64,000 bases of DNA from Botryllus schlosseri (Eukaryota), in NCBI GenBank assembly GCA_051294905.1, contig CM119377.1, positions 11,222,001-11,286,000 of the forward strand, written 5' to 3'. A program made the translations under genes and the position numbers. The notes under the pieces were generated by a model. That model was not told the origin of the DNA, did not search any database, and was given only the letters and a program-made list of their open reading frames with translations. Positions 1 through 64,000 of the stretch are shown in pieces; the first letter of the stretch is position 1; each line of letters begins with the position of its first letter.

Positions 1-150
1 ATATTTATGATGTTTGTCTGTCCATACCCCATACAATCACCGTTATTGCGTTGAGTATTCTGCTCGTTTCCGCAAGTCGGTATCAGCTTCAAAGATGCAA
101 AGTCCGATATTTGGGTGTGTTTTGTAATTTGAATTGTTTTGTTTGATCAG

Positions 151-3100
151 GCAAATTTGGCGTTTGAAAGAGTCATGAATACATTTATAATAGAAGGCAA
201 TGGAAACCAAGTGATGGAAGCGCATGTAAAGGTTGTGGAAAATTTGCAAAAATATGTAAGTTATGTTCAATTTCCATCAATACTTGCTCATTAGCTGTGC
301 AAGGATGTTTGGTCAAATTGGTGAAATGGCCGAACTAGGTAGGCCTAAATATTCAGGTGTTCTTTTTTATCCAGAGCATTTTTATTCTGAAAAAAAACGA
401 TAAAAATGTGATTTTGCACACAAAACAAAACATTAATGAATATTTATTGCAAATAACTATGACTTCTGCTGTTTTCTTTCATTTAGCAGTTCAGAAATGT
501 GAGGTTTCACTTTGGAAAGTGTCATCATATGGTCGGTTGAAACGAAAAACGCGACAACAATTTCTTAATTTCAAAAGAGCTTATCAATGATGGAGATAGA
601 ATTAGCATTTCAAAATATGAATAGGATGTTGCATACTTCTTGTGGCATATACACCAACTCATAATATACATACACACGATCTGTGCATATGCGCACCATG
701 AGTGCATGATGTGAATATGCCGCTAGACAAGGAAGATGCAGAAATAGCCTTGTAAGGCTTTCTAAGTCTTGCACCACCCCTCCATGCTATCCCAGTAATG
801 CTAAGCGACAAGCGGGGAAGACATGGATACCAGTATTACCAATCAGGTCTTTGGTCTGACCTGGCCGGGAATCGAACCTGCGACCTACCGATCAAGAAAC
901 CGGACGCTCCACCATTACGCTGTCTTGTCGGCGAAAGCACAAGGTTTCGATTTCTTACCCCAACCTACCCTCCGTACGCCGTCGCGGCATACCACCTCAA
1001 CAGTTTGACTACTGATGGTGCCTAATTGTCTGCAACCAATGATGGCTAAGACGAGCTTGTCATCAGGAATCATATGTATGAGTTGAGTATGTGTCTTGAC
1101 CTCCAGGGAACCCTTGAGACTGGCTCCTAAAAAACCCGGGAACCAATGTATTATAACTCAAGAACACTAGAAGATCCACTCATTAAGAGTGATTTGCCGA
1201 CTGTTTGCGCACATATCAATAATTAGATTGTCTTCTATTGCAGAATGAATTTCGGACTCTTGAAATCGCAATTCGAAATTTCAATGTGGTTAAATTCACC
1301 GGTGGAAAGAAAAGGATAAATCTATCCAAACTGAATAAACGCTATGGAGTAAGTATTCATAAAAGTATTCCCAAAAGTATTCCATACTGCTCAGAAAAAA
1401 GGTCGCTTTTAATTCATCCCCTGAAGCTTGAATCAGAATAGGTAATGGTCATGAACCTCATTTTGTCGCTTGTGTCTTATATTCTCTGTATTACTTTTCA
1501 TTCAGTGTGCATGTCTCTTCTTTACTTCGCCTAGGCTTAGGTGGGTGTATGATATTAAAGGCTACTCCAAATTGTTTCGACACCTTCCTATCTTTTCACT
1601 GTATTGCAGTCTTGTGATGTTTTGAAACGATGAAAATATTAATAAAACTGATTGATTGATGAATTGTGGTATTGACAAAGATATGGTGGATAATTTCATA
1701 CCTGCAAAGAATTTTCAAGATAACATATTTCGTGTCGTTCAGACAGGCCATTCATTTTTTCTTTTATTTACCTAGAAGTCGACTTTTAGCAAAATTCGCC
1801 TATTTTGTGCCAACAAAAGATGTTTGTGTATCATCTAAAAATATTATATTGAGCTTTAGTCATCTGTTTGTCTCGATTACACACCCTACACTGCACTGTT
1901 TACTTTCAGAAGAAATAAACTTTTCCCATATGCCTGAGGCAATAGAATTGAATACATTGGCAATTGTCTTTTCAGTATAGCTTCCAAACTTTACAATATG
2001 GATTTTTCACCACTGCTGTGGTCAATCTCTTTTCATGGAAAGAAGTTGACAATATGAATGATCAGACCTTATCTTGATATAGGAAAACACCAACTTATTC
2101 ACTGAGTGTAGTATTAGTAGTGCCCTATTCTTGTGCATTTATCGTAGCGAGGCGTAGGAATCAATCTGCTGCTGTTTTTATATTTTAAAATGCATTCATT
2201 TAGTTTTAATCATTGCCGGAATGCATGCCAACTACTATTCCAATGTCGTCAAAAATTATCAAGTAAATTTCATTGCTTGTCAAGGCACTTGGCCAGCTGC
2301 GTGTGAGAGATCGGGAAGTAGAAGTATTATGTAGGTAGATCATCAGTCACTCCACAACGTCAAATTCTTCCTGCCAACGTTATCATTTGTGATATCAGAG
2401 TTCCTCCAAGAGCGGTTCTATAAGTTATATTGTTCTTATACATGTAAGTCGCCTTGCCCACCTGTCATCACACGGATCACCGAATTCAGCTCCCTAAACG
2501 TTGATATGTGAAACTGCAGGGTCCCCATAATTTCTTGTACCATGCTTTCTTCTCAAAGGTAGACATCAAGTATGCAAAGAAATCCAGACATCTTTCAGAA
2601 GATGACAGGACTTCCTTCAAAATAATTGGGAAGCAAGAAACACTTAAAATACTTTTCAAGGAGCTCAAGTCGAAATATGGTGCTAGGAAGGTGAAGCGCT
2701 TCCTTTATTTGCATATTCTAGAACGCTGGTTCTGAAACTTTTTTAGACAGACTCCCTTGATGATAGTGAAAAATTCCACGCCCCCTAGAGTCATATCGAT
2801 TACACCCTGTCCGACATCGTTAAGTTACTTGTAATTATTTCATGCATCACTGTTATTTTCTTTACGGTTGGACGAATCAATAAATATTTCTTTCTCTCTC
2901 TCTCTCCCTTATCGCCTTATCAAATATTATTTAAAAGAGCAACCAGAATGTTTGCAATACCAACACATAGTTTGATGGCATGGAAAGTTATGACTGTTGA
3001 TAAATCAGTCTGATATCGAATTTGAACAATACACCAGCAAAAATTAGGAACCGGAGATAAATCGCGCGGAGCATGAAACAAATTTCTGTTGAATATTTTT

Positions 3101-6100
3101 TCTAAAATAATCATGCGTAGTGGTAGCATGTAGTATGCAGATTTTTGGTAATCTTAGTGTCTCAACAGGGGTTCCCAACCTTTTGTACACTGTGGCTTCC
3201 TTTGAAAATCGTGAAAAGCTGATGTCCCCCTATTTTTTTCAACATTTTGGCAGCACCATTTAAATCAAAACTGGTTTATACGGTAACCGGTAATAGGAAC
3301 AATAAATTGATATAAATACAACACATAACAACCATGATAGTACAATAATTAGTAATTACATATCCAGCTAATATAATGCTTGAGCTCTTTTATTCTGACA
3401 ATGTCTTAATTGACGGTTTGGCGGTGTAAAGAGCCAGGCACATGTCATATTGAGTATCCAAGACACTGCGTTGCTTCGTCTTCAGAAGTAACATTGTTGA
3501 AAACGCGCATTCCCAGTGATATGTTGATGGGAAAGGCAACAACAAATGGCTTCACAATTTCATAAGGCTTAGGGTACACTTTACTTAGTTTGGAAATAAA
3601 CCGCATTGAGCCTTGAATACTCCTTTGTCATGTAGACATGTGAAGCCAAGCCTAATAAATCCTTCATCACACTGCCTTCTATTAACAGAGGCAGCCATTC
3701 GGCAAATTTTTAAATATTTATATTTATATATTTGTAAGTGAAACAATGAAATTAAACTCGAGAGCAAGAAGTAGTTTATTGCAGTGCTAGTATTTTTTAT
3801 TTATTTATTTTTTGTTATAATGGAGTAGACATAGGATTTTTTTCAAAATGCTCTACATGGGATATGATATGACCTTATACTGAGATATAGGCCTACTACT
3901 GTAATTTTCCATGTATAATGCGCAAAATTTTCCCGATTTTTTGGCCTAAAATCAGGGGTACGTATTATGCATGGGTGCAACAAGCCTTGAATAAAATCTC
4001 CCTTGAAACATAACTTGAAATCACCCTTTCTTCATGTTTGTTTTAATCGCGCAACACATTCAGTCATCATGCCCCGTAATTAGTATTATCAGTGCTACGC
4101 GCTGCCAGTTAGCGAGAAGCGTGTTGCCAATTAGTGTCTGCGCTGTTCCACTGTACAATAGCAAGCAATCTCCGGGCGAGTTGGTTGCCGAGCGAAATTA
4201 GGTCACTGGATTGCTGCACCCGCACGTGGCAACTCTCGCTAATTTATTGCGTCAACTACAGGCCTGATCAATCACATTAACAGCACGCCATGTGCGCAAG
4301 ACGTAATCGCTGGCCTACACACTATAGTCGCATCTCCAACAGGCCTAATGCGTACGACATAACCGTTTGCCTGAACAATCGCAGATATTGTCGCTGGCCA
4401 GAACTATCGCGTCGCGGGCCTCGCAGGCTTTGGCTGCTATCATAGTTTGAGACAATGCCGTTAAGTGTATAATGATTAGCGATTGTTATGTCATGATTGT
4501 TCAACAGTGACATCGCAAAACAGAATGACATCGAATACTAAAACATAACTATTCATGTACTGCGAACACAGGGTGCGTACTGTACATGGGTAGGCCTACA
4601 GGCTTTTTCCCAGAATTGACACGTCATTTTAGGGGTGCGTATTATACATGGGGGCGCACTATATTCGGAAAGTTACGGTAATTCTCCATAGCTTTTGTGT
4701 CTTTCTACGCACTTTACCCAGACGCTTGACAGACAGACCATAAAAGCATCAGATGATTGCCACTCACATTCACCAGTTCACATTCAACAGTTAGTTCAGA
4801 AGTATCTTCTCATCGGTGCAAAATCCGGTATCAGTAAAAATCTAGCACCGGTGCATAATTTGTACGATTCAATTATGACATTTAAAATCGTAATATAATT
4901 AGGCGCAGTTAAGTTTCACTACAAATTAAACTCATTCTGGGTTCAAGTAACATTAATTGTCCGGCTTCGCGCCTCCCCTCAGATGCTTTCACGCGTAAAT
5001 TTGGAATGTGTAATTATGTCAATAATTATTCAAGATTGGTTACCATGAACCGGAGGCGCCAAATCAGATCCGAAGACAGGAATCCAATTTAAGCAATGAC
5101 TCATTTTCTCTTCTGTCGCCACTTGAACATGACGATCCCGATGCTTTCATTGACGGTAATATTTTTGTTTATAGTATCATGTTAGCTGGTCAATTGGTAG
5201 ATATAATATAAATCAATATTGCCCATACAAATACATTTAAAAAAAGATATCACAAATAGTTGAAAACTCATTAGGAATGAATGCGAATCATTATTATACA
5301 TTATTCTGCTGTAATATGCAGAATGCAACCCTTTCAGGCAGTTGGATTTCTAGTCCATGAAAATATAGTAATCTGATTTCCGTGGAACCGCTTGGATGGG
5401 GATTTGTCAATGCAATTATTTTTATGCCATCGGACTCTTTACAATCATTCAAACTGTATTGTCCACTAATCATGCTTTCAAAGTCTTTATTATTTAATAT
5501 ACAAGATTTGAAGCTAGTCCACGAGTGTTGAATTGACATTGAATTGACCCAATCGCAATTTACAACCCTATTATATAGATACCATCTGAACACTTGTTCA
5601 TCTCACTGACTCAAGCTATATTGGACACACTGCATCATGCAGAACGATAGTTTATTGACTCATGACCTCTATGTCATGTCTATGTCAAAGAATGACCCTC
5701 TGTATTTTAGAATCCGTCACTTTCGATTATAAGTCATTTCAATGTGTGTTCTACCAATGGAATGATGGAGATCAGAGCATAGTAGAATTTATCAAAAAGT
5801 CACCAACATTTTATCTGAAGCTCCGGAATTCGTTTTCATCTGACATATCAATACTTATCAAAGACGATTCCATCTGTTTTGCTGGCACTACATTCGGCGT
5901 AAGTATTACATCATTCTTATTTACATGATATGCTTATTTGTTCACAGATAAATGTCATCAATGTATAAATGCTTGTCTCTTTTAATCATCATCATCATTA
6001 TCATCATATAATTTATCAAATGGTAAATGATAATTTATGCACTGACAATCGACAATGAACTAAATTAAGGCCGTGCCAGCTTGATCGTCGCTTTTACTTT

Positions 6101-9100
6101 GGTACATTTGAGTCCATCTCGTAGAACAGAATGATACAGAAAATAACGTTTCAGCCCTTGCTACATGGCCTAGTACTCTATTTGGAAACTTAATGTACTA
6201 TTTTAACTGCATGTGTGTGTGTCTCACAAAATTGCAGTATAGGTTGAATTGTTCGGTATCAAAATACTGTATAATAGTGCAACGATATAGAGTTAATGTT
6301 CCTGGAAGTAGAAGTATAGCTAAAGTATAATAGGTTTAGCTGGCTGACTACTTAACCTGGAATCCTGTAACCTGGTGAGATCTTCTCAAGTCGCAGATAT
6401 TACACAAGACGTACGAATACATTTCAGACGTTGATAACAGTAGGTTTAGCAAAAGAGTCTCGTCTCGAGTCAGCTAAACATGCGCTTACATAGACTCATG
6501 ATCATTGCAATAGGAAGTCAGATTCGTATCCTAATATGGCGTGAAATACACAATGTTGGATATTATCATACTCCCGCAATCAGGTTTATCACATCTGTAT
6601 CACAGCTGTTTCATAGCTGTATCAGCGGTATAAGTTGCCACAGCTTGGCAGCCTTTGATCGAATGAAGCCAGATCGAATGAGATCTGCTTGCGGTTAGTA
6701 GGTTTGGAGGTTGTCTATTACATTTCATGGTTGGACGATAACAGGGATCGCCTGCAATATCACTAACCTGCATGTTTTATTTGACCAGTGTCAATTACTG
6801 CAGTATAGCGCACCTGAAAACCATTTAAACTCAAGTATTTTTATTGCATTGTCTGCATTTATGTGTGACAATGAACCGAAAAATTGATTTCCCGCTTAAT
6901 TTGAACAATAGTGAGCGGAACCAAAGTGTCCTAATGAAAGGTAATATAATCGACTGTAATATGCAGATCTGTGCATATGTGGGTAGCATGGGTATAGTTT
7001 TTTGCGAGATGGAATTGCATATTAAACAATTGAATTGTGCATTGTAAATATGTTCTTATTGAATGTACATTTAGGACACCGAACACCGTAAACAGTGGAC
7101 AGAATCTATCAGAAGCAAGTTGAATAATTTCTTCAATGGATTCAAAAGTTGTAAAATTCACTTTCATCCCAAAACCGTGTGTGATAAGAGAGACATTTTT
7201 GATGATGATCTGACTGTAACGTGGTCAGAAGATCCGTTGATTGCATCCGTGTGTGGCGTCAAAGATCAAGTGAAAAAAAAACTCGAGGAGTTCGAAAGCA
7301 TCAAGGTATATTCAGAAGTTTTATAACCAATATCACGGTTGTAGCTAAGGGATGCACCAAGGGCGACCTTTCCGCATCCTAATTTTTCACTTGATCATTT
7401 TTTAAATTTTTTTATCCACAACATTGGGGCTTATCGCCTATAAGGTCATTTGCGCCCAGCACAGTAATTGCATTAAGATCGATGTCTTAGCGGTATTTTC
7501 TTGTCCTGTCACGGACGGCTTCCATTCTCGCGCCATCGGTCACTCTCGTTTTTCGTGCGTCTGTGAGCTTCAGTCTTTGGCTGCCGACTTTTTGACTCGG
7601 CTCACCTTCACTCTGGGCTTATTCATACACTGCAATCGCAGCGAGGTTAGCGATGAGGAGTCCAAATAAACCTACACATTGCAGTTAGTCCGAACCGGGA
7701 TTTGAACCACTTCCATTTTGATCATTGTGATTTCATCCGTTCTCGCTAAGTCGGAATGGATTTGAGACATTGCATTGCGGGGCAGATAGGGTAGTGGTGG
7801 TGATAAGCGCCTAGGCTCTAGGCTCCTCTGCGGCGGCAAAAAATCCCAGAAAAAGACCAGACGAAAGAGAGCACTCACAAAGAAACGCACCTTAAAAAGC
7901 ACTGTTCTTATTGTTCATACAATAATTAAATGTCACTTAAAAGTATTTAGAATTTGTAATTGAAATTTACCATAAATTTATAAAGTGAAAATCGAGACAT
8001 TTCCTTTCCCTTTTTCTGATGGTTTGGAACCACCGGTATAGACTGTAATATCTCTAGTATCTCTTGGCTACATCATATCGGAAATTAACTTCCTTGAGCT
8101 CAATTCCAATACTCAAACTATATGAATACTAGACAGGGTATGTTGAGCACACTAGATAATGTGTTAAATTTTACTCAACATCTTTAAAAATATATTCCAG
8201 GAGGCAACAGAAGCTGTTTTTGTGGTCCTGAATTCAATAGTAAAAAACTGAGAGGGATGATCACCTGAACTTTGGTTTTGAGACCCTGTCTGGTTGCTTT
8301 AAACATGCTGAACGAGAGTGGAATGAAACAGTCTTAAATAGAATATGGTTAAGTCAAACTCCGCAGTATTGACATATTAAAATTCACTTGAAGTAATGGG
8401 CAAAAGTAGATAACTTTATTTCGTTAAGAATGGTCAACTGTCATTTGTTCTTGCATTTTTCATCAGAATCGAAAAAAAGTGGTACAAGCATCTTTCCCAT
8501 GTGAAAAGCATCTCATAAGATTCATGCGTCAAAATTTACAAGTGGAAGATGATATGAGTTTCATTGATTGTGGACGTATCCGGTTATCCTATGAAGAAGT
8601 TGAGTTTTCTTCTGAGATACTTGAGGTAAGACTGGTAAGAGGCACCAAATCGTATATTCAAATGTACCGACTTACCGCGTGATTAGGAATAACAGACTAA
8701 TTATATTATGGAATATGTTCTGATCATCAAATTTGCATCATCAAAATTTTCAAGTTGGATTCGTTTGACCAACATAATTCTGACTGTGCATGATGTCACA
8801 TCGTCATTTAGAATCAAATTTTCTGTTTTAACGAAGCAATAAAATTATTTATATCGCTGTTTATTTTTCAAGTCTTACAATAAGTTGAATGTGTTGAGCA
8901 TCTATAATTAGAGAGTAAGAAATGTGTAGTTTAACGGTATATATTTTGGGTAATTATGAATAATACATAGAACAATATCAGTATTGTAAGATACACAGGA
9001 AATGGTAACGAAGTTTAGGGTATCATAGATTGAAGTCTATGTAGTATCTTGAAATTTTATACAGGAATTGTGGTATGAGATGATTTGTGTATGATGCGAA

Positions 9101-12100
9101 ATATTGAGAGGAAGTAATTCGTATTTATTTATATGTATGTAATGCAACGCAAAATATTCATTCATTCAATTCATTCATATCGATTTGACATTACGTTTTG
9201 GAATGATTCAATAAATCTGCCAGTCTTTGGAAGACAGAAACAAAAACACCTTGTCAGTGTGATCTCGACTGCGTGTATACAAGACAGAATCTGTCGTACG
9301 TTACTCCAAGCCGATCACTGCCATTGACGCTGGTCTGTCAAGAAACATCTACGCGGGGAACTATACAAGTAACCTTCCGGAGTCAGATTACATAAGTTTA
9401 ACAACAAAAAGACAATCGTCCTGCTTTATATGTAGCAATAATGGTACCTATCTTCTCAATGTTAAGGCATGATCTGAATGTATATTGTTGACTTGACGCC
9501 AGCTTATGCTGATGACTGATAACTTCAATATTGTCCTTTGATGTTAATATGTTTGAGAACCTTATTTAGATTTGTCTTTCTATTCATTTCAATAGATCGA
9601 ATCATCGGAAGAATGGAATAATGAATGTGAACTCATTTTCAATAAAATTATGAATGGTCTCACATCAGAGCGGATACCTGTCCCACCTATTTATTGTGGC
9701 AGCATGCGCTCACAATGCAAAGAAACTGAACAAGTGGTTGTGGAATGGTTGAATGAACACAGTGAACTTCTTTTATATGGGTACAGGGAGAGTGTTCTTT
9801 CAGAAAAGACAAAGCTCGAAGAGAGATTGAAAGATTTGATCGTGAGTTTATTGTCAATGGCATAACATAGGAATACTCAAGCTTTTATTCGGAGTGTTTG
9901 CATGTAACGGCACCTAGACAATACGAAAGTTCACAATTGTGTGACTTGTTGCATAATCGGAGTAACTATAATTTTTGGTGAATCTAGTTGACAATTTTTT
10001 TTTGTACTACCCAGTTTCAGCCTGTTTCACCCAGGCTGTAATTTTGATGAATAGATTTGCAATATAGGCGTAGTCTTATGACGTCCAATGTATCGCTGGC
10101 TACTGTTGCTTTTGGTCCGGAAATGTCAATATAATCCTCGACAAGCCAGCACCTTTTCGAAATCGCAATGTATAACGGAAATCGTATCCAGAACTCCGCG
10201 CAGCAGCAAAGCAATGCACTGCCTATTGTGTCACGATATTGTGTACACGTTGTGTTATATCGTATTCTAGTGCCTTATTAAGATTTGTATGTTATAATCT
10301 CCAATCACGAACCACAACCTCACCAGGTTCTGAATTGAATACATAAACCCCCGCACAAAATAGGTCCAAGCTGAATAAAGTCATCAGCCGTAGTCTTCCA
10401 ATATCTCATTATCTCGTGGCTCCCTCGAGCATTCCAAATGGCACCCCGATCAAGAACCACTGATATAGATTATTGTCTTATAATTTAAAATAATTTTAAT
10501 CTATTGTATTAGCAGTTTTCAGATGAATTGCTTTTCAATTAAAATTGAATTATTACTGGTCATTTAATTAAAACCTTTTAATCCAGATGTGCGCACAACC
10601 GCTTTGGAATTTCTGAAATAACAGCAAATTCGGACAAACATCTTGGCGATAAGGCTGGCGGCAATGCTCAAGAAAAATTCATAAAATTTTTGGTTCAAAT
10701 TGGAATCATTTGAGATGTGACGAAATTGCGTAATTTTTTATGACGCTCTGTGAATAGGATAAGGCATATGTTCATTTTAAACACCCTTCAGCAAAGTGGA
10801 AAGTGGCTTGAAGTTCACCCCATATAAATGTTGTTGTAATCATATGAGATTCACTTTTTAATTTTTTCAATGTATGTTGTGGACTTTTAGTGGTACACTA
10901 ATACTTGATAGAAATTCGTCATATGCACAGATTCACCCAATACTAAACTCGCTGATTAAGTAAAAGCAATGGAACCTATAGGGAGCATGGAGGCCTTTCA
11001 TTCATTCTATGGGCGTTTTAGATGTAGATGTTGGGTATGGACTTATTTACATGCTCAATTACTTATTGTGGCCCCATTTTCAACCTGTTGTGATCTTTAA
11101 AAAACGTACAATAATTAGGACTGTGAAAACTTGCTTATTTCAATAACACCATGGTTGGACTATATAATGTGCGCTACAAATACACCTATAAAAATGCCCG
11201 AGTGCAGACCTGCATAATATAGTAGAATAATATGTTCATATTTATTACCCGAAACAGTGAAATAACCCGTTAGCTTTTTAAAGCAATCAGTCCTTGGCTC
11301 GAAGGTCTTCAATCCATTCTAGTTACATCACTATTTACTTCTTATCGAAATACAAGCAATTTCTACTGTATCAATACTAGTCAGCCCTCAAGATTACCGG
11401 ACCACAATCTGACATATGGACCACGCCTACCGACACATGCAGCATTCATTTTGTCTCTTACTTTCATGTTATCCTCCTTTAATCCAGTGTGCATGCCTCT
11501 TATTTACATGCTGCTGGTCAAGGTGGGTGTCTGATTAAAAGACTTCTACAAGTCGTTTCGGCACCCTCCTATCTTTTCAATATATCACAATTGTGTGGTG
11601 TATTTATTTGAATTTTTTTTTTTAGTAAAGTGATGATGATGATCCATTCTATTGCGATTGATATTGCTGTTCTCTTGATAGGTCTAACTAGACCACCATT
11701 TGAGATTTAATGTACGTGTCAAATATTTTCAGATTTGTTAATTTTGATCCTACAGACCAAGAAAAAGAGTGTATGTACAAACTACCAAAGTGGGAATGAA
11801 GAAATATTAACTTTCATCTGCGATTCACCTATTCATATGAAGAATTTTGTCGATCATATTCAAAGTTTAGGCTCACCAGAAATAAATGGCAAAAACGTGA
11901 CTATACGCGGAGAAATATTTGAGGTAATATTCTAAATACGTGCTTTGAATTTGACGGTTCTGTGTGCTTATTATTTCTATTGTGACGTCTATTTATGTTA
12001 CCATTGAGGCTAGAGCATTTTTGATAGACTTCCAAGCTGCTTCCTTGAGTGCATTATTTTCATGTTTCTGCTTGATGTGGTTTTGGCATGTCTTCAAAAT

Positions 12101-15100
12101 CGCAATCACTACTTAAATGCTGGATGAACACTAATAGATAATTCCCACCACTCTGTAAAAGTAAATTTGAATTTCATTAATGGCACAGTTCATCGTTCAA
12201 GAATAAAATATAGTATAGCGTCAAATATAGGCCTCGTGATTTCCGGGTATGAAAATTTTTTGTAACCCATGTTTTCTCTCTGTTCTCGAGGGTCTACAGT
12301 TCAGATCTTGGTATCAAATTGTACAACTCCAAGAGTTACATGAAACGCACACATTGGCTAATTCCTGGATAAAGCCGTTTAAGAGATATTGGCGGCTTAG
12401 TTACCATCACAGAATCGAATAACGATTGGAAGCTCTGAAATTAATCACATCACCACCGGCAAGACAAAAATCGCTCTTGAAAAGGATGTTAGCCTATTCC
12501 TACTGTAGCCTACGTAGTATTGTCATGCTACATTCCTTGTGTTTTGATACATAATGATCTCATGTACAGAGTACACATTTGATCTATAGCACAACTCAGT
12601 TTCGGATTGGGAGAGCAACTGTAGGAAGAAAATCAAAGAATTCCTTGAACAATTCAAATCAACTCGAATGAATGTATCTGCAACCGGGGATGCTCTTAAG
12701 CATTTCACCGCATCAACCAAGCCCTCAAAGGAAGTTACTTTGAGATGGATTGAACGCCATCAGTGTTATTATGTTGTTGGAATAAAGGAACTTGTCGATG
12801 CTACAGTTGCTTCCATTATGGAAAGGGAAAAACAAGTTACTCTGATGGTGATTTTATATCTTTTTCTTGTATTACATCATTTCTTCAATCTAATATGCCA
12901 TGCGTTCAGCGTCAATTCTACCATAAATCAGTGGTGACGAAGTTAAAAATACTAACTTTTAGTGGCTTATTTTGCTTAGCATTGCATGTTTTCAGATTAT
13001 AATATATTATTTCACCTTTGGATACAATGCAAACGCTTCTTCATTTTGTGACCTCGCAATTTTATGCCAATAATCTCCTACTTGATAATACCCTATAACC
13101 ATAATGTTTCACTCATTACCACACATTTGAAAGTTCCTATCATTACAATCATGCATTCAAACTCAACTCAACAATATTGTGTACAATGATTTGTAGGAAA
13201 AAAAATTGACGCCTAAAACTCAATGGCATTCAAAGAAACTGCCCATATCGGATAGACCATCAGAAATTCCTCAAGCAATATGGAGGAGTCTCACGGAACA
13301 ATTGCCGACACCTGATAAGGGGATTAGGTGGAATCGTGACTCAATTAAAAAGCTATCAAAGAATACCGAAGTGCCACGAGGTAGGTAGCAAAAATATACT
13401 GGAGAGTGGAGACCCCGGGTTATACTTGAAGGGGCACTGCGCTCTAAAAATGATGTTGCCTCAATTTGAAGCGCAGATCGAAAACAATTTTTTGGTCACA
13501 TCTATTTTTTTCAGAAAGCCATCGTAACGGAGCTCCAATGAATGAATTTTGTATAAGACGAACTGACGTGGTTGCGCGTCATCGATTCTTAAACAGTTGC
13601 GAAATTTCTGTCGCGATATCTTCACCGTTGCACTTGCTCGACACAACCTCCATGTTGTAGCTCAATCTCTTTATGTAGTATATGGTAAACATATGCTGCG
13701 ACACTCAGTTTGCTTCCAAATGATACAAAAGCACGGTCTCTCAATGCCACTTGCAAAAAACATACCTATGCGTAGTCACCATACTGTCGAGGCTCTGTTG
13801 TACACTGTCGGTATCCTGCTGTGCCAACTGCCAATGCCGCCTGGTCGAATGGGGAATTAATATAGATGTTTAATTTGGTTATTAACGAATGCACAATTCA
13901 CAAAAATGATCTAACGAAGGTGGTGCCGATTGTGCCTCATTATCATTGATGTAAAATGATAGCAATTTTGTAGTGCATACGGTAAAGTACTGTGACAATA
14001 ATCATTGGGCAAGAATGTATTCGGTGGTTGTGACTTCATTCGGAGATAATTCCCTGTAGAGGCCAACTGTTTCTAATATTTATAGTGAATTAGAATGTGT
14101 CCTTGAGAATGTTCATTGTTGAATCATAGGCTAGTGTCAGATCATAAGACACCAGCATTGCACAGCACAGTACCTGCAGCGTACAACCGACCCTTGACCA
14201 GTATGGTGATTATGCAAATACATACATGTGTTGCGAGTGGCATTGAGAGTCCATGCTGTTGTATCATATGGATTGTGGAAGCAAGGTGAGTGACACATAT
14301 GTTTTCCACTTAATACATCAAGAAATGAAGCTACAATATGGAGGTCGCGTCGAGTAAGTGCGACGGTGAAGATATCGCGCCAGAAAGTTTGCTACGGGTT
14401 AAGAAACGCGGTAACTAGAGCGTAATGCATCATATGCAAAATCCATTTAATTGCAGCTCCATTACGGTGGCTTTCTGAAGTAAATGGCTATGACCAATTT
14501 TTTTTCTCGAACTGCGCTTCAATTTGAGACCACATCATCTTTAGAGCGCTGTGCCCCTTTAGCCTTATACATGTCAGAGAGTTCTAGATATCCCTGGTGG
14601 TGAGAGATGATTCTTTCAAGTACTGAAAGTATGCGCTCGTTGCCACAGCGAATATTATAGTTTCGATAGTATTTTCCAGTGAGTTAAAGCCTTGAAGTCT
14701 AGGTTCATCGTGTTGCAGCATATGAATCATGTAGTAAAAAGCGTTGGTGGAAATTACATATCTGTGAAGTCGTGATTCACCAACATAATTGTGATAGAGT
14801 GCAATGTAATAGGTTTTAAAAATATGAATTTACCTCTAATGTGGTACAGTACTGGCATTATATTCTTTGTGGTACCGTAGCATAAAAAGTATATATTTGA
14901 AATGTCCTCATCTTGTATACTGCTATGATGTCATGGTGATTGAAACTCGAATACTCAACTCGAATCCTAACACTCGCTTTAGAATCGAATCACTCAGGCC
15001 CCTAATTATTGGTTGAATATTTTTTTGTTGATTTCTATAATATTTCTAGTAATGATTATAAAGAAGGATGTCATAACTTACATTGTGTGTAACAGGTATC

Positions 15101-18100
15101 GAATGTGTGATTGAAGACATTCCTCTGAGAAGATATGGGATATACACTTTTCTGAGCAGCCCCTCCACACGTTCAAAACTGAAAGCAATCGAAATTTCGC
15201 AACATTGTGACATACACTTGCAGAAATTGCCCTCGAATGACTGGGGTGACGAACAGTTCATCCAACTACCAATGGTTTGTATTCAATAGCATACCGGTAG
15301 TTGGTAATTCTTTCCACTAAAACTGTGACTTTCTTCATCAGTGGAATATTAGCACAACGAAATAGTTTCATAAACGTTGACATGGTACATAAGACACATG
15401 TCCAAATGTATCACACAAGGACAAAACATCTATGGCTGGTCCTAATTTCTTGTTTTTTATTCCCTTATTTATCATCCCTTCAGCTATCACAAATATTTGA
15501 TAAAATTAACCATCAACACAAGTGGTCTTATGAATGTGCCTATATCATATTCAGACGTGCTTATACATTTGACACTAATATGGGAAAATTTGACATCGGA
15601 GGTCTCCCTGTTACTAGCTGATAGCCCATGTCAGGCCATTGACATTCAGACCATTGTATATTTTACTCTTATCAGTCATATCTGTGAGGTAATTTCTGAT
15701 GGTGGTTCTGCTTCTGAACTGCCAAAAGGCCAATTTTGTTTTACTCCTGATCGTGTTTAACCCCACCGACTTTGGTGGGACTGTATCTGTATAAGGTGCC
15801 TATACTTTGACAGCCAGAAGTCGTTGAACTAGTGATATATAGGCCTACCTGAACATGCATATTGCATAGGAGCGAATTCTAGAGTATAGATGGAAGAAAA
15901 TAAATGCTGTCAGGCCACTCCGTCATTGAATTGATATTTTCTACCATGCTACCTTCTACCTTGGATTGTAGTAATGATCTCCAGGCATGTCGCCATGTCA
16001 CATAGGGTTAATGTTAGGCTTGCTGATTTAAATGAGGCTAAAATTTAGAATATATGAAATGCTAATGAGAATGGAAAAATTGAGATCTGATCTGAGACCT
16101 GCATGAATTTCAGAAATCAAGAAAGAGTATTTCAATAGAAGTCGTTGACGGAGACATCACAACACAGGATGTGGACGTTATTGTGAACACTACAAATAAG
16201 CAATTTTCCTTGGATGGTAAGATCATCGGATTCTGTCAAGAGGCTGAAAAACTGATCCTGTTAAGTTGAGTCCCGTGTCTAATGTATACGTACGAATGAT
16301 TACTTATGAATTTTCACCACATATTTTTGTGTTTATCAGTGCTCACCCATGCTCATGGCCATTGTGTCCCGTGCATATTTAATTTATTCATGCTCACATA
16401 ACTTATGGCATATTTGCTTTCGGACTACAGAATTTCAAGATATCTATAACTTAGTAGATGCATTTAAACTGACCAGTGCCAATTGAAGTGGCCAGTCCCT
16501 CCAGATCAAGGCATTATCAACGAACAGTAGAAAAATCATGTAAATGATGAATATGACGATGTTTTCTTATTTCAATTTGCCAAGCAGATGTAAGCTACTA
16601 CCGGTATAACTTTAAGTAGGAATATCCAGAAATGATCTCGCTATATTTCAAAATTATTGAATAGTATATTGATATTGAAATGAACCTGAATATTTTCGGC
16701 TGTCACTCGTCAGCAACTATATATGATGTTCTTTTGAATTCTCTACTAGTTGCTGACGATTACCCCTGACGAGTGTGAGCCGAAAATATTCGGGTTCATT
16801 TCAATATGAATATACTATGCAATTGTATCTTGAAGTTCTGTACCTCCAAGAAGCTGTTCAAAAATTTCAATATTCGAAATAAATCAAATTGATTTGTTTA
16901 CCTGTCTCTAGCTATGTCCCAGAGGCAAAATTGTTATCAGTTTGGTTAATGATCATCCAATCAGAGACCCATTTGCTTCCTTTGGGGGTATCCTTTCGCA
17001 GTATCTGTACTGTTGTGAAGCTCTTCTACTGTCAACTCTGCTCCGTTCCCTTGCCAAAGAATGGAAAAGTATCAGTGCTGATAATCTGGTATCTGTCAGT
17101 TATGCTGCTTTTTTATGAAATTTTTTCCTCATTGCTCATGTAAAAATATTTAGTATTGAGTCCTTATTCTATCTTTATGGTTAGCTTGTTTGTTTACTGG
17201 AAAAATACTAGAACATAACACTAGATGGTATCTCTTCATTAGGTCCCTATTCAAGATATATTCTTGGTCAAGCTGGGATATCTACAATGAATCATAACCT
17301 GGAAAAAATTGCTGAAGAAATTCAATGTTCTGCTGGCGGACTCCTAAAGTCTCGAAAGATCTTTCATGTTGCAATACCATATGAGAACGAGTCCATGGAA
17401 GAATTGCTTCGTAAAACACTGCAGATTGCTGATGATTTGGAAATGACAAGCATTGCTTTTCCTGCGATTGGAACAGGTAACTTCTCATCACAAATCTGTA
17501 AAGATTTATAAAGGCCTAACAAATATGTATATATAATATATATATATATAATGAATAAGTGCACAATTGTACATGTTCATGGAAACACAAGCATCGTTGT
17601 ATCACAGTTACGAGTTGCTTATTGACTAAGTTTTCGTTGGCACTTCCTACTTTTTGTCCTGTAAATGGTCCATGTTTGGTCAGTATTAGGGCTTCTTAAC
17701 TTAATCTTTCTTGCCCAGACACCAGTTTTAAGGGGATCCCATGAATGAGGACTCAAGCAAAAGTGGGCCCGAGAAAAAGTGATGACCCCTTTTATATTAG
17801 TTATCAAGTAACTTTTTAGGCATCAACGGGATCAGTGCTCTTCAACTGGGTGTTCTTCACCCTAGCCTGCATTTCCTAACAGGCTGCAATATCTGTTTAC
17901 AATGAATCTCGACGAAACTCCGCACTAACCCAAAAATTTTGAATTGGTACTTCCTGTCAGACGTTTATAGATAACGCAGTGTACATGATTGCAGTGAATT
18001 AGATAGACCCAGGGGGTTCTAGGGGTCGAACCAGCTGCCATTTCAAACAGATCCCAAACTTTGTCCATTTGAAATGCTGGTTCTGTCTCCTACACTTCAT

Positions 18101-21100
18101 AGCTCATTTTAAATTTATTAATGCGTTTTATCAGTGCTGCCAATTAGCAAGAATTGACTGTGCACAGGGCCATATGATTTCTTGATTTGTGCGCAAAATG
18201 GAGTGATTGAACGATTACGTCTGCAGTCCTCTTTGGCTCCTATCTCTGCAATGTGCTGATTAGCGATTGTAATGGGATGCTGCTTCAATTAGGGTTGCAT
18301 TGTTAAAAACGCAACCAAACCAAACATAGCCGAGCTGGTCGCAAAAAATCGACCACGCCGGTACCATAAAACCAACGTGTGGTTCTGTGTGAATTTTTCA
18401 AGGGGCCGAGAGTTATTTCAAAATGACAGGAGACCGTTGCGTGATATAAACAAAATAGTTTTAGAACCACTGAGTAATATGGTGTTTCGGTAACCTCGCC
18501 CACTAATTAGTTTTTGGCATTTCTTATACCTTGCAGTCATGCTCATCCCTAATTTGATTAGGATTGTCATGGACTCAGTGTATTATGTGGACTGGGATGT
18601 ACGAGTTTTGTGTAAACGGTTAAAGATTGTTCCATGCCAAAAAAAGTTGAAGAGCACTAAACCAGTGTTGGGATGACTCGAGTCATGACTTGACTCGAGT
18701 CAGACTCGAGTGAACTTTTTCGAATGACTTGACTTGACTCGAGTCACTTTGGAAAAATGACTTGACTTGACTTGACTCGGCGCTTCAAAAATGTGGATTG
18801 ACTCGTGACTCGGAGCAAAATTTACGAGTCAATTTCAAGTCATCAAGTAAACGGCGTCGACTAAATCATTGTGCATGTTCGGATTATTCACGATACGCCG
18901 TTGTAACTTGTGAGAGCAACCAGTCATTCACTGATTGTACGTTTCACTGATCCTACATTATTATATCACAAATACACTGACCGCATACGAAATGATCACA
19001 GCTTGCGTTGTCGTAGTAGCAGATTAATTTAATAGCAACGGCTCTGTCCTTACATTGCACGGCGCTCGCCTTTACCAACCCTCTTGTATGATTTAAATCT
19101 AACAAATATATTTTATGCATTTATATCCTCACGGATGTGTAATGTGTATAGATGACTAGTGTATTGTACGATATCAATTTCTTTCATCTTCTCGAGGCTT
19201 CGTATTCGATCCTCTGTTTTGGCTGGTAATAAGAGAATGTATAGCATGCAGCTCAGAGCTGTCAAACTCAACTGACGTCGCGGATCGAATTCAAATATAC
19301 AGATCACGGGCAGGCTGCACCAGTCGAATGATTCCAAAATATTACTAACTTTTAACAGACTTAACTCAATATATGCACTTTTTCTCATTCTCGGAATTGG
19401 GGGTTAATGTCAGCGATTTTCTCCTGACGATAACTACAATCACAACTCCGCTGTCGGGTTGTTATAATGTGGCCTATGAACATACTCGAAATTTGCTATC
19501 TTGAAGAAATATTTATTAGTAGTATTTCTTACTACAAATTCGAGAAATGTGTTGGATAAAATCACGCAATTTTCAACATATACTCAGAATTTCTTCGCGG
19601 GCCGAATGAAATCATTTGGCGGGTCGTATGTTTGACACCCCTGATGTAGCTATACAGTTACTTACGTGTTTTATTAGCAGTTCTACGTGTGCGTGAGCGA
19701 TACAACGCATTTTTGCATGTATATTTAACTTCGTTATTCGTTATTTGATTCAGGATAAATGACCAATTGATCTCTTTAACACAGCTAGTAAAATATAATG
19801 AATTTAAATGGTCACTCATACTTCGAAAATTCAATTTGACTTGAATTGTGACTTGACTCGTGACTTGACTTGACTTGACTTGACTTGACTCGAGTCACCT
19901 CCAAAAAACTAGTGACTTGACTTGACTCGAGTCACCTTTGAAAATCGATTGACTTGACTTGACTCGAGTCAAAATGTGCAATGACTCGAGATGACTCATG
20001 ACTCGAAGGTAGTGACTTGATCCCAACACTGCACTAAACTAGACCAGATGACGATGAAACCATGATTAGGGCTGGACAGGAGTGATGAGTGACATCAGCT
20101 TCCCAAATTTTGTATGGTCCACGAAACCTACCAAATTAACTTACTTTTCCGCGCTAAAATAAGATTAAGAATACCGAGACTATTGATGTTTTCTTGAGTA
20201 TGATGTCGTAATCATAATTCTCTAATACTTGACTAAACTGTTATAGTTGGCCCTGAATCGTATCAGTCAAGAGCAGAATTTGGCCTTGCAGTCAAAACAT
20301 TATTTTTTTCTAAAAGATCAAAGTTCTATTCGTGCCACTTTTTCAGTTGCAATCAATTATGATTGTTAAAACCACATTATTGAAATAATACTATCGTATT
20401 TTGACAGCCCATTATTGTACATATGCATTTTCCGTATCAACTTATATTTTATTGGTTTTACCAGAACATTCCATCTTATTTTTAGGTAGCGGGGGTTGGA
20501 AGAGTGAGAAGGTTGCTGTATCAATGCGAAATGCATTTAATGGATTCAAGAAGCATTGCAAAAATTTGAAAGTAATAAGGGTAATTCTGAGCCATCGCAT
20601 ACCGCTTGACGACAGAAAGCCATTTTACAAACATGTCAAATTGGAAAATCCGGAAGTGTCTAACATCTCAACATCTTCATCTGATTTGATTAGCAGGATT
20701 TTTAAACGAAGGTAAACGGTGAATATTCGTCTTTCCTAATATACTAGCCTCCGCTTGAGATTTCTTGACCATAATCAGACATTAAGGCGCTACACGCAGG
20801 ACGCATTGAATGCCAAGTGACATGTTTTTCCGTGAAATGTCAAGTATCAATAATTCAGTTCCAGTGACAAAGTAATTTAATGCACCGCGGACATACCCCA
20901 GACATGATACCTGAATGATAGTACTGGTCCTATGTGAATTGTCCGCTACCAAGTGGGAAATGCTGAATAATGCGTTAGACCAGGGGTGTCAAACATACGG
21001 CCCGCGGGCCGCATCCGGCCCGCCAGACGATTTAATCCGGCCCGCGAAACAATTCTGAGTAGATTGAAAAATTCGTATATTATCGAGCACATTTGTAACA

Positions 21101-24100
21101 AATGTTGAGATTTTTTGCATGAAATTCTTTCATTGAATATTCCCACAAGACAGCAAATGTCGAGCATGTTCTGGATGTTCACAGGCCACATTATAACCAT
21201 CCGACTACCGTGTTGAGGTTTCACTCTATCCAATTAGAGAAGGCAAAAAGTGCACACTGAGTTCAGAGTTTTATGGAAAAATGGACCAGAAAGTAGTTAT
21301 TCACAAAAGCGAAAACGCCTATATATCATTCAAATATCTATGATCGCAGTGCTGTGTCACTTCCCACCAGATAGGTCCCCGGACTTAGAGAACCCGATAT
21401 GCGATTTAATATTAATAATCCAAATTCCAGCGTCCACGTTTACAGTTGAATATATTGTATTTATTGTATTTCTCGCAGAGCATACGCTGAGCTAACATAT
21501 TACGACTACAGCAAGGGAAACATAGAAACCTGCCAACTTATATCGTCGTTAGCGCCACTGTTTTATCGGTTCTTAACTGTATTCAACCGGACAATCATCA
21601 TATTTTTGCTTATTCCATTGTTCGCGAATTAGCGTGTTGCGACTTGCTAGAATAAAACCCCTATGAGCCGTGCATTATCCATATATGCTTGATAATAAAC
21701 TATTCAAGTGAAAAACAAGCACATGAGGTAACACTTTGGAATCAATTGACTGGTCCGGCCCGCGGGTAATTTGAAGCCTTGAATCCGGCCCGCGAGGCAA
21801 TTTGAGTTTGACACCCCTGCGTTAGACGCTGAGTACCCGTGTCTGAGCGCTTAGCGCTCCCTGTGTGTAACAGCATTTATTGACTTCGCCCACTGACACA
21901 TGGCACTTTATTTTCATTGCTTTTCCATTCTACGTTATCTTCTGTTACTTTTCATTCAGTGTGCAATGTGCATGCTACCCATGTTTTTCCTAAATTAGGA
22001 TTAGGACTATTCGGATCTTTGATTGAATGGTATGTATTAGAGTCAGGTTACAATTGCTTCCTATCTGTGCGATGGCAATCGGGGCCTACGATAACTTACG
22101 GCCTTATATGGCGCATTCCACTTGCAACATCGGGGAGGCCGACGTTCGCAAAACAGACATCAGCGATTGCTTAGGATGACTCCCATTTTGGAATGGAATG
22201 CGCAATATAAGGCCGTAAGTTATCGTGGTATTTTAACCAATTGAATTCCTAATAAACTGAACTGTATAACTGTATAACACAACCTATGTAAAATGTTTGT
22301 TATTTCCCAATATAGGCATATATGTTATTTGTTCTGCTGTTAGAGTTACATACTTTTACGCAATGATTTTATTACCACAGTAATCATTGTATCTTATACG
22401 ACAACTTCGCGTCATGAAAGATATATATATCTACTTGCTAAATAGCTTGGCACAAGTAAAGAATTGTATATGAATCAGAGACGGAGAGTTTATTAGGCTT
22501 TATTATCAAAAGTTGAGAAATGTTAAAGAATAATGGTACCTTGACAGCAAGAAAAACGACCAACGAGAATGCAGCTATGAGTGCTGATGTAGAAAAACTG
22601 GGCGTAATAACGTCACTATTACACCAGTAGGGTGGAGTGAAAAATGGAAAATTTTGAATTTCAAAACGGACATTTGATATGTGGTGCCAAATTAAAAAAA
22701 AATAATTTCTATAATAATTTTGGGCTCGTGCACCCTCTAGTGGTCGTGCAATTGCACCGAACGAGCCAAAAATAGCTAATTTTGCTATATATTGATTACC
22801 GCTTATGCTAGAAAGCTGGTTTTGGGCTTAAAAGATGCGGAAGCAACAAGTTTCTATCTCACTTCCACAGAACTTTGTCTTAAAAATGAACAGAAAAAAA
22901 GTTACAAGCAAATTATTGATTTTTAGGCTGTCTTTAGGTAAAATTAGGCACCGAAGCAGGCGCTGTTATGCCACAAGCTTGTAGTGATTGATCTTATGAC
23001 TGACAACTATATTAAAAGCACATAAATTGCAAACCCATATTGAAAACACAAAAACATCAATTCTATATTGAAAAAAGATATATTTCGAATATGGTTTCAC
23101 TACCAGAGTATTAGTATGCACAAACTTTAAAATCTTGTTTCGTAATAAAGGATTTCATCTGCTTTCGAGATTTCAGTTTTTGTGTGATGAGGCCATCTCT
23201 ACGTTCAAATCCCGACACATGGGCATTCGGCATATGCTTCGGTCACCACTTTAACGTCTCTTTCCACTGCCTGGTTGTGCCAAGGATGATTGATCCTTAA
23301 TGGTGATGACCTTAGATTTTCCAGATCGAGATATGAAAAGTTTTTGATTGCTGGTGACTGTTCCACATCTATTAGATGCAAGTTGACAATTTGGTGGTAT
23401 GATTTGGCCTTGATGTTTATAATTGGGATTTTTAACAATCTGATTCTAGTGTCAACGTTGTTTTCAGGTTTCGGTTCATTAACATATCCTCCTTCTAAGT
23501 CGTCAATTGGAATATGATATTCTGTTTGATCTGCTCATAGTTGTAGTCTAGCAAGTCTTCTGAGGCCTTCATCATCATCACCGAGCATTCCCAGATGGGC
23601 AAAACATGCCTTTTGTTGTAGCAAAGATAGTGCAAGGTTACGAATTGTGTAACATGGGAAACTATGTTGCAGAAGTTTTTAGCACCATCAACAATGGAAT
23701 TGTGCCTTTTTATTTCAAACCATGAGGGAAAATAAACCTCAATGCAGAATTGAGCAAGATAGTTCAGATTACTTGATGGATGACTCTGTCGCACATAGCA
23801 ACTCAATATTCGGCATGTTCTATGTGGGACTGAATCACCCATAATTGTACCTTTTTATTTCAAACCATGACAGAAAATAAACCTCCATGCAGAATTGAGT
23901 AAGATAGTTCAGATTACCTGATGGATGACTCTGTCCCACATAGAACATGCCAAATTTTGACGTTCTATACATAACATACATGTGCGACAGAGTCATTCAT
24001 CAAGCAATCTGAACTATCTTGCTTAATTCTGCATGGAGTTTTATTTTCCGTCATGGTTTGAAATAAAAAGTCACAGTTGTTGATGGTGCTAAAACTTGTG

Positions 24101-27100
24101 CAACATAGTTTCCCATATTACAAAGCTTTCTGATACACTAATTCGCAACCTTGCACTACCTTTGCTACAACGAAAAGCATATTTTCCCATCAGGATAATG
24201 TTTTTTGGGAATGCTCGGTGATGATGATGAAGGCCGCGGAAGACTTGCAAGATTACAACTATGAGCAGATCAAACAGAATACCAGATTCCAATTAGCGAC
24301 TTTGAAGGAGGATATGTTAATGAAACGAAACCTAAAAACAACGTGGACACTAGAATCAGATTGTTAAAAATCCCAATTATAAACATCAAGGCCAAATCAT
24401 ACCACCAAATTGTCAAATTGCATCTAAAAGATGCGGAACAGCCACCAGCAATCAAAAACTCGCCATATCTCGAGATGGAAAATCTAAGGTCATCTCCTCA
24501 AACATCCCTGGCACAACCAGGCAGTGGAAAGAGACGTTACAGTGGTGATCAAATCATCTGCCCATGTGTCGGGATTTAACAGTAGAGATGGCTTAATCAG
24601 CGAAAAACTGAAGTCTCAAAAACAGATGAAATCCTTTAATACGAAACAAGATTTCAAAGTTCGTGCAGACTAGTACTCTGGTAGTGAAACCATCTTTGAA
24701 ATATATCTTTTTTCAATATAGAATTGATGGTTTTGTGTTTTCAATATGAATTAGCAATTAATGTGTTTCCAATATGGAGTTGTCAGTCATAAGATCGATC
24801 ACTACACGCTTTTGGCCTCGTACCCTGCTTCAGTGCGTAATTTTACCGAAAAATGTTCTAAAAATCAAAAATTTGCTCGTAACTTTTTTTCTGTTCATTT
24901 TTAAGACGAAGTTCTGTGGAAGTGAGATAGAAACTTGTTGCTTCCGCATCTTTTGAGCCCAAAATCAGCTTTCTAGCGGAAGCGGTCATCAATATATAGC
25001 GAAATTAGCTATTTTTGTCTCGTTCGGTGCAATTGCACGACCACTAGAGGGTGCACGAGCCCAAAATTATTACAGAAATTATTTTTTTTTAATTTGGCAC
25101 CACATATCAAGTGTCCGTTTTGAAATTCAAAATTTTCCATTTTTCACTCCACCCTATTACACCAGGCTATAGTGGCTAAATAGCGTAGTGGTCTAATCCA
25201 TAGCTGGAACACCAATGGGTTGCGGGTTCGAGTCCGACCAAGGTCGACGCCAGAATTCCTACTTGAGTGTTGGGGGTTTATCTAGGCTCCTCTTCGCCAT
25301 CTCATCCTTGTAAGCGGTGTCTTATAAAAGCCCAGAAGTTGGCCGTACTACAAGTCAGCATTTACGGAATAAAAATGAAAAAATTGGCCTGGTGTAAATG
25401 ACCATAGTAATCGACAAACACCATGAATACCACAAACAAAACCACCAGGCTATAGAACAGTGGTCGGGAACCTTTTTCGACCAAAGAGCCATATTGACTC
25501 AATATTTCCAATTGTAACTTCCAAAGAGCCATACATGTCAATCAACTGTTATGTCACAATTGAAAATTCGTGACGTATTGGTAGCACTAATATATAGGAT
25601 TCGTAGTGTGCGCCATATTTTCTGCCCACATGCGTAGGTGGTGCCAAACATGGTCACTGCAGCAGTACATACCAATTGCTGGGTGTGCTACGTCAGTTAC
25701 GTGGGGTTATGGGAGGCAAGTGAGGCAGTGCTTCATATGTCGTCAGGTATAAGCGAGGGAAAATTGTGAAACCTTCAATAATGATTTGGTATTTTTATCG
25801 ATTTTTATGAATGATTAGATTTGGAACATTTTAATTCCCAAAATCACGGAATTTGCACATATTGTTCGAAAATAAAGCGCGAAATGAGAGTTAAGGCACA
25901 TATGAGGCACAGAGGGGGCAAGCCTCACCTGTGATAGCACAACTCATCGTAAATACCTTGGAATCTATCATCACTGTTATTATTCAAATGAAATTGTCGC
26001 ACTGATTCCCAAAATCTAAATATTGATCGACTTCTTAAGTATTCGGCGTAACATAACGCTACACACCTACATTTTACGTCGGTTATAGAAAGCTACTTAC
26101 GTTACCAATGAAGAACTCGGATAGCTATGGCGTTGTTTTTTCATTTGAAATTGTAATTGGTAATGTCACTTCCGAGAAAGTTTGTTTATCGTCGTAGATC
26201 AGGAAGACAATGTGTATTTGAAAACTGAATTTACTACAAGCGTCGTCATTTCAAGGTATATCAATCAAGATATCGTGCAATCCAAGATTTCGAGGCGCGC
26301 GATGGCGGGTAGATCGAATTCGCGAGTCGTGTTAGTCCACGGCGCGACAGCAACTTAAGTTTGAGGATTTTGAAAAGGGGGATACGAACCCCTAACCCTG
26401 GTTACCCCACTGTCTTGACCTCTCAAAGACATGTCTATACTATATGCTATACTATAGCCATGGCGCAGAGGTGGCTGGAATCGGAGAACATGGCGCTCGA
26501 CAATGGAGACTGATCTAGCGCAACGCGGGCTGTCACTTGAAGACGCCCACGACCGCCTACGTTGGAGACGCTTAACACGAGCCCAAAACTGATTATCTCG
26601 ATGTTCTTTTGTCTCTGTTTTCTTTTGCCCTTTTTTATTTTATCTAATTGAAAAGTCGATATATATATATACTGATACTGCCACGATAATATTATATTCG
26701 GGCAGTCATGAAAATTTACCAATAAGTTGCTGCAATATTGATAAATTAATGTATAAAATTGAAAATTTGTCAAAGAGCCATATCTTACACCCAAAAGAGC
26801 CATATATGGCTCGCGAGCCATAGGTTCCCGACCACTGCTATAGAACCACGATAATATTTAGCACAAACTATATGTGTCGATTCAGTTTTATGAAACTCAT
26901 CCGATGGGAATGTGCCGTTATTTCATGTATGATATCATTCTCTTCATACGGTTCTTGCCTTTTCCAGTTTCCGATCACGGCAATCCAGTGGGACTTGTGT
27001 GGACCTTGTTGGTAACAAATCGACAATGGGCTGCTATGCCAGAGTGATGATTGCCGCTGGCAATGAAAAGAGACTGTCCAAGGTTTGTTTTATGGTGACT

Positions 27101-30100
27101 GTAAGGCTATGTGATTAGTTTGGTGATTGCTCATTGTGGTTTCTTCTGTTTCTAATTCGTAGCTAGTACATTGTACATGTACATCCTTATTCATTAGTCT
27201 CATCTGTCTCTAAAGGATTTGAGTTCATATTGAAATTAAATACAGTAGCAATAAATTATGCCCAGTCCATCAACTGTAAAATTATTTCAGGCAGTATCGG
27301 AATTCGACAACTTAATTGCGTCTACTGTCAATGAGTCTGTTTTAAAATCTACCAGTATCTCAGAGCTTAGCCAGGCAGATGTATTTGAATTGGAAAAAAT
27401 TACCAGCGTGCATCAAGTACGTTCCATTCTTGACAAAGAAAAGTAAGTGGAACTATCACTCTATATTTTAACATTATTTGAATATGGCTTATCACTATAA
27501 TCTGGTTTGTTGGTCATTGAATCCTCTCCAACTATATCCAGGGGAGGGGCAATACTGCCCGCGGGCCACATTTTGTGTGGCTTACGAAAGGCGCAAAAAT
27601 AGTTTTAAAAATATTGATAAAATCTGTAGTAAAACAAGTGGGCCTACTGCAGCGAATTGACTAAACTAGGAAGTAGACGACCCTCGCACCAAAAAGCAGG
27701 ATCCTCGACAGTGATTTGACCTTGGCAACTGCTTTTAGTCCTGTAGGCCTAATTGAAAAAAAAAAACGGTTTGTGTGTGTTAGGTTGATTCATCATCTAT
27801 CTGTGAGGTATTCAAAACAATCTAAAAAGCGGAAAGTTGAAGATAAATGCTTTGGTTTCAATGAAGAATCGACTGAAGTGTATTCCTGTTTTGGTGTGGA
27901 GGTAACGCAATGTGTATGAATTGTTATATAATGCATCCATTGCTGCAATTTAAATCACCACTTTACACCGAACATCCTAATTATAGGCACCATTCGTCAT
28001 ACTATGAGCTGCTAAATAAGCTACATATTAGTAAAATATTTGCTGATCTCGTCTTCACAAAAGAACGTTAAGAAGGCAAGTTGTACAGACAGTAACACAT
28101 TAGGACATTTGATGAAGTGTTAACGGTTATGATTCTGTCCGTATCGTGTGTCCTGAAGTTAGACAAAAAGTAGATAAGCAAATCTATGAATGAACTGCTT
28201 ACAGATTTAAATTTCCATCCTGTTCTAAGAATCGACTTTCATCTATTCTAAAGTGTTAACAAATTGGATATTATGGATGGCCACTGACAAGCTTATAAAA
28301 TCTCAGGAATGTGTCAGACACATGTGTGTTTACCATCAAATCAGTCTTTGATGTCTTTTAAATATATATTTGTATATTATGTCTATGTCTTCGGCCACTG
28401 TATAATGAAATAAATGATTTTAATTTCAATTTTATAATAGTACCTCCTGCGAATGGATTCATATGTTGAACACCGCTGCCTATTCCTGAACTATATATAT
28501 AAGTGACTGAGATTCCTGTGTATCAATGCAAAGTTGCCGTTAATGGTACCTCACTAAATGTAGTGTATTAGTAGTGCACATTTTCAGATGGGAAAACATT
28601 GAGACTTAAATTTGAAATTTAGCTATTACCAGAGAAAGATGCTGCATGTCTAACATAAACTTATCCGCAGCACTAATGAAGCGATTTGAGTTGGCAACAC
28701 ATGAGCATTAGGGTTGTTCAAAATTTGGAAAATCTCAAAAAGTCTCCGTGATTGTGTCTCATTCTATAGATTATTGATAAAAAACAACAATTAGCCTGAA
28801 AGAAGCTTACAGGAAAGCCGATAAGATTTCGGTCAAAGCGTTTGAAAGTAGCTGCACAAGAATGGGCGTGCCACTGACCATAGAACGACGAGAAGACTAG
28901 TAATCAAATAACCACGGCTCTTGATTGGCTAATCGGCTATGCTTCAATGACCACGGCAGCAGCAGCTTACTGATCAGGTGTTCAAGAAGTCTGCTACCGC
29001 CGGGGATTCTGAGTGCGCATTGTTAATAGTTTGGCAGGTGATGATTCAAGATTAATTCAGGATATGTTGAGGTACGAAATACATGATGAACAAACAACAC
29101 CTGCTTCACAGAAGCTTTTACAGCATGACTGCTTCATTGTGAAGGAAACGGCTGAAGCCTACATGTCGTGTTTTCATCGAGAGAAAGCAAAGGCGCTTAT
29201 GCAAGTGTTGAGCGAATTCACAGTTTCAGTACGGATCCACCATCAATGAATACAAATATATAAAGCTTAACAATGACACTATACGTTGTGTGATCTTATT
29301 GGGCTGAAGCTGTAGTATATAGGTGACGTTTTGAATGCTCTAGGGATCGGCGGAATCAGCCGGTTATGCTTGGCCCTTATCAGATGCTTACAACAAATTG
29401 AATGCACTTGTAGGCGTTGTTAAAGTACTTAATGATAACGCAGAAAAGGGGTGGTAATGTACGCACACTCGCACAGGCTGTGCTGGATATGGTATGTCAA
29501 AGTCCTTATTGATCCCGCAGAAAAGAGGTGTAAAGAAAAGCACAGACTATGCTGCATATAGTATCCAGCATAGTTTGGATATCATATCCAGCATAGCCTG
29601 TGATTACCTTAAACCTCTTTTCTGCAGCATCATTAAGGACTTTGACAACTCTTATAAGTGAATTAAATTTGCTGTAAGTATAACTGCCAAGCATAACCGG
29701 CCGATTCAGTCGATCCCTAGAACCTTCAATACTTCACTATATACTACAACTTGGATCCAATAAGATCACACAAAGTATAGTGCCATTGTTAAGTTTTATA
29801 TATTTGTATTCACTGATGGTGGATCCGTACTGAAACGGTGAATTCGCTCAACACTTGCATAAGCGCCTCTCGATGAAAACACGACATGTAGGCTTCAGCC
29901 GTTTCCTTCACAATGAAGCAGTCATGATGTAAAAGCTTCTGTGAAGCAGGTGTTGTTTGTTCATCATGTATTTCGTACCTCAACATGTCCTGAATTGATC
30001 TTGAATCATCACCTGCCAAACTATTAACAATGCGCACTCATAATCCCCGCCGGTAGCAGACTTCTTGAACACCTGATCAGCAAGCTGCTGCTGCCGTCGT

Positions 30101-30640
30101 CATTGAAGCATAGCCGATTAGCCAATCAAGAGCCGTGGTTATTTGATTACTAGTCTTCTCGCCGTTCTATGGTCAGTGGCACGCCCATTCTTGAGCAGCT
30201 ACTTTCAAACGCTTTGACCGAAATCTTAACGGCTTTCCTGTAAGCTTCTTTCAGGCTAATTGTTGTTTTTTATCAATAATCTATAGAATGAGACACAATC
30301 ACGAAGACTTTTTGAGATTTTCCAAATTTTGGACAACCCTAATGAGCATGTGATCTTCAGTCAAACCGTGACAATAGCAATTTACGACTCGCTCCTGCTC
30401 TAGGCATATGCAAGACATTCCTTCATTGCTTTTATAGCGATGATGGCTGCCAGTAAATCTGCAATGTCCTGAAAACCGAAGCTGAACTCAATTGCTGTCA
30501 AAAGCATTAGGTCTTTCTATGAACTCTCTTATCACATTCTTGTCAATACTGCAGGCATACGATCACCATACAGGGAAATGCTCCGGATGTTGCTCGTGTG
30601 CGAAAGCAATTCCAAGAAGTGTTGGATAAGCGAACAGACG
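151..30640 (+). CDS. PARP14-like: PARP14-like multi-exon gene segment (KH-like repeats + one Macro domain + post-Macro KH region); 5' end outside window
   Basis: Exons with AG/GT borders and matching phases: 151-255, 1244-1348, 2520-2690, 5035-5155, 5711-5898, 7075-7305, 8467-8625, 9596-9841, 11756-11923, 12590-12835, 13197-13380, 15096-15274, 16114-16216, 17243-17476, 20486-20711, 26968-27082, 27291-27442, 30555-30640 (3019 nt, spliced frame open). Macro motifs EVVDGDITTQDVDVIVNTTN and SIAFPAIGTG. The post-Macro region (ARVMIAAGNEKRLSK-AVSEFDNLI...TITIQGNAPDVARVRKQF) parallels the vertebrate PARP14 layout. Confidence 0.8.
775..924 (-). mobile_element. tRNA-derived SINE (5' head)
   Basis: Minus strand has A-box AGCGTAATGG and B-box GGTTCGATTCC (plus 868-878), followed by a non-tRNA body; no CCA or acceptor stem. 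Confidence 0.7.
3166..3770 (-). mobile_element. Charlie/Buster hAT deletion derivative with transposase remnants
   Basis: TIR caggggttcccaacc at 3166; minus strand encodes LLPFPSTYHWECAFSTMLLLKTKQRSVLD (C-terminus) and NRRQCDEGFIRLGFT (N-terminal BED region), typical of SCAND3/ZBED8-type transposases. Confidence 0.75.
3897..4680. mobile_element. pogo/Tigger-like (TcMar) non-autonomous element, uninterrupted copy
   Basis: TA-flanked TIRs tactgtaattttccatgtataatg / gcgcactatattcggaaagttacggta; colinear with the interrupted copy at 32057-48616. Confidence 0.8.
7075..7305 (+). CDS. PARP14-like KH-type repeat exon (DTEHRKQWTESIRSKLNNFFNGFKSCKIHFHP...)
   Basis: tttag/GAC...AAG/gtatat, 231 nt, phase 0-0; W..x..F..F motif shared with exons 9596 and 12590. 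Confidence 0.75.
8201..8347 (+). pseudogene. Exon-like segment of the PARP14-like gene with a frameshift in an A-run
   Basis: ttccag/GAG acceptor reads EATEAVFVVLNSIV, then TGA in frame; removing one A at 8242-8247 gives KTERDDHLNFGFETLSGCFKHAEREWNETVLNRI. Confidence 0.4.
9596..9841 (+). CDS. PARP14-like KH-type repeat exon (IESSEEWNNECELIFNKIMNGLTSERIPV...)
   Basis: aatag/ATC...ATC/gtgagt, 246 nt, phase 0-0; contains ORF 9650-9865. Confidence 0.8.
12590..12835 (+). CDS. PARP14-like KH-type repeat exon (HNSVSDWESNCRKKIKEFLEQFKSTRMNV...)
   Basis: ctatag/CAC...CAA/gttact, 246 nt, phase 0-0; contains ORF 12668-12937. Confidence 0.75.
13430..14558. mobile_element. Kolobok-like non-autonomous element with long imperfect TIRs
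   Basis: aggggcactgcgctctaaaaatgatg ... catcatctttagagcgctgtgcccct, arms pair over about 400 bp; flanks TTGA/TTAG (degenerate TTAA); same family at 60043 and 63159. Confidence 0.7.
16114..16216 (+). CDS. Macro domain exon 1 (KSRKSISIEVVDGDITTQDVDVIVNTTNKQFSLDG)
   Basis: Canonical Macro GDIT..D.IVN motif; ttcag acceptor, gtaaga donor. Confidence 0.9.
16661..16818. mobile_element. Small palindromic MITE
   Basis: tagtatattgatattgaaatgaacctgaatattttcggct / agccgaaaatattcgggttcatttcaatatgaatatacta; related fragment near 59215-59260. Confidence 0.7.
17243..17476 (+). CDS. Macro domain exon 2 (GPYSRYILGQAG...KIFHV...MTSIAFPAIGTG)
   Basis: SIAFPAIGTG hallmark; phase 1-1. Confidence 0.92.
18663..20031. 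mobile_element. Non-autonomous hAT element with GACTT(GA)/GACTCGAGTC subterminal arrays
   Basis: TIR cagtgttggga / tcccaacactg; 8-bp TSD cactaaac on both sides. Confidence 0.9.
20486..20711 (+). CDS. Macro domain exon 3 (SGGWKSEKVAVSMRNAF...LKVIRVIL)
   Basis: Continues the IGTG loop into the C-terminal helix/strand of the Macro fold; phase 1-2. Confidence 0.85.
20981..21819. mobile_element. Charlie/Buster-type hAT MITE
   Basis: TIR caggggtgtcaaac / gtttgacacccctg; TSD cgttagac; same family as 36613-37411 in the opposite orientation. Confidence 0.92.
22628..25156. mobile_element. 2.5-kb palindromic (foldback-like) DNA transposon derivative carrying a transposase C-terminus in both arms
   Basis: Ends tagggtggagtgaaaaatgg / ccatttttcactccacccta; 9-bp TSD ttacaccag; arms of about 1.2 kb are reverse complements; NHPWHNQAVERDVKVVTEA motif (ORF 23205-23438) is mirrored by ORF 24343-24579. 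Confidence 0.9.
25173..25442 (+). mobile_element. Full-length tRNA-derived SINE
   Basis: A-box TAGCGTAGTGG, B-box GGTTCGAGTCC, A/C-rich tail; 13-bp TSD caccaggctatag at 25160-25172 and 25443-25455. Confidence 0.85.
25458..26837. mobile_element. Charlie/Buster-type hAT MITE
   Basis: TIR cagtggtcgggaacc / ggttcccgaccactg; TSD ctatagaa; aaagagccata subterminal motifs; same family as 30712-31157. Confidence 0.92.
28709..30341. mobile_element. 1.6-kb palindromic DNA transposon derivative (transposase N-terminal and C-terminal fragments mirrored)
   Basis: Ends tagggttgttcaaaatttgg / ccaaattttggacaacccta; TSD atgagcat; ORFs 29013-29249(+) and 29810-30037(-) are near-identical mirror copies; VKVLND.AEK motif near the centre. 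Confidence 0.9.
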
Positions 30641-30711
30641 GTAAGGCAGAAAAGACAAATGGTTACTGCATACGTTTGCTGGCCCTGCTGTGATGTCATT
30701 ATCCTCTATAA

Positions 30712-31157
30712 CAGGGGTTGGGAACCTTTTTCGTTAAAGGAGCCGTAATGACCCTATATTTTGAATTGTCATTCCCAAAGAGCCGTACAATAATGTCAAT
30801 CAACTGTTACATGACAATTGAAGATCCCCGGCATCATGGTGGTACGAAATCGAAGTTCACTTCGTGACTCAATTATAGTAACTGATAAATGAGCATTGAG
30901 CAATCATCACCAGGCAATGTCCAACATAAATTTCAGGATTTCGAAAAGGGTATAAATTTGTCACTTAAACCCCGAACATGCCACTGTCCTGGCTTCACAT
31001 AGACTTGTTTGAGCTACCACAATAATAATGATTGTGGCCGAATTCACAAAAAACTTGCAGCAATATTGATTGCTATGATGCGATTTCAGTGCAAAATTGA
31101 AAATTCATCAGAGAGCCATATCATATCATAAAAAGAGCCATATGTTCGCGACCACTG
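30712..31157. mobile_element. Charlie/Buster-type hAT MITE
   Basis: caggggttgggaacc ... ttcgcgaccactg; TSD ctctataa. Confidence 0.88.
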
Positions 31158-31194
31158 CTCTATAAAAATACCATTTCAATTATTGCCTAGGTGC

Positions 31195-31200
31195 GCCCCC

Positions 31201-31231
<31 letters not shown>

Positions 31232-31232
31232 A
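31195..31232. repeat. poly-C run followed by a (CA)n microsatellite
   Basis: Direct reading. Confidence 0.9.
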
Positions 31233-31239
31233 TTTCAAG

Positions 31240-31700
31240 GACTGTACTATAAACAATGGATAAAAGGTCAAATTGGGACTTTAGTATTGGAGATATATCG
31301 TGCTTGAATCACACCCGAGTCAAGGACAACTCATCTAATTACCGATATAATAATCGTATGTGTTATATTCGGGATCAAATCAAGGTTGTTCTAAACACAA
31401 TTGGGTACGGGCTCAACCATCTGGTTTTAGGCTGATATACACATCCCGAATTCACCTCTGCGATTGACAATATCGGAAAGTTAATTGTATTGGGTTTTGT
31501 TTTATGGATCAACGGAGAATTGTTGATCTAGAAGTACGCGCAGTTCATTTTATATGGACTATAATAAACCACTGCATTCATGGAAACATGATGAAAACGT
31601 TGTCAGTATTATTTTCACGCCCAGCGGAACGGAAAATTTCAAGATTTGACAGATTTTATCGAATGTTAATTTGCAATGAAAAGTCTGGCATCTATTGAAC
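31240..31700 (+). pseudogene. Possible degenerate WWE-region exon(s) / premature terminal exon of the PARP14-like gene
   Basis: Phase-1 acceptor at 31240 reads GLYYKQWIKGQIGTLVLEIYRA-stop (31305-31307); a shifted frame gives YWRY, and downstream frames give ENFKI..DRFYRMLICNEKSG, reminiscent of WWE. Confidence 0.3.
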
Positions 31701-31878
31701 TACTGTTCTACTATATAATCCTATCTCCCTAGTACAACGCCATTTTTTGTTCAGCACTCCCTCATACCGCCCCTGAGCCCAGCACTTCCCCTATCTCCCC
31801 CTGAGCGTTCCCGCTCTCTTCAATATCCAAATCGCCCCTCGGGGCGCTGGAGCCAAGGTTAAGAACCATTTCTCTATA

Positions 31879-32056
31879 TACCGTAATTTTCCATGTATAA
31901 TCCGCAAAATTTTCACGATTTTTTGCCCTAAAATCGGGGGGTGCGTATTATACATGGGAACAACGCCTGGAAAAACTCCCTCGATAAAAAAACTTGAAAT
32001 CACACCTTTCTTCGTGTTTGTGTCCAATCGTGCTCACTTTCAGCCATCGTGCCCAG
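31879..32056. mobile_element. Left end of a pogo/Tigger-like MITE (second copy starts immediately after)
   Basis: taccgtaattttccatgtataatccgc repeated at 31879 and 32057. Confidence 0.8.
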
Positions 32057-32633
32057 TACCGTAATTTTCCATGTATAATCCGCAAAATTTTCACGATTTT
32101 TTGCCCTAAAATCGGGGGGTGCATATCAGACATGGGGTAATCGCGATTAGTAATCGTAATCGATTACGACGATTACAGCATTTTCAAGTAATCGTAATCG
32201 CAATCGATTACATTCGAAAAAAATCCAAAGTAATCGTAATCGTAATCGACTACTTCACATATCTAATCGATTTCTTTGTGAAAGTATGATTACTTTTTAT
32301 TCGTACAATGAATATGACATAACCGAACATTCCTGAACAAGGAAGAGATATTATACCAGGTTATTGATAGCGCTAGCGGTTGATTTTCAAACGTCACTGC
32401 TCATTATTACGTCAGAAGTATTAGCTTTGCTCGTCCTTGCGTTATCCACACGTAGTAAATATATATTCGATGTACATTGTTGCGTGATTGTTAGAAATGT
32501 GTAAGCCATCCTGCATATCAGGTTATCAATACACTCCAGACGCCACTACCTCGCAGCAAGATAATAATCACCACTCTGCCTAGTTTCAAATAGTAGGCTA
32601 ACTTATGTATTCATGTTTGGTTATGCTTATAGT

Positions 32634-33989
32634 CAGGCCGTGTTATTTTTGGCATATGCCAAAACTGCCAAAAATAACTTATTTTTGGCATTTTTCGATT
32701 TTTATTTTTGGCAGTTTTGGCATCGTCCTCTAAATAGATGGTTTCAGCCTCGAATTAATCACAAAAACGCTTTATTTGGGCTAGTTTGTCAAAAGACACC
32801 ACAAAATGTGCGGCATCCACGTATAATCAGTGCCAACGAACAATAAGAAGAAAAAACCTAACGATTTCATAGGTTAATAATATCAAACAAAACCACAAAA
32901 TGTGCAGTATCCTCCGGAATCGGTGCCAATGAGCAAAAAAAAAGAAAGAAAATCCTAACAAACACGCTCAACAGCTGATTGTTACAGCTGTTGAATAGAC
33001 TTAAATCGTTTGCACTGTAACAGTGCTTCCAAACTCATGTCAGCTAAGTTTCTCCTAAATCCATTTCTCGCCCAGCGAATCTGGGAAATATCGGCTTCAA
33101 CAGTAGCCGCTGAGGGAAAGAATGTTGCCAGTCATCCACAAGAGGTTTTCAGAGCTTCAAAATCTTTGGAGGGCCGAACCGGCTTCCATGCATCATGAAA
33201 AGAGATCGCTACGCCAGTGCCATCGATCTCATCGCGGAAAGAATTTTCTTCCCGATCCTTTTCCAGGAGTTTCCTGTGTTGTCTCTTAACACATTCTATT
33301 TAGTAGCCCGACTATCATTTCTCCTTCAGTCTACCGATATATTTTCGGAGGACTTTTGTCACTTCAGTTGGCTTTAATATTACCAACTCGCATGGAAGAG
33401 TCCTGGGAAGGTTAGATTGTTTAAGAACATTGACGCAACAAGACTGTCTGGCAAAACGAGACTATGCAGCTCAGAAATAGCCAGACAGTTTATTGCGTCA
33501 CCATGTTCAACTCGATCGCGATGCAAAAATCGTGGTTGATTTTGGGGGTTCCAGTTCCATGAGCAGAATATAATTAATATTTTAATAATCAGTACTGCGG
33601 CAGCTTCTCATTGATACCCGTTTTATCAAATTTAGCGCTCGACAAGCCGGTCAAAAGTGGTCGTAAAATTGCCTTTGGATAAATGGAAAGTATGACGTAA
33701 ACCAAATGCAGTCAACCGTTCAATCTCGCTGTACCCACACCATTTAGGACGCCATGCTTTCACCCCTAATGGGTGGTCTGGACCCACATTAAGAAACCTG
33801 CCTTTCACAAACGCTCTTCTCGCTTGTAAAACGGTCCTGTTAACACAACACCATGAACGAAATGCACTATTTGGCAGGCCGTGTTATTTTTGGCATATGC
33901 CAAAAATTGCTTATTTTTGGCATTTTCAAATTTTTATTTTTGGCAGTTTTGGCATCTGGCTCCTGAAATGCCAAAAGTAACACGGCCTG
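32634..33989. mobile_element. hAT-like deletion derivative with TTTTGGCA subterminal repeats
   Basis: TIR caggccgtgtta / taacacggcctg; TSD cttatagt. Confidence 0.88.
33003..33540 (-). pseudogene. hAT-like transposase C-terminal remnant
   Basis: Minus frame: RQHRKLLEKDREENSFRDEIDG..SFHDAWKPV..FEALKTSCG*LATFFPSAATVEADISQIRWARNGFRRNLADMSLEALLQCKRF, with an in-frame stop. Confidence 0.65.
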
Positions 33990-34417
33990 CTTATAGTTAA
34001 ACGCAGTTTGACCGATGCTGCTTGGCGAGCAGTAGGCCTATCTATGTAGTATACGTATGTATTGTACGTACACTGGACAAAGATTTGAAGTTTTGTACTC
34101 GTCAAATAAAACATTACGATGGTTTAAATCAACAGCTGCGTTAATATATCATAACCGAGCCGTTCTTTGCCGTTTCTCGTAACGGCATAACGGCAGCTTG
34201 CAGTATCAGTATTAAGTGGAAGGTAGAATTTTAAGTTCACTTTATCTTATTCTCATATGACTACTTGAAACGGGCGCCAATCGTAATTTCACTATTCTTC
34301 ACTCGACATTTATACCTGTCGCCATAGTCATCCGCTGATACACCATGTTAGCGTGGGTTGTAGGTACAATCAGGACCAAAACAGCAATTCGTCCCCCACT
34401 CCAAATGTTGGTATTTG

Positions 34418-34941
34418 TAAGGTTGTAACCAAGTTACAATGTTCCGAGTCACAAGTCAATCTCACTTTTATAGTTTTGACTCGAATCAAGTCGATTCATT
34501 TTCAATTCATCCCCGAGTCTAGTCCGAGTCCAAGTCAGCTAGTATAGGGTCCGAGTCATATTTTGTGACTCGAGTACGAGTCCAAAAGTCGTTATGTTCA
34601 CAGATCAGTTTTCTGATCCATCCGGTTCAACCCACTTTTTTCAACTCTGCTCGAGTGACATAGACTGACTCGTATTCATAATATAGTAATTTTCATCCGT
34701 TTTCACAGTTTACGGCCCAATTTCCAAGTATCAGAACTGATAGACGAAATACAAATTATGTGGTAACTTTACTATTCTTCGAAGTTACATGGAACGTCAG
34801 TCTTGGCCGTTCTAGTCTCGAGTCATATGACTTGGTTCCAGTCATGCAAAAATGAATCGAGTACAATTCGAGTCAATACAAAAAATGACTCAAGTCAAGT
34901 CTAGTCACCAAAAAATCGCGACTCGAGTCATTACAACCCTG
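34418..34941. mobile_element. hAT MITE with GAGTC/GACTC subterminal repeats
   Basis: taaggttgtaa / ttacaaccctg; TSD ggtatttg / ggtattgg (1 mismatch). Confidence 0.65.
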
Positions 34942-36612
34942 GGTATTGGGGCCCCATAGGGTGGTCAGTTTTCAAGTTGATGACTGAATTTCGTCAATAA
35001 TATTGGTAATTGCATTATCTTGCTATTCATTCAGATTTACCGGTAGAGCTGGGGGCAAGTAATTCATAATTATAGCATCTGGTATCTTGTTATAATTTCA
35101 TTATTGTATGTTGCTAATTTGTGACCTCCCGCCTTTTATATAATCAAAAGATACTGTAGTCGCCCAGACGTAGCAGACTAAAAGAAAAACTTTCGTAAGA
35201 CGCACACACAAATTGCCATGTCTTCATTCCTCTGTGATTGCTGCGGCTGGCATTTGCATTGTTGGGGCGCAGATTGGAAGGACCGGACTATTCGTCACGC
35301 CCACAGAGCGCAGGTACTGACAATGGACACGTACCCGACGTTTTGGCCAAGGACATTCTTTGGTAGCACAGTTTGTGGAATTGCATGTTGGCCGAAATTG
35401 CATACGTCTTTTTGTGTGTCGTGACGGGGTAATGACCGCCACCGACATGCCTATGCCTGTAAATTATGCATGCTTTTTTTTCTTGAGTGGGAGAGGTATG
35501 CATTTCAAAATCAAGCTACTTAAAGACATCAAATCCCGAAGCTCGAAGAAAATTTTCAAGTTAATTAACTCTCTAGAAAATATGTTGATTTACTCAATAC
35601 TTTTGAGTCCCTTAGAGCTCGCTCCCGGTCCTATTGGGGAGTTTGGGGTGTGGCAGTTACGGACCTGGCAAGAATGCAAATCGTTGGGTGCGACGAATTG
35701 TCCTGCATAGAGGTGGGCAATGGGTGCATTATGAAGTAACAAGCAAATGAAGTATGATTTATAAAGAAAGTTGTTATCTCATTAGACCTTTTCATCGCAA
35801 GCCTTATTTATATTGTCTTCCAATATCTCTTCTGAAATTAGTTCTAAGAAGCAAAACAAATGTAATCGTGAGTAATCGTGATTACTTTTGAAAAGTAATC
35901 GTAATCGTAATCGACTACTTCCTGATTTGGTTGTAATCGTAATCGTAATCGTAATCGCGGGATTCACAAGTAATCGTAATCGCAATCGATTACATTCGAA
36001 AAGTAATCACCCCATGTCTGGTGCATATTATACATGGAAACAACACGCTTGAAAAAAATCTCCCCCGATAAAAAAAACTTGAAATCACACCTCTCTTCAT
36101 GTTTGTTTCCAATCGCTCATCACTTTCAGCCATCGTGCCTAGTAATCCGTATTGTCAGTATAACGCGCTGCCAATTAGCAAAAAGCGTGTTGCCAATTGA
36201 CGAGAGTTGTCTGCACAGCACACAATCTCCTGCTGAGTTGGTTTGCCGTTTGCACGCGAGCGAAATTAGGTCATTCATTGATTGCTTAACCCACGCGCGG
36301 CAATCCTTGCTAATTCATCGACAAGCCATGTGCACAAAATATAATCGCTTGCGTCATCAGTCGCACCTCCAACAGGCGTGGTGTGCACGACATAACCGTT
36401 GGCCTGAGCAATCGCATCTGACCTCGTGCGCAAGATGTCACGTCGCCGGCCTTGAATTCTATCTACTATTGTATAGAGGAAATACCGTTACTTGTATAAT
36501 GATTAGCAATCGCATCTGTAATAGGCCTTGTGCGCAAGACGTCGTGTCGCTGGCCCGAACTATCGCGTCGCCAGTCTCGCAGGCTTTGGCTGCTCTGTAC
36601 TATCGTTTAGAG

Positions 36613-37411
36613 CAGGGGTGTCAAACTCAAATTGCGTGGCGGGCCGGATTCAAGCCTTCAAATCGCTCGCGGGCCGGACCAGTCAACTGATTCGAAAATG
36701 TTACGTCGTGCTCTTGGTTTTCACTTGAATATGTCAAAAGCATTGATAATATAATTGATAATACGCGGAGCATAGGGTCGCAACATCTTTAATCGCAAAC
36801 AATGGAATTGGCAAAAATACCATGATTGTCTTGTTGAATACAGTAGTTTAGAACCACGAAAACAGTGACGACAAGTTGGCATAGTCGATGCTCCCTTTGA
36901 TTTAGCCGTAATCTGGTGTCAGCCCTGCTTATGCGTTGTGAGGAGTACAAGATATTGAAATGCAAACGTGGTCGTTGGAATTCGGGTCATTAGTATTAGA
37001 TTGGTTCGAAAGTGACGCGGCAGTGTGACCTTATGTCAATTGCATATTTGTGCAGCTAATATCTTTTCTATTTAAACGCATATACCGCATTGGCGTTTTC
37101 GCTTCTAAAGATAACTTATTGGACCATATTTGTATGAAATTCTGAACTAAGAGTGCCTTCTTGAAATTGGATGTCAATTTCACCGACTTGTTGCTACTAG
37201 TGGTAACTATAATGGAACCATAGCGCCGTAGTCGGGTGGTTTTAATGGTGCCTAATGTCATGAAAGGATTTCCTGCGCACAATCTCAAAATTTGTTACAA
37301 ATGTGCTGAATATATAGGAAAATTTCTATCTACTCAAAATTGCTTCGTGGGCAGGATGAAATGGTCTGGCGGGCCGGACGCGGCCCGCGAGCCGTATGTT
37401 TGACTCCTCTG
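36613..37411. mobile_element. Charlie/Buster-type hAT MITE
   Basis: caggggtgtcaaac / gtttgactcctctg; TSD gtttagag. Confidence 0.9.
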
Positions 37412-38371
37412 GTTTAGAGACAATGCCGTTGATTGCATAATGATTAGCGATGGTTGTGTCATGATTGTTCGACAGTGACATCGCAAAACAGAACAACATC
37501 GCGTACTATACATGGGTACAGGCAGGCGCGTAGCCAGCCGAAAAATATGGGCGGGGTTTGAAATGAAGAGGGCGGGGTTTCGATTTTTATAGCATCAAGT
37601 CATTAGGGTTAAGTAATGCGTAAATGACGATTATACAATCGCCTCGCGTTGACGAACTTACGCGTATGATAAGCTTGCCAACGTGTCCGGAAGTGCTGTT
37701 AATTAGCGAGTCCCTGATCTCTCGCGAACAATTGAATACGCGAGCTTTCTCTGTCTGTATCGCATAGGTTTCCGGCTATAGGCTAGGTTTTCGGCAATAG
37801 GCGTCCTGTCTGGCGATCCCTTATAGCCGGAAACCTAGCCAATAGCCGAAAACCTATGCGATACAGACAGGTCGCGTACGAAGAAGCGTTCTCTCGTTTT
37901 TCGCGAGCCTGGCCGAAAGCCTACGGGCGCGAATCGAGTTGAAATATTTTTAACTTTATGCGCTATCGGCGCCAACGGCTGGTCGTTCATCGTGTGCTTC
38001 AGTCGTATTTGGCTTGCTGGGCGATGTTATGTTGAGTGTTGTGAATCGCAGGGAGAAGAGATGCTGTGGCAGTGGCGTTGTTGTTTGAAGTAACAGTACT
38101 AATTTACTTCAATTGTAGTGGAGTACAGTGTCAATATTGTTTACCGCACTGTATACCAGTACTTGATGAGAACAATATGAGATGGTCGGCAATCATGGCA
38201 CCAGATATGTTGGTATATTGAATCATTGATAAATATACAGATAGATAGATAAATAGATAGATCGGTAGATATAATATGTTGGGGCTCAGTTCTTGTGATG
38301 GAAGGGGCCCTATTGTTTTACTCATATTTTCTTGTATGCAGTGTCAGGCCTATTTATGCTGTGCATTTGAT

Positions 38372-40785
38372 ATGAATTTTAATGAGGATCTGATCGAAAG
38401 CGTCCGGGACTACCCAGTGCTCTATGACTCTACACATACGAAATTTTTGGATAAAATACGAAAAGATAATATTCGGATAAAGATCAGCGAAAAACTCGCT
38501 AAATACGATACAACAGGTAAGCATGACGAGTTTATGGTTATGAGTGTATGGTATGGTATAGCTCCAGTGGTTCTCAACCGGGGGTCTGCGAAGCAATTTT
38601 AGGGGGTCTGCGTGACGCGAGACCTATAAATTTTAAAAATGATTGATAAACGAATTTCAAATTTTTTAAATTAGGGAAATCACGACGCAGTTTTGCTCCC
38701 CAACTACTAAATCCTCATGACTCACATCATTTCGGCTATTTTGGAAATAATAGTATTTACGGTGACCAATTTCGTCACACCGACATGACCAAAAATTGTC
38801 CAGTAGGGAGTTGTAAATAAATGTATTATGTCACAGTATAATGATTGATGTTTTTTATTAATTTTCACATTGTTTACAGCGACGAACTGCAAAAAACGTT
38901 GGAAACAACTCCGAGACAGGTTCAGCAAATATGTTGGCGAGTTGAAGAAAGCCAAAAGCAGTGGCTCTGCCGCAAGCACTATCAAGGAGTTTACTCATTA
39001 TCAGTCCATGTCTTTTCTGCTTGATCATTTGAAGCATAAACCGTAAGTCCTAACATCATATAAATATCTATAACTACAAGATGGCCCACATTTCTTACTT
39101 GGTATTGCTTATTTTGCGATCAGAACTATTGGAAATGTTGCACCAGATTCTGATGGGAATGGAGATGGACTGGATGTTTCTTCAAATACTGGTAACCTGC
39201 CACAGGATGAATTCATGTGTTTGGTCTGCTTCACGTGTACAACTTTGTTAACAGCAGAATCAAGCCAAGAAGAAGATGTAATGCAAGTCCATGAATCTCA
39301 AGAAGATGTAAGCCAGGTTATGCCTGATGATGGTAGAAATGAGGTAGAGTGTGCGGATCAGCCAACAAGCTCACATACCGAAGTTGTCTCTACAAAGAGG
39401 AAGAAATATGCTGATAAACAAGAATTCCAGGTGAGTTGGATGTGATGAAGGCTTATAGCCAGGGCTTTGGAGCAGCCGAAATTTGCATTGCTCCAGCTCC
39501 GGAGCCGCATTATTACCACTGCTCCGGCTTCAGCTCCGACTCTGAAAACTGTCGAAGGTGTCTGTCTATATCAGGGGTGGGCAACCCGCGGCCTGCGGGC
39601 CCGCAAGCTAATTTCCCATTATATTATCGAAATTGAATTGCTCAGATTGTGAACTTGCAAGGCCAACCAAAAATATGATTAGTCTGGCTGCGACACTTGG
39701 GATGTTGATGACTAGAATATCAGTTCCGGCGCATTAGCGAATTCAGGATCCAGTCCCATTTTTAGTAAATCGTCGTACATTACAATAAACTAAAAGAGTA
39801 GTAAAATTTTTCTTCACGCTTCGCGTGTTTAATTGTCACACGTTTTCTTGCTTTGTAGCCTACCCCCTCCTGAAAATGACAAAACGCCTGATTTAGCCGA
39901 TTGAGTCGAAATATTACGACAGAAAGTCTTTTCGCGTCTGCGCTCGCAGAAAGATCGTTGACGATGAAATGTAGGCACAAAATAATATGATTGTCGTATA
40001 TTAGCGGAAATCTTCGATATCGATATGTCCAGATGCCGAATAGACCTGTCCTTGCAAACTGAGCCCAGTGGGCGGTATACAGTCGACCCGCAATATACCC
40101 AAGTAATAATAATATTAACTTTGAAAGTTTTACGCGCCTGGCGCGGCTAGTTGGCAGCGCACTCGTTCGTCAATTTCATGTGGCCCTTTAGCCGAAAAGG
40201 CTGGCCACCCCTTGTCTATATAGATTAGGTTAGTTATCTATAGTAATCTAGAGTCTGTCAGCCGTCAGTAACATTGGATGCAGCAACAAAGAGGAAAATA
40301 ATCTTGATTTCGCGAAGGCCTGCTCTTGAATTATGTGAACTCAGTAGATATGGTTGTTGCATAATAGCATCTTATGAAACACGTCGGAGCCGGAGCTACC
40401 CCTCAAATAACTAGCTCCAGCTCCGGCTGAATTTTATGTAGAGCCCCGGCTCCAGCTCCGGTAAAAATGGATGGCTCCGGCTCCAGAGCCCTGCTTATAG
40501 TACAAGTAAAGTTATTGAAAGTGGTGATATTCTTATATTTTCCATATGCAGGCCGCAATATCCGACTTCATGAGCCAAAAAGTTAAATCAATGAATGACT
40601 TTACTGCTCATCTTGCAAACAGTCCAAGAAACGAATATGCCCACTTTGGCAGCATGGTTGCAAAGATGCTGGAGAAATTGCCACCAGTCAAAGCTATTTC
40701 TACAATGAGCTGTATTATGCAATTCATGGGTGAGCAGATGTCTTCACTCGAGACACAAGTTATTGATACACAGGATACAGAATGA
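38372..40785 (+). CDS. Harbinger MADF (Myb/SANT-like) DNA-binding protein with BESS-like C-terminus, 261 aa, 5 exons
   Basis: Exons 38372-38516, 38880-39042, 39124-39191, 39255-39430, 40552-40785 splice in frame with GT-AG; LIESVRDYPVLYD...CKKRWKQLRDRF...FTHYQSMSFL; C-terminal EYAHFGSMVAKMLEKLP. Confidence 0.85.
39460..40493. mobile_element. hAT MITE (GCTCCG repeats) in MADF intron 4
   Basis: cagggctttggagc / gctccagagccctg; TSD cttatagc / cttatagt. Confidence 0.8.
39572..40213. mobile_element. Charlie/Buster MITE nested in the previous element
   Basis: caggggtgggcaacc / ggctggccacccctt; TSD gtctatat. Confidence 0.85.
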
Positions 40786-42808
40786 TGTATGTTGTGTGAC
40801 GACTGGATATGTGCAACTGGAACTATAACTACTCGCTTTTGAAAATCGGAAACTAGAACGATTCAATTTTCAAAATCTGCAATTAGAACTAGGACTTACT
40901 CAGTTTTCGAAATCCGTAACTTAGTCACCACGTCAATTAACTAAATTGGTAGATTGCACAAGTCTGGCTGTATGTTTTTGACATTGTTGTTTACCTCTGT
41001 GTTGATACATGCTAAATTCTCTTCACTGCATTTTTTGCTTTTGACATTTTTCATGTCTTTCGCTGTGGTTCTACCTTTCTTATGCGGTAACTTGCCCCTA
41101 GTTCTCGTTCTTGATCTGTGATATTCTGTACTTAGTTGTATGTGTTTCGTTATACCCTGCTGTCAAACTATGTTCGCACAAGCAATTTCCATATCTTCTT
41201 CAGTAAAAACTGTTTCAATATGAATGCATTAACTTGCCCCTAGTACTCGTTCTTGATCTGTGATATACTCTACTTCGTTATACACTGCTTAACACTATGT
41301 TCACACAAGCAATTTTCATATTTTCTTTAATAAAAACTGTTCCAGTAATGTGAATGAAAGAATATTTATGTTTTGGAACAGTGGTTAACAATCAAATGTA
41401 CATCGGATAGTGTCATTTCGTCTAGCAATATATTCAAAAGCAGATTTGGGGTCCCAGAATATCCAAAGCAGATTTGTGGTCCACCAGAGTCGATGAGCTC
41501 ACACGCGATTTACCACTGCTTCTTGCCATGCAACTCTGCCAATATTGCTCATAAAGTAATTGGTAAATTTCTCCCTCACCTCCTTTGCTTCGTTGCTGTA
41601 CATATTGGACCCGTGGTCCCGGTTTGAGAAGTGGTTGTAGGGCCTCCAAAATCACTTGAAGTGGCTGGTGCGGTGCCAAGGTTTGAGAGTGTGCACGAGG
41701 ATCTTAGCTGCAAGAAGTTGTGCAAACAACATGCAGCTTTGGTAATGTCAGTGGCAAGTTTCGGCTCGGCAGTAATGGTGCCCCGGAACACTCTCCACCG
41801 CGCTGCCATCACACCAAATGCGTTTTCAATGACACGCCGTGCACGTGATAATCGGTAATTGAAAATAGATTTGTGCGATGGCAATTGTTTTCCGGGATAG
41901 GGTCTCATCAGATTCCTGCGTAATGGAAATGCCGCATCTCCAACCATGACTAGGGAACACGTACATCTGTCCCAGGTAGGCAGCCATCATCAGGCACATT
42001 TAGTTGACCATTCATGAACTTACTTCCGAAGGTCGAATTCGAAAATACCCCACCATCACTATGTCTCCCCGAATCACCTATGTCTACCAGAGTGAAGCAA
42101 AGCTGTGAGTCACATGCAGCGAGAAGCACAATACTATAATTTCCCTTGTAGTTGTAAAATTCTGATCCCGACTTGGCAGGGGCCTCAATGGTAATATGTT
42201 TTCCATCAATGGCACCAAGGCACATTGGAAAATCCCACTTCTCTTGGAATCCCTTTGATATTCTTTGCCACTCCTCTGGTGATGCTGGTGACTTCAAAAC
42301 CTCAGGCATTAGTATGGTCCATATCGCCTCACATGTCTCCTCAATTATCACTCCAACTGTCGAATGTCCAACACGAAAACTCTTGGAAATTGACTTTCGA
42401 GAATCCCCAGTTGCTAAGTACCTAAAGCAAGATATACTAAGCCTGATGACGGCTTCTTAAAATATATTTCAAACTTTACCTCAATGCAATTGCCAGTCTT
42501 ATGTCAGCTGAAATAGCTTTCCTCCAATTGGTATCCTGCTTCGTTATTTCTGGCTTCAGTTTTTCCAGCAGCTCATAGAAGGTGTTGAAATCCATGCGAA
42601 AATATTCATGAAACATTTCCGGATCGTTGTGCATTTCTCTAACTAAGTTGTACTCCCCCATTTCGTCTGTTTCGAAAAATTGGGCGAACCCATTCCCTGT
42701 AATATATACCATATGCTTGAACTGAACATGTATGGTACACTACTTTGCCGAATCACCAAATCATACCTTTCAGACGAAACTAGCAGAGCCAATGCCGAGC
42801 AGATATTT

Positions 42809-44428
42809 GGCCCTGTGGATATACGCAGTTCACACGCATTTATCGTCTGTCTGGAACGGGTTTTAGCTTACTCTTTGAAAGTAACTCGCAACGAAGGTTG
42901 CCAATTATATTGGTGAACAGCAAATAAATTATATAGTAGCCAATTATTCCACTACATCAATAATGATATCTACTAATCTGAGAACAGCTGCGCAAACGCA
43001 AACTCCATATTATCTGTCCGAAAATTCGCATCTTTGTGACGTACGTTCAAAGTAGACCATGAATTCACTATGACGACATTGAGGTGTTATTTATTTAATT
43101 AATGGACAAGCGTTCAACTTGATGTTGATGTTGATGCTCGATGCTAGTCCAGGTCGTCAGCTCAGTAGCTCACGCGAGCAAAGTGTCTCCTTCAGCCGCT
43201 TCAAACCATCCGGAAAAATGCAAATTCAAAGAATTTAAAAATCACAAAACATGATAACTAGCGTGAACACACCGCAGACACACGGGTTGGAGTCCGTCCG
43301 AGGTCGACTTCAGAGTAGGGATGGTGTGAACGTGAGGTTCACGTTCGCGTTCTGTGTGTGAACCTCGGAAAATTTAAGGTTCGCGTTCACAACAGAACCT
43401 TGGTAGGTTCTGCACTGTGAACCTTTTTCATATATTGCAATTTTCACTTCATTATAACATCTTTAGTTCAGATTTATTGACTTTCAACTGCGGGCCACTC
43501 TATGCATGGAGCTGGCAGCATAAACATTCAACAGTAAACGAGCATGCCCTTGACAATCTAAAAAAATATTGTTACAAAAGTTTGCTCGAAATGTCCAGCT
43601 TTCCGTTTGTACATATTTAGTGTCTCTGTGCTGTGAGCTTGACCCGCAATCACATGACATCAAGAGCGAATACACTGTATTTTGTCAGCGAATGATCCTT
43701 ATTCAACCAATCAATGAGATTGATATCGTCTTCTGATGTAAAAATATAGCAGGCGTACGGGGTAAATCTTGACTACATATGTATACTGTATCATAAAAAC
43801 CAAATCCGTGCGACTGGGGTGTTGGCTATACTGCTGTATATAACTTGTTAATAGGGTAATATCGGTAGCAAGTATAGAAACCCATTTTACACTCTGCGTA
43901 ATATCCATGTGGCAATACTCAGACACCGAATACATTGTCCGATCAGGTCGAAATTTATGGTAAAAGCGACGCAAGATACTGATTTTATGGGATTATTATA
44001 TCATTTGATTGCCTCAGTTGATACATTTGGCGACGTTTAAAACGTCAATATGTATACTTAAGTACTGAGCTATTATGTGGCCCGAGTCGTCGCTCGGCAT
44101 CGTGTACAGTAGATCAATATAGGCAATCACCTAATTGAAATATTGGGTTAAAATTAGCAATATGACGTCACGTGACGTCATGACGTTCACGTTCGTGTTC
44201 ACACAGAACCTTTCAAATAGGTTCACGTTCACACGAACCTGAACCTTTCAGAGGTTCACACCATCCCTACTTCAGAGTTCGATTCCTAAGTGCTGGAGGT
44301 TTACCTGCGAGATACCTGATTACTAAACAAACTTGAACACATCCCCAAAACACTCCAGACTTGATACCTGAGCACCAGAACAGCGTGGGAGAGTGATACC
44401 TGCGTGAACTGCGTATATCCACAGGGCC
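42809..44428. mobile_element. Merlin-like non-autonomous element inserted in transposase exon 1
   Basis: TIR ggccctgtggatatacgcagttcac / gtgaactgcgtatatccacagggcc (GG...CC ends); 8-bp TSD agatattt; related terminus near 58369. Confidence 0.7.
43316..44269. mobile_element. hAT MITE (GTTCAC/GAACCT repeats) nested in the Merlin-like element
   Basis: tagggatggtgtgaac / gttcacaccatcccta; TSD cttcagag. Confidence 0.9.
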
Positions 44429-45704
44429 AGATATTTTGCTGCACGAGCAACACTGCCAATAACGACTCAATGTCACCGTCCTCCAACTCCACGTCCATTT
44501 CCAATGCTCCTTCCGCGTCCATTTCCAGTCAGTCAACAATGTTTTGATCGCAACCATATGTTGTTCGGCCCGCGAAAACGCGGTCCGATACACACCAATG
44601 AAGCGGAAAGCCGAAAGCCTGCCGATAGTCGAAAACCGATGCGCTTCGGCTATAGGTTAGGTTTTCGGCAATAGGCGTCCTGTCTGGCGATCCCCTTACG
44701 CGCATATCAACGCATATTACGTAACCTCGGCGACGATTTGCACAAGTCAAAATGTCCGAGTTGCTATGGAATCTGTTCTATAATGGCACCGATTTCAGGT
44801 GGTTCAATTTCAAACGTTTCTCATCTTTTATAACTCAAGCATTGACACACATCTTCCGATGGTTATGTTCAAGTAGTATATTAGCGAAAATCAATCACGT
44901 ATGTACGGATTGTACGCACTTACATGTTTGCGGTCGATTGCGGACATTCGATGACATTTGTTGAGCGATGTCACTCTTTAATCACAATCGCAAATCCGCA
45001 TACAATCCATCGAGAGATAGGAGGCAAAGCATGCTAGGCCTGAGACGCGATCGTTAGGCTAGCGATGATATCTTTCGTATCAGGCATAGTGCGGATGCGG
45101 TTGTTGCGTAAGCCAACGATGATATGGTGCGCGCCGGGCAAAGCAGATGTGATTGTGCAGGCGATGGCATAGTTCGCACCGGGCCTATTGCAGATGCGGT
45201 TCTTCAAGCCAGTAGAACTAGGCTTGTTAGAGACGTGATAAATCAGGCTAGCAACGATTGCCGAACGCGCGCCAATCGATGACTTAATTTCGCAATCATC
45301 TCAGCGAGATCGATTCTCGTTAGTTTTTGCCGCTTGCGCGTGGCCTGGCTGTGGTAAAGGAATTTAGCAAAAAAATGTTAGCGTAGATTGAAGAATGCCG
45401 TTTGAATACAGTGTTTTACAGTGTTCCGATAACCTGTTGCTATTTCTTTGTTCTTTATTGATATTAAGCCGTCAAATTGTAGATCAAAGTTGTGTTGCCG
45501 TGTATCGCTGAATGCGTGAGATTAAGCATCCAATTGTTGAAGCATAGACCTAATAGAGTTCTAGATTTGATGAGATCGCGGACCACGCGACAATTATGAA
45601 TTACGCGTCGCCAGTGAGGTGAATACTGCAATACATCCGATATTATTAATATTGATTACGCGCGCTCATAAAAGCGACGCGACGAATTGTAGCTACACTG
45701 TGAC

Positions 45705-47668
45705 CAGAGATGCCACTGGGATATTTCGGAAAAACCCAGATGTGGAGGCGAAATAAACCCAGATCCTATATTTCACTCAAAAGGCACGAGATAGCTGTGG
45801 AAGTGGAGCCTGATAGTCGTCGAATACACTCATACAGTCATTGAAGTCTTTGATATTGAATTTACAACAGTTCATAATACACATTTTGCTTGGTTAACAC
45901 TGCGAATCGCACAAAAAACGTTGTTTTCCTCTCGACACATCGCAATGAAACAATTGGGGCGCAGCGCGAATACTTAATAGTGTACCGGTACTAATAATAT
46001 CATCGCGCTGCGAAAGTTCAATGCAATGCCATCCATTCCCTATTTCTAAAGATGATTTCATGTATTTTCAGCGACCTGAACAGATTGAAAGTGGCCTTCG
46101 ATTGATTAATCCTACGACAATCACAATCACAGACCAATGTATAGTGGAAATAAATAACTGCCAAATCATGAAATTCAGGGTTAGGGTTCGAATGTGCTGA
46201 TAAGTGATAACTAGGGCAATTTTTTTTTGACATGTCAAAAAAAGTCAAAATTAGGTCAAAATTGTAGCGTTAGGTCAAAATTTGTCAAAATTGTTTACAA
46301 AGTCAAACATTTTTTGACCTCTGCATTTCGTTTGTATCATAGATTTTGCGCTGTCGGTGAACTTATCATTTGATATTTTACAGCTTGTAGCCTACTTTAT
46401 AGGCCTACCGTTGTAAACGGACCATCGTCTGCTCATTGTGAATCATAAATGGTCAAATGAAACAAATAGTGACATGGTTTTATGGTCAACGTACCGCAAT
46501 ATCCTAGCTGAAGCAAGACTGCTTGGACATTGCATGGTTCTTATATCAAGAAGCGCAAGCTGAAAAATTGTGATATAGACAACATTGTCAGAATGAAGCA
46601 ACACGGTTTGTCACCAGCAGTGTGCACACAACTTGAGTGTTGTCAGCCAACAAATGCTGCTGTTGAACGTTATTTCTCCGTTCTTGACAAGCTACGTAGT
46701 AAGGACAGACACTTTCTACCCGAGAATGTAGGAAAGGATCTTTCGTTGTACTACAACAAATTTTAATTATTTCCACCAGAATACGTAATGTAACTACTGG
46801 AATTCTTCATAGGGCCAGATTTCGTTAAAATACTAGTTTTTCATGTAAAAATCTGTCAGTTTTTGAGCTAAAAACGTTTTTTCAGGCCAATCTACTTTGT
46901 AAGGACAGACAGTTCCAACCAGAAATGAAGATAAGTAGTACAATTTTAACATTGTATGCGAAAACACCTAATTTGCATACGTGGGGTCAAAATTTGGTCA
47001 AATTTCAGTTTTTTTAGGTCAAAAAGGTCAAAATTTAGATTTTTTAGGTCAAAATCTTCCGTTTTTTGGGTCAAAAAAAAATTGCCCTAGTGATAACCAA
47101 TGCCTCTGATTAACTAGCTAGGGGTGTCCAACTAATTCTCTCTCTCTCTCTCTCTCGCTCTGAGTGTCCGTCGGAACTATAAATATACTCAGAGATAACA
47201 ATAGGATTATATTAGTCGGATCATCACCTGGTCTGTTCATGTGCTTGTGCTTGCCATACAGTTACATGATATTTATCGATACATGCCGAATTGTTCACCA
47301 AGTGCATCAAGTGCCGAGTTCGCAACTGGCAATCGTCCTATATGAACATGACTTTCTGCGATCTGGAAGTTACCATTGAATGAAGCGCCATCGCATCAAG
47401 CCGAAGACTCTAATTTTAGTAGTGAAATAGATTATCAGCACTCTGTCGTTACAATAACAGCAAAATCCATTAACAATGGCGAACTGAAGTGCGTGCATTT
47501 TACGATATTGCGACCATACTAATCCGATAATTAATTTTTGAGCGTAAAGCTGACCTGGCGAACTGGATGTTGAAAATAAACCCAGATTTCAAGGATAAAA
47601 ACCCAGAAACCCAGGTGATGCTAAAACAACCCAGATCTGGGTGGAAAAACCCAGGAGTGGCATCTCTG
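45705..47668. mobile_element. hAT element (AACCCAG repeats)
   Basis: cagagatgccact / agtggcatctctg; TSD actgtgac. Confidence 0.9.
46212..47089 (+). mobile_element. hAT deletion derivative (GGTCAAAA repeats) with a CGGBP1-like transposase dimerisation remnant
   Basis: tagggcaatt / aattgcccta; TSD gtgataac; ORF 46530-46766 CQPTNAAVERYFSVLDKLRSKDRHFLPENV. Confidence 0.85.
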
Positions 47669-47843
47669 ACTGTGACTGTGATTACATTATACGACGATAT
47701 AATATCCTTGTCTCCCTTGCACGCACGCGAAAAAAGCCCTCTCTCGTCTACTGTGCACACGAGAGAAGACGCGAGAAAAAGCCATCCTATGTATCGGTCA
47801 TAAATCATTGCGCAAGAGCTTGCTACAAGTTAGCTAGTGCTAC

Positions 47844-48407
47844 CAGTGTTGCCAACCTCGCGGTTTTCCCGCGAATTTGGGCTTGTAGTTTTCGCGATTC
47901 GCGGTTTATTTTCAGGAGTCGCGGGTTGCTTGTTTTTGGGCTTGTTTGATTTTTCATCAAACATGTATGGTGAGCCTGTTATCAAGTTGCATTTGCAGTT
48001 TTTGACACCAATCTTGCAACAATTCAACAAAATAAACAAGCTTTTTCAGTCCGAATTGGAGATCATCTAAAAATACAGGATGATCTGTTACTATTATTTC
48101 GCTCGTTGGTGTCAAGGTTTGTGATACCCTCGTACAAAATGTTTGCTGTACCGACTTCAAACCTACGAAATGCATGCTGGAGCGGTATAATGAAAGCATG
48201 TATCAGGACACTGTGGATGTTGGACAGGAAAATGACATCGTTTCACATGTTAGGCCTATATCTGAGTGAATTGTATTGTAAATACAATGTTTTGAATTCT
48301 AAAAATTGTTGCTTGTTTTTGGGCTTGTGTCGGCTAAAAATTCGCTTGTTTGGGGCTTGTTTTTCAGATTTTTTTGCTTGTTGTTGTAAAATAACCTGGC
48401 AACACTG
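47844..48407. mobile_element. hAT (Tip100-type) MITE
   Basis: cagtgttgcca / tggcaacactg; TSD agtgctac. Confidence 0.88.
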
Positions 48408-48999
48408 AGTGCTACCGACCGACGAAATATTGAAATGCATCGACGGGGGTTTCGCGTAAATGGAAAGGGTTTCGCGTTTCAAAAGTCGGGGGTTTCGACC
48501 CCCGAAACCCCCCCTCTGGCTACGCGCCTGGGTACAGGCTTTTTCCCAGAATTTGCATGCCATTTTAAGGGTGCGTATTATACATGGGGGCGTACTATAC
48601 TTGGAAAATTACGATAATCCATACACAACTCTGATTCAATATTCTATTTACAAGTACTGGCACGCGTGATTTCCACTGAAACAAGAACCGTGATGCCAAG
48701 TGTTTAAATGGTGTCGCAAATGCTGGAAATAGTATTAGGGTACACCAGGCTATGGATATGGTTCTACTGAATTCATTCACATTTATTATGCGTGTATGGA
48801 ATAATCATGCATTTACGGTACTTGTTCCATAGCATAAAACATCATACAACTGAAAATTGGGTAAGCTTTGCCAGAAGGTTGTTAACTGAGTCAGGTTTTG
48901 AGATTCACAACGTGCTTGGTATTTAAAATACCTCTGCCCAAAGGCCATATTTTGATAATTTCTTACTTAAGAGTAGACGGTGTCTGTAATATTTTTCAG

Positions 49000-51900
49000 G
49001 AAGCGAAGTTCAGACGGAGGGATTATGGGAGGCTGACGAATTGGAAAACTTCAGCAATACCAATATTGAGAACTTTGACAACTTTTGCCAAGCAGCTAAA
49101 TCGCTATTTTGGGAGGAAATCAGACTTGAACACAGTCAACTAACGGAAGACGCCATGAATTTGATTATAAAAGCGGTTAAATGCTCAGGGGTTGATGAAT
49201 TTCACTTACGCGATTCTTCAGTTTCTGTCGAACTCCTACAACCATTGTGTGCAATTGATGGCGGAAATTTTTCGGTACGTTTCATTATCGTCAAAATGGA
49301 ATGGAAGAATAACAAGTTTTTTTTTCAAGATTTCTCAGTTTTCGATAACTGGTGAAGATGACATCACCCAGGTCATACCATCAATCTGCAAGATCTTGCA
49401 GGCTCACAACACTACGTCTTTAAATGTATCTGAAAACAATTTAACCGATGATGCAATTTTGACTCTTAAAGAGAATTTCATCAAAACACTGGTAATGTTG
49501 ATGATAATACATGCTTGTTTCAACAACTTCAATTAACATTTGAGCAGGTACCATCACTAACAAAATTGGACATCAGTAACAACGAAGAAATATCCGATTA
49601 TGCAACATTGGGGGGTATCCTGCACTGTAATAAGATGTCGGAATTGTGTGCTCTCAACTGTGGAATCAGTGCTCGATCATTGAGACAACTCTGGTTGAAT
49701 TTACCTGAGAAGGTTGATATAATGATATTGATGGATATAAAAAATTCTTCTGACAACTCCATATTCTAATATAGCTACTTTATCATCGGACAATTTTTTA
49801 ACAAATACGTGAGACAGCATTCAAAAACGATTGATGTGACAATATTGAAACTAGCCACATTCAACCAGAAAACCATGTTAAAAGCTCTGTTGAGAATTGG
49901 CATTCTGCTGTTCATTTGTGTCTTTGTTACACAAGTGCTATCTAGATGGGCCATATGCACTGTAGGACTGACACGACTACCTTTTTAGAATTTATGTATG
50001 TCAATTTTAGCTAAGTACTGACGAAATGACCAGAATTCTAGAATGAAATTTTTGTTGTTGGAGTTCATACTTACGAATATTCAATAAATTCAGCTATCAA
50101 GATTGGACTTGAGTTACAATGCTGAAATGAATTGTAAAAGCTTCTCAAGCATCGGCAATCTGCTGAAGAAAAATTCAGATTTTCTCGGATTGAGTGAATG
50201 CGAAATTACCGGGGACCAAGTTGTAGCCCTTTTTGATTCGCTTGTCAAGGAAGGAATAACAGTGAGTGAAATTGGTTATTGATTTTGACTGTATAGTGTA
50301 TATTGAGATATAACTTCCAAGATTAAATTCTATTGAAGACAGTTTTATCCACCATAACTTGGGAAAACCTGACTCTACTGGACAGATGATCACCATGAAT
50401 CCAGTGACAATTGCCTATTCTCTCATAAATGTCATATGATTATACCTGTAGAGACTCTTTGGGGTACAGAACTTTAATATACATTTTAATAATATATTCT
50501 TTGCAGAATTTATTAAAACCTGAAGCTTTTCGAGCTGACACTCTTCAAGGGCAATTGTCAGCAAATGGAGAATTTCAAAAACATGCATCTAGCTCAGAGG
50601 TCTCAAACTCAAAGGAGCTTGCGGGCCAATTTCCTAGTTTTGATGACGCCGCAGGCCGCAGCATCAATAATGAGGATATTCAATGTATTATTTCCAAGTA
50701 GGCCTTTTTGACGGGACCTTGTAGACAGGCATTCCATAATCATCTTAGAGATGTAATTTACTATTGTAATATTCACGCTTGACACGGAAAGAATTCATAT
50801 TATGAAATATTTGAATAAAATTGTTTTTGTGGCGGGCATAATTTGTTTTTAATTAATGAGTTATAGACATCATAGTAGAGGATGCATCATGCACCCCCTT
50901 GTGATTCCGGTGAGATTTCTCGTCCCTATCCATTTTCAACACAATTTCCGATGGTACCTATATGAAAATGAGAAATCCCATTCACATAAAATCGCGCATA
51001 GAGTCAATACTATTTTCCAGTTGAATAATACGGCCGGCCAAGAAAATATTCCACTGCATGTAGGCCTAATTTCACAATGCATCTCGTGCACCCTGATGCA
51101 TGGTGCTTCGTACTCCGATGGGGTCTATGGACCCTGGTTAAGAACCCCTGGAATAGAAATGTTCAATCGGCAAAGAATTCATTGGTGTAACAGCTGTAAA
51201 GTGTACTAATACCTTTCTCGACACCGATAATAAAATGAATAAAGAGAACAAACAACACCTAACATGTAACAAACTATACGTCACGGGGGTCACAGAATGC
51301 CAATGGTTGCCATACAGACCCGATTAGATAGCTACATATCCTATGCAACGCAAGCAACGGTGTTTTGATATATTACTATTCCCCATGACAGTTTCATAGA
51401 TTGTTTCGTCCGTAGGAATACCAAGTCACCGTTACGAGTCGCAAATCCTTCTCTGATTTTACCGTTTTACCCGACTCAACTCAATTCATTCAGTCACGAA
51501 TCATCAAGGGCCATGTTTTATCATCATGAACTAGAAATGTGACGTAATAGCTGATCTTCTACTGCATAGCAGCTTTTAAAAGTGATGTGATAGTGAAGTT
51601 ATTCAAGATTTCAGTCATCTTTATAGTAGTTTTAGGGTGGGCTTTAAGATCTTATAACTAAAATTGATATATGGCACGTGAATATATTGTTTAATACTTG
51701 AAATTCCAAAATGCCGTCGCGGGCCGCGTGTTTGAGACCTCTGATCTAGCTACATTGCATACAACCAATTATGACGTCATAGAAACAAACAACATGAAAT
51801 ACAGGCAAACCGCGAGCGCAGCTAGTGGCCGATTTTTAGGGTGACTAAAAATTCCTTCTGCTGACACAAGCGCGGTCAGTGGATTTTAATATAAGTCGAT

Positions 51901-54737
51901 TCCAGTGCAGACAGATGGAAATTGGTGCGGCCTCTATCTAATATAGAGAATCTTTCATCGGGATGATTTTTAGCGCAAGTTGCATTCCTTATAATTTCAG
52001 CTCGAACGTTCATTATGTATTTCACAGATAAAAGCTCTTGACTTGAGCTACAATCCCAATCTTCGATACAGTGGCGTGAAGTTCCTTGCTGCTTCCATAC
52101 GGAAATGTCAGATATCCGAACTGAGCTTGGCTGGCTGTAATCTTGATGGCGATTGCATTGTCGCTCTAAAGAATAATCTCAAGGGATATAAGGTATGAAA
52201 TTACACTTGACGTCCTTTGAATCTATCGAAGAATCAATTATGTCCTTCATAACCCTGGTTCGGTTTAGCATGCTAGGGAGTGATGTGACCCGGTTAAGAG
52301 TCCTTACTCTTGTCTGAATGGCAGGGCTGCCAGTGGGTTTGCATGAGATTTTTTTGGAGCTCAGTTGCTGTGTATGTATCGTATATGGGTTTAGTAATTT
52401 GTCTGGTGTCGTGGGTAAGGATTCCATCGATCGCTGTTTTTATTCTGTAACTTTATCTGATATATTTGCAAAATCGCTGGAGTTGCTGTTGTTGAAATCT
52501 TCAACGTAATAACACAATGCTGCTCCTGTTTTGTCCTAATGAACCGTAGAAGGGATGCTACAAAAGCACAATTACGACGAAATGCACTGGTGAATCCGTA
52601 GCAAATCACTATTGATGATTGAGATCATATAATCACAATCAAATTCCTTTATTGCATGTACAATTTTAGATTTAACAAACTGCTGAATGTACAGCAAAGA
52701 TCGAAATTTTGATAAATACATCACCATGATCTGTTTTATAGAACCATTCTATATTTTGCGTAATAGGTAATCTTGAGGGTAGGTAACTTTATAAAATTAG
52801 CTTAAGTCCATTGGATTATTATTTTTGTATTGGGCATACAATATCAGGCGAGAGCGATCGTATCTTAACGGTTTTAAAGTTCATCAAATCAATTTTTGTA
52901 ACTATTCTGTGTGGCAACTTGGCATGGGTTCATCTCGACGTGATCACCATCGATTTTCGGTCTCTTGTAATGGGTAAAGCTGCTCACATGTTGCCCCTCC
53001 CAAATTTTCTACCTGGCTACCATTAGGTCCTTGACATCTACAAGACCTAACCGAGTATATGGTTGTAGTCGAGTCACATGGTACCTTACAAAATTTTTAT
53101 CCGGGCTACCATTATGTCCTGGGCATCTACAGCCTCGTAAATATGCACTTGTCATATTTTATTCCATGCTGACTGATCCTGTTGATCAGTAGTTCTTGAA
53201 CTTCTTAGACGGCAACCCAAATCTGAGTTCTATCCACAGCTCGCTACTATGCTACTATGCTATGCTATACTATGCCTCACAAATATTTTATTAATATTGT
53301 TAGTTTGCCACGTTTTTAGGGACATGTATGACATTAAGAAGGTAAGACGACCAGAAGTATGCAACGCAGTTCTATGTAACAAGCGTGATGCACGTGATTT
53401 CAAAGTGGGGATACATTATTTTCCTTGTGGGTCGCATCTGTACTGCGTGACTTATATTACGAGGACGGGAATATTTGATACCGACAATTTCGATGGATAA
53501 TGGACACATCAATTTCGACGTTGTTGTTCAACCAGCGAAGGGAATCTTTGATACCGCATAATGCCCAGACCTGCCGCATGTTGGTATAAACTTTTTCTCT
53601 TCAAGAGACCGGCGCAGAAAGGGTCGGTCCCGCACCCGCTCGTAGCACATCCCTCGAATAATTTATTTCAACGATCTCCGACAGCATTAAGCCATACCAA
53701 GAATATACCGTTCTTTCACAATTGCGAATACAGTTCTATTCATTTATGTATACAGCAAAAAAATGGGGTGCTGCAGTAATGGTCCAGCACTTCCCCCCTC
53801 TATCCTCACGAGCATTACTTGCAGGCTAAAGCTGTCCGGAGAAGCTTTCAGACATGTCAGAGATACGGACAAACTATCCGAAGACGATCGTACAAAGCAC
53901 GAAAAAATCATAGCTGTTGCATGAAATAATGTCAATATTGCACACATATTAAAAAATTGCTCTGGCTTGGTCTCGACCCATACTTCGAGAACCCTGCTTA
54001 AGAGGATTTTGTTGAAATTACCCTGATCACGGTTACCTTGCGAACCAAAGAGATGTGTATAATATCAGGGTCGACACGACTCTTCTTGGAGTGTCATCCA
54101 ACGGTTTTATCTGGATAACGTGAAGTGAGACATTGAATGCAGACTTCAATATATCATAGTCTGGTTTTACTTCTTCCCTTTCTGCAAAAATTCACAAAAT
54201 GTTTCCAATGACAATTTATTTTACTGGGAACCTGAATTATAAATTCCGAATTCAGGTGGTAGATCAAATCTTAATCATATCGACTTGAATTTTCTAGATT
54301 AAGAAACTGGACTTGAGTGATAACTCGCCGATGGAAGACGAAACACTGGAATACATCGGAGAACTGACTGCTGTTTGTCCAGTTGAAGATTTGGATATGA
54401 GCAACTGTGCTCTTAGTTGTGAACAGTTGCTTATGCTGTCAGAGTCCTTCGGGGAATACAAGGTCTTAGACATATGATTGTAGAATGAGACAGTCCAAAT
54501 GCAGATTCTTCTGTTCAGATTCCCAAGCTCAACATCAGCGATGATCAAGTGACGCTTGATGAGTCCATTGTCGACGCTATCACCGACCTTGCAATCCGAG
54601 TGGAAGATGAGCTCACAATCTGCTATGCAAATATTGAAACTCACTTTACAGCACTCAAACAAGAGCTACTCAAGCCATTGAAGGAAAGAACAAGAGAAGT
54701 ACGTAATGCTTTAAGTAGGCTCAGACTGAACAAGTGA
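49000..54737 (+). CDS. NLR/ribonuclease-inhibitor-type leucine-rich repeat protein (LRR exon array)
   Basis: Exons 49000-49274, 49330-49491, 49548-49712, 50094-50261, 52028-52192, 54298-54462, 54519-54698 (or to stop 54737); LxxLDLSxN motifs (LTKLDISNN, LSRLDLSYN, IKALDLSYNP, IKKLDLSDN); inner exons 162-168 nt, phase 0-0. Confidence 0.85.
50507..50701 (+). CDS. Non-LRR exon, probable alternative terminal exon of the LRR gene
   Basis: ttgcag acceptor in phase 0, reads NLLKPEAF...IQCIISK-stop; AATAAA near 50815. Confidence 0.45.
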   Translation, partial: NLLKPEAFRADTLQGQLSANGEFQKHASSSEVSNSKELAGQFPSFDDAAGRSINNEDIQCIISK

Positions 54738-55267
54738 ACATAATTTGTGTTCTCTGCTCCAGGGTCTTAGGATCGTGTATGGATACCACAATTATCAGCG
54801 GGAGATTTTCGATGTGTTGTTTCTGCCAAAAGCAAGACTGCGAAAGAAGTGCCTGTCATAAATCAAAATTTTTGCTATATATTCAACTAATGTTACTCAT
54901 CTCATTCTTTTCTTGTTTGATAACTGAATCGCAAATTTCCTAATCTGATGACTATCATATATCCTGGAAGCAGATATACAAAATCTGAGTAAAACCGCCT
55001 AGTAAGCAGGGTGTGCTATGTACGTTGTTCTTTCGAAAAGAATTTGTCTGCAGTTGTAGAAAGGTGGCAAATTTGTAATAGTCTTGCGTTGGATCAGAAA
55101 TTACCATTAGCTGTCTATTAAAACTCCAATTGTAGCGCATGTCGCGATAAGGAAAGGAAAGGACGTAGTTTATTTTTGTCCTTGATGTTTTTGCGGCAAA
55201 TACACCGACTCGTGATAGACATACACACGATCTGCGCATATGCATACCATGAGTGCATGATGTGCAT

Positions 55268-56780
55268 TAGGGTTGTTCAGATTAGAAAAATTGTCAGGAA
55301 ACTTCGACCATTGTAATCCAAATGATGGTTTAGTACATAAAAACACTTTTATGAGCAATTTTGGTCATCTTCATCGTGATCTTCCTTTTCCTCAAAGATC
55401 CCGAGGTCATTTCTCCTTACTACAGCTGATACACCAGAGTGTTTACGTTGACGAAGTGCTCTGTAGTGTTGACCGTGTAACCAGTGTGTAGCTTTTGTGA
55501 TGTTATCAGTTGAAAACGGTTGTGCAGAAAAAAGGAATTGCAAGGTAGTATATTTGTTTTCAAAATTGTACCTAAATGTTGTCTTATAAATATCAGATGT
55601 ATCTCCGTTTTCCTGTTCAAAAGCTGTCTATCGTGTTCATGGGAAGTATTTAATAATTGCAAGGGTGACACTGGTTTGTTATGGATCGTACTTCGAAGGA
55701 GCGCTGTTAGGTTGCAAAGTTGTGAACAAATGCAGAGATTTGCAGCTGCTTTTCAAGCAGTAAATGTATTGAAAGGTGTATGATATGTAATGTCAGTAAT
55801 ATTTACCTCAATTTTAGTTTATCTGTAACATAACGAGCAATTCCATTTGATGGTAGAGTGAAATTTAGTAGAAGAAGAATGCCTGACACAACGCAGAGAA
55901 AGGTAGTGCCGGATTCATCAAGAACAAGATCGAAGTCTGGTTACTATTCGAGCGGATAGTCATCTGATTGTATCAGTCACTCCCAGTTCTAAAATATCTG
56001 CTATATATGAAAGAAAACTGCCCTAAGACTACCAAAACGCAGGAATTTCTTGTTCAAACTGTTGGAAGAGGTTGCCAAACTTCATGCCGCTTGAACTTTA
56101 TTATCTTCAAAAGAACATCATGTCAATTGTGATGAACTCGATAAGTTGGGGGACCTTGGACATTGCGACGCAGTTGTCGCCATCTCAGAAAAATGAATAC
56201 ATCGCATTTTATGAGGACCAATAGTATTCTCGCAGTGCACGACTCGCAGGAAAACATGAGACCTTCGAAAGAAGCCAGGCTGAGATCAGTGACGAACCTG
56301 TTTCAGCATCTGCGAGCATAAGTTCTAGTGATGAATTTGTTACATTAATGTCCTCGTCACCTGGGAAGAAAACCAGTACACCACCCTCTGATTATGATGC
56401 TGCAATCAAATATCCTTCATTTATTGAACTTCAGGCTCCTAGTAACTTGTTAAGAAAGAAACATCTTACTGATGAGCTGGAGCGCCTAAAATTGACTGAT
56501 AACCAAGCAACTATGCTACTTAGTGCTTTCATGCAGGCATGCGGAGGGAATATTGACGCCTTTGTGCTATCCATATCAAGTATAAAAGAGACATAAAGGC
56601 TAATCGCCGTAAGGTTCCACATGATATATTTGAATCATTCCAACAAGACGTACCCAATCATGCTGCTATACACTGGGATGGGAAGTTGACAGAAGACAGA
56701 TTTGGAACAAACTATGAAGCATTGGCTGTGATATTGTCTTCTTATCCTCAGCATACAGATGGAAAATTACCTGTAATTCT
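55268..56780 (+). mobile_element. Truncated TAGGG-terminus DNA transposon with decayed transposase
   Basis: Left end tagggttgttca matches 28709; fragments DELERLKLTDNQATMLLSAFMQACGG and IHWDGKLTEDRFGTNYEALAVILS; many stops; no right TIR seen. Confidence 0.7.
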
Positions 56781-57047
56781 CAACATCTTTTCAATGATAA
56801 TACCAATTGTCGCAAGCCACGAAAATGTTATAAGGTGCTGATTATTTTTTGCCATATCTGCTTCATACAGTTTGATCATTCAAAATGTTCTAACAATAAA
56901 TTCATTGAGTTTCAGAAACATACATTGCCTTCACTTGACTCTCTTGTTGTTACAAGAGCAAGCCTTGTATCATGAACTTGTTGGATTTTCACAATGTTGC
57001 TCAGTAGGTACCCTTGTCATATTTCACACTATGGCAACCTCTTAGAC

Positions 57048-58299
57048 CAGTGGTTCCCAACCTGTGGTACGCGTACCACTAGTGGTACGCGAAGGTCTTC
57101 CAGGTGGTACGCGAATGGATTCTGTCTTTTTCTCGACCGAAGGGAGTTATTAGTTCAGATGGTGTTGACTTTAGGTTTTTTGAAGCCTTCGTCGTCGTGG
57201 GTATAGGAGCAATCCCACCAATGATGGCCTACGGCAGGGATGGTCAACCTGCGGCTGTAGAAGGGAATTTGTGCGGCTGTGGACACGTAATTCAATTAGT
57301 ATGTGTAAGCAGCCGTCGACATGCAATTTGAATTTACGAATTGACTGCCGATTTCTTGACAGATTTTAATTAATCTTGAAATTTTCTTCGCGCTGCGCGC
57401 GATTTAACGTGTCTTTATTTTTCGAATTTAATATGGTAGGGCCCTTTTCAATTAGAGCACCACATTTCAGATTCGAAGAGTAGAGGAATATGATGCGTCT
57501 CATATAGAAATACCAACTCGGAATCGTGTACTACTGCACACCTCACTATGTACCGACAATCCTGATTGGAGGTCGAGAAATACCAGCATGTAGCAAAGTG
57601 ACTAATAACAATGGGCCCACCCGAAGATGCATCATCGCAACTAAATTTTCGAAAACACCCCCTCCATCAACTCTCCGGTCAATCCGACCACATCCATGGG
57701 CTGAGAAAGGTTAAATGTTTGATAGTAATACGTAAAACTACTAATATTAATCACGAAATCCAATAGTAAATCTGAAAAAATACGCGCTCGGCGCGGCAAT
57801 TCCTGCAGTCTCATAACATCACCAGTTACCCCTCGCTATTTCGGTGCGTATAGCAACCCTATATGAATAAATAAATTAGTCCGGAGTTCACCGGAAATGG
57901 ACAATTGGACATAGACACTCTAGGCGTTCACCTACAGTTAGTTACGACTATGCCCTGGGATGCGGCCGTGGGCTACATGAGTAGTTTAAATGCGGTCGTG
58001 AATAGCAAAAAGGTTGGCCACCCCCGGCCTACGGGGAAGTATCTAGTCGTGAAGCATTTGGATTCTTACCGAACCGAATTCCGTTTTGATATATTTGACC
58101 CCAAGAATTCCAAATAGATCCACTACAGAAATCATATACTGCACCTTGAAATGGGCAGTTTATTTTCTGTTTCGCTGCCTCAACCCAGTGAAAACATTTT
58201 TGACCACCTTCGGCGCGCGTAGCTTATGTATAGGTGGTACGCGAGCACTACATAAAACCTCGAAATGGTACGCGGATGGAAAAAGGTTGGGAACCACTG
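57048..58299. mobile_element. Charlie/Buster-type hAT MITE (GGTACGCG repeats)
   Basis: cagtggttcccaacc / ggttgggaaccactg; TSD tcttagac. Confidence 0.92.
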
Positions 58300-59299
58300 T
58301 CTTAGACTGTTTGAACAGGACAGTCCTGCGTTTTGGTCGTCTTCGGGCAATAAGTGAACGGGAATATTGGGCCCTGTGGATATAATGCTGTATCACCCAC
58401 TGAGCTATATAAACACTGGAGTGCGTTACTCGCGATATTTGCGTGATCAATTGGCCGCCATCTTTGGGTTAAGTTGATAGTTGCGCGTTAAGCTGGTAGT
58501 CAAGGCAGAAGTGGTTGGTTGATGTGACTGTTTTGATTACTCTTTGGCCTGGACATATCGATTTCGATGGTTCGGACAAGATAAGGTTATATATGTGTCA
58601 CCGTATGTATTCATTTGCAAATATCTTCCTGATGTAGATTGCTTAACTCGTTGTATCCAGGTAAATAAACATACCCAGCAAACACAGGATATATAATATA
58701 TATATAAATTATATCTCTCCCGACTACAGAATATATCCGAATAATATATAATATTTATATAAATCTGTCGACACATTAGGATATCCATATGATATCTATA
58801 GAAGATGTCCTAAATATATCCCCACAAGATATCTGTTTGATATTCTCAAAATATATCAATGGTACATCCTCAATTATCTTTGATAAACTCGATCATAGCT
58901 TGAACCTAGCTGACCCTGAACTGTCGCTGGCAACGTTGGTGACATCCTGCAATTCACATGAAAGCAAACTAACCAATAATTGTACTAAGCATGTATCAGT
59001 TTTAGTTCTGTATTAAAAAATGATCAGTAAAAAAAAATTACTAAGAGCAAGAAGTAAACTGAATAAAACTTATACTTTCAACTGACATCCGTCAGCATTT
59101 GCATATCAACAATCGCATTACAAAATAAGACGCCACCCACCAGCATGAAACTTCGTATAATCAAACGCCCATGACGTCATATTTGGTAATCCAATGAACA
59201 ATATTTTTTAAATTATCTACTAGTTGCTGACAAAGGTTTATGTCAATATGAATATATAGCATTCATTTAAAATTCAACACTCGAACCAAGTAAAAAAAC

Positions 59300-60040
59300 A
59301 CTCATCAAAGTGAATAAAATCGATTGAGTTAGTTAACTTGAACAACTAGAAAATTTTCAGCTTTTTCTCAAAGTTTGATTAGAATTACTGAATTCACGAA
59401 AACTAGTTAATTGAACAAGTTCAGTCCAGTTCATGTCAAATTTCCTGTGCAGACTTGAACAACTAGAAAGATTTCAGATTTTCCAAATGAGATTAGAATG
59501 AAAGCTACAGATTTTTCCGAGTTATTTACAATTCGAGCTACACAATTTTTCCAAATTATTTACAATTAGAGCTACACAGCTTTTTCCAAATTAGATTAGA
59601 ATTACTGAATTCGCCTGTGCCCAACAACACTATTCCGCACTAGCTGAAACGGCTTCTGCGTTGTACTAACGCATGGTTCTTATTCGTCAGATGATTGTAA
59701 GTATGGTCGCTTGGCACTGGATTTCCCTGCGCAAGAGGGATAATCTTGTTAACCTGCTACAAAATGCCGCGGACGAGGTATTTTCAGGCAAACAATAATT
59801 TGGATTAGAACATGGGGCCATTTCACAAATTCGATTAGAATTACAGCCTCGAAACGTTTCACAAATTCGATTAAAATTAGATTACTCGCATTTCGCTCTA
59901 ATTTAGTATCTAGTTGTCCAAGTCTGCCCCTGTTGCATTTTTGAGAAAATCAGAAATTAGTTTATAATTTAAATTGGAGCATTCCACAAATTAGATTAGA
60001 ATCGGAGCTAAGAAATATTCATGAACTAGATTACCAGCAT
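59300..60040. repeat. Degenerate direct-repeat block (ttagattagaattac / cacaaatt units), probably hAT subterminal arrays
   Basis: Recurrent motifs; candidate TIR cagacttgaacaact (about 59447) / agttgtccaagtctg (about 59926) without a clean TSD. Confidence 0.5.
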
Positions 60041-60042
60041 CC

Positions 60043-60257
60043 CACTCTAAAAATAATGTGGTCTTAAATCGAAGCACACATCGAAAAAAATTTTGGCCGC
60101 ATCCATTTACTTCAGAAAGCCAGCGTAATAAGGGAGCTGAAATTCAATGAATTTTGAATAATCCCCGTTCCACTACACTACTACAGCTATCGCGGCATAG
60201 TATCTAACTCATACTGTACTTCAATTCGATACCACATCATTTTTAGAGCGCAGTGCC
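60043..60257. mobile_element. Short Kolobok-family derivative
   Basis: ctctaaaaataatgtggtc ... ccacatcatttttagagcgcagtgcc match 13430 and 63159. Confidence 0.65.
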
Positions 60258-60593
60258 TATTCAATTATCTAGTTGCTCAAGTCCAAGGGTCAAAGCAGTC
60301 TGCTGCGAATATCACAAATTCACAATGTATCAGCGAGACACAATATTTCAGTATCAGAGACGTCAGCATCAGACTCCACGGTGACAGGATCACTTCTTTC
60401 TTCTTTATCATCATCCTGTAACATCAATGAGTAGATAAACACTGACCTCCGATTTTACGTAGATATGCGGGCTCGATGAGGTCACAGAGGAGTGACGTCA
60501 AAATGTGTCAGAATTGATTGATTATTAAGGCGTGATTGGAGGAAAATGCGAGAACTTCCAGAAATTTTGCCAGACTCATTCTAGTCCGAAAAA

Positions 60594-60810
60594 TAGACTT
60601 GTACGAACCACTGGATTTTCAAAAAGCGCAACCGCATAACTACTCGAATTTTATAACTCGCAACTATAACTAGACCTACCCGATTTTCAAAATGGGCAAC
60701 TAGAACTCTAAAAGTTATTATTTTTAAAATCAGCAACTAGAACTTAGACTCAAAAAACCGTTAGTTAGTTGACCACCAAGCAACTAAATGGGTAGATTGT
60801 ACAAGTCTGC
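60594..60810. mobile_element. MITE with caactagaac repeats; homologous end at about 40808-40960
   Basis: tagacttgtac / gtacaagtctg; shared ggtagattg(t/c)acaagtctg terminus. Confidence 0.5.
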
Positions 60811-61079
60811 CTGAGTAGCTTTACTGGTAGACTTTTGTTTTGTGGCACACTGAAAATTAGGGGTTCTCCGAAGGCTTGTAGATTAGGGCAAACCTGGGCA
60901 TTTTGCGGCCCACGGACCCAATTCGGACTATATGTGGGAAGTGCAGACAGAAATAGAAAACCTCTCCCAAAAAAATTGCTTCATGTTGATTTACGAAATA
61001 ATTTGGATTCACCTTCGAGCTTATTCCATTTTGAAATCTTTTGTTTCACTTTTTACAAGGAACATGATTATAATCATAG

Positions 61080-62050
61080 GCGCCGACTCGCGGACACCTC
61101 GTACAAAATACTCAGACGCCCAAGTGATTTGTGACCAGTGATTAGTAATCAGGCGAATCGATGCGACCTCGTTAGAGACGTCTTCGATTTTGATACGCGC
61201 GTGTGCCAGGTGATCATTCTAACTCTAATATTCAGTTGCCATTCAATAATTGTGTTATCGATGTTCCGCGCGGCTGATTTGCGAGAACAGTGTTGTCAAT
61301 TTGCGAGACGAGTCTGTGATGATCTCCCGCTGAGATGGTCACGAAACTAGGTCATTCATTCTCGTGCGTGTGGCAATTGTCGCTAGCCTGATTTATCGCG
61401 TCTCGAAAAAGCCTAGTTCCGCAGGCTAGAACAATCGCATCTGCAATAGGCCCAGTTCACACTATGTCATCGCTTGCCTGCGCAATAGCATCTGCATTGG
61501 CGGCTTCGGCCTGGTGTGCATGATATCATCGCTGGCCTACACAATAGCATCTGTAATAGGCCTGGTGTGAAAGATATCATTGTTGGTCTAACTATCGCGT
61601 CTCGGACCTAGCATTCTTTGGCTCCTATCTCTCGCGGGTTTGGAGCCGATGCGGTCGAGTTTACGCTAGTTAGTGATTGTTTTATGTGATATTGATTAAA
61701 AAGCGATATCGCGAAACTGAATAACATCGAACCGCTGCAAACAGACTTTAACGTGCGTAATTGATACTTGAACGTAACGATCAGAAAATGTGTATCATGG
61801 CTCGAGTTCTGAAAGACGACAAAGGTTTGAAATAGGTGCCGTGAAGTTCGGACATTTTGATTTGCGAAAACTGTCGCCGAGACTGCGTAATACGCACGCG
61901 TATTAAATTGTTCATCAGAGATCAGGGACTCGCTAATTGACAGCACTCCCGCACTCTTTGACAAGCTCATCATACGCCTAAAATCGTCGATACGAAGAGA
62001 TTATATGATCGACATTTACACTTGTACTTGACCCGAAATGAATTGATGCT
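61080..62050. repeat. Dispersed repeat module of about 1 kb with three internal units of about 52 bp
   Basis: Reverse complement matches 37588-37742 + 44696-45640; central part matches 4085-4445 and 36160-36600. Confidence 0.75.
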
Positions 62051-62847
62051 ATATTGACTGACGTCCGCTATACTAACGACAGTCAGTCAAAAAGCTTTTA
62101 GCGGAAAAATCAACAATATGAAGTTATTGTTTCGCGTTATTCTGAAGTTCTGTACCCCAAATGGCTTGTTCAACCATACAAAGTACAGCTGTCAGTCTGT
62201 CACGCCGGCATCAAACTCAATTACAAAATCACCTTGCAAGATCCGATAACAGTGACATATCGCGCAACTCGGTCTTTAATTCTTTTTTCAGGATTTGTAA
62301 TTTGAGGATGCGCCAGTCTACATGCTCCTGAAAATAGAATATACTCGTATTTTATTCCTGAAACAAATATTTTGACTGAATCTAGCTTTTAGTTCAGCAG
62401 GTCTTTATCAGCAAATATGACGTCACCGCAAAAAGGGTCGAATAGTTGAGTCAAAAAGTTGCCTTGGGCTCCACGTACTATACTTAGATTACACTGTATC
62501 GCTGTTATAATTTGAATATTGGTGTTATAATTTGAATATTGGTAATGACTTACGCCTAACAGTCTTGTACAATGTCATCTTATGAAAGCCCATTTTCTGT
62601 CCATTTTTACTCTTCTGACCCATGAGGCTGAAGGATTTCCACACATCCCTCACAGCTATGCTGGTCATCATATTTTGACCGTCTGTGATAATTGACCTTG
62701 ACCACCATCAACTCCCTTTAAAGCAGATACCTGTAATGAGTGTAAATCAGTGATGTATATTATAGATGGGATTGGCTAACGGTAGAGGTTTGCGCTATAA
62801 TGGACAACTTTTGATATGTATTCTTGGTAAAACCCATACCTTACAAA

Positions 62848-63041
62848 CAATGTTCCCACTAATTTTTGAAGAGTCTGCGCACACTCACCAACTCACTGCG
62901 CAGATCCTTGGACAACAGTGTGTAACGACTAAAAAAAAGGTCATCGATTCGGATTTTTTGTGCCCAACTTAGATTTTCTGTGCGCAGAGACCGTGTCATC
63001 ACTGCGCATTTGTGCACGTGCGCAGCTTAGAGGGAACATTG
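62848..63041. mobile_element. Small hAT MITE
   Basis: caatgttccc / gggaacattg; TSD cttacaaa. Confidence 0.88.
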
Positions 63042-63158
63042 CTTACAAAGCTTACCAAGCTTGAATATATGACTTGAAGCCCCGCATTCAGAATCAAATT
63101 ACTCAGGTACTCAATTTTGCTCACCGCACCACTAACAGCAATGTGAGGTAGACGTTAA

Positions 63159-63662
63159 AGGGGCACTGCACTCTAAAAATGATGTGGTCTCAAATTGAAG
63201 GGCAAAACGAAATAAAATTTTTGGCCGCAGCCGTTTTCTTCAGAACGCAACCGTAATGGAGCTGCAATTTATTGAAATTTCTATAGCAACTTAACGCTTC
63301 AGCAGTCACGCAGAGATTGAACTTTATATAGTTGTTAGCCGATGCTATGAAGGAAATATGTCGTACACGCCCCATGTCCTAAAGAAATGGAATACACTAG
63401 GCCAGCTTTTGACACAAATCTCTTGACTGGACATCTTCTGTTGAACGCGGTATCTAAACCACCTTGGTGTGTACGACATATTTTCATCATAACATCGGCT
63501 GACAACGATATAAATTTCGATCGCTGCGTGACTGCTGGAGCGTGAAGTTGCTATCGAAATTTCAATAAATTGCAGCTCCATTACGGTGGCGTTCTGAAGA
63601 AAACGGCTGCGGCCAAAATTTTTATTTCGTTTTGCCCTTCAATTTGAGACCACATCATTTTT
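63159..63662. mobile_element. Kolobok-like palindromic element, right tip truncated
   Basis: TTAA then agggcactgcactctaaaaatgatg; arms pair over about 200 bp. Confidence 0.75.
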
Positions 63663-64000
63663 GAAAAGCATCGTGGTCCTATAAGGGGCCATGCCTCTCA
63701 TGTTGGCAACCCCGGCTCTAATCAATCTATCGAATAAGAATTGTAAGTGCAGGCAGGCAATCGCCACATACTCGCTTGAAGCCTGTGGCCACCCACAAAC
63801 TCGACCATCAAGCACTTCATTCAACTGACGAACAAAAACATACCAGTTCAGACTTTTTGTATTTGCCGCTGTTCAAGTCGTCTTCTAGATGTTCCAGTTG
63901 CAACAAGGTTTCACACGGATTTTCGATGACGTCTTCCAATAACACTGGGCTGTGAGGTCTTTTTGTGTGATTGTTATCTTGTTGACCTTTCATGATACCC
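63663..64000 (-). pseudogene. Unidentified coding-like segment running off the window
   Basis: Minus frames GIMKGQQDNNHTKRPHSPVLLEDVIENPCETLLQLEHLEDDLNSGKYKKSEL and LNEVLDGRVCGWPQASSEYVAIACLHLQFLFDRLIRAG, offset by a frameshift. Confidence 0.3.

Follow-up and report, generated by a model that had tools for sequence, protein, structure and literature searches.

Does this stretch of 64,000 nucleotides (the window) encode a single chimeric gene, in which a PARP14-type KH/macro region is spliced in frame to an NLR-type LRR array, as the first-pass annotation had proposed, or two neighbouring genes on the same strand? We take two neighbouring genes to be the best explanation, at about even confidence. 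The upstream gene is PARP14-like, as had been annotated, carrying a PARP14-type macro domain, KH-like repeats and a KH8 domain after the macro region (Table 1). Among expressed sequences its closest relative is P0016, whose complete ORF of 956 aa lies, flanked by UTRs, on an RNA-type contig of 3289 nt (Logan SRR32906214_9005, L001). P0016 has KH and macro domains only, with neither ART nor LRR, so stand-alone members of the family that lack ART exist. The window gene is colinear with P0016 over residues 43-898 (~40% identity), and the two share KH_1, KH-like repeats (26-49% identity and colinear by tblastn, with phases that chain) and a single macro domain with matching variant motifs. About 40 N-terminal residues of the window gene lie upstream of the window start; RRM is absent from P0016, whose start is 42 residues earlier than the window's first exon. 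The central macro exon, 17243-17476, matched Pfam Macro (E 2.8e-7), and its closest solved structures in a PDB search were PARP14 macro domains; those closest to the P0016 macro region were the macro domains of PARP15 and PARP14. In the window gene, FSLDGPYS takes the place of the first Gly-rich macro loop, so that its ADP-ribose binding is putative.

Table 1. Coding exons of the two halves and features of the interval between them.
Feature	Position	Strand	Details
First exon of PARP14-like gene in window	151..255	+	Acceptor cag/GCA, donor TAT/gtaagt; aligns with P0016 residues 43-76
Classical KH domain and following region, 3 exons	1244-1348, 2559-2690, 5734-5898	+	Colinear with P0016, including its Pfam KH_1 region; boundaries approximate
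KH-like repeats, 7 exons	7075-7305, 8467-8625, 9596-9841, 11756-11923, 12590-12847, 13197-13380, 15096-15274	+	tblastn of P0016
Single macro domain, 3 exons	16114-16216, 17243-17476, 20486-20711	+	Pfam Macro; splice sites read
First half of KH8-like domain	27266..27442	+	KH8 profile positions 2-39
Second half of KH8-like domain	30555..30640	+	KH8 profile positions 46-72; strong phase-1 donor GACG/gtaagg
Fusion intron or intergenic DNA	30641..48999	.	18,359 nt
Short repeat copy	30704-30825
Repeat family	36.0-37.0 kb
MADF ORF	38.3-38.6 kb	+
Harbinger transposase	41.6-42.7 kb	-
First visible LRR-gene exon	49000..49274	+	Phase-1 acceptor; ~38 pre-LRR residues, then first two repeats
Five LRR exons	49330-49491, 49548-49712, 50094-50261, 52028-52192, 54298-54462	+	Phase 0; 54-56 codons, two repeats each; repeat alignment A1
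Last LRR-gene exon	54519..54737	+	One more repeat, helical tail, TGA 54735-54737

The KH8 domain was recognized with a profile built from 38 relatives and is rebuilt intact by the 27442/30555 splice (E 1.9e-11; 70/74 profile positions). P0016 differs here from the window gene, as it has no KH8 and ends 58 residues past the macro region. An equation of the P0016 tail (..HARILLFATNQANL..) with exon 30555-30640, which would have placed the family's end there, was rejected since 416 of 500 shuffles reached the alignment score; a KH8 in that tail was rejected too, the KH8 profile finding none in P0016. A search for longer relatives based on P0016 returned only P0016 itself. Human PARP14 comprises three RRMs, eight KH domains, three macro domains, WWE and ART (PMC10450202, PMC13224862), and resembles the window gene in its KH-like repeats, its macro domains and a KH8 that follows the macro region at the equivalent place. 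The window gene, by contrast, has only one macro domain and neither WWE nor ART in the window, and its closest relative P0016 has no RRM. Run over the complete set of 2896 six-frame ORFs in the window, a WWE+ART profile made from ~40 relatives reached a best E of 2.7, and tblastn of the window with 50 relatives recovered macro and KH exons only, confirming the earlier observation that no ART/PARP catalytic exon is present. We see in the upstream gene a clear PARP14 derivative, which retains KH8 and has no WWE-ART, and with it no enzyme end, in the window.

In every relative with a C-terminus, WWE-ART comes after KH8, within 10-20 residues. One reading places the WWE-ART exons past position 64000, with the LRR gene nested in a very long intron, which would also fit the strong donor kept at the KH8 boundary, the window ending 33 kb past it. 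We consider this very unlikely, as the intron would exceed 33 kb, five times the largest intron seen in the PARP14-like gene (6.6 kb), and relatives such as P0016 do without ART.

Downstream, the LRR exons encode ~12 repeats of the RI/NLR type, which align as six 55-residue double-repeat units. The A1 repeat profile matches the NLRP1 LRR and ribonuclease inhibitor (RNH1) at ~8e-7, bearing out the description of an NLR-type array; Pfam LRR_6 matches to the exons are weak and below threshold. As in ribonuclease inhibitor and the LRRs of NLRs (NLRP1, NLRP5), LRR_6/RI repeats of ~27-28 residues alternate, two per exon; unlike in NLRs, no NACHT or other N-terminal domain is nearby, the exons are phase 0 and the C-terminus is a helical non-LRR tail. 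An ATTAAA lies past the stop, at 55117. Modelled by AlphaFold2 as a single sequence (mean pLDDT 55), the first LRR exon had an only weakly suggestive strand-helix pattern, a protein-atlas search with this exon returned generic LRR_6 clusters only, and nothing useful came from searching the PDB with the first and the last exon of the LRR gene. Among 5.8 billion proteins there was no match to the ORF that surrounds the first LRR exon, and six ATG-to-stop ORFs from key exons had no exact match, in a collection in which the host species is not represented.

The start of the LRR gene bears directly on the question. The only in-frame ATG of exon 49000-49274, at 49155, lies inside the first repeat, and the first LRR strand is 5' of it. 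The stretch 49002-49151 has a codon score of +10.9, a value that 0.75% of open non-exon windows reach, and the exon looks coding from its acceptor onwards, 5' of its ATG. Because codon usage is exon-like from the first base and the first LRR strand precedes the only ATG, this exon needs an upstream coding exon.

Could that upstream exon be the KH8 exon? Reading the sequence, we found the donor at 30640/30641 (GAC G/gtaagg) and the acceptor at 48999/49000 (tttcag/GA AGC) both to be phase 1. They agree because exon 30555-30640 leaves one base and exon 49000-49274 needs one, and the frame of the former is fixed because it matches the second half of the PARP14 KH8 profile. The spliced sequence reads ..QEVLDKRTD G SEVQTEGLWEADEL.. 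(..VLDKRTD-G-SEVQTEG.. across the join) with no stop, as the first-pass annotation had it. A 23-exon model, with 16 exons over 151-30640 and 7 over 49000-54737, forms a single uninterrupted frame up to TGA 54735-54737, with canonical splice sites at all 23 exons and 919 stop-free codons in the upstream and 439 in the downstream half. The open frame over 151-54737 therefore held, while its given length of 4338 nt was not exactly reproduced; our conservative chain, from which low-scoring exons were left out, has 4077 nt (1358 aa).

The prerequisites of a true fusion, namely a shared strand, a phase-compatible donor and acceptor and an open frame, are thus all present. Such a gene would use the PARP14-like promoter and splice 30640 over an 18.4-kb TE-filled intron to 49000, a rearrangement having brought in the LRR part of another gene, and would yield one protein of ~1400 aa (KH repeats-macro-KH8-LRR) with the LRR array in place of WWE-ART. 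In its favour, few donors of the upstream gene are as strong as the one at 30640, which stands exactly where KH8 ends, the acceptor at 49000 is strong too, and among the phase-compatible coding exons 3' of 30640, exon 49000 ranks first by a wide margin. The long intact frames of both halves, the 33 kb beyond the donor that hold neither WWE nor ART, and a first LRR exon that is coding from its first base with no usable upstream ATG point the same way. The evidence for the fusion nevertheless consists only of structural compatibility at a putative 30640/49000 junction, and phase agreement by itself has a chance of 1 in 3, the same figure as given before. The upstream frame, moreover, already depends on a weak link: donor 20711 leaves two bases and the strong acceptor 27291 is phase 0, such that the frame is kept only by the weak acceptor 27266 or by an unseen exon, and a profile of the pre-KH8 linker gave no further exon in the stretch from 20.7 to 27.3 kb. 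A second weak link is donor 15274.

The relatives weigh against the fusion as well. A check for the Macro+LRR architecture, suggested along with the chimera, went against it: LRRs occur in 0 of 50 macro-domain relatives, neither macro+LRR nor KH8+LRR is found in any relative, and the KH8-to-LRR join has no precedent among those with a C-terminus. As far as these sequences go, the KH-macro-KH8-LRR architecture is unseen among the 50 closest macro-domain relatives, and the closest expressed one, P0016, ends with no LRR. A fusion intron would have three times the length of the gene's next largest. Short unseen terminal or first exons, or spliced-leader trans-splicing, are fully possible instead, and the joining of neighbours that have unseen end exons is a common modelling artefact. 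Overall, we regard a true fusion as somewhat unlikely.

The interval between the halves had been described as almost all transposon, holding no NACHT exon and no start exon for the LRR gene. The first of these points is only partly borne out: besides a Harbinger transposase and a MADF ORF the interval contains several repeat families, to one of which its longest plus-strand ORF (227 aa) belongs, but only 16% of it is repeated within the window. Pfam NACHT was indeed absent from the 24 plus-strand ORFs of at least 70 aa scanned between 30.7 and 49 kb, and no WWE, ART or LRR exon was found in the interval. A start exon for the LRR gene was likewise not identified, yet there are 16 candidates running from an ATG to a phase-1 donor, and the interval also holds a TE gene on the plus strand that has a strong donor. 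The density of sense-strand AATAAA does not tell the interval from true introns, and neither an Rfam nor a tRNA scan gave a hit in the window. Heavy invasion of the region by transposons would suit a further reading, in which one half or both would be a young relic that is not expressed, the PARP14-like gene being truncated at its 3' end and the LRR/NLR gene at its 5' end, with stops yet to accumulate. Both halves do miss the ends usual for their families, and donor 20711 does not fit the frame of the strong acceptor 27291. We hold this to be quite unlikely, given the 919 and 439 stop-free codons and the canonical splice sites of all 23 exons; in addition, the divergent macro motifs are common to the window gene and the expressed P0016, which suggests constraint.

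Two neighbouring genes on the same strand are the most likely arrangement. That P0016 stands alone with neither ART nor LRR, and that no macro-domain relative carries LRRs or a precedent for the KH8-LRR join, argue for separate genes, as does a gap of about three times the largest upstream intron that contains both a TE gene with a strong donor and candidate first exons. If the 30640 donor is unused, the frame runs only 17 more codons to a stop at 30691-30693, with the first AATAAA at 31563. RI-type LRR-only proteins are a common architecture, and the phase match may be chance. Gene 1 would then extend from upstream of the window start to ~30.7 kb and end either by this read-through or in a short unseen tail exon. 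Its make-up of a classical KH, KH-like repeats, one PARP14/15-type macro domain and KH8, with no enzyme domain, would be that of a putative non-catalytic reader or adaptor in ADP-ribose signalling. Gene 2, at 49.0-54.7 kb, would encode a cytosolic LRR protein of the ribonuclease-inhibitor/NLR type, starting from a short unseen first coding exon with a phase-1 end or, should the genome be that of a tunicate, from a spliced leader at the 49000 acceptor; in Ciona, SL trans-splicing affects about half of the genes (PMC4691747). What the window itself demonstrates is the identity of the domains, the exon structure and the lack of WWE, ART and NACHT, while the transcript starts and ends and all functions at the locus are inferred. 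Against two genes stand the strong donor exactly at the KH8 boundary, the need of exon 49000-49274, coding from its first base, for an upstream coding exon, and its rank as best phase-compatible coding exon 3' of 30640. Neither a terminal exon of gene 1 nor a first exon of gene 2 was identified, and a single deletion fusing two introns would account for both missing ends.

If the 30640/49000 junction were used, the locus would represent a natural domain swap between two innate-immunity toolkits, PARP14-type ADP-ribose reading and LRR sensing. The product would be a putative ADP-ribose-reader/KH scaffold coupled to a ligand-sensing solenoid with no NACHT, and would suggest that an invertebrate chordate can link ligand recognition with ADP-ribosylation signalling independently of NACHT. 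In human PARP14, KH8-WWE-ART contacts KH2-KH3 of DTX3L (PMC13224862). Even as a separate gene, the upstream gene and the expressed P0016 point to a lineage of non-catalytic KH-macro proteins. Like adaptors of the PARP9/DTX3L type, the upstream gene combines KH-like and macro domains with no working ART. PARP9 retains an inactive ART fold, whereas the upstream gene has no ART fold at all in the window.

The 64-kb window is gapless eukaryotic DNA of ~39% G+C in which exons are short and transposon fragments abundant. The upstream, PARP14-like gene closes with exon 30555-30640, whose reading frame is fixed by homology to KH8 (the KH domain that precedes WWE-ART in PARP14) and which ends ...GAC G/gtaagg, leaving one base over. 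The acceptor at 49000 (...tttttcag, then GA AGC) opens the downstream LRR gene with an exon that requires one base, and the joined junction translates as ..QEVLDKRTD-G-SEVQTEGLWEADEL.. We used splice sites, phases and homology to assemble a conservative chain of exons, and the upstream and downstream parts combined form a single 4077-nt frame with its sole stop at the end. The phase-1 compatibility of the join proposed in the first-pass annotation is therefore borne out, as is an open plus-strand frame from 151 to 54737; its length of at least 4338 nt is not, and a few additional exons that we did not accept into the conservative chain probably account for the excess.

Features of the PARP14-like and LRR genes and of the surrounding repeats
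Feature	Coordinates	Strand	Details
Upstream exon chain	151 to 30640	+	16 exons, 2758 nt
Downstream exon chain	49000 to 54737	+	7 exons, 1319 nt
Short repeat	30704-30825 and 25450-25567		79% identical copies; first ~60 nt past donor 30640, second in preceding large intron
Repeat family with longest plus-strand ORF of interval (227 aa)	36007-36687	+	without Pfam match
MADF-domain ORF	38276-38599	+	very strong donor, phase 1
DDE_Tnp_4 (Harbinger/PIF) transposase fragments	41579-42739	-	split across three ORFs
44-nt inverted repeats, 86% match, flanking 2.3 kb	56019-58349		two plus-strand ORFs (123 and 94 aa), without Pfam match
Near-perfect hairpin, 197 nt, 93% match, 94-nt loop	63175-63662		

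Two weak links lie upstream of the junction. Donor 15274 is weak, and donor 20711 leaves two bases whereas the strong acceptor 27291 is in phase 0, so that its use would run out of frame to an early stop; the frame past 20711 is kept only via the weak acceptor 27266 or an unseen exon. The two acceptors stand 25 nt apart (27266-27291) ahead of the first KH8 exon, and could reflect a switch between alternative splice forms, an exon that went unseen or incipient decay. That one or both halves are young relics we consider improbable.

A KH8 profile (Pfam name KH_PARP14_8) built from the KH domain ahead of WWE in 38 relatives matched the spliced exons 27291-27442 and 30555-30640 (E 1.9e-11; 70/74 positions), and of the window's 2896 ORFs these two exon ORFs scored highest, with one domain half each. 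This match gives good support to the predicted PARP14-like identity, to splicing of 27442 to 30555 and to the frame at donor 30640. KH8 stops two residues ahead of that donor. Relatives possessing a C-terminus begin WWE-ART no more than 10-20 residues after KH8, yet no frame of the window matched a WWE+ART profile (~40 relatives; best E 2.7), consistent with the earlier statement that the intervening 18 kb holds no ART/PARP catalytic exon. Together, these results indicate by homology that the upstream gene is a PARP14 derivative without the writer module, at least in the 33 kb downstream; a nested arrangement, in which WWE-ART lies past the window end, seems highly improbable.

Using the central macro exon as query against 1.8 billion representative proteins, we obtained 50 listed matches, PARP14-like proteins for the most part. 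The best colinear relative was P0016, a 956-aa protein with ~40% identity across 151 to 20711 that carries KH_1 and one macro domain only. Its 3289-nt contig, from a sequencing-run assembly, is almost certainly an mRNA because its ORF is complete and has both a 5' and a 3' UTR, and it supports the existence of a non-catalytic PARP14-like lineage. The ORF occupies 225-3095 of contig L001 (Logan SRR32906214_9005), an expressed, ART-less sequence from a different sample; a second fragment, P0011, lies on contig L002 from a sister run. The macro exon of the window matched Pfam Macro (E 2.8e-7), its nearest solved structures being PARP14 macro domains, and those nearest to the macro region of P0016 were PARP15 and PARP14 macro domains. 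The motifs NTTNK.FS.DGP and GGWKSE, common to the upstream gene and P0016, suggest constraint, and ADP-ribose binding is putative given a divergent first Gly-rich loop. The upstream protein would serve as a non-catalytic KH/macro scaffold. Since the human PARP14 KH8-WWE-ART fragment contacts DTX3L (PMC13224862), the retained KH8 may by analogy preserve a protein-protein contact.

Of the seven exons in the LRR gene, five are phase-0 units 54-56 codons long that carry two repeats each; the gene closes with a helical tail and a TGA at 54735. Singly, its exons gave only sub-threshold LRR_6 matches against Pfam; a profile of the double-repeat units matched the NLRP1 LRR domain and ribonuclease inhibitor (~8e-7), which places the predicted array in the RI/NLR repeat class. 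Its product would be a cytosolic binding module. No LRR exons were found outside the array in the rest of the window, and 24 plus-strand ORFs of at least 70 aa scanned between 30.7 and 49 kb held no NACHT or other domain, as had been claimed for NACHT. Proteins called on public assemblies yielded no entry from this species, either when searched with the first LRR exon or when six ORFs were looked up exactly.

The open frame of exon 49000 starts three codons ahead of the acceptor, and an ATG occurs in frame only once, at 49155. The 50 codons preceding this ATG scored +10.9 bits on a codon table from whose training the exon was excluded, a score attained by 0.06% of non-exon windows and by 0.75% of the open ones among them. 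The strand of the first repeat (EEIRLEHSQLT) also lies upstream of the ATG, which falls within the next helix in a low-confidence predicted fold of the exon (pLDDT 55). The codon score and repeat strand indicate that exon 49000 was coding from its first base, and probably still is; it needs an upstream coding exon ending in phase 1. The alternative of a spliced leader at 49000 with translation from the internal Met is weakened by this coding signal.

The 18.4-kb interval contains Harbinger transposase fragments (-), an MADF ORF (+), probably parts of a single two-gene Harbinger-type element with a broken transposase, a short repeat directly after donor 30640, and several repeat families also present in introns of the upstream gene. 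Only 16% of it is repeated elsewhere within the window, so that describing it as transposon almost throughout is plausible at most. The 227-aa-ORF family has further copies within the PARP14-like gene, in two of its introns (3957-4483 and 21404-21836; one inverted). The interval was also said to lack a start exon for the LRR gene; 16 candidates running from an ATG to a phase-1 donor are present, none convincing. If donor 30640 is left unspliced, a stop follows after 17 codons (30691-30693), with the first AATAAA at 31563. A poly-C run followed by a (CA)n microsatellite occupies 31196-31232.

Is the main product then a fusion transcript across 30640/49000? The phases are compatible, the strong donor sits exactly at a domain boundary, and the strong acceptor opens a coding exon without its own start. 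Alternative exons of comparable quality are absent: donor 30640 has 235 phase-compatible acceptors downstream, and of these exon 49000 has by far the highest coding score. Both halves are intact, and one rearrangement would account for both missing ends. However, phases match by chance one time in three, the fusion would require an intron three times the length of the gene's largest, and no relative combines macro or KH8 with LRR (50 macro-domain relatives for LRR). The expressed ART-less P0016 stands alone, LRR-only proteins are commonplace, and first and last exons, if short, routinely go undetected. Neighbouring genes merged under such conditions are a familiar annotation artefact, and genuine fusions are rare. 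We therefore regard the fusion as possible though unlikely, and give about even chances to two separate genes.

Just downstream of the LRR gene, the element bounded by 44-nt inverted repeats looks like a DNA transposon. Inverted relatives of the hairpin at 63.2-63.7 kb occupy 13426-13824 and 14160-14561 within one PARP14-like gene intron, and together these look like a foldback/MITE-like family.
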